DNA from: a virus
Lineage: Duplodnaviria; Heunggongvirae; Uroviricota; Caudoviricetes
IMG/VR virus record: IMGVR_UViG_3300028797_000103
Span: 23,685-87,684 of that record
DNA: 64,000 bases
Strand: one strand, 5' to 3'
Part shown: positions 1 to 64,000 of the stretch, piece after piece
Layout: each line of letters opens with the position of its first letter
Numbering within the stretch: the stretch's first letter is position 1
Translations under genes and position numbers: made by a program
Notes under the pieces: generated by a model
Database searches by the model: none
What the model was told of the DNA's origin: nothing
The model's input: the letters and a program-made list of their open reading frames with translations, nothing else

Positions 1-63
1 AAATTGGTCGTAATCGTCAATGTTCAAATTATCTTCATCGTAATCTTCGTATTGAATTCTCAT
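1..63 (-). CDS. 5' part of an acidic hypothetical protein running off the window (MRIQYEDYDEDNLNIDDYDQF...)
   Basis: ATG at 63 on the minus strand, open to position 1; AATAAATA late-type motif 20 nt upstream. Confidence 0.5.
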   Translation of the reverse strand, partial: MRIQYEDYDEDNLNIDDYDQF

Positions 64-83
64 TGCTTAAATGTTGTTTTCGC

Positions 84-91
84 TATTTATT
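84..91 (-). promoter_or_regulatory. putative late promoter (RATAAATA)
   Basis: AATAAATA 20 nt before ATG 63. Confidence 0.5.
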
Positions 92-105
92 AAAGAATTC
101 AACGC

Positions 106-549
106 TTAATTTAACTTTTTGATTTTTTCGGCGGCTTTCTTGCTGTCCTCTATGGATATTCCATATATCAGCTCGTTGAAAATTTTCTTATAAGCGCCCT
201 TCTTAGCCTTCCTTAAGAATTCTCTGTACATCATTCTTTTCTGATGACCGGTTGGATAAAAATTCTTATGAGACGCCAAATAGTTGTTAAGCAAAATCGT
301 TGCCTGATGTTCAGGTTTGGAATAAAACTCTTTTCTGTGTTCCACTTCCTTTGCCCGTTTCTCCGTTTCACTTTCAACATCTGCTTCCACTACAGTCGGA
401 CTGGATGTATCCCCAATAAGGGATTCGTTTTCGTTTTCGTTTTCTTCACTACTTCCGGACAGGAGAGACTCTTGTGTACTTTCAAGCAACGACTTCTTAT
501 CTTCCAATACTTCCGGTGTTTCAAGTACCAAATTTGTGTTTGATGACAT
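106..549 (-). CDS. hypothetical protein, acidic N-terminus
   Basis: 147-aa ORF packed in the minus-strand run; no recognised motif. Confidence 0.7.
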   Translation of the reverse strand: MSSNTNLVLETPEVLEDKKSLLESTQESLLSGSSEENENENESLIGDTSSPTVVEADVESETEKRAKEVEHRKEFYSKPEHQATILLNNYLASHKNFYPTGHQKRMMYREFLRKAKKGAYKKIFNELIYGISIEDSKKAAEKIKKLN

Positions 550-553
550 ACTA

Positions 554-724
554 CTATTCCTGATTTAATTTTTCTTTTATCATTTTCAAAACATCATTTA
601 CACCTTGGGTGTATCCAGCTCCATATAACGGACCGATAACGTCACCCACATTGCATCTTGTCATATTATCTTCTATTTGTGCAACTAATTCAGACATTAC
701 AGTCTTAAATGATTTTTCTTCCAT
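554..724 (-). CDS. small hypothetical protein (56 aa, MEEKSFKTVMSELVAQIEDNMTRCNVGDVIGPLYGAGYTQGVNDVLKMIKEKLNQE), not in the ORF track
   Basis: Hand-translated. ATG abuts the thyX stop (TAAATG), ends TAG TAG just before the next ATG at 549, and fills the gap almost exactly. Confidence 0.6.
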   Translation of the reverse strand: MEEKSFKTVMSELVAQIEDNMTRCNVGDVIGPLYGAGYTQGVNDVLKMIKEKLNQE

Positions 725-1348
725 TTATCTATCTATTTGTTTCCAATATTCGTCAAGTTCTTTCTTAAACTTTTCTGTTTTGTAATAACCACAGGTTTTC
801 ATTTCTGGACAACGTCCCCTGTATATACAATTCGGAACCATACATCTTGCAACGACCGGATCTATCTCGGCTATTGCGCCTTTAACCGCGTTCCAAGCAG
901 CCCTAGTATCTGGCGATGCGCAAGAACAAAGACGTTTTCTCGAAATGTTTATAAGGGTTTGAACGTTAACCACAAAATCCTGATCGTTGGGTTGACCTTG
1001 TGGCAGAACATCGCTTCGATTGAAATACGGGTCGTTCTTTATATCATCTGCTACCGTTTCCATGTATCTGTTCGTGAGTTCCTCTATATCTTCCCTTCTG
1101 TCCGATCTCTGGGAATGAATAAATGGCAAAACATAATCATGACGAAGGAGGTGGACGCCAACCCTCTGTTTAAGGTCTTTAAACGATATCGTATACTCGA
1201 CCAATTTTATTGGAGAATGCTCAGCCATTGTTGTCATCGTCTTCCATTTGTCAGACGGCTCGTGTCCAAGCGGACCCTTTCCTATTGTTCGTCTCGCTGC
1301 GTTAACAGCCCTTTCCCAACTTGTATCTCTCGTAACACTTACTTCCAT
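725..1348 (-). CDS. thyX: FAD-dependent thymidylate synthase ThyX
   Basis: EHSP motif and RHD-x7-SQR (variant of the ThyX RHRx7SxR signature); C-terminal VPNCIYRGRCPE. Confidence 0.85.
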   Translation of the reverse strand: MEVSVTRDTSWERAVNAARRTIGKGPLGHEPSDKWKTMTTMAEHSPIKLVEYTISFKDLKQRVGVHLLRHDYVLPFIHSQRSDRREDIEELTNRYMETVADDIKNDPYFNRSDVLPQGQPNDQDFVVNVQTLINISRKRLCSCASPDTRAAWNAVKGAIAEIDPVVARCMVPNCIYRGRCPEMKTCGYYKTEKFKKELDEYWKQIDR

Positions 1349-1575
1349 TATACTACTAAATCAACGTTAATTTTATCTATATAACTAGGAATAAACATTT
1401 TTGCATCAACTTCAATGTTAGAAGTAGTTTTCATACGCTTCCGAAAACTCGGCATGAAAAACAATTTTATTTTCAATAAAATGTTGATATACCACCTATG
1501 ATCCCAAACTTTTATTCCATTTATGATAACCCCCGTTGTCTTTGGAACATATGGGGCATATATAACATCATTCAT
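1348..1575 (-). CDS. hypothetical protein
   Basis: 75-aa ORF with a TAATG overlap to thyX. Confidence 0.6.
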   Translation of the reverse strand: MNDVIYAPYVPKTTGVIINGIKVWDHRWYINILLKIKLFFMPSFRKRMKTTSNIEVDAKMFIPSYIDKINVDLVV

Positions 1576-1593
1576 TATTAGAACAAGCTTGTT

Positions 1594-2040
1594 TTATATA
1601 CTGTAGATATTATCACTTAAACTTACGACCATTGAATCCGGACATTTCATTTTTCCGAGAGCACGCCACCCCTTTGCGAACCCATTCGAACAAATGCTTG
1701 TTATATAGGCAAATGCGTTCTTTGTCACAGTCGGATCAAAGTCGTTAAAATATTTTATGCAATCCGCAACTGCGAAATATATACAATCCTCCCTGTCATC
1801 CGGATTATTATAGTTTAAGCAATTTGAAAGCTTAGACGCTATGTTTATGAACATATTAGCAAGCTTATCCGTAGCAAGTCCGTTATTGTGCTCCTTGCAA
1901 TACATTATCTCATCATAAAGGTCCTTGTTCTTAACATAGTGCTCGGCAATCGGCGTCCTACCGACATTAACCAATGTATTGTCAACAAACTCGACACCTT
2001 CTTTTTCACTTCTTATCTTAGCTTGTAATTTAGTTGCCAT
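1594..2040 (-). CDS. gp55: T4 gp55-like late-transcription sigma factor
   Basis: HYVKNKDLY...REDCIYFAVADCIKYFNDFDPTVTKNAFAYITSIC matches the gp55 pattern HYVxNxxF...REDMI..C..Y..NFDP....NxFAYxTxI. Confidence 0.8.
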   Translation of the reverse strand: MATKLQAKIRSEKEGVEFVDNTLVNVGRTPIAEHYVKNKDLYDEIMYCKEHNNGLATDKLANMFINIASKLSNCLNYNNPDDREDCIYFAVADCIKYFNDFDPTVTKNAFAYITSICSNGFAKGWRALGKMKCPDSMVVSLSDNIYSI

Positions 2041-2077
2041 CGATTTTTAAAAATTCCATTTTTAAACCTTCTATTAT

Positions 2078-2105
2078 ATTATATGCAAGTTTTCAAAAAA
2101 AGTTT
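2078..2105 (-). promoter_or_regulatory. class II (putative middle) promoter
   Basis: AAACTTTTTTTGAAAACTTGCATATAAT upstream of gp55. Confidence 0.65.
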
Positions 2106-2118
2106 TTTGAAGTTTTTT

Positions 2119-2126
2119 CATAAATA
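2119..2126 (+). promoter_or_regulatory. putative late promoter
   Basis: CATAAATA 22 nt before the GT2 gene. Confidence 0.55.
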
Positions 2127-2148
2127 ATTAAACGCAACAGGAAAAGCT

Positions 2149-2979
2149 ATGTCAAAGTCTTACAAATCTGGAATTTCTGTATGCATAACAGCATACCATT
2201 CTAAAAAATTTATAAAAGAAACTCTTGATAGCATTTCGAACCAGACTTGGTTTAAGACTCACGACAACTATGAAATCATAGTTGGAATAGACGGGGACAT
2301 CGAAGATGCTATGTACGTTCACAGTCTGATGGAAAAATATAAAAACATCAGAGTAATTGTTATGGAAAGCAACGAAGGCACTTATGTAACAACAAATACC
2401 GTAATGGACGCAGCAAGATATGAATGGTTGCTCAGGTTCGATTCCGACGATTTGATGAAAAGCTGTATGATAGAACGTTTAATGAATAACGCCGGACACG
2501 ACATAGTTAGATTTTATCATAACAGCCCAAATTCTTCGTCAAAAGAAATTGCACATGGTCAGATAATGATGAAACACGAAATCTTTGACAGGTTTGGTGG
2601 ATACAGACCATGGACTTGCGGCGCAGATACAGAATTTGAAAAAAGGGTATTCAATTTTGTTGACGTTTATACTATAAATGAATCGCTTTTCGTAAGAAGA
2701 CTGTTCGATAACAACTTGACTACATCTTTCACAACTGGAATGAACTCAAATCTCAGGAAGAAAAACCTGACATTCATATTGAACGAATCCTTCAAATCCG
2801 AACAAGAAGCAAAACTCAATCTTGTTAGAAATTCGTTCTATGAAATATTTCCAACAACGGACGTATCAATAATAAAAATAAAAGACGGTAAACAGTTAAG
2901 AAAAGATGCAGACGGCGCATCTATAACCCCTGCCGGAAATCACTTGACAAGACGAACGGCTGTTTACTTCAGACATTAA
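2149..2979 (+). CDS. glycosyltransferase family 2 (GT-A fold)
   Basis: ISVCITAY, YEIIVGIDG, NEGTYVTTNTVMDAARYEWLLRFDSDD (DxD), GGY....GADTEF. Confidence 0.85.
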   Translation: MSKSYKSGISVCITAYHSKKFIKETLDSISNQTWFKTHDNYEIIVGIDGDIEDAMYVHSLMEKYKNIRVIVMESNEGTYVTTNTVMDAARYEWLLRFDSDDLMKSCMIERLMNNAGHDIVRFYHNSPNSSSKEIAHGQIMMKHEIFDRFGGYRPWTCGADTEFEKRVFNFVDVYTINESLFVRRLFDNNLTTSFTTGMNSNLRKKNLTFILNESFKSEQEAKLNLVRNSFYEIFPTTDVSIIKIKDGKQLRKDADGASITPAGNHLTRRTAVYFRH

Positions 2980-3009
2980 AAAAGAGAGGGACTTAAATCC
3001 CTCTCTTTT
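2980..3009. terminator. bidirectional intrinsic terminator
   Basis: AAAAGAGAGGGA-cttaaa-TCCCTCTCTTTT between convergent genes. Confidence 0.85.
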
Positions 3010-3012
3010 ATT

Positions 3013-3321
3013 TTAGAAGAGTTCAGATGCGGTTTCATCATCATCTTCATGTTTCGGCATCCTCTTCATAACGTCTGCTAGTTGTGCGTTGAATTTTTGC
3101 GATTGCAAATCAAAAGCAACGTTTATTCCAGCTGCGGCGCCAGCCAAAACTAGGAACATTCCTACAGCCTGAAGAGCAGATGCTGTGACTTCACCCGGAG
3201 GTGGAACCCAGAACATACACAACAGACACATTACAGATCCAATAAGGAACGAAGCGACTGACAGTTTTGATTGCAATGATGAGAAAACAATCGCATCAAA
3301 ATATTTTTTGAACCCTTTCAT
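3013..3321 (-). CDS. two-TM membrane protein, putative holin
   Basis: Two hydrophobic helices around VPPPGEV and a charged C-tail; recalled resemblance to small Bacteroidales phage holin-like proteins (not searched). Confidence 0.5.
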   Translation of the reverse strand: MKGFKKYFDAIVFSSLQSKLSVASFLIGSVMCLLCMFWVPPPGEVTASALQAVGMFLVLAGAAAGINVAFDLQSQKFNAQLADVMKRMPKHEDDDETASELF

Positions 3322-3338
3322 TTTACGAGTAATATCTT

Positions 3339-6300
3339 TTATTTAGTTAATGCCATAGCATTCTTCAAATCGTTAACATATTCCGGAACATAATCGTCCG
3401 TCCCCTTTACGCTGATGCTTGAACCGTTCACATAAACGAGTTTCGCACTTTCATTCATCTTAACGATAGCCCTTACAGGATATGTGCTTTCATTTATGTT
3501 TCTGTAAGTATTGAAATCCTTTGCATTGATATAAGCTTCTGCATCTACCAAACCTTCATCGAGGTTAAGCTTTACGCTTCCTTCAAGATAGTTGTTTATG
3601 TCAAGAGCTTCGCAAAGATTTTCAGTTATCTTCACATACTTCTTAAGCATCTTTGTTGACTCGCCTTCAAGAATAACGTTTAATTCATCATCTTCTTTTG
3701 CATTGTTGTACTCCAAGAGAGAAACCTTACAGTCGTCTGATGTTATTCTTGCACCGTTGATGAACATTCCGCAGCTAACGTAACTTTCCATCAAAGCCTT
3801 CAGCGTGACTGGATCAAATTTCCAAGGGAAGTCAAGTGTGTCTGGACGCTCTCTCAGCATCTTAACATCGTTCTTTCCGTATTCGAGAGTGTGTCCGGAT
3901 ACATTTACGATATAATTTCCGGTTGACAGTTCAAAGATAATCTGACCGTTTCCAGCTGGAGTTGAAACGAAATCCAAAACTGTAGGTTTAGCTGATTCGT
4001 TTAAGGTATTATCTGCGGATTGCTCTAAAGATTCATTCTTTTTGGTTGCCTTAAATTTGAACTTTTTCTTTGGAGCATCTTTCTTTTCTTCTTTATCTTC
4101 CTCTTTTTCATCAGAAGATTCATCAGAAGATTCATCATCTGAACCAGTTTCAGTTTCTGTAGACTCTACAGACTCATCAGCCTTTTCTTCAGCCTTTTTT
4201 TCTTTATCCTCTTTCTCTTTTTCTTCGTCTTTCTCCTTATCCTTATCTTCGTCTGCTGATTCTTCGTCATCATTAAAAACTAGGCTATCCTTAACGTCGA
4301 AAGTTGTATCCTTGAAAGAACTATCATAGTCGGCACCCTCACCTTCCTTTGATTCAGAACTTTCGTTTCCATTCAAATCGTCAGTGTTGATTTCAACAGT
4401 CTTTCCTGTTGTATCATCCTTTATTGTAATATGAACGGCTTCATTAACGTGATTGTAAAAATCTATAGCCTGAGTTGGGGCATCATCATGATAGAACGAT
4501 TCAAGAACTTTCTTTGCCTTTCCGAATTCATCAGAAAGAATTTCAACGTTCATACCCTCGTCTATTCTCTTTACCTTAAATCCGTTTGCACCAAGCTTTG
4601 ATTCCAAGAATCCGTTGTATGGAACATTAAGACTATACTTTACAGATTTCTCTGCATTTTCCTTATATTCTGGAGCATAGTGTTCGAGAATATCAGTTAC
4701 GTCCTGTTCAACATCGTTGTTTCTTAGACTGTGAAGATAAAGTTTGTTGTAAATGTACTGTGCTTCTTCCTTGTTCTCTGCGATGACTCTCATCAAACCA
4801 CCTTTTTTTGAAAATCCATCGTCGTATTTTGCCTCAAGCAATGTGCAATATTCCTTTGTTGCTGGAATAAGGATGGAAAATACATCCTTCTTTCCCTCGT
4901 TGGTAGCAGACACGTTCTTTATCTGAACACTCTCGTTCGTTGGTCCTACTGGATATCCTTCCTGTGGTTTGTTATGAAAACATTTCACGAGTTCTGGACA
5001 GAAAGCATCGAACTCTTCGTCATTGTAATTCATCCAATCCTTGAAGTATTTCTTGAATGCGTGAGCCTGAGCTTTGTTTGATATCTTCAAACAAACTTCG
5101 TCACTCGCAGCTTCATGCTGCACACACTCAATCTTCAAGTCGTCCATATCCTTTTTGAATTCATCTACACCACGTGGTGCAAATTCATCAGGATAAAGAC
5201 CAACTGTTATTGGATATTGAGGAAGCTCGCTGTCAGCCTGCTGAATTTCAGCTGGAGTTTGCTGAACAGCTTCATCACCTTCCTTCGTATCAGATGATTC
5301 ATCACTAGGTTCTACAGAAGCATCAGCTGAATCAGACGGTGTCTGTTCTGACTGTGCTGGTTCTGTTGGAACATCTGGAACAGCTGGGGTTGTGTCAGGA
5401 ACACTTGGCTCAGCTGGAACTTCCGGCGTTGGGGTTACAGTTGGGGTTGACGGATTCTGATCACCATCTGGTTCATCCTTCTCAAATGTACCTGTTTTTG
5501 TTTCATCCGCATTGCTGATTGCATCGCAGATTGAATAGTACATATCCAAAGGCATATACTCATTGTTTATAACAGGCTTATTGTTGTCATCGAGATAGAA
5601 GGTAACCTTTCTCATATCATCGTGAACGTCACCATTGGCGTCGACAGAAGGTATAACAACTATAACCTCGCCCTTGTTTGTGAGTTTTCCGGTTTTAACA
5701 TTCTTGTTATATGAAACTCTAACAACCTCGTATGAATTTGCATTTGCTGGAGTTGCTGGAGCACCACCAGTCGTATCAGTTGTATCCGTTACAACGGGTG
5801 CTGGTGCATCGAAGTCTGGATCGAATGCAGGAACATCTGCATATTCATCTGGCTCTTCTGCGAAAGTTGTTAAATCTGTTTCACCTTCAGCCGGAACATC
5901 AGCTTCGCCGCCATCACCTAGAATTGGCTGTTCCATATCCTCCTCTGATTCTTTCTCCTTGTCTTCTGAGTCTTCACCAGACTTGTCGTCTGCATCATCA
6001 GTTGATTTGTCTGCTGTGTCGTCGTCTGATTTTTCGTCATCATCTGAATCTGGAACCTCATCCTTTAGGCTATCTTCACCTTCTTCACCATTAAGGAATT
6101 TATCAGCATCCTCCTGATACTTCTTATAATCAGCCTTCGTGTCCTCGATTTCCTTATCTATCATTGCGATAGCGTTATCGATATCCTCTATATCTGAAGA
6201 TTCTTCTTTCATCTTGGTTAGAGTTTCTTTCTTACTCTCCAATGATTCGAGATATCCTTCATACTCAGCCTTCTTAGCTTCGTATTCTTTCTTCGCGTTA

Positions 6301-8018
6301 TCCTGATCCGGAAGAACGTCTTCAAAGAGAGATGTGATGTTTATACCCATGTGCTCATTTATGTAATTCTTGCACTGGATAGGATTGACATTCTTATAAT
6401 ATACGGAACGACCGAGACTTTCGTCTATCGTATTCACGCATATATTGTTTCCAATCTTGAATACGTCAACAGATTTTCCACTTCTGTCGTTAGAAGCAAC
6501 TCTCTTAACAAAGTCTATTGATGCAATGTTATCAAAGTTTTCATTAAGAACCTTAACGGCTGAATAGAATGAAGCGCTTCCTTCGTTCATATAAGAAGCC
6601 TTGTTTATGAGAGAGTCAATTTCTCCCGGAACAACCTTCTTTCCGTTGATGCTGATTTCAGACTCACTGATAACAGCCTTATTGCTTCCTTCGTATATGG
6701 AAATTGTATTAAGAGCTTCAGAAATCTTAACGCTTCCTGAATTTACAAGAGCACAAAGATTCTTGAACGATTCGGAAAGGTTAGAAACTTCCTGACGAGA
6801 AAGCTTGCTGATTGCGTTTCCACTTCTCTTATAATACGTACCCTTAACGTTGAAGATGCTTTCATTCTCTTTGACATAAAGAACAGGTGAGAACACTTCC
6901 TCGGTGTGGACATACTTGTTTGCTGATTCAAGCGACTCACCAAGATATACACCAACGTTGAGAGACTGGTCTTTATTGACGATGTTTATGATATCTCTTA
7001 CGAAAGGATCATACTCAAATGATTCGAGTCTCTGTAAAAGAAGAACACGCTTAGCCATTGATTTATCATTAACATAATCAACAACAACTTCCTCGATGAG
7101 AGGAACGATGTAATATGAAGCGGTCTGCTCCATAATCTTTACGATCTTCTTGAGGTCAATATCTTGTTTGTACTTGCTGATTCTGTCATTCATTGCTGAA
7201 AGCTCAGTATCAACAGCGCTAAGATAATTCCAGTTGGAAATACCAGAAATGAATGACTCATATAGGGTTTCTTCTGATTTACCGGAATTAAGAGCAGCAA
7301 TATACTGTTCGCAGAAAGCACGAAGCTTCTCATTTTTCGAATTATCCTTAAGAATGTTTGCTATTGCACCGTTGAGACCGATGTGGCTCTCGATCATTGA
7401 AATGCTCTTCTTAGCTGCTGCTTTTTCAGCTTCCTTAGACTCGGCAACTCTGTCTGCTATTATAGCATCAACCTCGCTCTGTGTGTAGGTCTTTGGAGTT
7501 TTTTCACCTTCTGATTCAAGAAGCTCAGCATTGACAGCCTTAACACCAAGCTCTTCGTCGTGACCCTCGAATATAGCGATGTCTATAATGTTCTTTACGA
7601 TTGGCTCGTTTGAGAACAAAGATAGAGATTCGGCAAGGGCGTTTCTCGTCTCAGGAGTCTTGTTTACCATATAATCTACAGTATAAGACTCAAGCATTGG
7701 AGCAATGTACTTGCAGGAACTGTTGTATAAACTATAAATGTTGTTTGCGAGTTTGATGTTCTTTGCGTTTTTCTTTACTGATTCATTTAGAGAATTTAGG
7801 ATATCCTTCGCTGCTTCGCTCTCGGCTATCTTTGAAAGTTCAATCACAAATTTCTCGCAGAGTTGTTCGTCATGCTTTCCTGATGATAAAGCGGCATTGT
7901 ACTCTTTACAAAGAGCCATTATAGCAACTGAATTTGATTCTGAAAGCATAAGGCTGGCTATAGCAGATTTCAAATCAACAATCTTAACCATAGACAGTGT
8001 TCTGTTAGAGTTACTCAT
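3339..8018 (-). CDS. large acidic putative head-internal/scaffold-like protein with many x-x-E-S motifs
   Basis: 1559-aa ORF with a late motif 21 nt upstream; numerous LNES/INES/LLES-type motifs, an N-terminal duplicated domain and D/E- and P/T-rich linkers. The function is inferred. Confidence 0.6.
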   Translation of the reverse strand: MSNSNRTLSMVKIVDLKSAIASLMLSESNSVAIMALCKEYNAALSSGKHDEQLCEKFVIELSKIAESEAAKDILNSLNESVKKNAKNIKLANNIYSLYNSSCKYIAPMLESYTVDYMVNKTPETRNALAESLSLFSNEPIVKNIIDIAIFEGHDEELGVKAVNAELLESEGEKTPKTYTQSEVDAIIADRVAESKEAEKAAAKKSISMIESHIGLNGAIANILKDNSKNEKLRAFCEQYIAALNSGKSEETLYESFISGISNWNYLSAVDTELSAMNDRISKYKQDIDLKKIVKIMEQTASYYIVPLIEEVVVDYVNDKSMAKRVLLLQRLESFEYDPFVRDIINIVNKDQSLNVGVYLGESLESANKYVHTEEVFSPVLYVKENESIFNVKGTYYKRSGNAISKLSRQEVSNLSESFKNLCALVNSGSVKISEALNTISIYEGSNKAVISESEISINGKKVVPGEIDSLINKASYMNEGSASFYSAVKVLNENFDNIASIDFVKRVASNDRSGKSVDVFKIGNNICVNTIDESLGRSVYYKNVNPIQCKNYINEHMGINITSLFEDVLPDQDNAKKEYEAKKAEYEGYLESLESKKETLTKMKEESSDIEDIDNAIAMIDKEIEDTKADYKKYQEDADKFLNGEEGEDSLKDEVPDSDDDEKSDDDTADKSTDDADDKSGEDSEDKEKESEEDMEQPILGDGGEADVPAEGETDLTTFAEEPDEYADVPAFDPDFDAPAPVVTDTTDTTGGAPATPANANSYEVVRVSYNKNVKTGKLTNKGEVIVVIPSVDANGDVHDDMRKVTFYLDDNNKPVINNEYMPLDMYYSICDAISNADETKTGTFEKDEPDGDQNPSTPTVTPTPEVPAEPSVPDTTPAVPDVPTEPAQSEQTPSDSADASVEPSDESSDTKEGDEAVQQTPAEIQQADSELPQYPITVGLYPDEFAPRGVDEFKKDMDDLKIECVQHEAASDEVCLKISNKAQAHAFKKYFKDWMNYNDEEFDAFCPELVKCFHNKPQEGYPVGPTNESVQIKNVSATNEGKKDVFSILIPATKEYCTLLEAKYDDGFSKKGGLMRVIAENKEEAQYIYNKLYLHSLRNNDVEQDVTDILEHYAPEYKENAEKSVKYSLNVPYNGFLESKLGANGFKVKRIDEGMNVEILSDEFGKAKKVLESFYHDDAPTQAIDFYNHVNEAVHITIKDDTTGKTVEINTDDLNGNESSESKEGEGADYDSSFKDTTFDVKDSLVFNDDEESADEDKDKEKDEEKEKEDKEKKAEEKADESVESTETETGSDDESSDESSDEKEEDKEEKKDAPKKKFKFKATKKNESLEQSADNTLNESAKPTVLDFVSTPAGNGQIIFELSTGNYIVNVSGHTLEYGKNDVKMLRERPDTLDFPWKFDPVTLKALMESYVSCGMFINGARITSDDCKVSLLEYNNAKEDDELNVILEGESTKMLKKYVKITENLCEALDINNYLEGSVKLNLDEGLVDAEAYINAKDFNTYRNINESTYPVRAIVKMNESAKLVYVNGSSISVKGTDDYVPEYVNDLKNAMALTK

Positions 8019-8039
8019 TATTAAAATGTTTCGTTTTAT

Positions 8040-8047
8040 TATTTATT
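8040..8047 (-). promoter_or_regulatory. putative late promoter
   Basis: AATAAATA 21 nt before 8018. Confidence 0.6.
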
Positions 8048-8091
8048 ATCAATTCTTTAACAAAAAATGTAAAAATTTTTTTGCTTAACTA

Positions 8092-9465
8092 TCAGATAAT
8101 CAATATATTATCTATTTGATCCGATATTTTTTTGTCAGATGGATACAAAATTCCTACAGAAATTTTTCTAGAAATCGACTTCACGCTGTACTTCAACTTG
8201 GAATTATTTGTAGGTTCTATACCATATTTGTTCAAAGTAACGGAGTCTATATCTTTATAATAATCAATGCGTTCCAAGCATTTGTTTGTAATTTTTCCAA
8301 CATAACAGTCGTGAATCTTAACATTTCTCTTTCTATCGATATATTCTAAAGAAATTTGTATATAACCGTCGTTTGAAAACTCACCAGCATTAACTATTTG
8401 TATATTTTCTCCATTAACAGTTCCAGAATTATCAGTAGTTATTATCAACTTTGGTTCAGAAACAACAGAAACCAATTCATTGTTTATGAAGAAAACTTCA
8501 GGCTGTTTTATGTTAGATTCTATATTAGGTATAGTCCAATCAAATTCATTCGTCATCAATGCTATATCAGTAACGTGCTTTTTTCCTTCAGGGTCTATAT
8601 AATAAATTCCCATGCTATATCCCTGAGCGGTATTAGAATCAAATTTCCAAGAAAGATGAAGAACGTCACCAACTCTTTTTGGAGTGCTTATATCAATCGG
8701 GTCGAGCTTTACATTGATATATCTAGTGTCAGGTGCATTTTTTCCATTGTACGTATTAACGTCGAACGCCCAAGTTTCTACCTTATTATCTGCCTTTATT
8801 GCCATCGATTCATCAAAACAAGGTTGATAACACTCGACCGCAATACTAAAACTCATTTTAACTATATTTCCCTCCTGTTCAAATGAGTATGAAACAGTTT
8901 TATCACCTTCTGTTATACTTTCCGGGAATCCAGCACAACACCCAATCTTTATTCCTTTATATAAAACATTAAACGTTTGGTTTTTATAAAACTTGTTTCT
9001 CAACTCCTGTTCAATCTTGAACGCAGTCTCATAATTATCAATCCAGCCCTCAATATCAAATGTCATGGTTAGAGGAATTGAATATAAGTAAGCAACATAG
9101 GTTTCTACTTTTCCGTCTTCTTCTTTTTGATATTTTCCCTTAACGAATCGGTTTGTTATGTTTCCAGAATCTATACTTGAGCCAGAATAGGTAACAGCAA
9201 ATCGTGGAAGCATATCAAACTTTCCGTCGATTAACTTATCAGAAAAACACTCGCGACCAAAGAACGTATAGTTGTCCTGTGCAAATCTCTGGTCTTTTGC
9301 GTGTGCAAAATTATAAGCAAACGGTACTGTGACGCGCTCGACAACATTGTCATCCCAAACCTGCTCATATGTTATACTGTGGTTAAGGAGATATAGCAGA
9401 CCACCTATCACGGATCTGTTAAAAATGTTATCTACGTTATAGTGTTGATATAAAATGTCAGCCAT
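8092..9465 (-). CDS. T4 gp15-like tail sheath terminator with C-terminal extension
   Basis: RVTVPFAY...LPRFAVTYSGSSID...SIPLTMTFDI resembles gp15; about 200 extra C-terminal residues. Confidence 0.6.
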   Translation of the reverse strand: MADILYQHYNVDNIFNRSVIGGLLYLLNHSITYEQVWDDNVVERVTVPFAYNFAHAKDQRFAQDNYTFFGRECFSDKLIDGKFDMLPRFAVTYSGSSIDSGNITNRFVKGKYQKEEDGKVETYVAYLYSIPLTMTFDIEGWIDNYETAFKIEQELRNKFYKNQTFNVLYKGIKIGCCAGFPESITEGDKTVSYSFEQEGNIVKMSFSIAVECYQPCFDESMAIKADNKVETWAFDVNTYNGKNAPDTRYINVKLDPIDISTPKRVGDVLHLSWKFDSNTAQGYSMGIYYIDPEGKKHVTDIALMTNEFDWTIPNIESNIKQPEVFFINNELVSVVSEPKLIITTDNSGTVNGENIQIVNAGEFSNDGYIQISLEYIDRKRNVKIHDCYVGKITNKCLERIDYYKDIDSVTLNKYGIEPTNNSKLKYSVKSISRKISVGILYPSDKKISDQIDNILII

Positions 9466-9674
9466 TATTTTCTTCTCTTAACTTTGTATTTTCTTTTCTT
9501 TCTCTGGAACGATTTTGCACCTATAATTTCTCCGAATTTATCCGGACCGCCAATTGGGTTAACTTCACCCATTCCAAACCCAAGGTTTGCTGCATAGTCG
9601 TAGGATGCCCCTCCGCCGTCAACCGCATCACATTCATTTGTTTTCTTTTTGCGCTTAATTATAAATTTCTTCAT
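9465..9674 (-). CDS. small late protein, basic termini and Gly-rich core
   Basis: 69 aa; GATAAATA 22 nt upstream; TAATG coupling to the next gene. Confidence 0.6.
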   Translation of the reverse strand: MKKFIIKRKKKTNECDAVDGGGASYDYAANLGFGMGEVNPIGGPDKFGEIIGAKSFQRKKRKYKVKRRK

Positions 9675-9696
9675 ATAGATATGAAATGCGTTTGTT

Positions 9697-9704
9697 TATT
9701 TATC
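9697..9704 (-). promoter_or_regulatory. putative late promoter
   Basis: GATAAATA 22 nt before 9674. Confidence 0.6.
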
Positions 9705-9713
9705 TTAAAATGG

Positions 9714-9721
9714 GATAAATA
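9714..9721 (+). promoter_or_regulatory. putative late promoter
   Basis: GATAAATA 25 nt before 9747. Confidence 0.6.
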
Positions 9722-9746
9722 GATAAATGGATAAATTGTTAATTAT

Positions 9747-10295
9747 ATGGTTCTAAATAATAAACCTCAACTGTTTACATTCTTTTTTCCTAGCACTTTC
9801 TGGTATCCGGAAGTTGTCCAGAAATGGACACCGCTCATAGAGAGAATGAAACTTCCTTATATGGACCTTTCTGATTTTATGAACGCACAGGTTCAGCAGG
9901 TTCGTTTTCCCGGTGCAAACCTACAGATGTCTATGCAGGGAAGAGAGCAATATGAAATAATGTATCCAGCTGGAAAAGAGCTCGAAACTGAAGTTAACAA
10001 GACGTTGAGTATTACATTTAAGCTGACAGAAAGTTATCTTTCTTATTGGGTTTTGTGGGATCAGGTTGATTTGTATTTACACTATTCAAGTGAACATACG
10101 GAACACAAAGACTGTTGGTTTGAACCAGTAACACTTGGATTTTTAACGGACCAAGGCATACAGATGCTTGAGTTTACGTTCAACGAACTCACCCCAACAA
10201 ATCTTGGTGAGCTGAATCTAAGCTATGCGGCAACAGTTGCAACATATAACACATTTACATTTGATTTACATTACAATTGGTTCAGCGTTAAATAA
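9747..10295 (+). CDS. tail-tube-fold protein (gp19/gp3-like)
   Basis: QVRFPG...LSITFKLTESYLSYWVLWD...VTLGFLTDQG..MLEFTFNELTPTNLGELNLSY...FTFDLHY follows the tube-protein pattern; late motif upstream. Confidence 0.55.
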   Translation: MVLNNKPQLFTFFFPSTFWYPEVVQKWTPLIERMKLPYMDLSDFMNAQVQQVRFPGANLQMSMQGREQYEIMYPAGKELETEVNKTLSITFKLTESYLSYWVLWDQVDLYLHYSSEHTEHKDCWFEPVTLGFLTDQGIQMLEFTFNELTPTNLGELNLSYAATVATYNTFTFDLHYNWFSVK

Positions 10296-10303
10296 CCTAT
10301 AAA

Positions 10304-10311
10304 AATAAATA
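10304..10311 (+). promoter_or_regulatory. putative late promoter
   Basis: AATAAATA 20 nt before 10332. Confidence 0.55.
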
Positions 10312-10331
10312 AAGAAAAGAATAATCATATA

Positions 10332-11774
10332 ATGGCAACAGATCTTTTCGGGAAATATTTCAATAACCCAAAGAAGTCATACATATACACGAATCTAGTA
10401 TGTAACAGCCCATCGGCAGATGAACTGTCATTCGACATAATAGGTTCCGAGGGGCAAATAACGGACAACGGAAACAAACTCGCCGGAATAGACCTATCCG
10501 ATGTTCACGTTCCCCTAAGTCAATACTCAAGCGATATGAGAATTTTGGAACCATATAGCTATCTTTATATAAAAGGTATGGCATATGGCGACACATATGC
10601 TCAGAAAACATATGGAAGAATAGTTGGCGAAATAATAGACCACGATGAAAATTGGATGTACAATAGCATATTCTTCTTTGTTATAAAATACTTGGACACG
10701 ACAACTGGAAAACGAGTCGTAAAGTCTATCAAACTGAAGGGTGATTTGGAAAATGAAAAGACCTTCGTTGATGTTTGCACCGAATATTTTGAAGAAAATA
10801 AAATTCCAATCGGCGTAACATATGACGACGGTTATGTCACATTCACATCTCTTGAAATTGGTTATGATTTTTGGATTGACCATGTTTTACTATGGAAATC
10901 CGAAGATGATTATGACATAATGTCAGACATCAACAAATGGATAATCGACAACGGATATCAATATAAGGTTGGTTGGGATGATGATTATTTCGACAGCAAC
11001 AACATAACGAAAGACAACCCTTATCTTGAAAAGAACGTATATTCAAGCTTAATTACAAAATCAGACTACAGTAGACTTTATAATCTGATGAATCTTCTAG
11101 ACACCGATTTTCAGACAATGCTTGAAACCCATAACGTAAAAAGAGTTTTCCTTTTTGAAGATTTCTTAAAAAGAGTGTCCCCTAAGAAATACAGAAACGG
11201 CGCATTGAAAGGAATAGTCGTAAAAGCGACATATCCAAAATTCAATGCAGAAGACATATATGATTATCAGCGTTCTCTGAAAATTGCACACGTTCAGGAT
11301 AGCATTGAAGAATACCACATGATTCCTGAAAGTGTTGTTGATGGAACATATCTGGCAACAAGGAAGATTCTTGATGTTGTAGATTCGTATCATTGTGAAT
11401 ATGACAGCGAAGCTTATGATATGTGGCTTGGAAAATATTCAAGCAAAAACACAAGAGACGAGTGGATAAGACACGATGAGCTACCACAGATTGTTCCAGA
11501 AATGTTCTATAAATGGAAACATTCACACGTTCCATTCAACGTTCAGGCACTTTCAATATATAAAGACATCGAATCCAGAGATGCAATTGGTCTTGCAGGA
11601 TATTGTGTATATCTAACAAAACACAACCTCTGGACAAATTTCGGGCAATTCTATTGCATAACAAGCATATCTGATGATGAATCAGATCCATATTGCAAAA
11701 ACCTTATACCGGGAATTGTTATATACAACCCTAACGAATTCCCAGTTACCGTAAACTACGCTACGTTTGTATAA
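10332..11774 (+). CDS. hypothetical (probable virion) protein
   Basis: 480-aa ORF; AATAAATA 20 nt upstream. Confidence 0.65.
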   Translation: MATDLFGKYFNNPKKSYIYTNLVCNSPSADELSFDIIGSEGQITDNGNKLAGIDLSDVHVPLSQYSSDMRILEPYSYLYIKGMAYGDTYAQKTYGRIVGEIIDHDENWMYNSIFFFVIKYLDTTTGKRVVKSIKLKGDLENEKTFVDVCTEYFEENKIPIGVTYDDGYVTFTSLEIGYDFWIDHVLLWKSEDDYDIMSDINKWIIDNGYQYKVGWDDDYFDSNNITKDNPYLEKNVYSSLITKSDYSRLYNLMNLLDTDFQTMLETHNVKRVFLFEDFLKRVSPKKYRNGALKGIVVKATYPKFNAEDIYDYQRSLKIAHVQDSIEEYHMIPESVVDGTYLATRKILDVVDSYHCEYDSEAYDMWLGKYSSKNTRDEWIRHDELPQIVPEMFYKWKHSHVPFNVQALSIYKDIESRDAIGLAGYCVYLTKHNLWTNFGQFYCITSISDDESDPYCKNLIPGIVIYNPNEFPVTVNYATFV

Positions 11775-12217
11775 TGAGCAAAAGAAGAAAACTTAATGAA
11801 AACTGGTTTGCCGGTGGAAACATGTCTAGTCCCGGAATGGACTGGGGGATGTCTCCTGCAACATATATGGTACAAGGTGGGCAAACTGGATATACCTACG
11901 CAATAAGAGGTCTCGATGACACATTACAGCAGAAACCAAACACACCACCGAGAGAATATTACATTTATCCGGGGTGTTCAGTAAGCGGAGTTGGTATAAA
12001 CAATCCAGATAAAAAATATTCTGGAAAGGTTTATAGAATATTGAGAGACGTTGATGGTTCTATAATAGGATTGTACATTTTGACATTTAAGACATCAAAG
12101 TTTGTATCAATAAGAGCTGATGAAAATCTTACGCTTCTTATAGCGAAGTCTCCTGATGAAGTTGACAGATTCAGTCCAATCGCTTCGCATAACGTCGATA
12201 CTCTACCAACAAGATAA
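11774..12217 (+). CDS. hypothetical late protein (starts MSKRRKLNE)
   Basis: 147 aa; TAATG coupled to the previous gene; followed by a terminator. Confidence 0.65.
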   Translation: MSKRRKLNENWFAGGNMSSPGMDWGMSPATYMVQGGQTGYTYAIRGLDDTLQQKPNTPPREYYIYPGCSVSGVGINNPDKKYSGKVYRILRDVDGSIIGLYILTFKTSKFVSIRADENLTLLIAKSPDEVDRFSPIASHNVDTLPTR

Positions 12218-12218
12218 C

Positions 12219-12246
12219 AAAAGAGCAGTCACTTGACTGCTCTTTT
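12219..12246. terminator. bidirectional intrinsic terminator
   Basis: AAAAGAGCAGTCA-ct-TGACTGCTCTTTT between convergent genes. Confidence 0.85.
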
Positions 12247-12567
12247 TTAAACTCCGAAATTACTAAGATTTCCCATATTTCCGAAATTCATTCCGCCATA
12301 ATTCGGCATACTGAATCCACGTGTTATCGAATCCATATTTGGTGTATTCGAATTCGCCTGCTTCATCATAGCATCCAAATCTGGCTGCTTATACTTGTCG
12401 TTGTATTCTTCCTCATATCTTTCCTGCTCTTCTTTCTGTTGTTTGTTCTCTTCATCGAGATATTCAACATATTTCTTATAGAGCATTGAAATGTCATAGA
12501 AAAACATTCTACCCATTTCTTCTGGTCCGATATGAAGTTTAAGAGCGAATATCAACTCAAGCTCCAC
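12247..12567 (-). CDS. gp51-like / tail-assembly-chaperone C-terminal ORF (possibly read as a frameshift extension)
   Basis: HIGPEEMGRMFFYDISMLYKKYVEYLDEENKQQ resembles the small ORF that follows gp26 in T4-like phages; only a GTG start, and the frame is open back to 12624. Confidence 0.55.
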   Translation of the reverse strand: MELELIFALKLHIGPEEMGRMFFYDISMLYKKYVEYLDEENKQQKEEQERYEEEYNDKYKQPDLDAMMKQANSNTPNMDSITRGFSMPNYGGMNFGNMGNLSNFGV

Positions 12568-13588
12568 ATAGCGTTCGTAGGGGATCTGGAATGACGAAAA
12601 TACTACGGAGTCCTCCCGGAAAGGTTAGCGGGATTTCATGCTCACCTCCGCGTTCGTCGTTGTATTTTATCTTAGGTTGTGTAGCATCTGTCAAAATTTC
12701 AATAACGTGTGAAATAACAGACCATTCCTTCACACCCCAGAGCCGCGTGGCGGCCGCATATTCCTCGTAATTTCTGTTAGTAACACCACGATAGTCACGA
12801 AGGAGCATCGGAGCGAAATTAAGGAAGTCTTCATCATAAGATTCACGAGCATTTGCTTTATTGATAGCATAGCTCTTCAACCAAGAGTTAACACCGATTG
12901 AAGGGATGTACATATTGATTGAATTTGCACCAATCTGGAAAGTGAAACACTTTTTCTCTGAATCGTAAAACCTCTTCAAATCGTCAGGAATGTGGATGAA
13001 ATCAATCATCTCTTTCGTAACAATCAACTGCTCTCCATTTTCACCAGGGATACTCAAATCGTTCTCCCCAGACACGAATGTGAATTCCTTAATAGCGAGA
13101 AGAATATAAATTCTATCTATACTCTTAAGGTCTCTCCAGCAGTTTCCTGCATATTCAGGATTATGAACAAGCGTACACCTTTCAATCATATAGTTAAGAA
13201 TATCATCGTTTCTTGACAACTGGTTGATATCGTTCTCGTTCATAGTAGACCAGTGCTTAATCTCTTCCCCACGTGCAGCCCTGATTTTAACAGCGAACCC
13301 ATCAGGGTAGAACAGACCTCCGGTTGGAAGAGACTCTAGAGGAATCTCAAGATATCCAAGGTTCTCGCGATAATGGACGCCTGTTGTGTCGGCATTGATC
13401 TGCCGTCTCTCTTCCATCTGTTCATCTATAGAACGAACGCGGCGCTGACCGGCAGAATTTATAGAAGAAGCTTCTTCTTCATAAACTGGAGTAACTGTAG
13501 CCTCTTTTGGACCTCTTGCCTGAGGCTCGTTCTCAACTTCACTTACATATCCGCTGAGAACATCATTTTCTTTACTACTTCTTGGCAT
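12557..13588 (-). CDS. T4 gp26-like baseplate hub assembly protein
   Basis: IPLESLPTGGLFY...KIRAARGEEIK...DRIYILLAIKEFTF...IPLTFPGG fits the gp26-like chaperone pattern. Confidence 0.65.
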   Translation of the reverse strand: MPRSSKENDVLSGYVSEVENEPQARGPKEATVTPVYEEEASSINSAGQRRVRSIDEQMEERRQINADTTGVHYRENLGYLEIPLESLPTGGLFYPDGFAVKIRAARGEEIKHWSTMNENDINQLSRNDDILNYMIERCTLVHNPEYAGNCWRDLKSIDRIYILLAIKEFTFVSGENDLSIPGENGEQLIVTKEMIDFIHIPDDLKRFYDSEKKCFTFQIGANSINMYIPSIGVNSWLKSYAINKANARESYDEDFLNFAPMLLRDYRGVTNRNYEEYAAATRLWGVKEWSVISHVIEILTDATQPKIKYNDERGGEHEIPLTFPGGLRSIFVIPDPLRTLCGA

Positions 13589-13614
13589 TTATTTTTGCGT
13601 TTGTTTTAAGTTTA

Positions 13615-15510
13615 CTAAAGTGTATAAAGTAAGTCAAACATTGAGCTTACCATATTATTCTCGTTCTGGACGACTATTGACATTTTCCTGTCACCTTCCG
13701 GAACGTCTCTTAGCTTATTTATCGTGTCCATGTTAAAGTTGAATTCCAGCTCACCCAAATATAAATTCATATTTTTTGAGTATGTAGGTTCAATCAAATT
13801 CTGATTTCCACCGGAATCCCTAAACATAATCTTATAATATCCGTTCGTAAGGTCCATATAAACCATCTTACCATCCTGATCATTTTTCTTGAACACGAAT
13901 TTGTATGATTTAGGAGCCTGACTTACCTGCAACGTATAATTATATGAACCTCTCAGATTTTCACCGTCAACGATAGATACATTTGTAGTATCATAAAAAA
14001 CATTAACATATTTAGTTTTCTGTTTAATCGTTGGCTGTGGCAACTGATTACCCTTTGTTTCGACAATCTTATTGTAAATTGTATATGGAGTAATCTGCGA
14101 AAAGCTCAAATTTGTAGATTTAGCAAAGAATCTTCCCATATCACCAATTAACGAAAGAGTTGCTGTCTTAACAAACTGAACCTTATCATCTGCGTTAATC
14201 AATCTCATAGTATACACGACGTGTATGTTATCCACATACAAACCAGCCCTGTCGTCGAAAATCATCGGACGATAATAAAACTTTACAGGATCACTATCAG
14301 ATATGAATATCTGGTCCATCCTATACGTTTCTTTCTTTATCACTGTTTCACCATAAAGGAAAGACAGAACGATTTCATGCATTACTATCCACTTTGATTC
14401 AGAACGACCAGCTTTATATCCATCCTCGACTTCATATCCAGAGTTCTGTCTTATCAAATCCCTGTTATAAAGTTTAATCTTTGTGTTAAACTTCCACACA
14501 GTTTCTTTGTCAAGCGGCTCATCGTTCCAAGTTCCATAGAATTCAATATATGGGTAATCGCGCATCTCTGCTATATAACATCCAAGATTGTCACTCGCTA
14601 CATTCGTTGTTGGTATGCTTCCCTTTGTTGTTGAAGTTCTTGCAAATGTAACATTAACAGGATCCTTTATGACGTCAGCGTTGGCGTTTATTTCGTCGAT
14701 TGTATACTTTACGTTTTCCTCAACTCTGTCGGCTTTATCGACAACGGAAAACATCAACCTTATTATAGGATTAGCTTCGTTTATTTCGAACAGGTTAACC
14801 GTACCGTCGCCAAATCCGTTCTCGGCTATATCATATAAACAAGGTATAGAAACTTCAATATATTTGTCATATATGTCATTCCCCATAAGTATCGGGGATT
14901 CCATATACTTTATAAGTTTGTATCCATTGTCCCTTGTTACCATAAAGTTGCACAAATCAACAACAACGTCTTCTCCGTCTTTAACAGCATTAACGGATAT
15001 TCTGGCATAAAAACCATACATATTGCTGAAATCATAACCGTTGACAAAATATAGTCGAACCTTGTCAAATCTTATGTTAGCGTTAAGAGGCTCAGCAACA
15101 ATTCCGTCCGGAAGATATTTCAGATACTCATTTATCTTAGGAGAATTGCTTAAATCTCCGTCAAACAAAGCGTCGTCAACGTATTTGTAATCAGGATCCG
15201 AAAAATAATAAAACAGAGAATCTTTAGAGTCCTTCGGTATCACAAGATGATTAAACGTATTAAGTGAACGCGGATCATATTGCTTTTTATAAACGCCATT
15301 GGACGCATCATACTCACACTCGCTTGAAACTGGAGATATCAGAGCTAAATGCCCATCTTTCAGTTTAGCATGATAGATATAAAGAAGTTGATCAGAATCA
15401 ACTTCAGAATCATCAATTGTCGATGCGTTGGCCATATTCTCACCTCCGAGCATCTTGTACTCGAACATTATGGTGTCGGTAAGCTGAAGATATCTATTCT
15501 TGAATTTCAT
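13615..15510 (-). CDS. hypothetical (probable virion) protein
   Basis: 631-aa beta-rich ORF in the baseplate operon. Confidence 0.65.
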   Translation of the reverse strand: MKFKNRYLQLTDTIMFEYKMLGGENMANASTIDDSEVDSDQLLYIYHAKLKDGHLALISPVSSECEYDASNGVYKKQYDPRSLNTFNHLVIPKDSKDSLFYYFSDPDYKYVDDALFDGDLSNSPKINEYLKYLPDGIVAEPLNANIRFDKVRLYFVNGYDFSNMYGFYARISVNAVKDGEDVVVDLCNFMVTRDNGYKLIKYMESPILMGNDIYDKYIEVSIPCLYDIAENGFGDGTVNLFEINEANPIIRLMFSVVDKADRVEENVKYTIDEINANADVIKDPVNVTFARTSTTKGSIPTTNVASDNLGCYIAEMRDYPYIEFYGTWNDEPLDKETVWKFNTKIKLYNRDLIRQNSGYEVEDGYKAGRSESKWIVMHEIVLSFLYGETVIKKETYRMDQIFISDSDPVKFYYRPMIFDDRAGLYVDNIHVVYTMRLINADDKVQFVKTATLSLIGDMGRFFAKSTNLSFSQITPYTIYNKIVETKGNQLPQPTIKQKTKYVNVFYDTTNVSIVDGENLRGSYNYTLQVSQAPKSYKFVFKKNDQDGKMVYMDLTNGYYKIMFRDSGGNQNLIEPTYSKNMNLYLGELEFNFNMDTINKLRDVPEGDRKMSIVVQNENNMVSSMFDLLYTL

Positions 15511-16308
15511 TTAAAAAGCCCATATTTTTCTACCAAACGTAAGCTGTACCGCCGGAACAACTCTAACCTTGCTGTCGACAATAGTGAGTGATGCACCTAC
15601 ACCGGCAACAAACACCCATTTCTTGTCAAACCTTTTCTTCAAGGCTTTTGAAGATTCAGGAGACAATACAACTCCGTCTATGTTATTTATTTGAAAGTAT
15701 GGATTATCGGACTTTGCGATAAATGAAAGATTTCCTTTCTTGCTTTCTATTAGATCCAGCGTCAGTGTGTTAGGGAATGATATAGTGTTGAATGTATATT
15801 CGCTAGTCATCTTTTCTATATCAAAAAGACCAATACCGTCTATATTACACCATTTGTCAGTGTATCGTATAGGTGAAGTGTATTGAGACGGTCCAGCAAC
15901 AGTCAACGTGTCTGTAACCTTTACCTCTTTTATTATGGTTTCTGTTACAACCTTCGTGACAACGATTGGATTGTCTTTTAGATGTTTCACCTCAGCCGCC
16001 AGCTGGGTGTTTGTTTCTTTAAGATGAGCAAGATCCGTTATGTAGGTTTGCTTTTGCGAATATAATTCGCCAACCTTATTCTGATATACAGTTATAGTGT
16101 CTTGTTGACTTACAATTACATTATCTAATTCGTTGCGAACGTGTCTGAAATTAAAATAAAGTAAAATCAGAGCAATACCAAAACAAACAATAAGGACATT
16201 TTTCCAATCTGAAAACATCCATTTAAAAGCTTTTTTAATCCAATTGAAAATTACAGAAAAGAATTTAGAAACGCTTTCCCATGGTATTAACTTAAATTCT
16301 ATTTTCAT
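15511..16308 (-). CDS. membrane-anchored coiled-coil protein, putative spanin-like
   Basis: N-terminal TM (VLIVCFGIALILLYFNF), coiled coil, and C-terminal amphipathic beta strands ending IWAF. Confidence 0.45.
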   Translation of the reverse strand: MKIEFKLIPWESVSKFFSVIFNWIKKAFKWMFSDWKNVLIVCFGIALILLYFNFRHVRNELDNVIVSQQDTITVYQNKVGELYSQKQTYITDLAHLKETNTQLAAEVKHLKDNPIVVTKVVTETIIKEVKVTDTLTVAGPSQYTSPIRYTDKWCNIDGIGLFDIEKMTSEYTFNTISFPNTLTLDLIESKKGNLSFIAKSDNPYFQINNIDGVVLSPESSKALKKRFDKKWVFVAGVGASLTIVDSKVRVVPAVQLTFGRKIWAF

Positions 16309-16410
16309 AAAAACGACATGGCATGGTTATTTTTTAAGGAAGGGTTGGGGGCTTCCAACTACAAATATTATATATATTATATTAAATTCTCTTTTTGTTT
16401 TTTCTCAAAA

Positions 16411-16438
16411 ATTATATGCAAAAAATCCAAAAAAGTTT
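16411..16438 (-). promoter_or_regulatory. class II (putative middle) promoter
   Basis: AAACTTTTTTGGATTTTTTGCATATAAT upstream of 16308. Confidence 0.65.
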
Positions 16439-16496
16439 CAGATTTTCATAACTTTTTTTGAAAAAATTTTCACAATTTTTCGTAACTGTTTGATTA

Positions 16497-17258
16497 TCAC
16501 TTTAATGTAACAACGTTTGAAAGTATCTCAGAAAAGTCTTTTCCAACTAATGTTGATGCTCCCTGTGGAAACTTCGTGTTAAGTTCAGTGACAATCTGCT
16601 GTAAAACCTTTACAAGTTGTGCACCTTTGACGGCTTTATCGTTAGCATCTTTTCCAAGAGCGATGCTGTTTGCGTCAATGTTGACGGTTGGTGCGACAAC
16701 ATTCACAGTTGCACCCGATGCTATGTTTATTATTCCGTTTAAGTTAGAACCCCTTTCAGACTCTCCGGTCGTTACGATGTTTATCTTATTATCGTTAAGC
16801 TCGATTATGTTCGAGTTATTCATATGCTTCAGCTGGATTGAACCGTCGGCGTCTATTTTTATCATAGACCCTTTCATCCAAAGCTTTATTCCGGTCATAG
16901 TCTGATATATTATCAAAACATCCTGTTCGCTGTCGTACATCAGCACATGGGTATTTTGATAATCGTCCTTTATTTCATCAATTAGGGCAGGGTCGATGTT
17001 TTGAATGTTTGTATATTCTCCAGAATATATGTCTTGGTTTGAAAATTTCACTCTCACTATCGAACCCACTTTCGGAACAGACAACGAACCGAAGCCAGCT
17101 TTACTTGAAAACAGCAAAGATGATTGTGGAGAAAACCAAGGTATATTTTCGGTTTCGAGGTTATCGAAAATTCCGAATACCCTGATTTTACATCTTCCGG
17201 AAAATGTAGGGTCATCTACATACTCAACCCTTCCTAAATATTCTTTTGATAAGTCCAT
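16497..17258 (-). CDS. gp5: baseplate central spike gp5/VgrG-type (OB-fold, no lysozyme domain)
   Basis: YLGRVEYVDDPTFSGRCKIRVFG...IPWFSP...SVPKVGSIVRVKF OB-fold followed by beta-strand repeats. Confidence 0.8.
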   Translation of the reverse strand: MDLSKEYLGRVEYVDDPTFSGRCKIRVFGIFDNLETENIPWFSPQSSLLFSSKAGFGSLSVPKVGSIVRVKFSNQDIYSGEYTNIQNIDPALIDEIKDDYQNTHVLMYDSEQDVLIIYQTMTGIKLWMKGSMIKIDADGSIQLKHMNNSNIIELNDNKINIVTTGESERGSNLNGIINIASGATVNVVAPTVNIDANSIALGKDANDKAVKGAQLVKVLQQIVTELNTKFPQGASTLVGKDFSEILSNVVTLK

Positions 17259-17259
17259 A

Positions 17260-20010
17260 TTAGTTTAATTTATCAAATGCTGAAGCATAACTTCTTCGGA
17301 ATTCCTCAGATTCATACCCCATAGTTGCTGGAGATTTTCCGTATTTATCTTCCTCCTGAAGAGTCCTATAAACTGAAAGAAATCTCTTTAAAGTCTTGTT
17401 GTTTGTTGCTTTTGACATTTCAAGGTCTTTCAAAAATTCATCGAACATGTCTTCAGCAATCTTTGCTTTCATTTGATCGCTGACCGCCATAGATTGAATT
17501 TCCCCGCCTTTGTATATTTTTTCAAGGGCTGCGTTTAGCATATCCTTAAGGGCGTGCAGTTTATCTATGTTGTGAGCATTTGGCATTGCCGCCGAGTCAT
17601 CACCGAACGTTTCGTCAAATATCTGGGTTTCAAATTCCTTTATTGACTTTCTATATTCTTCCCTGCTCTTTGCTATAACATCTTCTTCGATTTGTGTTGC
17701 TTCAGATTTACTCGAATCGGGGAAACGATTTTTATAACCGGAAGAATTTGCTCTTTCAGCATCGGTTTGGGTTGTTACCGTGTCCGTATCATCTGGTTCA
17801 GTAATATAAAAATTGTTTATCTCTTTTTCCGGTGTATTTGGAATATCTATAGAGAAGTTATCGATTTTCTCTTTTTCTGATTCGGTTAAGGTACCTATTG
17901 TGTCACTTTCATATTTTTCAGACTCTTCCGTAAAAATTTTACGATAGTTGTCTGAATGTTTTTTCTCTTTCTCTGTAAGTGTATCTATAGACTCTTCTCT
18001 GGTTCTTTGATATAAAACGATTGGTGTTGAATTTTCTTCATCGTCTTCGTGTTTATCTGCGGCAGATTTTATATCTGTGTCTTGTATTTCAAAATCAAGA
18101 TCTTTTCTTTCACCTGGTTTCCCATTTCCGTATTCCGTACCGGTAACAAATTCATCGTTTTCTCCGACATATTCTTCGTAAACTATTCCAGTTGCATTTT
18201 TTTCTGCATTTTTTCTTTCTTCGTCATTCAACTCAGATTTAATTGCGTTTAAGTTGCTTTTTGTTTTTTTGTCTGGATATGTAGCGGTACTGTTTCTTCC
18301 AATATGATCTAATGCAACTTCTCCAGCACCTTCATCTTTAACAAATCGTCTTGCTGTATCAAGACCTTCGTTTAATAGAGATGTTGTTAGAGCCATCGCT
18401 GAGGTTTTTGTTGTAACAAGTTCAGGGGAATATTTCATTTTTTCAATTCCCTGATAGTTCTTTGGTGATGATTGATCTGTTGTATAATTTAATCTTTCAG
18501 ACGGATTTGATGGTCTTGTTGTTATTTTTTTTGTTTCTTCAGCAATTTTCGTCTCGTCGTATTCTGGTCTTCTTTTTGCCAGCAAATCGTCACTCAATCG
18601 TGTTCCGACATCTTTCTTTCCGTCTTTCCCGTTTACGGTTTGGTTAATTGTACCATCAAACGCATAAACACCGTTATCCATTTGTAAGTATCTGTTTAAT
18701 GGATAATCTTGATATTCTCTAACTTGACCTACTTTTATTTTTATTTTTGGCGATATTGACTTTCTGCTATTCCAAGAATCAAGCGAATCAATATGAGACA
18801 TCGTTTCAGAAATGTCAAATTCGCACATATGACACTCATAACAAATTGTTGGCATAACGTGATTTATTGCGTTATCCACAGCAAGCAAATCATTCATTAT
18901 GTCTTTTATTCCTGCGTATACTTCGCTCGCGGCATCTACTGTGCTTGAAACGAGATTCACCGCTTTTGTTATGTTGCTTTGTGTTCCCAAAAATGAATTT
19001 GAAATTGCGGTTCCTTGAGCAACAGCATTTTGTATTGCGCCTATAACATCGGTTTTTCCTGGGTAAGTTGCATTGTTTAATGCATCTATTGTATTTGTAT
19101 ATTTGTTTTCCTGATTTTTTCTTGCATTCGGCATCCAAGTATGAAACAATCGTACTTCGGAAACGTATATTCTCATTCCAAAGTATCTCATCATATCAGG
19201 AACAACCCATCTTTGATAAACATCATCCCAAACTATTTTTCTATAAAGGTTCAGAAGATATGTTATTCTTTGGTCCAGAGCCTCTAAACAGTCTATTGTT
19301 ATAACTGCGTCCTTTAAACGCATTCCGCGTTTAGGATCAACGTTTGTTAAACTTTGAAGACCAGATATTGATGTAAAATAGAATGGATAAACATACTGTA
19401 TATCTTTCAATGCTTTTTTGAAAGTCTCAAGCATGTTGGCTCTTCTATATTCACCTAAGCTTGCTCTAAGGTAATGCTCAGTTGAATATCTACTTGAACC
19501 AATTTTGTTTTCAACGTGTCCGCTTCCATCTAAAGCTTGTTGTGTTTGCTCGACACCTTCGAAATATTCAACCTTTTCGTTGTTTCCTTCGTTATCCGTG
19601 TTAGTCACTTTAACGCTATCCTCTAAAAATGGTTCAGGCATAAAATCATATGTTGGGAGTATTCCATTAAGAGATTTATAAAAAACATCGTTGTTATTAT
19701 AAACTCTGTTTCTTATAGCGTCTTCGAATATAAATTCAACTCTAAATGTTAAATATGTTGGTTCGTCGTAAGCTCTTGCAAAAAATTTTGGAGCGAACGC
19801 GCTCTTAACGCTATTCTTTCCAGAATTTATTATTCCTGGAAGAAATCCGTTAGTGTATATGTCTCTTATGTTTAGAGGGGAGTCGTATTTGTTAGTAAGA
19901 GACTTTATTTTATTTGCATAACTACCTGCGGCTCTGCCTAAATTGCCTAGAGCAGAGTTTGCGGCACCATGTCCGCCAGCCATGCCTATTGCTGTATCAA
20001 CTAATCCCAT
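17260..20010 (-). CDS. putative baseplate/tail-tube-initiator-like protein with long acidic C-terminus
   Basis: 916 aa between gp5 and the hub gene; DEPTYLTF, YFTSISGL, ITIDCLE. The function is tentative. Confidence 0.45.
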   Translation of the reverse strand: MGLVDTAIGMAGGHGAANSALGNLGRAAGSYANKIKSLTNKYDSPLNIRDIYTNGFLPGIINSGKNSVKSAFAPKFFARAYDEPTYLTFRVEFIFEDAIRNRVYNNNDVFYKSLNGILPTYDFMPEPFLEDSVKVTNTDNEGNNEKVEYFEGVEQTQQALDGSGHVENKIGSSRYSTEHYLRASLGEYRRANMLETFKKALKDIQYVYPFYFTSISGLQSLTNVDPKRGMRLKDAVITIDCLEALDQRITYLLNLYRKIVWDDVYQRWVVPDMMRYFGMRIYVSEVRLFHTWMPNARKNQENKYTNTIDALNNATYPGKTDVIGAIQNAVAQGTAISNSFLGTQSNITKAVNLVSSTVDAASEVYAGIKDIMNDLLAVDNAINHVMPTICYECHMCEFDISETMSHIDSLDSWNSRKSISPKIKIKVGQVREYQDYPLNRYLQMDNGVYAFDGTINQTVNGKDGKKDVGTRLSDDLLAKRRPEYDETKIAEETKKITTRPSNPSERLNYTTDQSSPKNYQGIEKMKYSPELVTTKTSAMALTTSLLNEGLDTARRFVKDEGAGEVALDHIGRNSTATYPDKKTKSNLNAIKSELNDEERKNAEKNATGIVYEEYVGENDEFVTGTEYGNGKPGERKDLDFEIQDTDIKSAADKHEDDEENSTPIVLYQRTREESIDTLTEKEKKHSDNYRKIFTEESEKYESDTIGTLTESEKEKIDNFSIDIPNTPEKEINNFYITEPDDTDTVTTQTDAERANSSGYKNRFPDSSKSEATQIEEDVIAKSREEYRKSIKEFETQIFDETFGDDSAAMPNAHNIDKLHALKDMLNAALEKIYKGGEIQSMAVSDQMKAKIAEDMFDEFLKDLEMSKATNNKTLKRFLSVYRTLQEEDKYGKSPATMGYESEEFRRSYASAFDKLN

Positions 20011-20014
20011 ATCT

Positions 20015-21637
20015 TTAAATCATTTCCGGAGTTGGCCACTCCCTACGTTTTAATATGTATTTTGTGGTGAATGGACTGTTCGCGTTTTCACCTACGCTCA
20101 ATTTATATTCATATTCAACAGAGTCTATATAATAATATCCGCTGTACAATCTGTTTGCGTCTAACGGAACATCATTTTTTGAGAAGTTGTTCGCTGTCGA
20201 TTTTTCGAGCTCGTTGTTATAAATTATATAAATTGGAACTCGTTCGCCTTTCATTATCTGAAGATTTAGTCCATCGACTTCTACATATAGATACATTTTA
20301 TCCAATTCCGATAAATTCTGTTCATTGTGGTATACTGAATTTCCGTAATTTTTATGAACGTTACCTTTCCAATTGTTCGGATTTGATGATTTATCAGAAT
20401 CACTAAGTGTGTATTCTATTCCGGACCAAACATTTCTTGTGTAGGTATCAACGAAATTATAGTTTACTCTTGCGAGTTCATTTTCTGGGTTTTGATCTAC
20501 ATCATATTTTGCCCTTCCCCTCAAGACCATATTTGTGTCGGTTTTATTTTTGTCGAATGTCGGAATCATATTCAACACACTGAACGCATCGTTGTTATCC
20601 TTTTCGAGCAATTCCTGATTATGTATGAATGAATATACGTTTGTTGAATATCCAACAGACATTGACACGCCAGTTGATGTATTAAACGGCGTCCACTTTT
20701 TAACATAAAACGGAGAACCTACAAATTGAGGCGAGTTCGACAAAAGTTTTATTGTTACCTTTGCTTGATTTACATCTTGTTCAGGAGACTGTAGGTTATA
20801 CATATTAAGGGCATTTGTTGCAAATGTCAAATCCACAGTTTCCTCGTTTTCGTCGCTCATTAAGAACTTGTTAATATTGACATAGCACAAATTGTAATAA
20901 AGGTCAATCCAAGTCTTGAAGAATGATGTGTTGTTTTTCCAAGAATGCGACGTTACAGAATTTATAAAAGATTCTGTTGATTCCATACACTGAATCCAGT
21001 TCTGATAATCATCCGTGTCGTCATAGTCGTTGAACGCGAAACCGATACCGTAGTGTTTTGATATCTGTCTCATAACATCTCTAGATGTTCCAACATACGC
21101 TGTTGTTTTATTTCTGGAATCGAATCCCGGAATAAACAATCTTCCTCCGATCTTAACGGTCACTCCGTTGTCGTTTGTCGTTCCGTTGTTTGTGGAGACT
21201 GACATTATTATGAAATCATCTCTGAGATATGTCAGCGCATTTGTCGTGCTTCTTAAAAACAAAGAAATGATGTCTCCGTCCTTCGGCATATTTTTACTTA
21301 TGAACGATCTATCTTCAAATTTCAAGACTAAAGATATTGAAGGAACAAAATCAGACATAGATATATTCATTTTCTGAAGAGCCTTTCTCGGTATCATCAT
21401 ATCGTTTATTCTTATAGCCGGAAACGCGAGACCCATATCATCTGTCATCTTGTCGCCACCCTGCATTGGGTTATGAGCATACTCGCTCACATCCAACCGC
21501 ATCTCATCAAACTTTATTGTTTTTACGATGTTTGGATCTTCAACCAATCTGACTATGCTTGCATCTTTATTTTGTTCAGGTATGCTTGAAAATGATGCAG
21601 GCGCGTCAGTTTTTATGTCAAATGTGTACTCAGCCAT
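20015..21637 (-). CDS. putative baseplate hub protein (gp27-like)
   Basis: 540 aa between gp53-like and gp5; hub-like layout ending LYSGYYYIDSVEYEY...TKYILKRREW. Confidence 0.5.
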   Translation of the reverse strand: MAEYTFDIKTDAPASFSSIPEQNKDASIVRLVEDPNIVKTIKFDEMRLDVSEYAHNPMQGGDKMTDDMGLAFPAIRINDMMIPRKALQKMNISMSDFVPSISLVLKFEDRSFISKNMPKDGDIISLFLRSTTNALTYLRDDFIIMSVSTNNGTTNDNGVTVKIGGRLFIPGFDSRNKTTAYVGTSRDVMRQISKHYGIGFAFNDYDDTDDYQNWIQCMESTESFINSVTSHSWKNNTSFFKTWIDLYYNLCYVNINKFLMSDENEETVDLTFATNALNMYNLQSPEQDVNQAKVTIKLLSNSPQFVGSPFYVKKWTPFNTSTGVSMSVGYSTNVYSFIHNQELLEKDNNDAFSVLNMIPTFDKNKTDTNMVLRGRAKYDVDQNPENELARVNYNFVDTYTRNVWSGIEYTLSDSDKSSNPNNWKGNVHKNYGNSVYHNEQNLSELDKMYLYVEVDGLNLQIMKGERVPIYIIYNNELEKSTANNFSKNDVPLDANRLYSGYYYIDSVEYEYKLSVGENANSPFTTKYILKRREWPTPEMI

Positions 21638-22232
21638 TGTTATTCCTTAATACTGATGTTAAAAAATCACCTATTGTCGTTCCGTCTGTAGCACAATCTA
21701 CTATCGATGAGTCGACAGATTTTAGTTTTTCGTCTATTGCTCCAAAATATAGTTTTCCGTCTTTTACTGTAACTCCAGATTTTCCTGTCTTTGAAATGTT
21801 TGGTTCTTCTGGTGTTTTTCCTATCTTCTTTTCGTTTGACTCCGAGCCAACCGCATTAGGAACCTTTGATTTGTCAATATATTTGTGAAGGTTCTTGATC
21901 GCATTGAAAGCTCCTTTGCTGGTGTCATATTCTTCTTTTATAGGAACATATATAGAGTCCATTCTCATTGAGAAAATTAGGTCATCACACTCCAAACTGA
22001 AAGGATTTTCAATCATTGCATATTTCAAAATCATTTCAGTATAGTCAGTAGTCCCATACAAATCCAATGAAACCTTATCTGGTCTCATGTCGTGTCTGTG
22101 GGTGGCTTTGAACAGCGTGTATATGTTTGATTTTCCTTTGTTTTTATCAAATATGCTATCAGCCAAATCAACAACGATGTCTCCATCGTCGTTGACATAT
22201 GTCTTTTTAGAATCTAATGATTTTGAAAACAT
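21630..22232 (-). CDS. gp53: baseplate wedge protein gp53-like (LysM-like)
   Basis: RPDKVSLDLYGTTDYTEMILKYAMIENPFSL matches the gp53 RPD..S..LYG....W.IL..N.I.NPF pattern. Confidence 0.7.
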   Translation of the reverse strand: MFSKSLDSKKTYVNDDGDIVVDLADSIFDKNKGKSNIYTLFKATHRHDMRPDKVSLDLYGTTDYTEMILKYAMIENPFSLECDDLIFSMRMDSIYVPIKEEYDTSKGAFNAIKNLHKYIDKSKVPNAVGSESNEKKIGKTPEEPNISKTGKSGVTVKDGKLYFGAIDEKLKSVDSSIVDCATDGTTIGDFLTSVLRNNNG

Positions 22233-22251
22233 TATTTAATAAACTTATGGT

Positions 22252-22986
22252 TTATGGAAACATTAGGAACCAGTCCGGCATGTTTCTCTTATCTATAGCT
22301 TCTTTTATTTCATCCATCTCGGTTTTTCCCTGCTCTTCGTACATAGACGTTAACTGAATTTGACCGAGCAAACTTCCTTCATATGTCTTCAATACTCTAT
22401 GTATCTGTCGTTTTGTTCTGGCTATAACCCATCTTTGGAAATAGTAGTCGTCATAAAGATTGCTGTCGTCTATTTCAACAAAACATAATATTAGGACTGG
22501 ATTTAGTGGATCATGTCCAGTTATTGTTAAGCGTTTTGTATTCACGTTGAATTTAAACCCAATATCATATAACGTGAAGCTTCTAGCTAAATCAAAGAAG
22601 CTGTAACTTATTGTTCTTGACGTTATGATGTCGCTCATAAATGGACCAGAAAGATATAGGTCAGAATTCATAACTCTGTCAAAATTTAAGTCAGGATCGT
22701 TTATTCCAAACAATCTTGCAGAGTCCTTTATCTCTCTAAACTCCTGAACGCCCCAAACACATGGAGGAAGTTGTATCGTTCTTGATGCTTTGAACTCTGG
22801 GCGTCTGAATGCATCAACAGAGATGTATCCATATCTCAGTTCAACGGTATCCCTCCACTCTCTGTGAACGTATTTCTTCTCTGCTTCTATGATACGTTCT
22901 ATTTCTTTTGTGTTTACAGGTAAGTCTAACGAACCAGAATTTGTTAGTTCATCAACTACCATTTGTGTTAATTCTTGCTTAGTCAT
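22252..22986 (-). CDS. neck/head-tail adaptor (gp13-like)
   Basis: IQLPPCVWGV...FNVNTKRL..G...LYDDYYFQRWVIARTK...YEEQGKTEMDEI follows the gp13-like pattern. Confidence 0.6.
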   Translation of the reverse strand: MTKQELTQMVVDELTNSGSLDLPVNTKEIERIIEAEKKYVHREWRDTVELRYGYISVDAFRRPEFKASRTIQLPPCVWGVQEFREIKDSARLFGINDPDLNFDRVMNSDLYLSGPFMSDIITSRTISYSFFDLARSFTLYDIGFKFNVNTKRLTITGHDPLNPVLILCFVEIDDSNLYDDYYFQRWVIARTKRQIHRVLKTYEGSLLGQIQLTSMYEEQGKTEMDEIKEAIDKRNMPDWFLMFP

Positions 22987-22990
22987 TTCT

Positions 22991-25336
22991 TTATAGTGTA
23001 TTTGCTAGTTGCCAAGGATTTACAAAATATCTTGGAATTGTTAAACCTTCTTTATAATCTTCAGAGTATACCTTAGGTTCAAGAGACGGCATTGATGCTG
23101 TACCTCCTTCGTATATATAACCTCTATTTTTAAGTGGACCTTTTTGTGTTCTGGCTATAAATGCCGTAGCGTTTGTAAACATTTTGTTTCGTGTCTCCTC
23201 ATATTTCATTCTTCCGTCAACTCCCCTAGAGTCTGCTCCTCCGGTGTTTTCATCTACTTTTGTTTCGTAGTCAGCTGACGTTTTGAATTCTTCGGAAAGT
23301 GCATAAATTCTTCCGTAACCTCTGTTGAACATAGATTCGATTGCGTCCCTGTCTCTTCCTAATCCGTGTTTTAATGATACAACAGCTTCAAATCCTATTG
23401 GGAAATCATCTGGTCCAAGTTCATCGCTGAATTTTATATCAACGTTGTCGCATATTAGGTTACCTATTGTTGCAATAGGGTTAAGAGGGTTTCCTATCGT
23501 GAGATGCCAGTCTCCAACAGGGTCTCCGGATAAGAGTGCTCTTTGGTTTGTTATATATGGTATTGTTGCACCCTTCAACGCTTTTGCGGCGAGGTGTTTT
23601 TGAACAGCGTTTCCAGTTTTTGTCTTTGTGAATTCAGAAAACACTTGACTCAATGATTTATTTTCATCTGCTTTCCCACCGTCGTCGTTACCAGTCAACT
23701 TATTTACAACACCAGTAACGAATGACATCGCAGCCTTAAACATACCACCAATAGCAGCACCGATGTCAGGAAGGAATGAAGCAAGACCTTCTCCAGATTC
23801 TGAGAATACTGCCGATGTAGCCCTACTTATTGCGCCGTTCTTTCCGAAAATTTTACCCTGATATAAAGCATTCATAGTATCTTGAAACTTAAACGGATAC
23901 ATTGAAGGTTTTGAATTTCTATATCGCCACATTCCACCAAACCAAGTTCCCGATGAATATGTAAGAAGAAGTATATTCGCCAACAAATCGAGCAAAACAG
24001 CTTTATTGTTTATTCCGGCAATTGGTCTTGCTACATATTCGAATTTTATCTTTATTCCGTCTTGTGTAAATTCAAGACCCCTTTGTCTTTTATATGTGTC
24101 CATTACTACATTAACCGGACCAAGTATTCTGTTTTCGTATGGTCCTTGGTTGTATGGATCTGGTATAGATGACGCTGCTGCGCCCTCAAGGTTCGTTCCG
24201 CCTCTTCCAGCAACATCTCCAAGGAAACCGAGAACTTTTGACATTTTTTGAAGACCTCCACTAAGTCCACCCAAAAGTCCGCCCCCGCTATCATTTAGAA
24301 AGTCCGCCCCTGCATCACTCTGTGCACTTGTTATATCGTGTGGGTTTTTATTGTCTCCGATTTTTTCCCACTTATACTTCGCAGAAAATGCCAATAAATC
24401 AGAAAGGTTGTTTCCAGTTTCTTCTCCGAAGTATGTTACGGCTGTAGCCATAGGAACCCACGCTGCTTTGGAATTTTTTCCGGTCCAAGTGTGGGTCTTT
24501 CCGTCAGCGTCTTTAGTTTGCCACTCTCCGTCTTCAGGACCAGGTTTTGATTCTGATGTAACATAATCAGGGAATTCTATGTGGTCAGTAACTGGTTCCG
24601 CGTACCTTCTTAGTGTTATTAACCTGTTGTTTTCAATTTTATTCCACCATTTACAGAAAACGAAATCTGTGAATGCATATGGTTGTGTTCCCCTGTATGA
24701 TTCATTTCCCCATTTTATAAGTGTTGTTGTGGTTGGTGCCTTTGCATAACCGCCGGAAGAATCCCCGTCTATTTCATAGTATTTTCTTTTCCAGAATTCA
24801 TCATACCCAAGGTTCATTCTTGCTGTGTTGTAATTTCCAGCTGAACCAGCAAGCTTCACTATTGCATATGGGTGAACCATTGCCCTATGACCTATATAAC
24901 TAAACCTATATTTGTCAAGTAGCGCAATTGTGTCCTTTTTCTGTTGTTCAAGGTGTGCAATTTCTGCTGCATTTGCTGACGCATCCTCTTGCTTTAGCTC
25001 ATCAATTTTCTTTTCTATTGCACTTGGCGTTTCATAGAAATCAGAAACGTATGAGAAAGAGTTTGTATATTGAGATGCTCCGCCGCTTCCGGTTGCATTT
25101 CCAGAACTGTCTTTGTTTGAATTAAATTCACCAGTTGTCGAATCATACGTTCCTCCGCTTGCACTCGCATCATCTATAGAAACATATGTATAATGGGGAT
25201 AATATATCTGCTGAAGACGATCCACTGAAGAGTCTCCGGCAGAGTTTATTACTTTATTTTCTTCTAGAACGAGTTCTCTGTAGACCCTCGTGTCAAAGAA
25301 CGGAAAATATCCCATATGTTTTTTCTCGCCTGCCAT
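22991..25336 (-). CDS. putative baseplate/tail-tube-cap-like virion protein
   Basis: 781 aa in the neck/baseplate operon; the function is tentative. Confidence 0.45.
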   Translation of the reverse strand: MAGEKKHMGYFPFFDTRVYRELVLEENKVINSAGDSSVDRLQQIYYPHYTYVSIDDASASGGTYDSTTGEFNSNKDSSGNATGSGGASQYTNSFSYVSDFYETPSAIEKKIDELKQEDASANAAEIAHLEQQKKDTIALLDKYRFSYIGHRAMVHPYAIVKLAGSAGNYNTARMNLGYDEFWKRKYYEIDGDSSGGYAKAPTTTTLIKWGNESYRGTQPYAFTDFVFCKWWNKIENNRLITLRRYAEPVTDHIEFPDYVTSESKPGPEDGEWQTKDADGKTHTWTGKNSKAAWVPMATAVTYFGEETGNNLSDLLAFSAKYKWEKIGDNKNPHDITSAQSDAGADFLNDSGGGLLGGLSGGLQKMSKVLGFLGDVAGRGGTNLEGAAASSIPDPYNQGPYENRILGPVNVVMDTYKRQRGLEFTQDGIKIKFEYVARPIAGINNKAVLLDLLANILLLTYSSGTWFGGMWRYRNSKPSMYPFKFQDTMNALYQGKIFGKNGAISRATSAVFSESGEGLASFLPDIGAAIGGMFKAAMSFVTGVVNKLTGNDDGGKADENKSLSQVFSEFTKTKTGNAVQKHLAAKALKGATIPYITNQRALLSGDPVGDWHLTIGNPLNPIATIGNLICDNVDIKFSDELGPDDFPIGFEAVVSLKHGLGRDRDAIESMFNRGYGRIYALSEEFKTSADYETKVDENTGGADSRGVDGRMKYEETRNKMFTNATAFIARTQKGPLKNRGYIYEGGTASMPSLEPKVYSEDYKEGLTIPRYFVNPWQLANTL

Positions 25337-25338
25337 AA

Positions 25339-26874
25339 TTATCTCTGTTTACCCATGTATGGTTTGTTGAGATATGTGTCTGCGCTGTCGTTTATTATAG
25401 CGTGACTGTCGTTTCTAGCATTATATGAAACGAGATCCAATATCTCTTTGTCTATATTTTTGTTAAATGTGTTGTAAAGTCTTATGTTGGTTATATCAGC
25501 GTCCGATGAGATTAACCTGTAGTTCTTAATCTCAATGCTATCATATATTTTGTTCTCTATGTCTTCAATGTTTTCGATTCTTTCTAATCCGGTTTCAGAT
25601 TTGAATACGTCAACAGAGAATGTTTCTCCAAAGTTAATTATTATTCCGTACCATTTTCCTGCGTCTATCGGTTTGTCAAACCTTATAAGTTTTTCGTTTT
25701 CACCTGTGGATATGGAAACCATATTCAAACCAAGGACTCTGATTGAAAAATCTTCGCCAGATATAAGGTTGATTGTGTTACAGTGCGATAGCGTAAATCC
25801 GGGGAGTTTATACCATCGTGGATTCAGCTTTGAAAATTCCTTTGCCAATTCAGAGTTTATGAGAATTCTTCCGGACGACACAACAACTCCAGGAACAGAT
25901 ATCAGTCCTCTTGACATTATAACTTCTTCTCCCTTCTTAAAATTCTTTCCTGTTGTTGTGAGTATATAGCATTTTCCATCAACGACCTCAAGTTCCGTGT
26001 CAGATGATTTTACATTCTTTATGGTTTTGTTTGAACTGTCTTTTGATCTGAACCAAGCGGAAAGACATCTCTCATCTGATTTTGTGAATTTATCACCGGT
26101 CTTATATTTTACAACTATTTCCCCGTACGTTTTCATATTGTAATAGTTTCTGGCAACCGTATGCCCATCAACTATAAGTTCATATGATTCTATTACAGAA
26201 ACCTCCTGTTTACCAGTTTCCGGGTTTATATCTTTCGAAACCTCTTTATGAATGTCTTCAGATGTTGATGTGTATTTTGAGATCTGCTTATCATCAACGA
26301 TATCTTTCAAAGTTTCATCAATTTCCTTTCCAAATCTTTCATCAAGATTTGTAGTATTCTCCTTAATTGAGTCTTTGAGATTTTCACCAACAATTCTGCT
26401 TCGCATAGGCTTGTATATCTCTAGGTTGACTTTGTAACCGGTAAGCTGTCCGCCAACGCTTTTTACAGGAGTCATGCTTGCAACCTGAAGAAGTTTTCTC
26501 GTTATTGGAACAAATACAATATCCTTTTCCTGTGGTATAGTTCCATCATTTTCTGTTGCTTTTTTCCAAGTTTCAAGAGCGATATCAAGCGTCATAGGGA
26601 TATTAAAATTCAACCCCATTATGTTATATGTTATCGCTCCTTCATCATAACCGGTGTCTGTATAAACGGCTTTGAAGCTTAATGGACAATCTTCTACGCC
26701 ATACAGCGTATACGATTGAAAAATTACGTCCTGACTTCTCTTGTCTGGTGTCGCTCTGAACCACATAACATCCACCCCCAGCATTTCTGCTGCGGATGCG
26801 TTAAGGCTGGCTAAAATAGTATTCGCATATCTTGCAGCAGCCTCTTGAAGCGATGATGTTAAGTTTGTTGCCAT
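25339..26874 (-). CDS. neck protein (gp14-like) with C-terminal beta-sandwich extension
   Basis: GVDVMWFR...PQEKDIVFVPITRKLLQV resembles gp14; C-terminal WYGIIINF...ITNIRLYN resembles LamG/ConA; late motif 20 nt upstream. Confidence 0.55.
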   Translation of the reverse strand: MATNLTSSLQEAAARYANTILASLNASAAEMLGVDVMWFRATPDKRSQDVIFQSYTLYGVEDCPLSFKAVYTDTGYDEGAITYNIMGLNFNIPMTLDIALETWKKATENDGTIPQEKDIVFVPITRKLLQVASMTPVKSVGGQLTGYKVNLEIYKPMRSRIVGENLKDSIKENTTNLDERFGKEIDETLKDIVDDKQISKYTSTSEDIHKEVSKDINPETGKQEVSVIESYELIVDGHTVARNYYNMKTYGEIVVKYKTGDKFTKSDERCLSAWFRSKDSSNKTIKNVKSSDTELEVVDGKCYILTTTGKNFKKGEEVIMSRGLISVPGVVVSSGRILINSELAKEFSKLNPRWYKLPGFTLSHCNTINLISGEDFSIRVLGLNMVSISTGENEKLIRFDKPIDAGKWYGIIINFGETFSVDVFKSETGLERIENIEDIENKIYDSIEIKNYRLISSDADITNIRLYNTFNKNIDKEILDLVSYNARNDSHAIINDSADTYLNKPYMGKQR

Positions 26875-26894
26875 TTATATAAAATCCCTTTCTG

Positions 26895-26902
26895 TATTTA
26901 TC
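26895..26902 (-). promoter_or_regulatory. putative late promoter
   Basis: GATAAATA 20 nt before 26874, heading the neck/baseplate operon. Confidence 0.65.
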
Positions 26903-26950
26903 CATTTATGTGGAAAAGTGCCGTTTTTATTTCCTTAACCCAAATATTTT

Positions 26951-26963
26951 CAGTATATTTGCA
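26951..26963 (+). promoter_or_regulatory. Bacteroidetes-type (host sigma) promoter -7 element
   Basis: CAGTATATTTGCA (TAnnTTTG), 7 nt before uvsW. Confidence 0.75.
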
Positions 26964-26970
26964 CAGAATT

Positions 26971-28536
26971 ATGTTATTTGCTCGTTTATCGGATGATACG
27001 AAATGGATTCTTGTCGAAGGAAACCCTGATGAAGTTCAGTTAGTCAGGTCACAGTTCGTCAAGAAGATAAACTCGTGGTATATCATAAAGAAAAAGAACA
27101 AAAACGCAAACGTTGATGAAACCTTTATGAACCAATACGGGATACTCCCAACCGGTCTCTGGGTTGAACTTATAAACGCTTGTAAAAAATTCAACGTCTC
27201 CCTTGTCTTTGAGGATGACTTCACAAAAAAGACAACAAATTGCCATATATCCAGAGAAGAGTACGATTCTTTCATGGACAATCTTTTTGAGAACTCCGAA
27301 ATAAAGCCAAAGAAATATCAACTCGATTCCGTGTACAATATGGTATATTATAAAAACTGCTGTGTTGAGATATCAACATCCGGCGGTAAAACTCTTATAT
27401 CATATATGCTGTTCAAATTCCTGAAAGATTATCTTGGAGTAAAACGTATTTTGTTCATAACTCCGAAAACGGAATTAACAACACAGTCTGCGGAAAAATA
27501 TGTCAAGTATGACAACCAGAATCATATAGAAAACAATTGGAAGTATGAAGTGGTTCATTCAAAGGCTAAGAAAAAAGACAGTTACGAAGAATATGACATT
27601 GTCTTTGGAAATTATCAGTCGATAAGAAACAAGAAAGAAGATTTCTTTAAGATTTTCGATGCCGTTATATTGGACGAAGCTCATCACGGACAATGCAGTT
27701 CATGTAGAACGATAATGAAGAAATGTACAAATGCTCAGTACAAGATTGGAATGACCGGAACTTTCCCTGAGGCAGACAGTTATAATAATTTTGTATTGCA
27801 GTCGAACATTGGTCCAGTCGTTTACAGATATTCTTCATATGAGCTGATCAACGAAGAGAAATTTGCAACGAATGTTGTAATATCAATGATAGGGTTGAAG
27901 TATCTTGATCCTGAGAGGTTGAAAGTTCTTCATGACCTTAGAAAGCTAGATAAGACAGAAACGCCTGAAACTGGAGGTAAGATTTTGAAAGGCGAACAGC
28001 GTTTAGCTCGTGAAAATCAAAGCAGGTTTCTCTATATATGTAAGGCTATATCAAAGACAACAAAAAATAGTCTTGTTATTTTCTCAGATATCAAGCATGG
28101 TTATGGAAGAAAAGTTTATAACTACATTAAAGAAAATACAAGCAAGCGAGTTTTTTATATAGACGGAGAAATCACATCAAAAGTAAGAAGTGAAATTATA
28201 GATGAAACGGAAAAGGATACTTCCGGAAACACGATAATCGTAGCTTCTATGCAATGCTTCTCAGAAGGGATAGACATAGGAAATCTCTGGAATATATTTC
28301 TTATTGAAACGACAAAAGCTGAGACGACTGTCGCGCAGATACTCGGTCGTGGTATGAGAAGGTTTGAGGGGAAGGATAAGACTATGATGATTGACTTTGT
28401 TGATGACTTCAGGTTCGGCGGGGACGAGAAGGATGAGAATTATCTATGGAAACACGGAATGGAAAGATATTCAATTTATAAAAGAAGAGGATTTCCGTGT
28501 TCATTATATTCGGTTGATCTTAACCAGAATAAATAG
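26971..28536 (+). CDS. uvsW: UvsW-like SF2 DNA helicase
   Basis: STSGGKT, ILDEAHH, GMTGT, QILGRGMR motifs. Start moved to ATG 26971, just after the host-type promoter. Confidence 0.85.
   Translation: MLFARLSDDTKWILVEGNPDEVQLVRSQFVKKINSWYIIKKKNKNANVDETFMNQYGILPTGLWVELINACKKFNVSLVFEDDFTKKTTNCHISREEYDSFMDNLFENSEIKPKKYQLDSVYNMVYYKNCCVEISTSGGKTLISYMLFKFLKDYLGVKRILFITPKTELTTQSAEKYVKYDNQNHIENNWKYEVVHSKAKKKDSYEEYDIVFGNYQSIRNKKEDFFKIFDAVILDEAHHGQCSSCRTIMKKCTNAQYKIGMTGTFPEADSYNNFVLQSNIGPVVYRYSSYELINEEKFATNVVISMIGLKYLDPERLKVLHDLRKLDKTETPETGGKILKGEQRLARENQSRFLYICKAISKTTKNSLVIFSDIKHGYGRKVYNYIKENTSKRVFYIDGEITSKVRSEIIDETEKDTSGNTIIVASMQCFSEGIDIGNLWNIFLIETTKAETTVAQILGRGMRRFEGKDKTMMIDFVDDFRFGGDEKDENYLWKHGMERYSIYKRRGFPCSLYSVDLNQNK
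28528..28535 (+). promoter_or_regulatory. putative late promoter
   Basis: AATAAATA 24 nt before the Dps-like gene, overlapping the end of uvsW. Confidence 0.5.
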
Positions 28537-28559
28537 AGAAAGGAATTTTCTTTATTCAA

Positions 28560-29102
28560 ATGACAAGAATGAACAGAAAGGATAGAGTTCTTTTGGAGGG
28601 GCTCAACTCTAAATATGGAAATGATTTAATGGCTAACGCCATCATCGCAATAACAAACGGTAGAGAAAATGGACAGGACGAACAGAGTCCGCGTCCGGTT
28701 TCTAGCGATGTTGACGATACGAGGGAGTGTGCCGTTCTAGATTTGGTTAGATTTTTAGAAGGCGCAAGAATCCGTTTCAGAGAGTTACACTGGGAAGCTG
28801 AAAAAAATTCTGAACATAAACTTACGGATGACATTATAAGTTCTCTTGAATCTTATGAAGATGAGATCGCCGAAGATTTCATGGGTATAATAGGATATCG
28901 CATAAAGGTTGGACAGTTGATACCGCTTATGCCTAAATCGACTACAACATCTGGTTGTATAGAAGAGACCTTACAATGGTGCAAAGAAGTTAAGCGCCTT
29001 CTGTCATCCGAAGGTGGAGAGTCGTATGATGGAATAGTTAATATGCTTGATGATATCCATCACTATCTGAAAAAAGCGAAATATCTTTCAACGATGAGTT
29101 AA
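28560..29102 (+). CDS. Dps/ferritin-like protein with N-terminal leader
   Basis: LHW-x7-H-x3-D...DEIAE matches Dps ferroxidase spacing; about 55-aa N-terminal extension; late motif 24 nt upstream. Confidence 0.7.
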   Translation: MTRMNRKDRVLLEGLNSKYGNDLMANAIIAITNGRENGQDEQSPRPVSSDVDDTRECAVLDLVRFLEGARIRFRELHWEAEKNSEHKLTDDIISSLESYEDEIAEDFMGIIGYRIKVGQLIPLMPKSTTTSGCIEETLQWCKEVKRLLSSEGGESYDGIVNMLDDIHHYLKKAKYLSTMS

Positions 29103-29105
29103 ACG

Positions 29106-29130
29106 AAGCCCGATTGATTCGGGCTTTTTT
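29106..29130 (+). terminator. intrinsic terminator
   Basis: AAGCCCGA/TCGGGCTT hairpin plus T-run after the Dps-like gene. Confidence 0.8.
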
Positions 29131-29137
29131 GTTGAAA

Positions 29138-29165
29138 AAACTTTTTTCAAAAACACGCATATAAT
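29138..29165 (+). promoter_or_regulatory. class II (putative middle) promoter
   Basis: AAACTTTTTTCAAAAACACGCATATAAT upstream of the GT pair. Confidence 0.65.
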
Positions 29166-29191
29166 ATATTAGGAAAAGTAATGTATGTAGA

Positions 29192-30031
29192 ATGAAAGAA
29201 AAATTAGGACTTGGAATAGTAGCGTTTGATGATACACTCCACCTCAGAAATATAATATCAGAAATAAGGGACTTGTGTGATGACGTTGTTATTTGCCTTC
29301 AGGAAGTTTCTTATCACGGAGACCACATAAAAGAAAATATAGTTAACGAGATAAAGACAATAAAGGATGAAGGTCTTATCGACGAAATTATATGGTTTGA
29401 AGAAACCAAGGAATACGATGAAAGTCTTCCAGAAACGCCGAGGGTTATAGAGACAGACAAGAGGAACTTCATTCTTGACACACTTGAGAACAGAGGGTGT
29501 ACACATGCTCTTGTGATTGACAGCGACGAGTTCTACGATCACGATGACTTCAAAAAAGCAAAGGAACTTGTATATAATGATGACAACATAAAGGTGTCGT
29601 ACTGCCAATATGTAAATTATTACAGGGATTACAGACACGTTATGGTGTGGCCATTCGAGGCTTTTGTTCCTTTTATAAGCGAAATTAAGTTTAGGTTTGA
29701 TTTTAAGGAGGGAAACTTCACAAAACCGAGCGACCCGACAAGACGATACAAGGTTGAAGATGGAAAATTCTGCATATTTAACTGGGGTACTATTAAAATG
29801 CACCACCTTTCTTGGATAAGGAAGAACATCGAGGATAAAGTTGAGAATTGGTCTGCTAAAAAATATTTCGAAGACGCCGACAATTTGAAAGAAAGAATAC
29901 TTGAAAGGTATTATAATTATAAAGACGGTCAGAACGCTATACTTATGTTCGGTGTTCCGAATCACGAGGTTGTTGTGACTGCACTTCCGGACCAATATAT
30001 ACACCCAAAACATAATCTCCTTGATTTATGA
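29192..30031 (+). CDS. GT-A fold glycosyltransferase
   Basis: LGLGIVAFDD...CDDVVIC...ETDKRNFILD...THALVIDSDEFY (DxD) and MHHLSW. Confidence 0.65.
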   Translation: MKEKLGLGIVAFDDTLHLRNIISEIRDLCDDVVICLQEVSYHGDHIKENIVNEIKTIKDEGLIDEIIWFEETKEYDESLPETPRVIETDKRNFILDTLENRGCTHALVIDSDEFYDHDDFKKAKELVYNDDNIKVSYCQYVNYYRDYRHVMVWPFEAFVPFISEIKFRFDFKEGNFTKPSDPTRRYKVEDGKFCIFNWGTIKMHHLSWIRKNIEDKVENWSAKKYFEDADNLKERILERYYNYKDGQNAILMFGVPNHEVVVTALPDQYIHPKHNLLDL

Positions 30032-30972
30032 AAATAGGTGTTCTTATAATGTCAACCCCATTTAATCCGGGTGCCAGAAATGTAAACGCTTTTAAAGAAA
30101 CGATCGTTAAAGATTATATTGAAAATAAATCAGAATTTAAGCACGAATATGGGTTCTACGAATATTACTGCATAAAGGAAGTTGAAAACAGCGAATACTA
30201 TTATGTCTGTGAAGATGAACTTATGAACACAATAGTAATAAACGAAGATGAAAGCGTATACAGAACATTCGAAAAGACTATGGCTGCATTTAACGCAGTA
30301 TCTTTTGAAAACTACGATTTCATAATCAGGTTAAATATATCAACGTTTATAAATCTCAGGCTGATCGATAGGTTCATAGATAATTTCGAGAAGGATATTG
30401 TGTACTGCAACGCAATAAACGCTCATCTTAACGGAAACGACTGGAAGTATTGCAATGAGCTGTACCCAAGAGGGGATATGATGATTTTCAGCGGAGAGTT
30501 GATGAGTAAAATACATAGGGAAGGGTTAAAATACATCTATTGTGACGAATCTCTTGAACATCGAATTGGAGTTGAACACGTTGACGATTGTTTAATCGGA
30601 GCCTGTCTGATGGATGTCTTTGGGACTTGTTATTATGAGCACCTGAAGATGCTGAGATACAACTTTATCCCGTCTGCTGAAATAAACGAGAACGAAATCG
30701 ATAAAAGATGTATAGGATACAGGATTAAAACAATACCTCCAACGGAAAGGTTTAGCGGATATTCTTGGAAAGATAATGACTGGAGAAAATGCGAACCAAA
30801 TAAATTTAACATTTTGATAGGGGTTGTAAGAAAAGAAGATTATTCTTGTTTTAAATTTGATGATTTATTTACAACAAAAGAAGAATCTAAGCGAACAAAC
30901 GCAATCGAGATTGTTGGAGGGGTTCCGGTTGATATAATCAAAGAAATGATAGAGAATAAAAGGTTTGAATGA
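30028..30972 (+). CDS. putative glycosyltransferase (GT31/galactosyltransferase-like)
   Basis: FEKTMAAF...YDFIIRLNISTFINLRL...PRGDMMIFS...VDDCLIG; ATGA overlap with the upstream GT. Confidence 0.55.
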   Translation: MKIGVLIMSTPFNPGARNVNAFKETIVKDYIENKSEFKHEYGFYEYYCIKEVENSEYYYVCEDELMNTIVINEDESVYRTFEKTMAAFNAVSFENYDFIIRLNISTFINLRLIDRFIDNFEKDIVYCNAINAHLNGNDWKYCNELYPRGDMMIFSGELMSKIHREGLKYIYCDESLEHRIGVEHVDDCLIGACLMDVFGTCYYEHLKMLRYNFIPSAEINENEIDKRCIGYRIKTIPPTERFSGYSWKDNDWRKCEPNKFNILIGVVRKEDYSCFKFDDLFTTKEESKRTNAIEIVGGVPVDIIKEMIENKRFE

Positions 30973-30983
30973 TTTCAAACCTT

Positions 30984-32078
30984 TTATTCTGTTACAATGG
31001 CATCCACGGGACACTTTGAAATACACTCACCACAAGAAATACAACGGTCTTCTGATATAAAGTACAATGGAATAACATTAACTGTTGAACATGCAGTACA
31101 AGTCCACGTTCCGGTATCAGGGTTAACAGCCGAACCACTGTCTATTCTACCGCACGTTTTACATATTACTTTTGCTGGCATCACTCTTCTCGCTACGATT
31201 GCTTGCCTTGGACAATTAGCATCCATGCACTCTCCGCAGTTTACGCAGTTGCTGTTTATATGATATCCACCACTATATACAGGCTGCACATTGTCATCTT
31301 CGGATTCAAAAAGTTTTACTTGAAAGTCTTTTAATCTTTGTTCTTCAAGCCAATCCAAAACATCACCATTAACTTGTTGTTCGCTATAATAATCTTTTAT
31401 AGCATTGTATAAAATTTCGTTGTTTACGCTTTTTATTTGTAGTTCTTTTACAATGTCAATTTTTCTTATGTACGATTTTTTACAATACGATTTATACTTT
31501 GTGTATAAGTACATGTGCGCTTCGTAATCAAACAGCGCGTCGTCGTATGCGGCTTTTTTTGCTTCTTCGTAATAATATTTCTTTACTTCGTCTAAGATAT
31601 GGAAATCATCTCCGTTAAATGAATTGCAAATTATTCTGTTTATCGACTTTTCATCAATCATTATATCTTTGCTTATCGTTCTTGTGTTTACATATTGATC
31701 AAAGTCTTTTACCAATATTGTGAAATTTCCAAGTCGTTCGCTGTCGAAATTTACATTATATACGTTCGATTTATTCAGGTCGGACTTTCTGTATCTGAAA
31801 TCGTTTCCGTATAGTCTATTTTTTATATAACTTCCGGCTTGACCATATTTGGATTCCGGAAGAGTTTCGTTATAAAATTTATCAGACACTCCAGAATATA
31901 ACCTTGGAGAGTCAGACCTTGATGTAAATTCTATTGTTATTTTTTCGTTATCTGAAAACACTCCAGATTCTTTTCTTAATGAAATTCTTGGATATTCTTT
32001 TACCAATTGTTTCGTTACGGTATCTTTTGAAAATCCAAAATCTGTTGGTTTGCTTCCAACATAATTATTTACTGCCAT
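30984..32078 (-). CDS. protein with C-terminal 2x[4Fe-4S] ferredoxin domain interrupted by a zinc ribbon
   Basis: CVNCGECMDANCP...CKTC...WTCTAC...CISCGECISKCPVDAI; last gene of the minus-strand tail operon. Confidence 0.8.
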   Translation of the reverse strand: MAVNNYVGSKPTDFGFSKDTVTKQLVKEYPRISLRKESGVFSDNEKITIEFTSRSDSPRLYSGVSDKFYNETLPESKYGQAGSYIKNRLYGNDFRYRKSDLNKSNVYNVNFDSERLGNFTILVKDFDQYVNTRTISKDIMIDEKSINRIICNSFNGDDFHILDEVKKYYYEEAKKAAYDDALFDYEAHMYLYTKYKSYCKKSYIRKIDIVKELQIKSVNNEILYNAIKDYYSEQQVNGDVLDWLEEQRLKDFQVKLFESEDDNVQPVYSGGYHINSNCVNCGECMDANCPRQAIVARRVMPAKVICKTCGRIDSGSAVNPDTGTWTCTACSTVNVIPLYFISEDRCISCGECISKCPVDAIVTE

Positions 32079-32117
32079 TAAACAAGTATTTTAATTTTTT
32101 AATATTAAGGTTTATGT

Positions 32118-33053
32118 TTATATCCATTCCCATCCGCCGTTTTGCTCATACTCAAATGTAGATGCATCTGTGTATAGAAGTGGCGCTACGCTATAATACC
32201 ATACTCCTCCATTAATTCTAGAATAAACAGAACGAAACTGATCGCTTTTTATGTTTATGATTCTTGCCAAAAGACCACAATTTACACATCTTAAATTATA
32301 AATTGGCTCAGGTAGGTATCCGATTCCCTTTATTCCGGCGCTTGGACTTTTTCCATAGTAAAATCCACCAAGCGAACCAAGAGAATCGTCATATTGATTT
32401 ACTTGCTGCGCATCATATCTGTCGTCCTCATACCCACAACTTGGGCATTTTACAACGGTTCTAATCAATGCACGAACGGAGCTGTCCGTCTCGCTAGATA
32501 CCTTTAAATTTAAAGAACAATCGAAAATTCCAAGACGTTTTTTCTCAGCCGGTGTAGGAGAACTATCTATTATATAATAATTTTCATTATCAAAATAATT
32601 TACTTCACCATAACTGAAGCTCGATGAATTGGCTTCAAATGTAACACTTATCGTTTCTGCTGTCGACTCTCGTTTTTCCTTTTCCTCTTGATCCCACTCA
32701 TCAATTTTATATACTTCAAATGTGTTGTTATCTTGTTCGTCTCTACCGATATATCTATACAGCACAAACGTATTATTGTTAATGTTTAGTATATAATCCT
32801 TATCAGAAATGTTCTCAGACACATATTCTATATCTTCTTCAAAAATGACGGATTCTACAATATCTCCATATTTTAATTTTATTTCGGATATCGCGGCATG
32901 TTTTGATATATATGTGCGCTGCCCGTTTGTTCCTTGCTCTCCCACGGATAAGCAAGAATTTAACGATATTTTTCCATACATATCGTTTTTTGTTAAAGCA
33001 TCATTGGAGACGATTTCGCCTCCAACCTTTATATCTTTTTTACTCATTTTCAT
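32118..33053 (-). CDS. putative tail-associated protein with two CxxC motifs
   Basis: GEQGTNG triplets, CPSCG and CVNCG; overlaps the upstream gene. Confidence 0.6.
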   Translation of the reverse strand: MKMSKKDIKVGGEIVSNDALTKNDMYGKISLNSCLSVGEQGTNGQRTYISKHAAISEIKLKYGDIVESVIFEEDIEYVSENISDKDYILNINNNTFVLYRYIGRDEQDNNTFEVYKIDEWDQEEKEKRESTAETISVTFEANSSSFSYGEVNYFDNENYYIIDSSPTPAEKKRLGIFDCSLNLKVSSETDSSVRALIRTVVKCPSCGYEDDRYDAQQVNQYDDSLGSLGGFYYGKSPSAGIKGIGYLPEPIYNLRCVNCGLLARIINIKSDQFRSVYSRINGGVWYYSVAPLLYTDASTFEYEQNGGWEWI

Positions 33054-33891
33054 TTGATGATTCGTGCTGCGTTTGTTTGGTTGCTTTTATAGAATATATT
33101 TTCTTTTCGTCCGTGAAATCAACGTACACTTGTATTCTGTTGCTTGGCAGGCTGCTCCGCGCAATCTTCGAACAATCATAATCATCATCGGCTGGCATTC
33201 CACCTTCACTAAACTCCATTTTAGGACTTGATGTAAAATATCGTTTTTCTAGCCAGAAGTCAACCTTATATTTTCTTATATCGCCGATTACGTTATCTGG
33301 GAGCGGGTCATACTTAGAAACAACGTGCTCTACGCAATCGTCTATAACTACAGTTATTTTTATGTGTTTGACATCTAATTTGCATTCCAACTCAACAGAC
33401 ATTTGGTGAGCCGGTACTGTTTTTTCATGCGAATCTCTGTGTATATAGAATGGAGATTGTTCAACGCTATTTGTAGATTTGTAATTATAATTATTCAATA
33501 TTTTTATGCTACTGTCATCTACTATGTTCCACGTTGCAGTTATGTTGTGGTATTCTGATGAGTTTTCGCTTGTTTCGTCATCAAATATGCTTCCTATTAT
33601 TGAACTTATCTTCCCGTTTTCTATTTTATATAGATCTCCGTTTGAGTCAAGAATTATATCGCCGTCTCTATAATATACCGTTTCTGTTATATTATTGTTG
33701 TTTGATAGCGCTTTATTCTGAGAAATAAATTCGTTGACCAAATCTTCATTTTCTCCGTGTTCTTCGTCGCTGTTATGGGAATTTATCCCATATGAACAGA
33801 AGAATATGTTTCTTCCGTTTTCTCCTGAATTACCAGATGGACCTTGTAATGAATATCCGTTTATTCCCTTTAGTTCCATGTCCATGTGCAT
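33040..33891 (-). CDS. putative tail fibre/appendage protein (paralogous N-terminal module)
   Basis: GPSGNSGENG-RNIFF...YRDGDIIL...LYKI shared with 33870..35453. Confidence 0.6.
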   Translation of the reverse strand: MHMDMELKGINGYSLQGPSGNSGENGRNIFFCSYGINSHNSDEEHGENEDLVNEFISQNKALSNNNNITETVYYRDGDIILDSNGDLYKIENGKISSIIGSIFDDETSENSSEYHNITATWNIVDDSSIKILNNYNYKSTNSVEQSPFYIHRDSHEKTVPAHQMSVELECKLDVKHIKITVVIDDCVEHVVSKYDPLPDNVIGDIRKYKVDFWLEKRYFTSSPKMEFSEGGMPADDDYDCSKIARSSLPSNRIQVYVDFTDEKKIYSIKATKQTQHESSNENE

Positions 33892-35453
33892 TCCATATTC
33901 ATTTTATATATTGTTTCTTCGCCGGTTTCGTTGTTAATCAATACAAATTCGGCCCATCCAAAATTTTTGTTAAAAATCTCATTCAGTGTATTTGTCATAG
34001 CTGTTCTTAAAATACTAGGCGACAGAGATGTTCTAGGTCTATCTAACAAATTTATGACATTTGTTTTATTCTGAAAATTGTATGATGTTTTTTCATATGA
34101 TGTTCCATCGTTTGTTTTCAAATCACCCGATATCCCCAGATATTCCAAGAAATAATTGCTCGCAGACGCCGAATCTCCTCTGCGAAACAGGCACACGTTT
34201 TTTGTTGGAGAATTAAACGCGACGTTATTTTCTCCTGTTTGTTTTTCTCCACTCATTTTTCTCGAACCATATCTAACGGACGAGTCTTCGTGTAAAGAGA
34301 CTCTTGGACCAGCAAGAGAAAACTCATAGTTTACTGGATTTTGGATGGTTCCAGAATATTTTATTTTCTTTGTCTGTTTTGGAAGTATTTCTGATTTTTT
34401 TGCAGCGATATTTGTTATGTCTTGAGCCTTAACGCTAGCGTCGAAATATGTCACAAGAGGACCATTATTATACCTTCTTGTCACGGTTGCCTTTATTCCC
34501 TTTAAAATGTAATAGGTTTGATAAAATGATAACATATTATCAGATGGAAAATAATATTTTGAGTTAAATCCATTTTCAGATATGAAGATTTTATCAAGTT
34601 GCGAGATGTCCATTTCGATTTTATTCGGATTTAACGGGTCGAGACTAATTGGAATCTGCATTTCTTTATAGAAATCAAATCCATTTGTATTAGATTTGAT
34701 AAAAACACAGCTATCGTAAGTGGATTCTGGTCCAGAATACTTTTTATTGCATTTTATATAAAGTTTTGCAAAATATGAATATATTGATGGATCTATTTTC
34801 CTTTTTGTGTCCGGAGATAAATTACTTTTAAGCGTAACGCTTGCCTTGAATGTACATCGCTTATAATCATATGTTGAATCCGAACTTCCGTTTAATATTG
34901 AACTGTCGTTTGCAACAAGATTGTATATTGAACTATCTTCAAAATTATAATTTTGCCCTTCTTTTAAGTAATAAAAATAATTCGGTATCGTTCCGTTGCT
35001 CTTGGCTTTTATTTCTGATTCGAGTGTTGAAAAATTTATAACAAGTCTGTTTGTTTTTAACTCTTCACCAAGAATGTCTTCTAATTTTTTAGGAATTCTT
35101 GGATTTGATATTCTTCCAATTTCTTCAACATCAACTTCTCCGTCTACGGATTTTTTAATCCTATACACGACTCGTTTCGGTGTTAGAATAATATCACCAT
35201 CAACATAACCGCGTTCGCCTATTGATTCGGTGTCGGTTTGTTTTATTTTTTCCCCACTCTCAATTTTTCTTATCAGCATCTCTTTATGAAAATCGTCACT
35301 TATTTCATAATCAGAAAAGAAAATTGATGTTCCTGGTTTACCTTCTGCTCCAGTAAGCGGCTCAGCGTGATTACTTAATCTTCCTGAAAAAATAAATTCA
35401 GAAGATTTTGATTCCTGTCCAGTTTGGATATTTCTGGCTATTGTGTTCGACAT
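33870..35453 (-). CDS. putative tail fibre/appendage protein (paralogous N-terminal module)
   Basis: GAEGKPG-TSIFF...YVDGDIIL...VYRI. Confidence 0.6.
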   Translation of the reverse strand: MSNTIARNIQTGQESKSSEFIFSGRLSNHAEPLTGAEGKPGTSIFFSDYEISDDFHKEMLIRKIESGEKIKQTDTESIGERGYVDGDIILTPKRVVYRIKKSVDGEVDVEEIGRISNPRIPKKLEDILGEELKTNRLVINFSTLESEIKAKSNGTIPNYFYYLKEGQNYNFEDSSIYNLVANDSSILNGSSDSTYDYKRCTFKASVTLKSNLSPDTKRKIDPSIYSYFAKLYIKCNKKYSGPESTYDSCVFIKSNTNGFDFYKEMQIPISLDPLNPNKIEMDISQLDKIFISENGFNSKYYFPSDNMLSFYQTYYILKGIKATVTRRYNNGPLVTYFDASVKAQDITNIAAKKSEILPKQTKKIKYSGTIQNPVNYEFSLAGPRVSLHEDSSVRYGSRKMSGEKQTGENNVAFNSPTKNVCLFRRGDSASASNYFLEYLGISGDLKTNDGTSYEKTSYNFQNKTNVINLLDRPRTSLSPSILRTAMTNTLNEIFNKNFGWAEFVLINNETGEETIYKMNMECTWTWN

Positions 35454-38400
35454 TACAATCTTATTGTTATTTTTGCGGCATATTCATAATTGTCTTCCAA
35501 ATCGGATATGTCTAAAATGTAGTTCCCCTTTACAAGAGACAAAGAGTTTTTGAAATTGTCCACTAATTCAAAATCGTTTAGCTCGTCGCCGGGGTTTGTG
35601 TTGAATTTAAATTTTTTTCCAGTTTTTGTTCTATAAAGTTCAATTTTTGATGTTTCGTCAATGGAAATGAACTTCATTATCGTGTTTTCGATATATTTAG
35701 ATTCGTCAGACACGTTATACAAGTCTATGTTTTTCCATATTGACTTAAACCCTGAAGATTTTGTTATGTAATTTATTATGCTTGACGTTATGTTTAATGA
35801 AACGTTTTTCTTTGATTTTGTATCAGAGTCTTTCCACTCAGTTATATATATTTCATCTATTATTTCACCTGTTTCTTTGTCTTTAGATTTTAAGCATAAT
35901 CCTCTAGAGCCAAAGAATGTATTTTTTTCATAACCAGTTTGAAGAGATGTTTGTGATATTATTGATGAGTCTGAGACTATTTTAAATATATCGTCGTCTT
36001 CATCGAAACAATTCATCAATGGATTCAGGTTCTTGTGTTCCACGATTCCAGTTGGTTGTTGATCCTCGTTTTCTTCAGACTCTATTATTTTATCGTTATT
36101 GTATTTGTATTTCTTCATAAATAACTGATTCACAAGAGATACATCTACAAGTCTTATATTACATCCGTCTAAAGATTTTTCAAATATTGATGATAACCCC
36201 TCTTCATAATAATTAAAGTCAAACATATCTTTAAACACGACTTCTGCGGCAGAAGAATACACGTCATCTTTATCACTAGATTTTGTAAGCAACGTTTCAT
36301 ATTTTGTATTCTCTCTCGTGCCAGCCTCAAGTGCACCCGTATCAAATTCTATAACATTTTCTATATCAGAGAAGTTTTTTGTGCCGGATTGAGATTTTAT
36401 AAATATTCCACATTTATTTTCTTTTAGCAATTCTATTAACTCGTTTGACGTTATTGGTGTAATCTCTATATCAGATTTCATAAATAAATCTGATGGAGCA
36501 TTAGAGTACATATTCTTTTCAACGCTTTCTTGTGTTCTGACAAGTTTCAAACCATCAGAAAATAAAATTGGAGATTCATCATCAGAACCAGACACATCGC
36601 TGTTGTCTGTTATTATGTAATTGTTTTTTAATTCATCTGAAGATGTTTGGTTTCGAGGCTCGTTTGATATCCCCCATTTTAACTTATCTTCTGTGAATCC
36701 GTCGGTTCTTCTCGATCCGTTAAAGAAAATAAACCGTTTTTCTGCGCCGGTGGTGTTTATTTCTTCTAGACAAGTTTTTGATATATTGTCTTTTGGAATA
36801 ATAAAATATGCGCTATCAAATTCGTTTGATGTTAGTTTGGAGAAGTGTGGAAGATTTTTAAATTCTCCGATTGCGCTTCCACCTATAACGGTTTCGATAG
36901 AAGACAGACCAACATAATATATTACTGCAATTTCTTCCTCTACCTCGTCGATTATTAAGTCAATTGGAAAATCATGCGTTGGATTGTTTCCGGCGCAGCA
37001 TATTAAAATAGCAGAATATCCATCATATTTTGCTAAGTCGACTACATTTAAGTTGTTGCTTTTTATTTTTATTTTTAACGAGCTTGAAATGAATTCTATT
37101 GAATCGTTTCCATATTTGTATGCCACAGAAAATTTGTTTTTGGTTGAGCCGTTAAAGTACAATAGATCGGATATTGAGCCTTCGCCATATAAAATGTAGT
37201 CCTTATATTCTATATGATCTTTATAAACAAGATTGTTGTTTATATATTTTGGGTAGGCAACAATGTCTTGATTAAGCTTATTGTTGTCTATTGTTATGAA
37301 TCCTATAAACGATTCGCCTCCATCATAGTCAATAACATTCCTGTAATAATTGCTTATATCAAACATTATTTTTATTTGATTTCCGCTTTTATCTGTACCC
37401 AAGGAATCAAATTTACAACAATAGTTGAATATAAGAGGTATGTCTGATCTGTTTCTTTTGTTTTCTTTTAAATTTGTAAGCAACACTATGTAGTTGTCAT
37501 CGTCTTCTGTTTCGTTTCTAAAAATTTTATATTTGTCAAAATAGTCTCCAATATCGTCTTCTGATACTTGTTCATTTCCCGGATAACATCTAGTCCCGTA
37601 AACGTCGATATCGTTATACTCACCAGCGTATTCAGAAATTGGCTCTCCGTTTAGTTTGTGATCAACGTCAAGAATATCTGTAAAAGGATCCTTTACTGAA
37701 AATATTGAGCACAGCCCGGCGTTTATTGGGTAACTATTGAAAAAATTCAAATATCCTCCAGTTGTATCTGGGGATTTATCATAAAATTTAACCACGTAAG
37801 AATCTGATTCTCCAAATCCAGGGATAGCGAGCGTTTTCTGTCTTACAATTGTTCCGTTTGGTTTTATCTTTGAAACTTCAAAGCCTTCATATATATCATA
37901 GTCACTGCATTCTTCGTTGTCTTTTTTGTCTACTTTAAATAAAACCGTACGAACATTGGATATATCTTTTGTTATATCCTTTTCAATTAAATAAGACGTG
38001 AAGTTATCACCGTTAGTTCTCATTAGCGGTGTGAAAAATGAAGCATAACACAATCGTGTTCCAGAGAACTCAAACCCGAAAGGATACAATATGTCACCTA
38101 TTGAAGACGTTGTTGGGTTTACATATATTTTATACAAATCATCAAACCCGAAAAGTTTTGAATATGATTCGACATATTCAAGCTGTTTTCTTCTTTGAAC
38201 ATTGCTAGCCCCTGGGATTGACGTAACCTTTTCAATAAGAATAAAATCTGTGCATTCCCCAAGATTTGATAAGTTTTCTGGCTGGTTGAAATTTCTTTTA
38301 TATACGATTGAAACCGAATTTATTCCGTTTGTTGAGCACTCTATGGCGTCTGTGTCAAAAGAGTTGAATGCTGTTGCGAGAACTTCAAGCTGTCTTTTTA

Positions 38401-40954
38401 AAATTTCACCTTTGTCCTTTTCAGAATATTTTGATACCTCGCTTCTATATTCAACGTTATATATTGACAACGTGTGAATATTGAATCCATTGTTCGTATC
38501 ATTATGAACTTCACTTATATCAAAATACTTGTTTTCTACATTAGATATTATGACCTCATATATGTCTTTTGAGCTTCCGTCTACATTTATTATTCTAAAG
38601 TGTTCTCCGGGATCCAAAACATCTTCAAATTTTATAGATGCATATGAGCTTGTTCTCATAATATCATCATCTACGCGGATAACTTTTACATGTGAAATGT
38701 TCTCGTACGGTTTTTTAGCATACGTAGACATTAGTTCTGCGGCAGACGAGTCTTGTATATTAAATGATAGCCGTTTAAACTCGTTTGGTGTTGACATTCC
38801 ATATATAAGACTTTTGTTGTCAATTGAAGAATCGGTTGTGTCGCGAGTTTCTCCGCTTGGATTAAAGATTTTTCCAGTAACCTCATAATCAAAGATTGGA
38901 AACCCGTTGTTGTTTATTCCTATACATGAAAAATCTTCACTTTCCCCGTTTAATCTTATGTATAGACCAAAATATGTTCCGAGAGAGAATGTTTCTCTCT
39001 CTGTATCATCAAACATAAACTCTAGGTTGATGATATCTTTACTAACTATTCTATTTCTTTCAAATCCAAGAGTTAGCCAGTTGTTTAGTGCAACCTGACT
39101 TAAAACTTCTCTTGTCAATGCGTTTGATTCTTGGGCTTGTATAACAACACCTTTATCTATAGATATTCCGTTAAATGCATTGTTTCTTGTGTAATCATAT
39201 GTTACATAACAATCGCCAGAATATTCTCTAGATTCTTCGTAAAATTTCCTTATGTAATCACCAAGGTTGCTTCCTTTTCTCATATCATAGGTTTTAACAA
39301 CCTTTCCGTTTTCAAGGAAGTATTTTATATGTTCCGCTGTAGAATACTCATTTTCATCATCATAATATTTTCCATTTTCGTTTGGTTCTACTCTAAAAAT
39401 GACAAAAAAGTCTGGGATTACCTTCTTTATTTTTATAGGAGCAAGAAACGAAAAGTTTTCTGAATACATTTTATCAGAGTTTGTGCGAACTCCGTAATTG
39501 TATAAATCGTAATATTGATCGTTGAGGCTTGGCGCATATGAAAATATATCGTAGCAATAATCTTCAACCTTGAAAATTTCTTCCGATGAAACGTTTCTAA
39601 ATTTTTTCATCAGAGTTTTTCCGTAATATTCGTTTTTGTCTACAGATATTTTTCTAAATGCAGAATTTGAAAGTGTGTTTGAAACCTTAAATGTGTCTAA
39701 GAATATATTTCCATTCGAGTCAACAACAACCTTTATGTTTCCGGTCAGCTTTGGGTTTGCCCTTAGGAGAGCAAACGATGATTGGTTTCCAACAAGTTTT
39801 TCCGGTCTTTGGAGAGCCTGCTCATATCTCCACCCTGATAAAAAGTCATAAGACTCATCATCGTATGGTAGTTCATCGGATCCGTCCTCGCATGTTGCGT
39901 ATCTAAACCAAAAGTCGGAAGAAGAGTCGATGTGAACGTGTATAAACCCACTTCCGTCAACAGCTGTTACTTTATCGACCCACCCGGATTCGTTGTCAAT
40001 AAAAACAGTTTTTGGTTGAGTATTGTTTATCGGTGAAGTTATCAATGTTTTATTTTGGTCCTCATCTTCATTATATGTACTAACATACAATTCTGTTGAA
40101 TACAGTTCGCCGTCGTATATTATTTCAAAGTCGTATTCATATTCTTTTTCTGGCTCAATAGCCGCTGTGTGTATGAGATCTTTATCGAGTGAGTCGTGAT
40201 TTCCTTCAGATGATATGTTGACGGTGAATGAGTTTAATTCTACCGGTTCGGAAACTGATGCTATTTTTATAGTTCTTTCGTCGTTTCCTTCCTCGTCTCC
40301 TTCAATTTCTCGCGGATTTACAACCACTTCAAATATGTTTCCTACAAGTCCATTGTATGATGATGCGTCAATGGCGACAGTAAGCGTTCCTCCGAGATAC
40401 TTTAATCCAGAAAATATTATATTTTCTGTCTTTATTAGAGTAACTAATGCGCTGCTGTTTTGTTGGGCGTTGAGTTTTATTATTCTTCCGGTTTCAAGCT
40501 TCTTTATTCCATTTTGAAATATGCCGGTGCTTGTATCAGAAGATATTGTGAGAGAGATAAGTTTACTACATTTTGTTTTTCCTTTTACATAGAAATGTTC
40601 TCCCTGCGAATCATATAGAATTGAAACTGAATTGTGCGGAGGATTAACAGTTAGACATGAGTCAACCGTGTTGTATGACTCGCTGTCGTTTTCATTTATA
40701 TATGTTCCGATGACTTCATTTGATGGTTCGATGTGTGAATCTACTACATCTATCCCACCGACTTCATACCTGCTAGAATCAAATGTATAAAGAGAATGAT
40801 AAAGGCAACTGTCCGCAATGTTATCTCCGAGCGAATGTCCGTTTACAAACACGCACCCGGCATATCCACCCTGTATTTTAAATCTAGCTTTTTGATTATA
40901 ACGTAAAAATAAATCCGTATTAAAGCTTTGTATCAATGACTTCTGATCATCCAT
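35453..40954 (-). CDS. very large putative virion (baseplate/tail) protein
   Basis: 1833-aa uninterrupted ORF in the late operon; no enzymatic motif recognised. Confidence 0.65.
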   Translation of the reverse strand: MDDQKSLIQSFNTDLFLRYNQKARFKIQGGYAGCVFVNGHSLGDNIADSCLYHSLYTFDSSRYEVGGIDVVDSHIEPSNEVIGTYINENDSESYNTVDSCLTVNPPHNSVSILYDSQGEHFYVKGKTKCSKLISLTISSDTSTGIFQNGIKKLETGRIIKLNAQQNSSALVTLIKTENIIFSGLKYLGGTLTVAIDASSYNGLVGNIFEVVVNPREIEGDEEGNDERTIKIASVSEPVELNSFTVNISSEGNHDSLDKDLIHTAAIEPEKEYEYDFEIIYDGELYSTELYVSTYNEDEDQNKTLITSPINNTQPKTVFIDNESGWVDKVTAVDGSGFIHVHIDSSSDFWFRYATCEDGSDELPYDDESYDFLSGWRYEQALQRPEKLVGNQSSFALLRANPKLTGNIKVVVDSNGNIFLDTFKVSNTLSNSAFRKISVDKNEYYGKTLMKKFRNVSSEEIFKVEDYCYDIFSYAPSLNDQYYDLYNYGVRTNSDKMYSENFSFLAPIKIKKVIPDFFVIFRVEPNENGKYYDDENEYSTAEHIKYFLENGKVVKTYDMRKGSNLGDYIRKFYEESREYSGDCYVTYDYTRNNAFNGISIDKGVVIQAQESNALTREVLSQVALNNWLTLGFERNRIVSKDIINLEFMFDDTERETFSLGTYFGLYIRLNGESEDFSCIGINNNGFPIFDYEVTGKIFNPSGETRDTTDSSIDNKSLIYGMSTPNEFKRLSFNIQDSSAAELMSTYAKKPYENISHVKVIRVDDDIMRTSSYASIKFEDVLDPGEHFRIINVDGSSKDIYEVIISNVENKYFDISEVHNDTNNGFNIHTLSIYNVEYRSEVSKYSEKDKGEILKRQLEVLATAFNSFDTDAIECSTNGINSVSIVYKRNFNQPENLSNLGECTDFILIEKVTSIPGASNVQRRKQLEYVESYSKLFGFDDLYKIYVNPTTSSIGDILYPFGFEFSGTRLCYASFFTPLMRTNGDNFTSYLIEKDITKDISNVRTVLFKVDKKDNEECSDYDIYEGFEVSKIKPNGTIVRQKTLAIPGFGESDSYVVKFYDKSPDTTGGYLNFFNSYPINAGLCSIFSVKDPFTDILDVDHKLNGEPISEYAGEYNDIDVYGTRCYPGNEQVSEDDIGDYFDKYKIFRNETEDDDNYIVLLTNLKENKRNRSDIPLIFNYCCKFDSLGTDKSGNQIKIMFDISNYYRNVIDYDGGESFIGFITIDNNKLNQDIVAYPKYINNNLVYKDHIEYKDYILYGEGSISDLLYFNGSTKNKFSVAYKYGNDSIEFISSSLKIKIKSNNLNVVDLAKYDGYSAILICCAGNNPTHDFPIDLIIDEVEEEIAVIYYVGLSSIETVIGGSAIGEFKNLPHFSKLTSNEFDSAYFIIPKDNISKTCLEEINTTGAEKRFIFFNGSRRTDGFTEDKLKWGISNEPRNQTSSDELKNNYIITDNSDVSGSDDESPILFSDGLKLVRTQESVEKNMYSNAPSDLFMKSDIEITPITSNELIELLKENKCGIFIKSQSGTKNFSDIENVIEFDTGALEAGTRENTKYETLLTKSSDKDDVYSSAAEVVFKDMFDFNYYEEGLSSIFEKSLDGCNIRLVDVSLVNQLFMKKYKYNNDKIIESEENEDQQPTGIVEHKNLNPLMNCFDEDDDIFKIVSDSSIISQTSLQTGYEKNTFFGSRGLCLKSKDKETGEIIDEIYITEWKDSDTKSKKNVSLNITSSIINYITKSSGFKSIWKNIDLYNVSDESKYIENTIMKFISIDETSKIELYRTKTGKKFKFNTNPGDELNDFELVDNFKNSLSLVKGNYILDISDLEDNYEYAAKITIRL

Positions 40955-40975
40955 GACTGCGTTTTTTTGATTTAA

Positions 40976-43363
40976 TTATCTTGCCATTGCAGAAACGTCT
41001 CTAATTACCAAATCCTTAAATTTTTCAAGTATCTCCATCGTTGAGTTCTTTATATTTTGATCCAGTGCCCTTCTGTCATCTTTACTTAAATTAGGAACTC
41101 TTGTGCTTAACGAGTATGTCTTATTCTTAACTTCACCAGTGTTTTCTTCAACGTAAGGAACGTTTATATCCAACGTTGGTTTGTTGTTTTCTCCTGATCC
41201 GGTCAACTGACGTATTGTCTCTGTTAGTTTTCTCAATTTTTCAGCTACAGATGTTGTAGAAACCGTTGTTGTACTACTTTCATCATCTGTGACAATCTCT
41301 ACATATTCTATGTTTTCTGCACTGTGTTTATATTGTGCATTTGAATCAGAAAGATGTGTATAAACACCGGCAGCTGATAATGTTTCTTGGATTGTGACAG
41401 CAGTTATGTCGTTTCGAGCTTCTTCAATAGATGCTGTTGCAAAATCCTTTGATGATAAATTTTCCGGGAAACTTATTATTACAGAGTTACTCCAGTCGGA
41501 TTTTATTGGGTTGTATGGATACCCCGCTTCCGATATTGAGCGAACTTTTATTTCAACCTTTTCTCCAATCTGTATTGGAATGTCAATCTGGTTTATTGTT
41601 ACGTGTGTCCCGTCTTCTTTTTCTTCAACCCATTCCCATAGTCCTGTTGATTCGTTCAATCTTTTTTCAAGGAACGGAGAAACATATAAGTTCCAGTCGG
41701 AGAATACGCCGGTTTGGAAATTTGCGGTTTCTTCAGACGATTCCCTGAAGTTGAATGTATTTAAAGGAGAGCCAGTTTCGTCTTCTTTAATATATCTGTA
41801 CATTGTTTCGAATCCGACCACGCTCTGCTTTCCAGCTTTTATTCCATCCTCATCGTATTCATATTTTGCCGCTGGTATAGCAAAAAATCCCCTTATATGA
41901 TATTTAGGTGAATAGCTTAAAGCGTTTGCTTCGTTCAATATTGTTTTTAACCTGTTAACGGAAGATGAGAATTCGGTTGTTAACGAATTCAGCCTCTGTG
42001 TCTCAGAATCGATTGTATTCTGTGCAACGCTTCTTGCAGATTGATCTGATTCTGTCAGAAGCTTGTTTTGGTTGTCAGAGATAGTTGTCCTCGATGCCTC
42101 TATTTTTGTTTTAATTTCGGCTATTGTTTTTTTAAGTTTGTTATATGTGTCTTGGTCTAACGTCTGTTCAAGTTGTGTGTTTATTTGAACTACTCTCAAA
42201 TCATCTCCAACAAGAATTGGCGCATTCGGTTTGATGCCGTTTATCGATGATATTCTGCCTTCTCGAATTTGACTTATTAAATCTCTTCCAAAATCAGCAA
42301 CGTTTTCGATATAATATTCCCTGAACTGTTTTGTATCGTCATCTTCATATATGAGCTCATTTGTTTTGAAAGCTATCGGATTTGACCAATCTCTTGATAA
42401 AAGGTTGTAATTTTCATTTACACCCTTTACATATAAAACATCGAGTTCGTTTATACCGATTCCAACGCTTATTACCTTTTCCCTGAATGGATCGTTATAA
42501 AATTCCAAAACGTCACCAACGCCGACGGTTTCATAACCAACGGCATATTCAAGATTCAAACTCTTTTCTTTTTGGTTAATTTCAGAAACTTTAAAAAGAG
42601 TATTGTTAAATCTTAGAAGATCCCCGTTTGATAATACATTTCCTGATTCAACAACAACACCATCCTCGTTTATTGTTGAATAGTTTACGGTTGACAAATA
42701 ATATTTAAGTCTACTTATACTATCTATGGATGATTGTTCTAGAGATGAACCGGTAACAACGAACGAACCAACATATTTTTCATATGTAAGAGGAAGCTTT
42801 ACTTCGTCTCGGTCTTCTTTGTACTCAATCATTTTATTATTGAGATATTCAATCATCTCTCCATAGTGAAGGTTTCCATGAAGGATGTTTGTTTCAACAT
42901 CATCTGTAAGTCTATCCTGATCAGTATCTATTATTATTCTATTAACATACACTCGGTCAGAATCGTCGTCTATCTTCTCGGTCAAGTTTACCTTTACTAT
43001 GCACCTTGGATATTGAAGAGACTCAAAGAACCAATTCGGATTTATTGCAAACGTGCTTACATCTACTAGACTACCGACGTTCTTCGGTGGTCTCGATATG
43101 GTTTCTACTTTTATTTTTCTATATGTTCCATCGTCAGTTTCCACAACGCCATGTCCTTTTACAAATGTGGCTATTGTGTTTTCAGCTCTTCTGAGTCTAT
43201 TTGTCACATTTATAAATGAAGGTAATAATATGCCGTCTCCAAAAACTACACTTTCTTCGTTTCCGGTGACAGCTTCACCCATAGCTTTTGCTAGCTCAAC
43301 CATTTCCTTTGAATTTTTGGTAAGCTGTTTTAGATTCTCTTCGTATGAATTAAGATTTGCCAT
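40976..43363 (-). CDS. putative virion protein with coiled coil and FN3-like segment
   Basis: 795 aa; central coiled coil; VEIKVRSISEAG...SDWS resembles FN3; late motif 20 nt upstream. Confidence 0.6.
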   Translation of the reverse strand: MANLNSYEENLKQLTKNSKEMVELAKAMGEAVTGNEESVVFGDGILLPSFINVTNRLRRAENTIATFVKGHGVVETDDGTYRKIKVETISRPPKNVGSLVDVSTFAINPNWFFESLQYPRCIVKVNLTEKIDDDSDRVYVNRIIIDTDQDRLTDDVETNILHGNLHYGEMIEYLNNKMIEYKEDRDEVKLPLTYEKYVGSFVVTGSSLEQSSIDSISRLKYYLSTVNYSTINEDGVVVESGNVLSNGDLLRFNNTLFKVSEINQKEKSLNLEYAVGYETVGVGDVLEFYNDPFREKVISVGIGINELDVLYVKGVNENYNLLSRDWSNPIAFKTNELIYEDDDTKQFREYYIENVADFGRDLISQIREGRISSINGIKPNAPILVGDDLRVVQINTQLEQTLDQDTYNKLKKTIAEIKTKIEASRTTISDNQNKLLTESDQSARSVAQNTIDSETQRLNSLTTEFSSSVNRLKTILNEANALSYSPKYHIRGFFAIPAAKYEYDEDGIKAGKQSVVGFETMYRYIKEDETGSPLNTFNFRESSEETANFQTGVFSDWNLYVSPFLEKRLNESTGLWEWVEEKEDGTHVTINQIDIPIQIGEKVEIKVRSISEAGYPYNPIKSDWSNSVIISFPENLSSKDFATASIEEARNDITAVTIQETLSAAGVYTHLSDSNAQYKHSAENIEYVEIVTDDESSTTTVSTTSVAEKLRKLTETIRQLTGSGENNKPTLDINVPYVEENTGEVKNKTYSLSTRVPNLSKDDRRALDQNIKNSTMEILEKFKDLVIRDVSAMAR

Positions 43364-43383
43364 TTTACGAAATTGCCTTTCTG

Positions 43384-43391
43384 TATTTATT
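43384..43391 (-). promoter_or_regulatory. putative late promoter
   Basis: AATAAATA 20 nt before 43363, downstream of a terminator. Confidence 0.65.
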
Positions 43392-43409
43392 TGAAACTGT
43401 ATAAAATCG

Positions 43410-43433
43410 AAAAATCCGGGGTGTCCCGGATTT
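43410..43433 (-). terminator. intrinsic terminator
   Basis: AAAATCCGGG-gtgt-CCCGGATTTT after the 43441 stop. Confidence 0.75.
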
Positions 43434-43440
43434 TAATAAG

Positions 43441-44949
43441 TTAAGCTTTTATTTTTGCCAGTATAATAGACATAACCTTTCCAACATCGTAGTATTGTTT
43501 TTCCCCGTCTGTTATTAGTAACTTTTCTACAATATTGCGCTCAGCTTCTGTTAGATCTGCATCTTTGTTTATTATTGTTATCGGATATCCATTTGAGTCT
43601 GTTGAAATCTTAAACGCTTTGTTAATTATGGATGATGCCAACGTTGAATCAATTTCTTGAGCATCTTCCCAGAGCTGCCAATAATTTGGGCATCTTTCTA
43701 ACTTTAGATTGTTTATGTCTTTTTCAAAATCATCTATTTTGTTCAATGCAGATATGGCCGCGCTCTTTATGGTTTCATTGTCAGATGAAATCTTGTAAAG
43801 CACCATAGCGTTAGATCTCAACGTGCTTACCGCTTCAGATAGATTTCTTACAATGTCATTAAAATCTGTTGACTCTGAAAAGGCTGTACTCGATTCGTCA
43901 TATATAACGACATCGCCGCTATAAGCTGAAGATGGTTTGATGTTTAACCTAAAAGAGAAAGATGTTCCTATTGATGTGGCTGTTCCTCTTTTTTTGACAA
44001 GTTCTCCAAATTTGTACTTTTCTCCAGTTGTTTTTATAGATTCGTCGAGTATATACAACCCAAATGCGTTTGTTGCTAAAACTGCATTTGTATTCGTATC
44101 ATATATTGAATAGTATACAAGTATTGCGTTGAATGAAAATTCATCTCCAAGTTCACTGTTTATAGCCAAATCATCAAAACTTTCTGCGCCATAAACCGTT
44201 GGGTCAAAAATAACCTCTAAATTTCCACATGACGAATCAACGACATAATTCTTACCGGAATCATAGTGAGCGTTTGGAGATATGCCCGTACTCTTTATTA
44301 CACCGGCGGAAACATCATCTTGAGATATACCCTCTATATAACTGTCTGGATTCGAGGCTTCGTAGCTTTTTCCCTGACTATAATTTTCATCATTTGTTTT
44401 TTTAAACAGTATTGGGGTTGCTCCGTAAGATGATGGAATTTGAACAAAAGTTTCATTGTATATACCATACTCGTCAGATCTTTGAGAACCAGACGATATT
44501 CTTCCCATGCACTTAACGATTGTTGTTTCGTTTGGTTCTGTGTGTTCTGCATAGTATCCGTTGCTAGAATCAACACTTTTTCCAAACGCTTTAAAAAGAG
44601 ACTTCCAAAAAACTCGCTCGGAAACAGTTTTTTCATTTGCATAATTGTATCCGTTTTTATTTCGAATAACAGTTTCCATATTAAGCACTGTATTTTGGAA
44701 AAATTCAGCAAATGTTTTATCGCCAACGACGTGTGGTTCAAGTTCAGGGTCTGAATAATCCATCGTATTGAATGTACTTGAATCAAATTCTGGTATATCA
44801 AGCAGCACATAGTGTGATAACGCCACTTTGTTTATAGTGTCGTTTATGTTCAACCCGATGTCTTCCATCGACGAACCAAATGAATAAAACGTTCCGCCTT
44901 GTGTCCTAGGTTTTATTAGCGGTGTTCTTATGTTTTTATTAGTAGCCAT
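43441..44949 (-). CDS. putative virion/baseplate protein
   Basis: 502 aa; TPLIKPRTQGGTFYSF start, C-terminal coiled coil; late operon. Confidence 0.6.
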   Translation of the reverse strand: MATNKNIRTPLIKPRTQGGTFYSFGSSMEDIGLNINDTINKVALSHYVLLDIPEFDSSTFNTMDYSDPELEPHVVGDKTFAEFFQNTVLNMETVIRNKNGYNYANEKTVSERVFWKSLFKAFGKSVDSSNGYYAEHTEPNETTIVKCMGRISSGSQRSDEYGIYNETFVQIPSSYGATPILFKKTNDENYSQGKSYEASNPDSYIEGISQDDVSAGVIKSTGISPNAHYDSGKNYVVDSSCGNLEVIFDPTVYGAESFDDLAINSELGDEFSFNAILVYYSIYDTNTNAVLATNAFGLYILDESIKTTGEKYKFGELVKKRGTATSIGTSFSFRLNIKPSSAYSGDVVIYDESSTAFSESTDFNDIVRNLSEAVSTLRSNAMVLYKISSDNETIKSAAISALNKIDDFEKDINNLKLERCPNYWQLWEDAQEIDSTLASSIINKAFKISTDSNGYPITIINKDADLTEAERNIVEKLLITDGEKQYYDVGKVMSIILAKIKA

Positions 44950-44955
44950 AATCTA

Positions 44956-45312
44956 TTATCCCTCGTAAATGGATTGAATTGTTTCTTTTGGTATAGCCTG
45001 TATGCGTTCAACCTTTTCTTCCAATAACTGTAGCCTTCTCACGATGTCGCTATAGTCCATATTTCCATTGTCTGTTGATATAACAAGATTTCTTGCTTTT
45101 ACCGTTGTTGCGTTCAGATATGTGCAGTCTATGCGGTTTATGTTTGATATGTCTCCGTGAGTTGCATCCGTTGGAGTATAGAAAGAAAATATCGTGTTGA
45201 CTAAAAGCGCCAACGCGTTGTTTATAATTCTTGGAATGTCAGTGATAAACGTTTTTACAGATAACGCGTGTTTCAATGACTCAAGTTGCGTTTTTCTCTG
45301 ATTTTCAGCCAT
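44956..45312 (-). CDS. hypothetical late protein
   Basis: ATG 45312 preferred over TTG 45321 because it gives the usual 21-nt spacing to AATAAATA. Confidence 0.6.
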   Translation of the reverse strand: MAENQRKTQLESLKHALSVKTFITDIPRIINNALALLVNTIFSFYTPTDATHGDISNINRIDCTYLNATTVKARNLVISTDNGNMDYSDIVRRLQLLEEKVERIQAIPKETIQSIYEG

Positions 45313-45333
45313 TGTTAGCAATTAAATTTTTAT

Positions 45334-45341
45334 TATTTATT
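45334..45341 (-). promoter_or_regulatory. putative late promoter
   Basis: AATAAATA 21 nt before 45312. Confidence 0.6.
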
Positions 45342-45366
45342 CGATTATAGCGTTAATCCTATTTTC

Positions 45367-45374
45367 GATAAATA
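45367..45374 (+). promoter_or_regulatory. possible late promoter in tandem with a host-type promoter
   Basis: GATAAATA 30 nt before 45405 (atypical spacing). Confidence 0.35.
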
Positions 45375-45382
45375 ATAAAAAT

Positions 45383-45395
45383 CCGTATATTTGCA
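45383..45395 (+). promoter_or_regulatory. Bacteroidetes-type promoter -7 element
   Basis: CCGTATATTTGCA before the SH3-uvsX-uvsY run. Confidence 0.75.
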
Positions 45396-45404
45396 AAAAC
45401 TATC

Positions 45405-45689
45405 ATGGAACATCTTGATGAAAAACAATCTGCTATAAAGAAAAAAATAGAATTGAGACGCTTGAAGCGTTTGTTGAAAAAAGGAGAAGTGTCGTTTTCT
45501 TATAAGAAAAAGGATGGTTCAACAAGGCACGCAGTCGGAACACTTAAGATTTCTTTGATACCAAAGGAAGACAGAGCTGACGACAGACTTACAAAACAAA
45601 ACAAAGACGTTTTCAATTATTACGATTTGAAAAAAGAAGATTGGCGTTGTTTTTTGAAAGACAATTTCAGGAAGATAGAAGAAAAATAA
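45405..45689 (+). CDS. SH3/Sm-like beta-barrel protein (T4 gp61.1/WYL_2-like)
   Basis: GEVSFSYKKKDGSTRHAVGTL...YYDLKKEDWRCF. Confidence 0.7.
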   Translation: MEHLDEKQSAIKKKIELRRLKRLLKKGEVSFSYKKKDGSTRHAVGTLKISLIPKEDRADDRLTKQNKDVFNYYDLKKEDWRCFLKDNFRKIEEK

Positions 45690-45700
45690 AAGGAAATAAA

Positions 45701-46927
45701 ATGGCAAAGAAAAGTAGTATTGATTCAACCGGAGGAAGCCGGACCAGTGCATTTGACCTTATAAAATCTTTTGATAAGTCCGCTGAGATTTTATCAGAAA
45801 GCAAAATGGCTGTAATAAAGGATTATATCAACACGGGCAACTATATGCTAAATGCAGCCATGACAGGAAGTTTGTTCCGTGGTGTACCAACTGGAAGAGT
45901 TCTTACACTAGCAGGTGATCCTGGTACCGGAAAATCATTTTTGGCTGTATCCATTTGCAGAGAAGCCCAAAAGAAAGGATATACTCCAGTTTATATGGAT
46001 TCTGAGGGTGCCATAGATGTTGACTTCGTTGAGCGGCTTGGATGTGATTCATCAAATTTTATCATCAAACAGGTTACTACAATTTCAGAAGTTAGTACGT
46101 TTATGGCTAATCTTTTGAAAAAGGTTAACGAGCAACCTGAAGATGAAAAGACAAAACTTATTTTTGTTCTGGATTCTTTGGGTAACCTCACATCGGACAA
46201 GGAGCTTACCGACACTCTTGAGGCAAACAAGAAAAGGGATATGAGCAAGCAGCAGGAAATAAAAGCTTTGTTCAGAACAAACATGACTGCTTTAAGCAGA
46301 GCTCATGCCCCAATGATTGTGTGTAGCCACATATACAGAACACAAGATCTTTTTGCTCAAACTATTGTGTCTGGAGGTTCTGGAATAAATTACGGAGCAT
46401 CGCTGACAATGATGCTTTCAACGGCAAAGCTTGATGAAAAAGCATCCGACAAAGCAGCATCTGAAAGAGTTGGTGATTTCACGAAAACGGGAGTAATTGT
46501 TACGGCGACACCAAAGAAATCTAGGTTTACCATTCCACAAAAGGTTCAGTTCCAGATACCGTTCTTCCATGCTCCAAACCCATATGTAGGTCTTGAAAAA
46601 TATTTGACTTGGGAAAATTCCGGTGTATTGCGAGGAGAACTTCTCACCAAAAAAGAATATGACAAATTGTCTGAAAAGGAAAAGGAAGATTGTCATGAAA
46701 TGGCTGATGTGAACGGTGAGCTGTGCTACGCAAAACAAAACGACAAGTCCAGATACATTGTAGTTAAACATTGTGGTGGAAAGATTCCTGTAACAGAACT
46801 TTGGTCGTCTAAAGTTTTCACAGACGAGTTGCTGCATAAACTTGATGAAGAAGTAATACGTCCAAATTTTGAACTTCCTGCTACAGATTCAATGGCTGAT
46901 ATCGAAGAACTCGTTGACGCAGAATAA
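45701..46927 (+). CDS. uvsX: UvsX/RecA-family recombinase
   Basis: Walker A LAGDPGTGKS, YMDSEGAID, FVLDSLGNL, SGGSGINYGAS; start at ATG 45701. Confidence 0.9.
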   Translation: MAKKSSIDSTGGSRTSAFDLIKSFDKSAEILSESKMAVIKDYINTGNYMLNAAMTGSLFRGVPTGRVLTLAGDPGTGKSFLAVSICREAQKKGYTPVYMDSEGAIDVDFVERLGCDSSNFIIKQVTTISEVSTFMANLLKKVNEQPEDEKTKLIFVLDSLGNLTSDKELTDTLEANKKRDMSKQQEIKALFRTNMTALSRAHAPMIVCSHIYRTQDLFAQTIVSGGSGINYGASLTMMLSTAKLDEKASDKAASERVGDFTKTGVIVTATPKKSRFTIPQKVQFQIPFFHAPNPYVGLEKYLTWENSGVLRGELLTKKEYDKLSEKEKEDCHEMADVNGELCYAKQNDKSRYIVVKHCGGKIPVTELWSSKVFTDELLHKLDEEVIRPNFELPATDSMADIEELVDAE

Positions 46928-47391
46928 TGGAAGAAAATCAGAATCCAATAGATGCTCTCGAAAATAAGTTTGAGGAACGCAGAGGATACTGGGTCTCTTG
47001 GACAGATTCGATGACAAAATGTCTCAAGCAGGTCGATAAACTTGTCGACCTGCAAACAGAGATATATACAAGACGACAGGAAGCGCTTGAGAATTATCAT
47101 ACACTTTCTAACCTTCTGGCAAAAAGAGTAAAAATCTATAAGGAACAATACGCTCAGGCGTATAATACGCTGCGACCGTTAAAGACTTCTCCGGGGGCAA
47201 CAACGTTTATGTATTCAACGGAAGGTGCGCTTAAGGACCAGATAGAGGCGCAACTATCACAGGATAAATACATAATAGATTTGCTGGAGTCGCAAATGAA
47301 TTATATGGACAGCACTATAAAAACCATAGATGGAATCATTTTCGCGATTAGCAATCGAATAAAACTTGAAGAAATGAAGATAGGAAGATAA
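46927..47391 (+). CDS. uvsY: UvsY-like recombination mediator
   Basis: Helical protein directly after uvsX ending LLESQMNYMDSTIKTIDGIIFAISNRI. Confidence 0.6.
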   Translation: MEENQNPIDALENKFEERRGYWVSWTDSMTKCLKQVDKLVDLQTEIYTRRQEALENYHTLSNLLAKRVKIYKEQYAQAYNTLRPLKTSPGATTFMYSTEGALKDQIEAQLSQDKYIIDLLESQMNYMDSTIKTIDGIIFAISNRIKLEEMKIGR

Positions 47392-47972
47392 TGGCAGATG
47401 TAGCCACCTATAAAAAGCTCCACCCACCAAAGCCGGTCTTAGACAGAGATTCTGGCAAACCTCATCAGGGAATATATGTTCCTCGGCACCCAGAAAAGGT
47501 AGTCGGGGGACAGATTGTATATAGGTCTGGCTGGGAGCTTTCGTTTTCTAGGTGGTGTGATGACAATCCCGGTGTGATAGAGTGGGGAGGCGAACCAGTG
47601 TCTATACAATATAGAAATCCAAGTGCGGTTGATTTCGACGCTTGCAGAAAACTTGGAGCCGATCCAATGAACCCGTTAAACTGGCCGATATACAATTACT
47701 ATCCAGATTTTTATTTGAAAATACGGGATGATTCCGTGCCAACCGGTGAGAGAAGGTTGTTGATAGAAATAAAACCGAAATATCAAACAGAAAGACCGAT
47801 TCCGCCTCCACCGAACGCAAAGCTGAGCGAACAGAAGCGATATGTGAATTTGGCGAAAACATATGCACAAAATATAAAGAAATGGGAAGCGGCTAAAGCT
47901 TGGTCGGATTTACATGGATTTGAGTTTAAAGTTTACACGGAAGTAACGTTGGGTCAACTTGGAATAATTTAA
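47391..47972 (+). CDS. gp4: head completion nuclease gp4-like (TnsA-like PD-(D/E)xK fold)
   Basis: IVYRSGWE..F..WCD.NP.VIEW.GE...YYPDF...IEIKP...KWEAA...F...TE. Confidence 0.85.
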   Translation: MADVATYKKLHPPKPVLDRDSGKPHQGIYVPRHPEKVVGGQIVYRSGWELSFSRWCDDNPGVIEWGGEPVSIQYRNPSAVDFDACRKLGADPMNPLNWPIYNYYPDFYLKIRDDSVPTGERRLLIEIKPKYQTERPIPPPPNAKLSEQKRYVNLAKTYAQNIKKWEAAKAWSDLHGFEFKVYTEVTLGQLGII

Positions 47973-47973
47973 T

Positions 47974-48651
47974 ATGAGACAAAAAAACTATTACAGCGAA
48001 TTATATAGACTTCACAAAAAAGATTATGAGAAGATGTCAGAAGACTTTCTCGTAAAGGACACGTTGACCTCACCAAAATACGGCAAGGAAAAACTTCGTG
48101 AGGTTTCTGGTATGGATATGGAGGATGCTTCTCAGACAGATTTCGTACCTGCTATGTTTTATACATTCCTATATAAGTCTCCAACGATGTTCACTAACAA
48201 GAACGCTCCATTTTTAGATGTAGCCCCTTTAATATTGTGCACAAACATATCTGAGACTCGTGTTCAGGGATTTAATATGAATTTCTTGCCGAATGATGTC
48301 AGGGCTAGGCTTTTAGATGTGATAGTAGAAAGTAATCCTGAATTTTACGAAGATGAAACGTCTGATGATTTCAGGACAAACGAAAAACTTGCTATGACGT
48401 TTATGGATCAGAACGGGATGCAGGGTTTTTTGGATATGATGAAAAGAACATCTGTTAAGTTTGACCTTGGGCACGCACTTAGGACATATAGAAGAGATTT
48501 CATTTCAAATGTTAGACTTATAGAAATGGATATGTGGAAATATATACCGTTTTTAAATTTTAAAGACTCTGTAAGAGGTCTTAATCTGGCGAAACTTCAG
48601 GTTGAAGGAACTTTGAAATCGAACGAAGAAGGTAACTCGTTTTCAAAATAA
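47974..48651 (+). CDS. DNA end protector gp2-like
   Basis: MFYTFLY...DVAPLIL...GFNMNFLP..R..LLD; located between gp4 and portal. Confidence 0.65.
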   Translation: MRQKNYYSELYRLHKKDYEKMSEDFLVKDTLTSPKYGKEKLREVSGMDMEDASQTDFVPAMFYTFLYKSPTMFTNKNAPFLDVAPLILCTNISETRVQGFNMNFLPNDVRARLLDVIVESNPEFYEDETSDDFRTNEKLAMTFMDQNGMQGFLDMMKRTSVKFDLGHALRTYRRDFISNVRLIEMDMWKYIPFLNFKDSVRGLNLAKLQVEGTLKSNEEGNSFSK

Positions 48652-48654
48652 ATA
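48647..48654 (+). promoter_or_regulatory. putative late promoter
   Basis: AATAAATA 21 nt before the portal gene. Confidence 0.6.
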
Positions 48655-48675
48655 GATAAAGCGAATATAGCGCAT

Positions 48676-50484
48676 ATGGCTAAAAAATATATACTTAAAA
48701 CAGTAAGCACAGGACCAGACGGAGGCGTAGGGAGAAGCAACAGAAGCTTGGAACGAAACCTTATAAATCTGAGTGCGCTTGGAATAAAATGGAACAGTAA
48801 CCTCATAAAGAACATCAGGACAGATGTTGATATGGGGTATGACGACCAGATACGTGCCGGTGGAATAAACATGTCTATGATGATGGGCGACGATTTCTAC
48901 ACAAGAGCCCACCAGACAATAGCCGGTAACAATCAGTTTATTGCATATTATGACCAGACATATAGGATGAGAAGGGACTTCCTTCGTAAGTTTGCCCTTC
49001 AGTCTGAAATAGATTATGTGTTGGAAACCGTCGCTGATTCTGTCATAGTAAATGACGATATGCATTATTTTGCGTATCCTAATACAAAGAACCTTAAAAG
49101 CATTCTTACGCCGGAGCACGGAAAAGAAATTGTAGACGATCTTAATGGGGCATATAGAAGAATATATCACTTGTTCCATTTCAATGAGTCAAACGACGCT
49201 TGGCACTATGTGAAAAAACTCTTGATTGACGGTTTCTTGGCGTTTGAAATCATTTACAGTGACACAGATAACGGAAGAAAGGCTAAGGATATTATAGGAT
49301 TCAAGGAACTGGATCCGATAACCCTTGCACCAGAAATAAAGATCGGTCCAGATGGAAGCGAATATAAAGTTTGGATTGTAAACAAAGGAAGCAAAGAAAA
49401 CGAACGTGAACTTCTTGATACAAACGTCATCTATATTTCTTGGGCTAAGAATAATTTTGTTTCTCACTTCTCATATTGCGAAAGGCTTATAAGGGCTTTT
49501 AATATGTTGAGAACGTTGGAAAATTCAAGAATTATATGGAACGTTCAGAATGCACAGAAGAGAGTCAAGATTGTTGTTCCGATAGGTTCTACTTCAGAAC
49601 AGATTGCAAAGACAAGACTTCGTGAGCTTGAAGCCTATTATAAGGAAGACATAAACATAGACAATATGTCCGGTGAAATAACCGTTAACGGTCAACCGAA
49701 GTTTTCTTTTGCAAAAACGATGGTGTTCCCATCTAAGGACGGAACAACAACAGAAATCGGAGAAATCGGTATAGAAGGGCACGACATGAATTCAACCGAA
49801 CCTTTGAAATGGTTCTGGCAGAGATTCATCATCGAGACTAGACTTCCGAAGGATAGATTCAATATGATATTTGATGGTTCCGAAACATCAATCGTTCCGG
49901 ATAACAGCACGATGACAAAAGAAGAGTATAGATTCTCGTTGTTCATTGACAGAATTCGTGGAATATTTAAAGAGATATTGATAAAGCCAACTTGGTTACA
50001 GTTCTGTTTGCATCATCCTGAGTTTGCATCGAACAATGTTTTGAAGAACGCGTTTGGTCTGACCTTTACGGAAGAAAATGTATTTAGACTAGCAAAGGAA
50101 GCAGCAAACCTATCAGCCGGTGCAAACATAATTCAGACACTTGCTGGCATTCAGGATAAAAACGGTGTTAATGTTTTCAGCACAAGATTTCTTGTTCAGA
50201 GGTACCTTAACTTTACAGATGACGATTGGAAGCTTAACGAGAAGCTCAAAGCAGATGAGGAAAAAGAAGCACTCGAAAAGCAGAGAGAGCAACAGAATGC
50301 AACACCGCCAGCTGGCGCCGGTGGAGGAGGTGATCTTGGAGGAGGTCTCGGAGGTGGCGACCTTGGTGGAGGTCTCGGCGGCGGTGATCTCGGCGGCGGA
50401 GAGTTAGGAGGAGGCGATCTCGGTGGCGGAGAAGCCCCAGTAGAAACTCCAGCGGAAGCCCCAGTAGAAACTCCAGAAGTTTAA
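48676..50484 (+). CDS. gp20: portal protein gp20-like
   Basis: EIDYVLETVAD, LIDGFLAFEI, LIRAFNMLRTLENSRIIW, LKWF...TRLPKDRF, EEYRFSLFIDRIR; late motif 21 nt upstream. Confidence 0.9.
   Translation: MAKKYILKTVSTGPDGGVGRSNRSLERNLINLSALGIKWNSNLIKNIRTDVDMGYDDQIRAGGINMSMMMGDDFYTRAHQTIAGNNQFIAYYDQTYRMRRDFLRKFALQSEIDYVLETVADSVIVNDDMHYFAYPNTKNLKSILTPEHGKEIVDDLNGAYRRIYHLFHFNESNDAWHYVKKLLIDGFLAFEIIYSDTDNGRKAKDIIGFKELDPITLAPEIKIGPDGSEYKVWIVNKGSKENERELLDTNVIYISWAKNNFVSHFSYCERLIRAFNMLRTLENSRIIWNVQNAQKRVKIVVPIGSTSEQIAKTRLRELEAYYKEDINIDNMSGEITVNGQPKFSFAKTMVFPSKDGTTTEIGEIGIEGHDMNSTEPLKWFWQRFIIETRLPKDRFNMIFDGSETSIVPDNSTMTKEEYRFSLFIDRIRGIFKEILIKPTWLQFCLHHPEFASNNVLKNAFGLTFTEENVFRLAKEAANLSAGANIIQTLAGIQDKNGVNVFSTRFLVQRYLNFTDDDWKLNEKLKADEEKEALEKQREQQNATPPAGAGGGGDLGGGLGGGDLGGGLGGGDLGGGELGGGDLGGGEAPVETPAEAPVETPEV
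50321..50476 (+). repeat. low-complexity C-terminal repeats of the portal gene
   Basis: GGG(D/E)L/GGGL repeats with synonymous variation; two exact 22-nt copies of GAAGCCCCAGTAGAAACTCCAG at 50431 and 50455. Confidence 0.9.
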
Positions 50485-50519
50485 ATTAAAAAGGAAGCAG
50501 TGTTGCTTCCTTTTTAATT
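50484..50519. terminator. bidirectional intrinsic terminator
   Basis: AATTAAAAAGGAAGCA-gtgt-TGCTTCCTTTTTAATT between portal and muramidase. Confidence 0.85.
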
Positions 50520-51275
50520 TTAAATATTATAGCTCGAATATGGTTTTGCTAGAACAGGATAAGACTTTATTATATTGTTCCGTTGTCGTCTGATTTTCCC
50601 CTCGTATTCTGGATCGCTTGCGTATCTAGCTTTTTTTCTTCCAAACAATCTGTAAAATTCTCCGGGGTTTAATATATCATCTGCACTTCTCGTTCCGTTT
50701 TGCATAAAGTCCCTTAACATAATTTTTATATAAGGTTCAATGCAGTCATCCATTGTATCATATATGGAAGCGTTATGACCATTATCATATGAGCCGACTG
50801 AAAACATACTTTTTGTTCTTTGTGCTCTTGATGTTGTTCCGTAGTGGGATTCCCAGTGAGCCTGAGCCATCGCAAGCGGAAGATCGAAGTTATATTTGTA
50901 GCATTGGTATACAAGGTTTTCGATACTGAAATCAATATCATCTTTGCTTTGACCCCTGTAACCAAGAATTCTATCTATCTCTTTTCCTACTGCATCGACC
51001 TTTTCAAGAAAAAGTTCATAATCCTCATCGCTCATATTATAAGGATTTTTTACAGTATCATCTTTTTTGGAAATTTCATCCTCCTTTGAATCTTGATGCG
51101 TTCTATTATATAGTGCGTTAACGCCAGTTGCTCCTCCGATAGACAACCCGGCAGATACAAGAGCTGGGAAAAACTTTTTTGGTATTCTTAGTTCATTTAC
51201 AACGAATTCAGCCCCATATTTTTCAATAAGAGACTCAAGAAGTTTTATGTCTTCGTTTGATAACTTTTTATACAT
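50520..51275 (-). CDS. GH73/glucosaminidase-like peptidoglycan hydrolase with N-terminal leader
   Basis: LAMAQAHWESHYG...SMFSVG...YASDPEYEGKI; ATG 51275 overlaps the upstream stop (TAATG). Confidence 0.75.
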   Translation of the reverse strand: MYKKLSNEDIKLLESLIEKYGAEFVVNELRIPKKFFPALVSAGLSIGGATGVNALYNRTHQDSKEDEISKKDDTVKNPYNMSDEDYELFLEKVDAVGKEIDRILGYRGQSKDDIDFSIENLVYQCYKYNFDLPLAMAQAHWESHYGTTSRAQRTKSMFSVGSYDNGHNASIYDTMDDCIEPYIKIMLRDFMQNGTRSADDILNPGEFYRLFGRKKARYASDPEYEGKIRRQRNNIIKSYPVLAKPYSSYNI

Positions 51276-51505
51276 TATTTGGAAGCGTTTGTCATTGTAC
51301 CCCACTCACCCTCCAATCCTTTTGTTGTAAATCCTGGGGCAAACCCGCTTGGTGTTGAAGATTTGAATGAACCTTTTGTTTTATATGCATCATCTAGAGC
51401 TTTCATCATGTTTCCTAATGTTCCGGGAACGTTTGGATCTAGATTTCCTTGTGGAATTAGTCTTCCACACCCAACATCAACAAGTTTATTAGAATCATTT
51501 GCCAT
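51275..51505 (-). CDS. small late hypothetical protein
   Basis: 76 aa; GATAAATA 22 nt upstream. Confidence 0.55.
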   Translation of the reverse strand: MANDSNKLVDVGCGRLIPQGNLDPNVPGTLGNMMKALDDAYKTKGSFKSSTPSGFAPGFTTKGLEGEWGTMTNASK

Positions 51506-51527
51506 CTCTTTTTTAGATTACTTTCTA

Positions 51528-51535
51528 TATTTATC
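51528..51535 (-). promoter_or_regulatory. putative late promoter
   Basis: GATAAATA 22 nt before 51505 (operon with the muramidase). Confidence 0.6.
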
Positions 51536-51541
51536 ATTTTT

Positions 51542-51554
51542 CCGTATATTTGCA
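51542..51554 (+). promoter_or_regulatory. Bacteroidetes-type promoter -7 element
   Basis: CCGTATATTTGCA before ligA. Confidence 0.75.
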
Positions 51555-51573
51555 AAAACATTTTCTTGTATAT

Positions 51574-53649
51574 ATGATAGACGAGTCAAAAAAGAATAGA
51601 ATCGAACAACTCGTATCGGAATTAAATGAACACAACAGAAGATATTATGTAGAGAATTCTCCAACAATCTTGGATTATGAATTCGACATGCTTATGAAAG
51701 AACTGGAATCGTTGGAAGACGAAACCGGATATATCTTACCATATTCTCCAACACAACGGGTCGGTTCAGATTTACAACAATCTGAATTTAAGGAAGTGAC
51801 TAGAAAAAGAATAATGGGTTCTATCGCAAATTGCTACGACAGAAATGAACTAATCGCTTGGTTGGTAAAGTTTTCTGGAATAGAGAAAATCGCTGAGCCA
51901 AAATATGACGGAACGTCGTGTTCCATCATTTACAGAGATGGTGTTTTGGCTGAGGCGTCTACAAGGGGAAACGGATACAAGGGAGCTGACATAACAGAGA
52001 ATGTAAAGACAATAAAAAATGTTCCTCTACAAATTCCATATAAAGAAGAAATAGAAGTTCGTGGGGAAATACTGCTTCCAAAATCACAGCTTAAACGAAT
52101 AAATCTCGAAAGGGAAGCAAGTGGACTACAGCCGTTTGCCAACGAAAGAAATGCGGCGGCAGGTTCAATAAAACAGCTGGACACGAGAATAACCGCTTCA
52201 AGAAATCTTATTTTCAAGCCATACGGAGTATACTGTGATGACGAAACAATATCAGAAAAGCACCTAAAAAAGCAATCTGATATGTTATTGTTTGCAACGT
52301 CGCTTGGGTTTGGAATACTCAATTTTGAACTGTTCACAGAAACAAATGACGTTATAAAGATTCTCGATAATTTTGAGAACAACTTTTTGTATAAGCAGGA
52401 TTATCGAATGGACGGGATCGTTATAAAGATTAACGATTTTGAAAAACAAACGGAGTTGGGATACACACAGAAGGTTCCACATTGGGCTAAGGCTTTTAAG
52501 TTTAAACAGGAGCAAGCGTCAACCAAATTGAAAGCGATAACTATGCAGATCGGGATGTCCGGTCAGATTAGTTTCGTTGCAGAGCTTGAGCCAATAGATA
52601 TAGACGGCACTACGGTTTCTAAGGCAACGTTAAACAACGTCGATTTTATAAAAGAGAACGATATAAAGGTCGGAAGTTATCTGTTCATATCTAAGGGCGG
52701 TGCGGTTATACCAAGAGTCGATGGTGTAGATTACGAAAGAACCCTTATTAGTGAAAGTGAAGTTTCTGAATTCGTCGAACCAACAATCTGTCCGTTTTGC
52801 GGGCAACCGCTTTCTCGTAAAATAGAAGATGGTGCACATCTATATTGTACAAATAAGGAATGTGATGAAGTTAAAATACAGAAACTTATACATTTTGCGA
52901 AGAAAGAGTGTATGAATATAGACGGTCTTTCCGAAAAGAGTATAAGGAAGCTTTATGAGTGTGGATGTGTTAAAGATTGGTGGGACTTCTTCGGCAAAAG
53001 TCCACTCGATTTTTATTCAGCTGGACTTGGTAAGGTATTGTCAGAAAAAATAGTAGATAATTTGAAGAAATCTGTCGAAACTCTCGGTCTCGATAGGACA
53101 ATCGTGTCTCTTGGAATTCCTATGATTGGAAAAGTGTCAGCAGAGAAAATCGCAAACACATACAAAAACATTGATAGTATAATGGACGCTGTCGAACTTG
53201 GATATTTCACAGTTGATGATCTTGGAGATGTTGCTACAAAATGTTTTTGTGATTTTTTAAAAGATAATGCTACAATGGTGGGGATGGCTGCTGAACTTTT
53301 GCCAAATGCAGTTAAGGAGTCTTCTTCAAAAATCAGCGAAACTCTTTCAGGAATGAAGATTCTCGCTACGGGAAATTTCAAAAATTATAGCAGAGAGGGT
53401 ATCAAACAGTCAATCGTTAACAACGGTGGAACATATGCATCCGGAGTGAATAAAACTCTCACTTATTTGATTGTTGGGAGTGAACCCGGACCGAGCAAAT
53501 TGGAAAAGGCAAAGGAGCTTGGTATAAAAACATTGACGGAATCGGAATATATTGAAATGATTGGAGGAGTTCCAGACACCATTGTGATGACAGTTGTTGT
53601 TAAAAATGAAAAAGAAACCAACCAATCTGAATCTGTAGCACTGTTTTAA
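51574..53649 (+). CDS. ligA: NAD-dependent DNA ligase
   Basis: EPKYDG active site, FANERNAAAGS, MDGIVIK, CPFCG zinc finger, C-terminal BRCT (GSEPGPSKLEKAKELG); start at ATG 51574. Confidence 0.95.
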   Translation: MIDESKKNRIEQLVSELNEHNRRYYVENSPTILDYEFDMLMKELESLEDETGYILPYSPTQRVGSDLQQSEFKEVTRKRIMGSIANCYDRNELIAWLVKFSGIEKIAEPKYDGTSCSIIYRDGVLAEASTRGNGYKGADITENVKTIKNVPLQIPYKEEIEVRGEILLPKSQLKRINLEREASGLQPFANERNAAAGSIKQLDTRITASRNLIFKPYGVYCDDETISEKHLKKQSDMLLFATSLGFGILNFELFTETNDVIKILDNFENNFLYKQDYRMDGIVIKINDFEKQTELGYTQKVPHWAKAFKFKQEQASTKLKAITMQIGMSGQISFVAELEPIDIDGTTVSKATLNNVDFIKENDIKVGSYLFISKGGAVIPRVDGVDYERTLISESEVSEFVEPTICPFCGQPLSRKIEDGAHLYCTNKECDEVKIQKLIHFAKKECMNIDGLSEKSIRKLYECGCVKDWWDFFGKSPLDFYSAGLGKVLSEKIVDNLKKSVETLGLDRTIVSLGIPMIGKVSAEKIANTYKNIDSIMDAVELGYFTVDDLGDVATKCFCDFLKDNATMVGMAAELLPNAVKESSSKISETLSGMKILATGNFKNYSREGIKQSIVNNGGTYASGVNKTLTYLIVGSEPGPSKLEKAKELGIKTLTESEYIEMIGGVPDTIVMTVVVKNEKETNQSESVALF

Positions 53650-53661
53650 ACCACAAAAAAT

Positions 53662-53674
53662 CAGTATATTTGCA
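53662..53674 (+). promoter_or_regulatory. Bacteroidetes-type promoter -7 element
   Basis: CAGTATATTTGCA before the DinG...ECF sigma run. Confidence 0.75.
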
Positions 53675-53677
53675 AAA

Positions 53678-55438
53678 GTGGAAGTTACTATTCAAAAAAT
53701 AGAAAAAGAGGTTGAGGATTGCGCACTTCGTCACTACGGCTCTACTTTTAGGTTTAGACCAAACCAGAAGGAAGCTGTTGTGAATACTGTGTATTCTTGG
53801 CTATCTGGAAGCTGCACAGATATAATATTGCAGGGACCAACCGGATCCGGAAAATCTGCAATAGGTTTACTTGCGGCCGCAGTTATGTCAGAATTTTACG
53901 GAAAGAAAGGATACATTGTTATAAGTGATTTGTCATTGATAAAGCAATATGAAAAAGATGTTGAAAGATTCTTTCCGAAATGGAGCGTAATAAAAGGACA
54001 AGATAATTACATTTGTCATAAAAACGGACTGCCGTTTACTGCTGGTGAGTGTAAATTGAAAGGCTGTAAAAGCTATAAAGACATATTTATGAAGTTTCCA
54101 GATTGTTCATCCAGTTGCCAATATATTCAGGAGAGACTTCGCGCAATGAATTCCGACGTTGTTATATGTACATACGCGTTCTGGCTCATTCAACAGAATC
54201 TCGTGAAGCCGATGGTTGACAACCCGCCGTTTACAACAAGAGACTTCACAATACTCGATGAAGCGCATAAGCTTGTCGGGATTGTTCAAAGTTATTTTTC
54301 TCCAAAATTATCTGAATCAGATGAGGGAAAATTCATAAACATAATGAACAGTGTCGGTGAGGTTGATTCTGAAGTAATAACTGACATTAAACGGATAAGA
54401 GAAAATATATTTTATTCAGAGGACAATCAGGTTATATTCGACAACTTAAAGGAATATGTCGAAAAGGTTGTTATCGTCGCTGATAACGTTGATGCTATAA
54501 TGCGAGAGCTGAGAGAAAAACTTGAACGTGGAGAAGAGATGTCAAAAGAAGACAAGAACCTTGTTCATAACTGCAACTTTGTTGAGGAGCATCTTCGTAC
54601 GTTTGGTTCGTATGTTGGGATAATAGAATCGACGGGCATAGATAATATGGTTAAGAACCCACAGAGCGAATCGGTCATAGCGTTTAACTGTATCGAAGAA
54701 TCTTATCTTATGGGCAGGTATTTTCACAGAAACGCAAAAAACAAATTGTATATGTCGGCGACTATTGGTGAAGCGTCCGCATATGCAAAAGAGGTTGCTA
54801 CAGAAAAATATCTGAGCATAGATATACCGTCGACGTTTGATTTCACAAATTCTCCGATATTCTACATAGACACATATAAGTTGTCATATAAAGAAAAAGA
54901 AACGTCGTTGCCGAGAATAATAGAACTTATCATCGCAACAATAAATATGTATCAAGGGAAACGTGGTATAATTCAAACCGGAAGTTATGATTTCGCAAAG
55001 AAATTATATTTCGGTGTTCCTGACGACATACAACGAAGGCTCATCTTATATGATGATTCAAAAGGAAAGGACGAAGCGATATTTGCGTTCAAGGCATCGT
55101 CTGATAAAATTTTGGTCGGACCAAGTCTAATAGAGGGTCTTTCGTTTGACGACGATTTGTGCAGATTCCAGATCATAATGAAAATACCATATCCAAGTTT
55201 GGCTGATAAGTTTGTTTCGGCGAAACAAAAAATAAGACCGGAGTGGTATTCAAACACAACTGCTATATCAATATTGCAGGGAGTCGGAAGAGGAATAAGA
55301 AGTGAACATGACTGGTGTGTTACTTTCATATTTGACGGGTGCTTTACCAATCTTGCAAGACAGTCATATAAAATGTTTCCGGATGAATTTAAGAGAAGGA
55401 TTAAAATAATACAGCCTAAAGATATATTGGGAGGTTAA
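53678..55438 (+). CDS. DinG/XPD-family SF2 helicase
   Basis: GPTGSGKS, ILDEAHKL, MSATI, LQGVGRGIRSEHD; Cys cluster (ICH...ECK..GC...DCSSSC). Confidence 0.85.
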   Translation: MEVTIQKIEKEVEDCALRHYGSTFRFRPNQKEAVVNTVYSWLSGSCTDIILQGPTGSGKSAIGLLAAAVMSEFYGKKGYIVISDLSLIKQYEKDVERFFPKWSVIKGQDNYICHKNGLPFTAGECKLKGCKSYKDIFMKFPDCSSSCQYIQERLRAMNSDVVICTYAFWLIQQNLVKPMVDNPPFTTRDFTILDEAHKLVGIVQSYFSPKLSESDEGKFINIMNSVGEVDSEVITDIKRIRENIFYSEDNQVIFDNLKEYVEKVVIVADNVDAIMRELREKLERGEEMSKEDKNLVHNCNFVEEHLRTFGSYVGIIESTGIDNMVKNPQSESVIAFNCIEESYLMGRYFHRNAKNKLYMSATIGEASAYAKEVATEKYLSIDIPSTFDFTNSPIFYIDTYKLSYKEKETSLPRIIELIIATINMYQGKRGIIQTGSYDFAKKLYFGVPDDIQRRLILYDDSKGKDEAIFAFKASSDKILVGPSLIEGLSFDDDLCRFQIIMKIPYPSLADKFVSAKQKIRPEWYSNTTAISILQGVGRGIRSEHDWCVTFIFDGCFTNLARQSYKMFPDEFKRRIKIIQPKDILGG

Positions 55439-55439
55439 T

Positions 55440-55634
55440 ATGGAAATAATAAAAAAAGGAAACGAAAACAAGAAAGAATATATGTTCACTTGCCGGGTGT
55501 GTGGATGTGAGGCAAAATTTGACGAATCAGATATTAAAGGAGATCGCGATGGACAGTATATTGTGTGTCCTCAATGTGGACGGTTTGTGTCAATAATGTC
55601 AGATTTTATTAGAGAATTAAACGATAAAAATTAA
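55440..55634 (+). CDS. small zinc-ribbon protein
   Basis: CRVCGC...CPQCG. Confidence 0.6.
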   Translation: MEIIKKGNENKKEYMFTCRVCGCEAKFDESDIKGDRDGQYIVCPQCGRFVSIMSDFIRELNDKN

Positions 55635-55644
55635 GTATAGAAAA

Positions 55645-55962
55645 ATGGCTAAATCAACAGATATGCCGGAACCAAAGGTTCTTAATTATGATTTAAAATA
55701 TCGCGTGACGCAGCTTTTTATCAATGATTTAAAGAAGGTGTTGGCGAATGTTGCTTATGCAGACGCAATAAGATTGTTTGATAAAATAGAAAGTTGTGAA
55801 AGGGTTTTCACTCTGGCTCAGCTCAATGAGTTTATTTCAGAACTTTCAGAATTCCCATATAAGCATGTTGTTGCTATAATGGCAGTTTTGAATCAAAAAG
55901 ATAATTTCTTCAAATACTTTGAAGAACTTGTTCCTGTCCCTGAGAATAAGGATGAAAAATAA
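55645..55962 (+). CDS. hypothetical protein
   Basis: 105-aa ORF in the plus-strand run. Confidence 0.6.
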   Translation: MAKSTDMPEPKVLNYDLKYRVTQLFINDLKKVLANVAYADAIRLFDKIESCERVFTLAQLNEFISELSEFPYKHVVAIMAVLNQKDNFFKYFEELVPVPENKDEK

Positions 55963-55977
55963 GTGTGTTGATGCCAG

Positions 55978-56712
55978 ATGACGAGGAGGGTAGACATATT
56001 CAATTTAGAGAACTCTACAGACAAATTCGCCCCAAAAGAGAGGGATATTGAAATCCTTGGGCGGAGGTTTGTGAATTGTCCGAGCGACAAGAATTTTAGA
56101 GAACTCTATAATAGGATACAATGGGGGTTAAAAAAATACATATTGACTATTGTAAAATCAAATGAATATGTAGACGATGTTTTCTCAAAAACAATTGAGA
56201 TGATTTATTTCAAGAGGAAATCGTATGTGCAATCAAAGGGAAAGTTTTCCACTTGGATATATAAGATAGCGTTGAACAACAGCCTTATGCTTTTGAGAGA
56301 TGGTTATGATAAATTTTTATCAACAGCGATAGACGCAGACATCTCAGAAGTCTATGATAACGAGCTTTTTAAGAATTGTAGAAACGAAATCGATTCTTTT
56401 AATGAAGATGATGATTTTGATCTTGTTATGAAGAACGGGCGCTGGGATAGATATGACAAAAGAAGTGTAACATTTGAAACGTTTGATGCGTCTGTTCGAT
56501 GCATGGACTATCTTCCTGACACATATAAAACGGTTTTAGTGGATAGGTTCATAAATAATAAGAAACTTGAAGATATTGCATCGGATAACAAAATAAACCT
56601 CTCGTCTGTAAAGACTTGGCTGAGAAAGGGGTTAACTGCTCTTGAGAGCGAAATGAATTATAGGGAAAGGGATTTAGTAACCGAATATAAACTGTTCAGT
56701 GAGGCAGTGTAA
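55978..56712 (+). CDS. ECF-type sigma-70 family RNA polymerase sigma factor
   Basis: Region 2 (FRELY...VDDVFSKT...KGKFSTWIYKIALN) and region 4 (LPDTYKTVL...LEDIA...LSSVKTWLRKG). Confidence 0.85.
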   Translation: MTRRVDIFNLENSTDKFAPKERDIEILGRRFVNCPSDKNFRELYNRIQWGLKKYILTIVKSNEYVDDVFSKTIEMIYFKRKSYVQSKGKFSTWIYKIALNNSLMLLRDGYDKFLSTAIDADISEVYDNELFKNCRNEIDSFNEDDDFDLVMKNGRWDRYDKRSVTFETFDASVRCMDYLPDTYKTVLVDRFINNKKLEDIASDNKINLSSVKTWLRKGLTALESEMNYRERDLVTEYKLFSEAV

Positions 56713-56730
56713 AATAAATCAACGATTAAG

Positions 56731-57162
56731 ATGTTTCAATCATTTATAGATCTTAAGAACTTTATCGCTTTCAAGAAGCAGATAAAAAAGGAGATGAGTC
56801 GAGCCGACTCGAAGATGACAAGATACAATATAAATTCAAACTGGCTTGGAAATATATTGTATGTACAGATAAATTGTACAGACGGAGACTTGATGAACGC
56901 CGACTACGATAGAGAGGCTATGGTAATGACAAAACTGAAACCAATCGTAGAATATCTTGGGCGGGAACTTGGTTGGAGCGAATACCTTACACCGCAGATA
57001 TCAAATTTTGTTGACGAGGAAGGAAACCAGTCTCTGTCATACGGGGTGCTGTTTATTTTTGAGGGGTACAGTTTGACCTTATCAAAATTTCTAATATGGA
57101 GCATTATTAACCTTGGTGTTTTAGGTGCTGGGATTTGGGCTATATGTCACTACTTAATATAA
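56731..57162 (+). CDS. hypothetical protein with C-terminal TM helix
   Basis: FLIWSIINLGVLGAGIWAICHYLI at the C-terminus. Confidence 0.65.
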   Translation: MFQSFIDLKNFIAFKKQIKKEMSRADSKMTRYNINSNWLGNILYVQINCTDGDLMNADYDREAMVMTKLKPIVEYLGRELGWSEYLTPQISNFVDEEGNQSLSYGVLFIFEGYSLTLSKFLIWSIINLGVLGAGIWAICHYLI

Positions 57163-57215
57163 AACTGTACAGAAACGTTTATATTAAAGGATATAAACGA
57201 ATTCCGTTTCAACTG

Positions 57216-57368
57216 ATGACCGGAAAGAATATAATTGTTTATTACGGAGATATAATTTTGGGCGTTGAAAGCGAACCAGATAAATATGATAGTAAAAACG
57301 ATTTGTATATCAGTTGTGATTGTGAACTGAAAGAAATTAAATGTTTTACACATACAAAAAGAAAATAA
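57216..57368 (+). CDS. small hypothetical protein (start uncertain; ORF track starts at 57135)
   Basis: Fills the gap between neighbours; ATG 57216 avoids overlap with the upstream gene. Confidence 0.35.
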   Translation: MTGKNIIVYYGDIILGVESEPDKYDSKNDLYISCDCELKEIKCFTHTKRK

Positions 57369-57375
57369 AACGCAA

Positions 57376-58095
57376 ATGGCAAGAAATTTAAAAGTAGACA
57401 AGAAGGCTGTTGATGAAGCAGCTCGTCAGGAAAAACAGAGAAGAGACGCTATCGCTGAGTTCAATGTTAACAACATGGGTAAATTCTGGATTGATCCGGA
57501 CAAAATCCCAACGAATGATGACATTGAAGGAGCAAAGAAAGAATACGAAGATTTCGTAAAGGCTCTCCAGGAAAAGAAGGATTATCTTATCGCTGACAAA
57601 GCAAACGCACTCCGTGTTGCTAAATTTATGCAGAAGTTCATTGACAATTGTCCTTGGACCGGTATGGAGTTCGTTGGTGTGTTGCAGTTCCACGAACTCA
57701 TGCAGCAGTTCATAGATGGATTCGATGAAAACAATCCAGTTGACCTTGTGTTCGAATATGGAGCAATGGAATTCTCATACATCAAGTTTGTTGGTCGCGG
57801 TGGAATCGGAATAGAGTCAGCAAAACAGGCGATGGATGAAAACGACGAGTATGTTCCAATCTGTGACACTCTTTATGACCACCACAATTGGTACGAGCTT
57901 CAGAAGAAGAAAGCCGAGAACATTCAGACAAAGTGGAGAATGTTCGAGCAGGGATATTATCTTTATGTCCTTGAGGGTGCTGAAGCCGATCCAACAGAAA
58001 CGGACGGAACAACGACAGAAGATAAATCAGTAGAAACAACCGGTGAGGGCGGCGTAGAAGGCGAGTGTGCCGGAAAATGCAACGAAAAAGAGTAA
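57376..58095 (+). CDS. hypothetical acidic protein
   Basis: 239 aa; followed by a terminator. Confidence 0.7.
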   Translation: MARNLKVDKKAVDEAARQEKQRRDAIAEFNVNNMGKFWIDPDKIPTNDDIEGAKKEYEDFVKALQEKKDYLIADKANALRVAKFMQKFIDNCPWTGMEFVGVLQFHELMQQFIDGFDENNPVDLVFEYGAMEFSYIKFVGRGGIGIESAKQAMDENDEYVPICDTLYDHHNWYELQKKKAENIQTKWRMFEQGYYLYVLEGAEADPTETDGTTTEDKSVETTGEGGVEGECAGKCNEKE

Positions 58096-58112
58096 AATCT
58101 TTACATGGAATA

Positions 58113-58145
58113 AAATAAAGCGGTTCAACTCGAACCGCTTTATTT
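58113..58145. terminator. bidirectional intrinsic terminator
   Basis: AAATAAAGCGGTTC-aactc-GAACCGCTTTATTT between convergent genes. Confidence 0.85.
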
Positions 58146-58147
58146 GT

Positions 58148-61100
58148 TTATTGTTCATTTACGTTCTTATCGTATGTTATTATTCCGTCTAGGAATTTAT
58201 TATATTTGTTTCCATTTTCATCGTAAACGGTCAAGTCTATATCATACGTTCCCTCTTCCGGCAAAACAAACGCAACCATTCTATTCCAGCATTCCAAAAG
58301 AAGTTCATGCTTTGCGTTTGTGTATTGTCTGAACAGTTTCCACCTTACTGTATATTTGGTTGGCTCTTCGTCGAACGCTCTTCCGAGGAGAGGTTTTACA
58401 ATAATTCTTGGGTCAGATGTTCTTAACGGACAGTTGTATGTGTACAAAGATTGTTCGTTTATGTCAGCCCACATTTTCTCTCCGTTTCTGGAATCAAAAT
58501 CAAGAAAACCGACGGCAAGTGTAGGATCAAGGAAATATCCATATTCTCTACTTCTATCATCACCAAGAACGATTGAACCGTCTTTAAAGTTCGATAAAGA
58601 ACCATCAAGTTTTAAAGATGTTGAAAAGAATGTTCCGACTGCTGGTGATATCTGAACAAATCTAGCGTCTTCGCTATCGCATCTTATTTCTGTGTCACAT
58701 GTTAATATTTTTTGGTTTCCAGATTGTTCTGTTTCATTAAACTTTACTGACACAAATCCACATTTGTCTGTGGAAGCTAATAATTTCATTTTATACACAA
58801 GTCCTTCGGATATTATACATTCTTCTGTAGATGTATCAACTCTAAATACGTTTCCCGGATCGATTTCTTTCAGCGATGTCGCATCATTTCTCCAGTTTGG
58901 AAAAACATATATATCATATTTTCTCTTATCCAAGAACCGTTTAAATTCAACATAATCTTCATTGCTTATTAGAATATCAAATTCTGTATAATTTTCATTT
59001 TGATTAAAATACATATTTGAAAATTTTGCATCATAAATCAAAACCGGGTAATCTGTTGCGTTATCTACTAAAACAATTTTGCAATCATGTTCTTTATCCG
59101 TTTCGCTGTTTGTGAAATAGTGCTGGCGATTTCTTCCAAAATCAATATGGAACGTCATGCATTTTTGAGATTGGTCCGAAGAAGGTTCAACTCTGTATAG
59201 CGTTGCTCTTTGGGAATTTATCATCACCTTTCCATATTTTCTCACATAAGAGTTGTTTTCAATTCCATCATAGTCCAGTTCAATGGATACTGTTGATGAA
59301 TCTACACCATTAACTGAAGAAATTTCTCGTTTTGGACAATACTTATATATAAACGTACTTGGATCATTTATTGTGAATGGATTTGTTGCCTCCTTGCCTT
59401 CAAAATCAAATTCGTTGTTACTGTAATCTGATGTTGAATATGTGCTAGCGTCTATATCCGATGAAACTACGTTTATTTTCTCGCAAAGTTTTTTTGAGAA
59501 CATATTGTTCCATTGATCTAGAATTACGGCATCTATATCATAAATTCCAGCATTCTTGACAATTATCTCACAAGATGAATTGCTGCGTATAGCTCCATTT
59601 ATGTGTTCATCTCCATCTGGCTCGTTGTTATAATTGATTATAAAATCGGTATACGCTTGATTTGGCGTAAATCTCTCAACCCAATTTTGTTCAGATTCTA
59701 TTGATGATAGATATTTATACATCGTCACAGACTCTGAATATTGCAAAACTTTTGGTGTGATGACAACATTTCCAGATTCAGAAGAATATTCCAATATTAT
59801 TTTCCTGTTGTTGTCGGCATCATTAAATATCAAACGACCGTCTCTTATTTGTAATCTTTCTGATTCTGATATATCGCATGTGAACAACCCTCCGTTTGTT
59901 TGAGAACATTCGTATCCGATTATTTTCAAAACGGCGTCGTTTGATTTTGTATCCCTGTTATACACAAGACCGTATGTTCTAACGTCTTTTCCGTATTCCT
60001 GTTCATTGTGTATCGGTATCGATGAATTGGAAAATGCGGGCTTTAGGGTGACTAGGCTGCTATATGAATTGAAAGTGCCGGTGTGAGTTGGAGGAATCAA
60101 AGTTATTTTTCTGTATGCAGTTTCAACTGAATTTATAATACATACATTTTTTGACTCATTGAACTCTATATTAACATCTCCAATTTTTCCAGATTTTATC
60201 TCTATTATAGGGGGGTTATTAAATATTGATATGTTCGGATTTTCTATCGAGTCATCTGGGTCGAAAAACATTTCTCCTTCATCTACAATAATTCCACAAG
60301 TTCCATTAAGAACCATAGACTCTCCTCCAAGTCTTATTGAATCGAGGGTTCCCTTTGCTTTAAATTCTATTGTATTTAAGTTGTCGTGAAGCTCAATGCA
60401 TCTTCCAAAATAAACAATGTTGTCATCATCGTCGGACGATGAAGAAAGTTCTCTAAAAATCCAATCTTCGCCGTCCTCTACGAATTTTCCTTCAGCAAAA
60501 TAATAAAACGATTTTCCTTTATAGTCTTCTATTCTTCCGAGTTCATCGCTAGTATTGACATTAACTCTAATTGAAGCTGATGCATCTTTCAATACAAAAG
60601 CCCTTGAGTGAGAATTGGCGCCAATGGATTTTTCATTTGTGTAATCGAATACCTGTTGATATGAACCATATTTTGGCATAGAAAATCTTTCGAATACTAT
60701 ACCCTCACCGCCAACGTCAGTTATTCTTGCGTTTACGCCTATTATGTATTTCTCAAGCCACTTCTTAAGACTTATCAGCTTTAGGATCTTATCTCTCGTG
60801 TAGTAATTTTCTTTCTTTATTACGCTTGGAAATCCATATATGTCTATTGGCTTGGAATTGTCCTCTTCTTCAAGTCTATACATCATAGAAAGCCAGTTCA
60901 GCTTTTTAAGATGTATTCTTTCCTCTATGGTTTTGTTCGTTATGCTGTTTTGTTTTGACGTAGAACCAGCCGTGATGTCATACGCGACATAACCTCTATT
61001 ATCCTTTATTTCCCCACCGATTTCTCTATACCACTCTTTAAAGAATATATCATCATATCCAAGAAGCTTTGTTGCGTTAAACAAAGCCTTATATGAACCA

Positions 61101-62173
61101 GCATATGGGAAGATTTCAGAATACGTAAGGAACGTTTTCTTCGCGTGTCTGTTTATTTTTCTATAGTCTGGCTTATCATCATTGTCGTTTGAATCTGAGA
61201 AAACCCGCTCGGTTTCTATTGGGTCCGGCAAACCAAAGTTTGTGAATAAAGTTTTATATCTTTCATCGAACCCCTCGGTCTCAGCTTTCATTGTTATTTT
61301 TCCAATGATGTGTATCGCACCGTTTGTGTATTCTCCGTCATCGAGTTCTGCAAGGCACATATAAATCTTTTCTTCATATACGCCTTCGTTTTCTCCCGAA
61401 AATCCTATGTCTACTCTGTATCCGTTTTGCGGTCCCGGATCTAAGCCGTTTTTAAAATTTATGAACTGTCTATCTGTCCATGTAATTTCATCGCTGGATA
61501 CAGTAAATATTCTAAAGTCAGATTGTTCTCGGCAATCTATGAAAAAGAATAATCCGTATTTTTTTATGAACGCCTCTGAGTAATAAATCTTGTTCGGATC
61601 TTCTGAAACATAAGTTGAGACGTCTACGTATCTTCCATTGCTTTCAACTAAAGCATACAGAGTTTGTGTTTCTATTAGTTCTGTTGAAACTTTTTCGAAC
61701 ACAAGGTTTGATTCAAATGTTGATGATGGGAAAGGTATTCTGTTATCAACAATTCTGTTTCCACTTATCTGTATTCCAAGAGATTGAAGGAAAGATTTTT
61801 TGTTTGCCGTTGTCCAGTGGTCATAATCTATATCGAGCTCGTATTTTGTTCCGTCGCTAGATTCATATGGAACAAAACTATCAAGACCTACATTGACTTG
61901 AAATCTTTCTGGAACGGCTGTTCCATTTATTGTGACGATTGCAGTTACAACCGGATTTCCGTCATTGTATCTAGTTCCGGGTTTTATTTTGTATAGGGTG
62001 GAGTTTATTAGTTCATTTCCATACGCAACGAACGCATATTCTGCGCTTTCATTTTCGTGTTCGCTATTTATAAATTTGAACACTACTGCGTGTTTGTATG
62101 ATAGCATTAGCTCACACCCGTCTTTATCGAATAGGTGAATTTTATTATAATTAAATGAACATGTTGTAGCCAT
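58148..62173 (-). CDS. baseplate wedge protein (gp7-like) with C-terminal PKD/Ig-like repeat
   Basis: IFPYAGSYKALFNATKLLGY resembles gp7/P2 gpI; EGTYDIDLTVYDENG is PKD-like. Confidence 0.55.
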   Translation of the reverse strand: MATTCSFNYNKIHLFDKDGCELMLSYKHAVVFKFINSEHENESAEYAFVAYGNELINSTLYKIKPGTRYNDGNPVVTAIVTINGTAVPERFQVNVGLDSFVPYESSDGTKYELDIDYDHWTTANKKSFLQSLGIQISGNRIVDNRIPFPSSTFESNLVFEKVSTELIETQTLYALVESNGRYVDVSTYVSEDPNKIYYSEAFIKKYGLFFFIDCREQSDFRIFTVSSDEITWTDRQFINFKNGLDPGPQNGYRVDIGFSGENEGVYEEKIYMCLAELDDGEYTNGAIHIIGKITMKAETEGFDERYKTLFTNFGLPDPIETERVFSDSNDNDDKPDYRKINRHAKKTFLTYSEIFPYAGSYKALFNATKLLGYDDIFFKEWYREIGGEIKDNRGYVAYDITAGSTSKQNSITNKTIEERIHLKKLNWLSMMYRLEEEDNSKPIDIYGFPSVIKKENYYTRDKILKLISLKKWLEKYIIGVNARITDVGGEGIVFERFSMPKYGSYQQVFDYTNEKSIGANSHSRAFVLKDASASIRVNVNTSDELGRIEDYKGKSFYYFAEGKFVEDGEDWIFRELSSSSDDDDNIVYFGRCIELHDNLNTIEFKAKGTLDSIRLGGESMVLNGTCGIIVDEGEMFFDPDDSIENPNISIFNNPPIIEIKSGKIGDVNIEFNESKNVCIINSVETAYRKITLIPPTHTGTFNSYSSLVTLKPAFSNSSIPIHNEQEYGKDVRTYGLVYNRDTKSNDAVLKIIGYECSQTNGGLFTCDISESERLQIRDGRLIFNDADNNRKIILEYSSESGNVVITPKVLQYSESVTMYKYLSSIESEQNWVERFTPNQAYTDFIINYNNEPDGDEHINGAIRSNSSCEIIVKNAGIYDIDAVILDQWNNMFSKKLCEKINVVSSDIDASTYSTSDYSNNEFDFEGKEATNPFTINDPSTFIYKYCPKREISSVNGVDSSTVSIELDYDGIENNSYVRKYGKVMINSQRATLYRVEPSSDQSQKCMTFHIDFGRNRQHYFTNSETDKEHDCKIVLVDNATDYPVLIYDAKFSNMYFNQNENYTEFDILISNEDYVEFKRFLDKRKYDIYVFPNWRNDATSLKEIDPGNVFRVDTSTEECIISEGLVYKMKLLASTDKCGFVSVKFNETEQSGNQKILTCDTEIRCDSEDARFVQISPAVGTFFSTSLKLDGSLSNFKDGSIVLGDDRSREYGYFLDPTLAVGFLDFDSRNGEKMWADINEQSLYTYNCPLRTSDPRIIVKPLLGRAFDEEPTKYTVRWKLFRQYTNAKHELLLECWNRMVAFVLPEEGTYDIDLTVYDENGNKYNKFLDGIITYDKNVNEQ

Positions 62174-62176
62174 ATG

Positions 62177-62431
62177 TTATCTTATTCTTGTATCATTTTT
62201 ATCAAGAGAGAACATATAATGTATTCTAACTTGTTTTACGCAGTCTATCAAATATTGGATCATCGGTTCTATCTTATCCAATAATGCCGCATTAACCTTA
62301 TTCTGAAAAAGAATATGGCTCATAGATTTTCTGAATATCTTTCCTTTATAGTTGTATCCTAGATTGGTGTAATTGTCCTCGTGTCTGGATGCAAACCAAC
62401 GTGCGCTTTTTTTGTTTGGTAAATATGCCAC
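62177..62431 (-). CDS. small late protein, probably baseplate-associated
   Basis: GTG start 22 nt after AATAAATA; adjacent to the gp7-like gene. Confidence 0.6.
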   Translation of the reverse strand: MAYLPNKKSARWFASRHEDNYTNLGYNYKGKIFRKSMSHILFQNKVNAALLDKIEPMIQYLIDCVKQVRIHYMFSLDKNDTRIR

Positions 62432-62453
62432 AACTTGATAAAATACGTTTCTT

Positions 62454-62461
62454 TATTTATT
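62454..62461 (-). promoter_or_regulatory. putative late promoter
   Basis: AATAAATA 22 nt before GTG 62431. Confidence 0.6.
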
Positions 62462-62476
62462 CGTTTTAAGATTTTT

Positions 62477-62489
62477 CCGTATATTTGCA
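62477..62489 (+). promoter_or_regulatory. Bacteroidetes-type promoter -7 element
   Basis: CCGTATATTTGCA before 62504. Confidence 0.75.
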
Positions 62490-62503
62490 AAAAAGTATTG
62501 GAT

Positions 62504-62734
62504 ATGATTGAGTTAATTGTTACATATGCGATATTCGCACTTTTTGTTTTTCTGGCACTTACTGTACCATTTATAAGACGAGTTTTTTCTTTGAGATACG
62601 AAAAATCATCAAAAAAGACCTGTATCATATCGTCTTTGAAGCGAATCGGCATTGCATTATTGATATCGTTGTTATGGCCACTTGTTTTGTTTTTGCTTTG
62701 TCTCGGAGGACTTTTCTATAAGATTGATTTTTAA
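62504..62734 (+). CDS. small two-TM membrane protein (early)
   Basis: Two hydrophobic helices; ATG 62504 follows the host-type promoter. Confidence 0.6.
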   Translation: MIELIVTYAIFALFVFLALTVPFIRRVFSLRYEKSSKKTCIISSLKRIGIALLISLLWPLVLFLLCLGGLFYKIDF

Positions 62735-62748
62735 TTTTAAAAATGTTT

Positions 62749-62761
62749 CCGTATATTTGCA
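62749..62761 (+). promoter_or_regulatory. Bacteroidetes-type promoter -7 element
   Basis: CCGTATATTTGCA before 62786. Confidence 0.75.
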
Positions 62762-62785
62762 CCGTCAACATAAAAGTAAGATACA

Positions 62786-63373
62786 ATGACAGATAATAAA
62801 AAGAAGATTTTGAAGCACATTGTGATAGACATTGTACTGTCTATTGCTGTGTCTGTTTTATACTTTTTCCTCATTGATAATGGCTGGCTGAACTCGACGT
62901 TAGTGTTCGCCGGTAGTTTCGGAATACTTATGATTCCTTGTTTGCTTGAACTGATGTTTTCTAAGGAAACAGATCCACAGGAGTTTGAAACGATATATTA
63001 TTACGAGGGATATAATAAAAGTGGAGTGTGCCGGGTTCATCAACTGTTTGGAGATCCAGATGACCAGAATAATATGAAAAAGTCTTACAACTTTTTAGAC
63101 AAGAGTGGTAAGGTTCTTTTTGATGATTGGTTTTATTTGTGCACGGATTTCGATGACGAATATGGAGTAGCATCGGTTTGCAAGGAAGAAGACGGGCTTT
63201 GGTATGTCGTTAACGCGTCCGGCGAATACGTAACGAAGAAGGGATACGATTATATGAGCAACGTTTTTGCCGGTGTTGTGAAGGTGATGGATGAAGACCA
63301 CAATGTTAATTTTGTCGATGTTAGAACTGGAATGGAGTTGTGGGAAAATTCAAAAAAAGAATTAAGCTTATAA
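62786..63373 (+). CDS. membrane-anchored WG-repeat-like protein (early)
   Basis: Two N-terminal TMs, then YNFLDKSGKVL / WYVVNASGEYV / VNFVDVRTG repeats; has its own host-type promoter. Confidence 0.6.
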   Translation: MTDNKKKILKHIVIDIVLSIAVSVLYFFLIDNGWLNSTLVFAGSFGILMIPCLLELMFSKETDPQEFETIYYYEGYNKSGVCRVHQLFGDPDDQNNMKKSYNFLDKSGKVLFDDWFYLCTDFDDEYGVASVCKEEDGLWYVVNASGEYVTKKGYDYMSNVFAGVVKVMDEDHNVNFVDVRTGMELWENSKKELSL

Positions 63374-63375
63374 AT

Positions 63376-63657
63376 ATGTTTGTGTGTGACACAATAGAAC
63401 TATCAAACAGATATGGAAAAGTATCTTCAACTTTGAAAAAAATTGATGATAAAAGTTTCATTTGGTCAACAACAGACGAATCTCCATATTATAGAGTTGG
63501 AGGAAGGTGTGATGGAGATGGAGAAATTTCGTTTCTGGACCCGGACGGTGGTCCATTCATATCTTCAGGAACAGTTATAGACTGCGGAAACGGAGAAAAT
63601 GTTGTTGTAAAAAGCATTGAGAGAAAAGATAGCAAATACATTGTAACTATAGAATAA
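63376..63657 (+). CDS. hypothetical protein (FLDPDGGPFI motif)
   Basis: 93 aa from ATG 63376, directly after the upstream stop. Confidence 0.6.
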   Translation: MFVCDTIELSNRYGKVSSTLKKIDDKSFIWSTTDESPYYRVGGRCDGDGEISFLDPDGGPFISSGTVIDCGNGENVVVKSIERKDSKYIVTIE

Positions 63658-63658
63658 G

Positions 63659-64000
63659 ATGAGAGAACGCGATGTTAAATTTAATTATGATGACATAACA
63701 GTCATCCCAGCCGTGCAGACAGACATTCGGTCAAGAAAGGAATGCAACTGCTATACAGAAGACGGCATGCTCCCGATATGGTGCTCTCCTATGGACACTG
63801 TAATAGGTCTAGACAATTGGGAGACTTTTTATGATAACAAGATAAATGTCGTAATCCCAAGAACCATTGGGTATGGCGAGAGAATTCGTTTGCTTATCGG
63901 TACAGCAGAGAAAGGCAGACGCCACCCATTTGTTGCATTTTCGTTGGATGAGGCTAAAAACATTCCGAGACTTGTTGTTTTGGAAGGGTTCAAGAAAGAG
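63659..64000 (+). CDS. IMP dehydrogenase/GMP reductase family, 5' part only
   Basis: Hand-translated MRERDVKFNYDDITVIP...IRSRKE...LPIWCSPMDTVI matches the IMPDH/GMPR N-terminus (FDDVLLxP...SPMDTVT); open to the window end. Confidence 0.75.
   Translation, partial: MRERDVKFNYDDITVIPAVQTDIRSRKECNCYTEDGMLPIWCSPMDTVIGLDNWETFYDNKINVVIPRTIGYGERIRLLIGTAEKGRRHPFVAFSLDEAKNIPRLVVLEGFKKE

Follow-up and report, generated by a model that had tools for sequence, protein, structure and literature searches.

The window analysed here, a stretch of 64,000 nucleotides, is part of the genome of a Prevotella phage of approximately 329 kb that is kin to the Lak megaphages and displays three promoter classes. The record to which it belongs (G000) comprises 151,684 bp of that genome; motif counts below cover those 151.7 kb, of which 10.3% is intergenic. 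The features on which the analysis draws are the following.

1594–2040, minus strand: gp55-like late sigma factor, 148 residues (phrog_234 'late sigma transcription factor', 2.4e-18; T4 gp55, PDB chain 7d7c_F, E 5.6e-4)
2078–2105, minus strand: putative class II promoter 1, an exact copy with AAAC as −35, a T-tract and 18 nt from the C to TATAAT
2119–2126, plus strand: late-type box CATAAATA, read from upstream sequence, 22 nt before the divergent family-2 glycosyltransferase gene
2149–2979, plus strand: family-2 glycosyltransferase gene (Glycos_transf_2, 7.5e-18)
8040–8047, minus strand: class III late box AATAAATA, 21 nt before a gene for 1559 residues
9714–9721, plus strand: class III late box GATAAATA, 25 nt before a tail-tube-like gene (9747–10295)
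15511–16308, minus strand: first gene behind promoter 2, DUF6549/DUF6808-like, 265 residues (Atlas features score 0.96 to DUF6549/DUF6808 clusters)
16411–16438, minus strand: putative class II promoter 2, GAAACTTTTTT...GCATATAAT, an exact copy, intergenic and co-oriented, 102 nt before gene 15511–16308
26895–26902, minus strand: class III late box, 20 nt before a head-closure-like gene (25339–26874)
29108–29130, plus strand: terminator-like hairpin GCCCGATTGATTCGGGC followed by a T-run, read from the sequence, just before promoter 3
29138–29165, plus strand: putative class II promoter 3, an exact copy, 26 nt before gene 29192–30031
29192–30972, plus strand: two-gene unit behind promoter 3, a GT-A-like glycosyltransferase (279 residues) and then a 314-residue protein without assigned function
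45385–45393, plus strand: class I box GTATATTTG, before a gene for 94 residues and a UvsX-like recombinase gene (45701–46927)
48647–48654, plus strand: class III late box, 21 nt before the portal gene (48676–50484)
51544–51552, plus strand: class I box, before an NAD-dependent DNA ligase gene
53665–53672, plus strand: class I −7 box TATATTTG (within AATCAGTATATTTGCAAAA); the GTG that starts the helicase-to-sigma run follows 5 nt later
53678–55438, plus strand: DNA helicase (phrog_2488, 7.3e-112), whose gene opens the early run to which the sigma gene belongs
55978–56712, plus strand: ECF-like sigma factor, 244 residues (Pfam Sigma70_r2, 5.9e-7; r4_2, 9.5e-6)

The class II element consists of two parts. 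The exact pattern AAACTTTTTT-N9-GCATATAAT occurs three times in the whole 151,684-bp record, at 2078–2105 (−), 16411–16438 (−) and 29138–29165 (+), precisely where the initial annotation had placed three copies of identical spacing. With up to three mismatches there are four matches against 0.14 expected, and none of 100 shuffles reaches four. The looser pattern AAACTT-N16-TATAAT, which embodies the 16-nt separation remarked on in the same annotation, is observed three times against 0.07 in Markov simulations, with 0 of 60 simulations reaching three. Each of the three sites falls between genes and is directed towards the following gene, with −10 hexamers that end 37, 102 and 26 nt, respectively, ahead of the ATG. 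The fourth match, which has three mismatches (8073–8100, +), has no gene ahead of it and is probably due to chance. A degenerate copy, TAACTTTTTT-N9-GCATTTAGT, lies immediately beyond the window edge, at 23153–23180 of the record.

Promoter 1 occupies a 108-nt divergent gap and is the sole promoter candidate for the gp55-like gene, in keeping with the earlier proposal that one copy sits upstream of that gene. The gene behind promoter 2 is followed by a gene for 631 residues and then by one for 343 residues (12557–13588, phrog_36717); in the relatives G001 and G003, a class II site instead stands directly before the phrog_36717 gene. The GT-A-like glycosyltransferase behind promoter 3 has Atlas structural matches to GT2/GT17 clusters (TM 0.73–0.78), and its two-gene unit has 397 homologues at E<1e-20. 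Class II appears to be down to three sites in this phage, serving gp55, the GT-A-like glycosyltransferase unit and an operon without assigned function.

The gp55-like protein has more than 50 homologue clusters, and its match to 7d7c_F spans residues 34–123. The late-type motif [AG]ATAAATA occurs 43 times in the record; 27 of these copies fall within the intergenic DNA, and 22 have a start on the same strand no more than 120 nt away, mostly 19–30 nt downstream of the motif. Virion genes preceded by the motif include those for the tail tube, head closure and portal, so the earlier assignment of this box to late genes holds. We infer that gp55 reads the class III boxes.

Class I boxes follow the pattern ..GTA(T/C)ATTTGCA.. 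and match the Bacteroidota TAnnTTTG −7 box; 24 of 31 lie in the intergenic tenth of the record. For the positional check proposed in the initial annotation, intergenic copies number 3 of 3 in class II (all co-oriented), 24 of 31 in class I and 27 of 43 in class III. In L006, L009, L021 and L022, too, the helicase gene has a class I box immediately ahead of it, at a distance of 5–6 nt from the called start in L006 and L009, and the order ligase, helicase, small gene, sigma is kept in relatives. The sigma operon stands behind a Bacteroidota-type TAnnTTTG promoter in all five phages examined, and the host-type promoter that had been proposed to head the run with the sigma gene is confirmed at 53665–53672. 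In this phage, host-type promoters also precede the ligase and UvsX-like recombinase genes and a DNA polymerase part. Because class II has only three sites here and replication genes are on host-type promoters, it is not a general substitute for the T4 middle mode in this phage; the suggestion that it replaces MotA/AsiA control needs correcting for what is here a minor class. A search for MotA and AsiA homologues, which says little about their absence, showed none.

Several lines of prediction indicate that the identity of the ECF-like sigma is real. Its only Pfam domains are Sigma70_r2 (residues 44–108) and r4_2 (174–222), and the AlphaFold2 model (pLDDT 82.9) has helical sigma-2 (24–115) and sigma-4 (161–243) domains without a sigma-3 domain; the linker between the two is long and partly disordered and contains a beta-hairpin. 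ECF sigmas dominate the best Foldseek matches, with two non-ECF chains in the first 20, and the nearest structures are SigK, sigma-E, AlgU and SigW. The protein scores 42.8 bits against the curated ECF superfamily model TIGR02937, whose cut-off is 42.9, and 48 bits against the Bacteroidota ECF subfamily model TIGR02985; its matches to many ECF equivalog models lie far under the cut-offs of those models. Region 4 is closest to those of SigW and SigV. In the HMMER alignment to SigW, K212 and T213 of the phage protein take the places that correspond to R171 and S172 of sigma-E, where R or K goes with C-31 and T with A-34 (PMC1540707); these residues would thus match a −35 of (G/A)AAAC. The small genes near the sigma gene (55440–55962 and 56731–58095) gave no family match where tested, and none was recognised as an anti-sigma gene. 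Members of this sigma family are present in all deposited Lak megaphages and their relatives and, among deposited phages, in the Lak lineage only.

The same bipartite element recurs in relatives with the same spacing, as AATC(G)TTTT with 18 nt from the C to TATAAT and 6–9 clean sites per record, giving a consensus across phages of [A/T]AA[A/T]C plus a T-tract, again 18 nt from C to TATAAT. In G001, all eight sites fall between genes and on the coding strand, and the backwards control has none; sites and control matches number 10 and 2 in G002 and 15 and 4 in G003. Clean intergenic AATC sites number six, six and eight in the three records. G003 has an additional match to the AAAC-type pattern that is off consensus. 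The element precedes gp55 with identical spacing in this phage, L001/G001, L013, L014/L015 and G003, and in a form split by an insertion sequence in L011/L012 (six phages in all). In both G002 and G003, a class II site stands before the orthologous GT-A-like gene pair. Other genes behind class II sites in relatives encode NrdG, thioredoxin, NrdD, a DnaB-like helicase, SSB, DNA polymerase, a UvsX-like recombinase and an exonuclease, a regulon that looks to be of middle type. Placement before gp55 in six phages and before replication and recombination genes marks class II as a conserved middle promoter class.

Orientation, intergenic placement and the backwards controls all suggest that class II behaves as a promoter. 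That the repeats are instead regulator binding sites or recombination remnants is very improbable. Such a role would suit the presence of only three copies in this record, the position of site 3 right after a terminator and the 102 nt that separate site 2 from its gene, but it accounts poorly for the strict orientation with downstream genes, the fixed two-part spacing with a variable spacer and a −10 hexamer, and the conservation before orthologous genes in phages whose surrounding DNA has diverged. In the nearest relative, whose gp55 is 91% and whose sigma is 52% identical to those of this phage, the gp55 promoter has its −35 and −10 separated by an IS605-type TnpB element. Because this form is present in two assemblies, gp55 expression is apparently possible without an intact class II site.

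A two-part promoter with fixed spacing requires sigma-2 and sigma-4 domains, and ECF target promoters have an AAC −35, a short group-specific −10 (for example, CGT) and a spacer of 14–17 bp. The −10 of class II is unlike the TAnnTTTG box of host promoters, as seen in class I of these genomes, and the first expression of gp55 cannot itself depend on gp55. By exclusion and by resemblance, class II is probably read by the phage ECF-like sigma. The initial annotation cited AAC followed by a T-tract as an ECF −35, and this architecture is indeed documented, SigW/SigV promoters having the form tGAAACnTTTt (PMC5758882). Characterised ECF sigmas have CGT-type −10 elements (PMC5758882), unlike the full TATAAT that is conserved in class II, and the relatives' −35, AATC, is without the AAC hallmark. 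AAC-N16-CATA can be read within the class II sites of this phage, beside the conserved TATAAT. A T-to-N change in the recognition helix accompanies the difference between AAAC and AATC, although this is a single evolutionary event, and Lak-like records break the pairing in having N in the helix yet AAAC-like candidate sites. The co-conservation of motif and sigma that the initial annotation proposed to look for is found: class II sites occur in each relative record in which the sigma locus is covered (G002, G003, L009 and the k141 contig); because both are clade-wide, however, their co-occurrence discriminates little.

The departure of AATC from the ECF pattern also bears on a different reader, the host primary sigma remodelled by a putative phage activator on the AA(A/T)C/T-tract box, a form of sigma appropriation comparable to that of T4 MotA/AsiA. 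T4 middle promoters likewise consist of two parts, with a phage-specific upstream box in place of the −35, and several small conserved genes without assigned function flank the sigma gene. We nevertheless consider appropriation unlikely: T4 middle promoters retain a host-type −10, whereas the TATAAT of class II misfits the host TAnnTTTG box, and a conserved ECF-like sigma would be left without a target.

An AAC plus T-tract architecture is generic to several ECF groups, and the similarity of the phage sigma to TIGR02985 recalls the many ECF sigmas of Bacteroidota, one of which, or another host alternative sigma, might read class II. This seems improbable, as the motif differs (AAAC or AATC, and the −10 flanks) among close phages whose hosts are probably similar, which a phage-borne reader fits better; it also seems fragile to make replication genes and gp55 depend on a host factor that is induced by stress. 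There is similarly little likelihood that the reader is a further phage product (such as a second sigma or an RNA polymerase of the phage) encoded elsewhere in the genome, with the ECF-like sigma acting on other targets. The record covers 151.7 kb of approximately 329 kb, which leaves room for such a factor, but the ECF-like sigma is the only Sigma70_r2 gene found in G000, a single member of its family was found in each of four relative records (G002, G003, G004 and the complete 553-kb genome G005), and no RNA polymerase-like protein was seen among the large open reading frames tested.

At the level of motifs, each phage sigma gene is preceded by a promoter of the preceding class, class I for the sigma operon (five phages) and class II for gp55 (six phages); the three motif classes, their positions and conservation, and the identity of the two phage sigmas are likewise established by the sequence. 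Three promoter types and two phage sigmas would fit a relay in steps, with host sigma giving way to the phage ECF-like sigma and this in turn to the T4-type late sigma; the readers of class II and class III and the timing are what we infer. The host primary sigma would read class I and express early genes, including the helicase-to-sigma operon. The single phage ECF-like sigma, on host core RNA polymerase, would most likely then read the phage-specific two-part class II promoters, which in relatives would drive DNA replication, recombination and nucleotide genes and, in every phage examined, the gp55-like late sigma gene. As in T4, gp55 would read class III and thereby express virion genes.

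More tentatively, the ECF-like sigma of Lak megaphages and their relatives may be the lineage's dedicated middle-gene sigma and gp55 switch. Its specificity could have drifted between sublineages (AAAC or AATC) along with the recognition helix (SVKTW or VKNW), with single genes passing from control by one sigma, host or phage, to control by the other; most of the replication genes of this phage would have reverted to host-type promoters, so that gp55 is the chief target left.

In SPO1, host sigma-A transcribes early genes including a phage sigma gene (gp28), whose product turns the host core polymerase to middle genes including the late sigma gene or genes (gp33/gp34), a stepwise logic shared with the relay proposed here. 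SPO1 is described as relying on phage sigmas for middle and late transcription (PMC13401047). The present system, known from sequence alone, differs in that its late factor is of the T4 gp55 type, which reads a single −10-like box, rather than gp33/gp34, its middle sigma is ECF-like and its host belongs to the Bacteroidota, with their unusual primary-sigma promoters. With T4 it shares a gp55 homologue, an (A/G)ATAAATA late box near virion-gene starts (T4 late promoter, TATAAATA) and the placement of the gp55 gene and, in relatives, replication genes in a pre-late class; however, the middle class here has its own −35, a non-host −10 and a phage sigma-2/sigma-4 protein as candidate reader, whereas T4 MotA/AsiA appropriates the host sigma. 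In T4, gp55 acts together with the co-activator gp33 and the sliding clamp gp45. In phiEco32, too, a distant phage sigma homologue, gp36, commandeers the host core polymerase for post-early genes (PMC12276001), but the promoters it reads contain one AATGTA element, with its centre at −11.5, rather than a two-part element, and gp36 serves both middle and late genes, helped by gp79, where a separate gp55 would serve late genes here. The group IV ECF sigmas, such as B. subtilis SigW/SigV and E. coli sigma-E, share the two-domain architecture and, if class II is the target of the phage sigma, the −35 of AAAC plus T-tract (PMC5758882), and supply the nearest sequences and structures. The phage sigma differs from them in its long linker with a beta-hairpin, in a candidate −10 of TATAAT rather than the CGT type, in the AATC of its relatives and in being phage-borne, within the Lak lineage among deposited phages.

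The initial annotation had reported three identically spaced copies of a bipartite motif, here called class II to set it apart from host-type promoters (class I) and late boxes (class III). All three copies are present as exact instances of AAACTTTTTT-N9-GCATATAAT, and the features on which the analysis turns are as follows.

Class II sites and phage sigma genes (window positions)
1594-2040 (-): gp55 gene, T4-type late sigma
2078-2105 (-): class II site 1, within a 108-nt divergent gap before gene 1594-2040
16411-16438 (-): class II site 2
29138-29165 (+): class II site 3, directly after a terminator-like hairpin
55978-56712 (+): ECF-like sigma gene, the second phage sigma

With up to three mismatches allowed, the motif has four matches against 0.14 expected, a number reached in 0 of 100 shuffles, and AAACTT-N16-TATAAT occurs three times against 0.07 expected from simulations. 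The whole 151.7-kb record contains no further exact copy. All three sites are intergenic and oriented towards the next gene, with distances from the -10 element to the ATG of 37 nt (site 1), 102 nt (site 2) and 26 nt (site 3), and the likeness among them reaches slightly past the motif, as (A)AAAC T6 .. GCATATAAT N4 (T/G)AG. The late-type CATAAATA box on the opposite strand of the site 1 gap serves a family-2 glycosyltransferase gene, which leaves site 1 as the sole promoter candidate of the gp55 gene. The gene behind site 3 encodes a GT-A-like glycosyltransferase. We are highly confident that class II is a genuine promoter class. The fourth match (8073-8100 (+), three mismatches) has no gene in front of it and is probably a chance occurrence.

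Several features lie close to these sites. In the 102-nt leader of site 2 (16309-16410) there is a GGAAG-N9-CTTCC hairpin as well as a stretch of AT repeats. A Dps-like/DUF5856 gene (phrog_858; 28560-29102) ends at the terminator preceding site 3, and the helicase gene at 26908-28536 has none of the three promoter classes recognisable in its 33-nt upstream gap. At 23153-23180 (-) of the source record (G000), which is 504-531 nt ahead of the window, lies a degenerate look-alike with the right spacing, TAACTTTTTT-N9-GCATTTAGT. A late GGATAAATA box and then a 205-aa gene follow this look-alike, which may once have been an intact class II site.

The other two classes emerged when every gene front in the 151,684-bp record was read for promoter motifs, which gave three recurrent motifs in all. 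Class I has the consensus (C/A)GTA(T/C)ATTTGCA, that is, the Bacteroidota -7 box TAnnTTTG, and 24 of its 31 copies are intergenic (intergenic DNA makes up 10.3% of the record). Within the window, class I boxes stand upstream of the UvsX-like recombinase unit, the ligase gene and the helicase-to-sigma run; outside the window, they stand ahead of a DNA polymerase part and of many tRNA-island genes. The sigma run is headed by a host-type promoter as first proposed, with the class I box at 53665-53672, 5 nt before a GTG start, and the sigma operon lies behind a class I promoter in 5/5 phages examined. Such a -7 box stands only 5-6 nt before the helicase start in the window (53665-53680, GTG) and at two loci in relatives (L006, ~7859-7875; L009, ~7889-7904), and the sequence of another gene front is TATATTTGCAAAATG; early messages of this kind are probably leaderless or nearly so. 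Class III, (A/G)ATAAATA, does precede late genes (tail tube, head closure and portal) and also baseplate-region and large structural genes. Its position is usually 19-30 nt before the ATG; 27 of 43 copies are intergenic and 22 of 43 fall within 120 nt of a same-strand start. Between a 69-aa gene and the tail-tube-like gene lies a 72-nt divergent gap (9675-9746) with late boxes on either strand; on the plus strand several stand in tandem (GGGATAAATAGATAAATGGATAAATTG).

The parent record (38% G+C; window, G000:C1:23685-87684) represents about half of the genome, because its sigma and gp55 proteins are also found on a 328,867-bp contig. Since the only sigma homologues among deposited phages are in the 15 Prevotella phage Lak records, and since the early promoters are of Bacteroidota type, the source phage is a smaller relative of the Lak megaphages, its host probably being Prevotella. 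Near-identical DNA was not found among deposited phages. Bovine metatranscriptome libraries contain short contigs 90-100% identical to the record; three runs contained 5-10% of the sampled words, and the contigs on window positions 1-20000 are scattered, 150-375 nt long and uninformative on transcript starts and on the class II sites. Gene calls were plain longest open reading frames with ATG starts only, and functional labels came from PHROG, Pfam and Atlas matches; neither PHROG nor Pfam assigned a function to the genes immediately downstream of gp55 or to several large open reading frames.

We then considered class II in relatives. The same two-part element, identically spaced, lies upstream of gp55 orthologues with 66-91% identity (L001/G001, L013, L014/L015 and G003); its usual form is TAATC(G)TTTT, and 18 nt separate the C from TATAAT. 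The consensus differs slightly between phages.

Class II consensus and counts in this phage and in three relative virus records
This phage: aaAAACTTTTTT...GCATATAAT
G001 (95.6 kb): TTTTAATCGTTTT...ATATAATTT(A/T)TAGAA; 8 pattern matches, 0 in the backwards control, 6 clean intergenic sites
G002: AAAAATCGTTTT...TATAATTTATAGA; 10 pattern matches, 2 in the control, 6 clean intergenic sites
G003: TTTAATCGTTTT...c(a/c)GTATAATAATGTAAAG; 15 pattern matches, 4 in the control, 9 clean intergenic sites (8 AATC-type)

The eight G001 sites all fall between genes, on the coding strand. The genes behind class II sites in G001 and G003 encode gp55, NrdG, thioredoxin, NrdD, a DnaB-like helicase, SSB, DNA polymerase parts, a UvsX-like recombinase, an Mre11-like exonuclease and a phrog_36717 protein, and the orthologue of the site 3 gene has a class II site upstream in G002 and G003 too. 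Judged by these genes, class II is a conserved promoter class of pre-late, replication-type genes and of gp55. Class II sites are also present in each of the relative records that cover the sigma locus (G002, G003, L009 and the k141 contig). No class II consensus is clear in the more distant sigma-bearing fragments G006 and G008. The AT-rich Lak-like records G004 and G005 have the pattern at only about twice the control level, so the class is not established there, and the AAAC-N18-TAAAAT sequence upstream of gp55 in these two records overlaps with a terminator hairpin. The gp55-like gene itself has three in-frame TAG codons in these records (L039, G004:C1:177587-177940; L040, G005:C1:303688-304041), such that synthesis of the late sigma would depend on amber suppression, and the switch of genetic code would thereby be coupled to that of late transcription.

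With only three class II sites in the 151.7 kb that cover about half of its genome, this phage is unusual among its relatives. The UvsX-like recombinase unit at 45405-46927 has class I and class III boxes, whereas its counterparts at L009:208-1498 and G003:89135-90691 have a class II promoter; a DNA polymerase part shows the same difference in class. Because these genes carry class I here and class II in relatives, promoter classes have, on the motif assignments, evidently been exchanged at orthologous genes, a tidy case of phage regulatory rewiring.

Of the two phage sigma genes, 1594-2040 has matches to the late-sigma family of PHROG (2.4e-18) and, among PDB entries, to T4 gp55 itself (7d7c_F, 5.6e-4). 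Gene 55978-56712, the only Sigma70_r2 gene in the record (about half of the genome), encodes Sigma70 region 2 and region 4_2 domains; its score on the ECF superfamily model, 42.8 bits, falls just short of the 42.9 cut-off, and its region 4 is nearest to SigW and SigV. In an AlphaFold model (23 homologues, pLDDT 82.9), a disordered stretch and a beta-hairpin link sigma-2 to sigma-4 and a sigma-3 domain is absent; the best structural matches are nearly all ECF sigmas (SigK, sigma-E, AlgU, SigW, SigL, SigH and CnrH). The family is large, a profile search giving 30 clusters below 1e-30 and 232 below 1e-10. In IMG/VR a single-protein pattern search found no sigma homologues; an alignment of 23 sequences proved too diverse for searching, and one of five sequences worked. 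Exactly one member is present in each of G002, G003, G004 and the complete 553-kb G005.

The reader of class II is inferred from several arguments. The host sigma is an unlikely reader because the class II -10 element does not fit the host box shown by class I in the same genomes, and gp55 cannot be the reader at its own gene because it cannot initiate its own expression. The two-part structure, fixed spacing and variable spacer call for a factor with sigma-2 and sigma-4, which favours the ECF-like sigma, as do its single family member per record, the class I promoter on its operon and the presence of class II wherever the sigma locus is covered. Promoters of the SigW/SigV type have the architecture tGAAACnTTTt (PMC5758882), which the -35 element here, (G/A)AAAC plus a T-tract, appears to share, again in favour of this sigma. 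The resemblance to an ECF -35 element claimed in the initial annotation is supported for this phage; the AATC of its relatives departs from it and counts against the ECF-like reader, as does the conserved -10 element, a complete TATAAT rather than a CGT-type ECF -10. In favour of this sigma, an alignment to SigW places its K212 and T213 at the positions of sigma-E R171 and S172; at these, R or K is paired with C-31, and A at -34 accompanies T instead of S (PMC1540707). Across five phages the recognition helix has T (SVKTW) with AAAC and N (VKNW) with AATC. We give this co-variation little weight because it represents one evolutionary event and is not followed by the Lak-like records, which have N yet AAAC-like candidate sites.

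A further point against the ECF-like sigma relay comes from the closest relative, k141_717600 (gp55 91% and sigma 52% identical). An IS605-type element (L011:8633-9974, TnpB/OrfB gene at 8707-9864) there separates the -35 AAAAAACTTTTT from the -10 TTTTGCATATAAT of the gp55 promoter, and a second assembly has the same arrangement (right junction at L012:1-85). The element starts with its own Bacteroidota-type promoter, CAGTATATTTGCAAAA, reading towards gp55. Read-through from this promoter probably reaches the gp55 gene, which would mean that the relay can be bypassed. On balance, we infer with moderate confidence the whole relay, in which the host sigma gives rise to the ECF-like sigma, this sigma reads class II, and gp55 follows for late genes.

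Lak-type Prevotella megaphages are uncultivated and abundant in human and animal guts, and we know of nothing on the timing of their gene expression. With three readable promoter classes, sequence alone would suffice to assign Lak-type genes to an early, middle or late group. The relay also suggests how the middle phase may be managed in T4-like phages that lack MotA/AsiA; a search of the partial record for AsiA and MotA gave no match, and its controls likewise gave no response. One small sigma and a 28-bp promoter form a concrete, testable pair with a possible future use as an orthogonal expression switch in Bacteroidota. We found no description in the literature searched of an ECF-to-gp55 cascade, in a Bacteroidota phage or the Lak lineage, or of Lak phage promoters. 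The proposed relay has the same logic as the SPO1 cascade, and its late step is T4-like. For a phage-borne distant sigma acting on post-early promoters, as proposed here, there is a precedent in gp36 of phiEco32, which reads promoters of that kind (PMC12276001).
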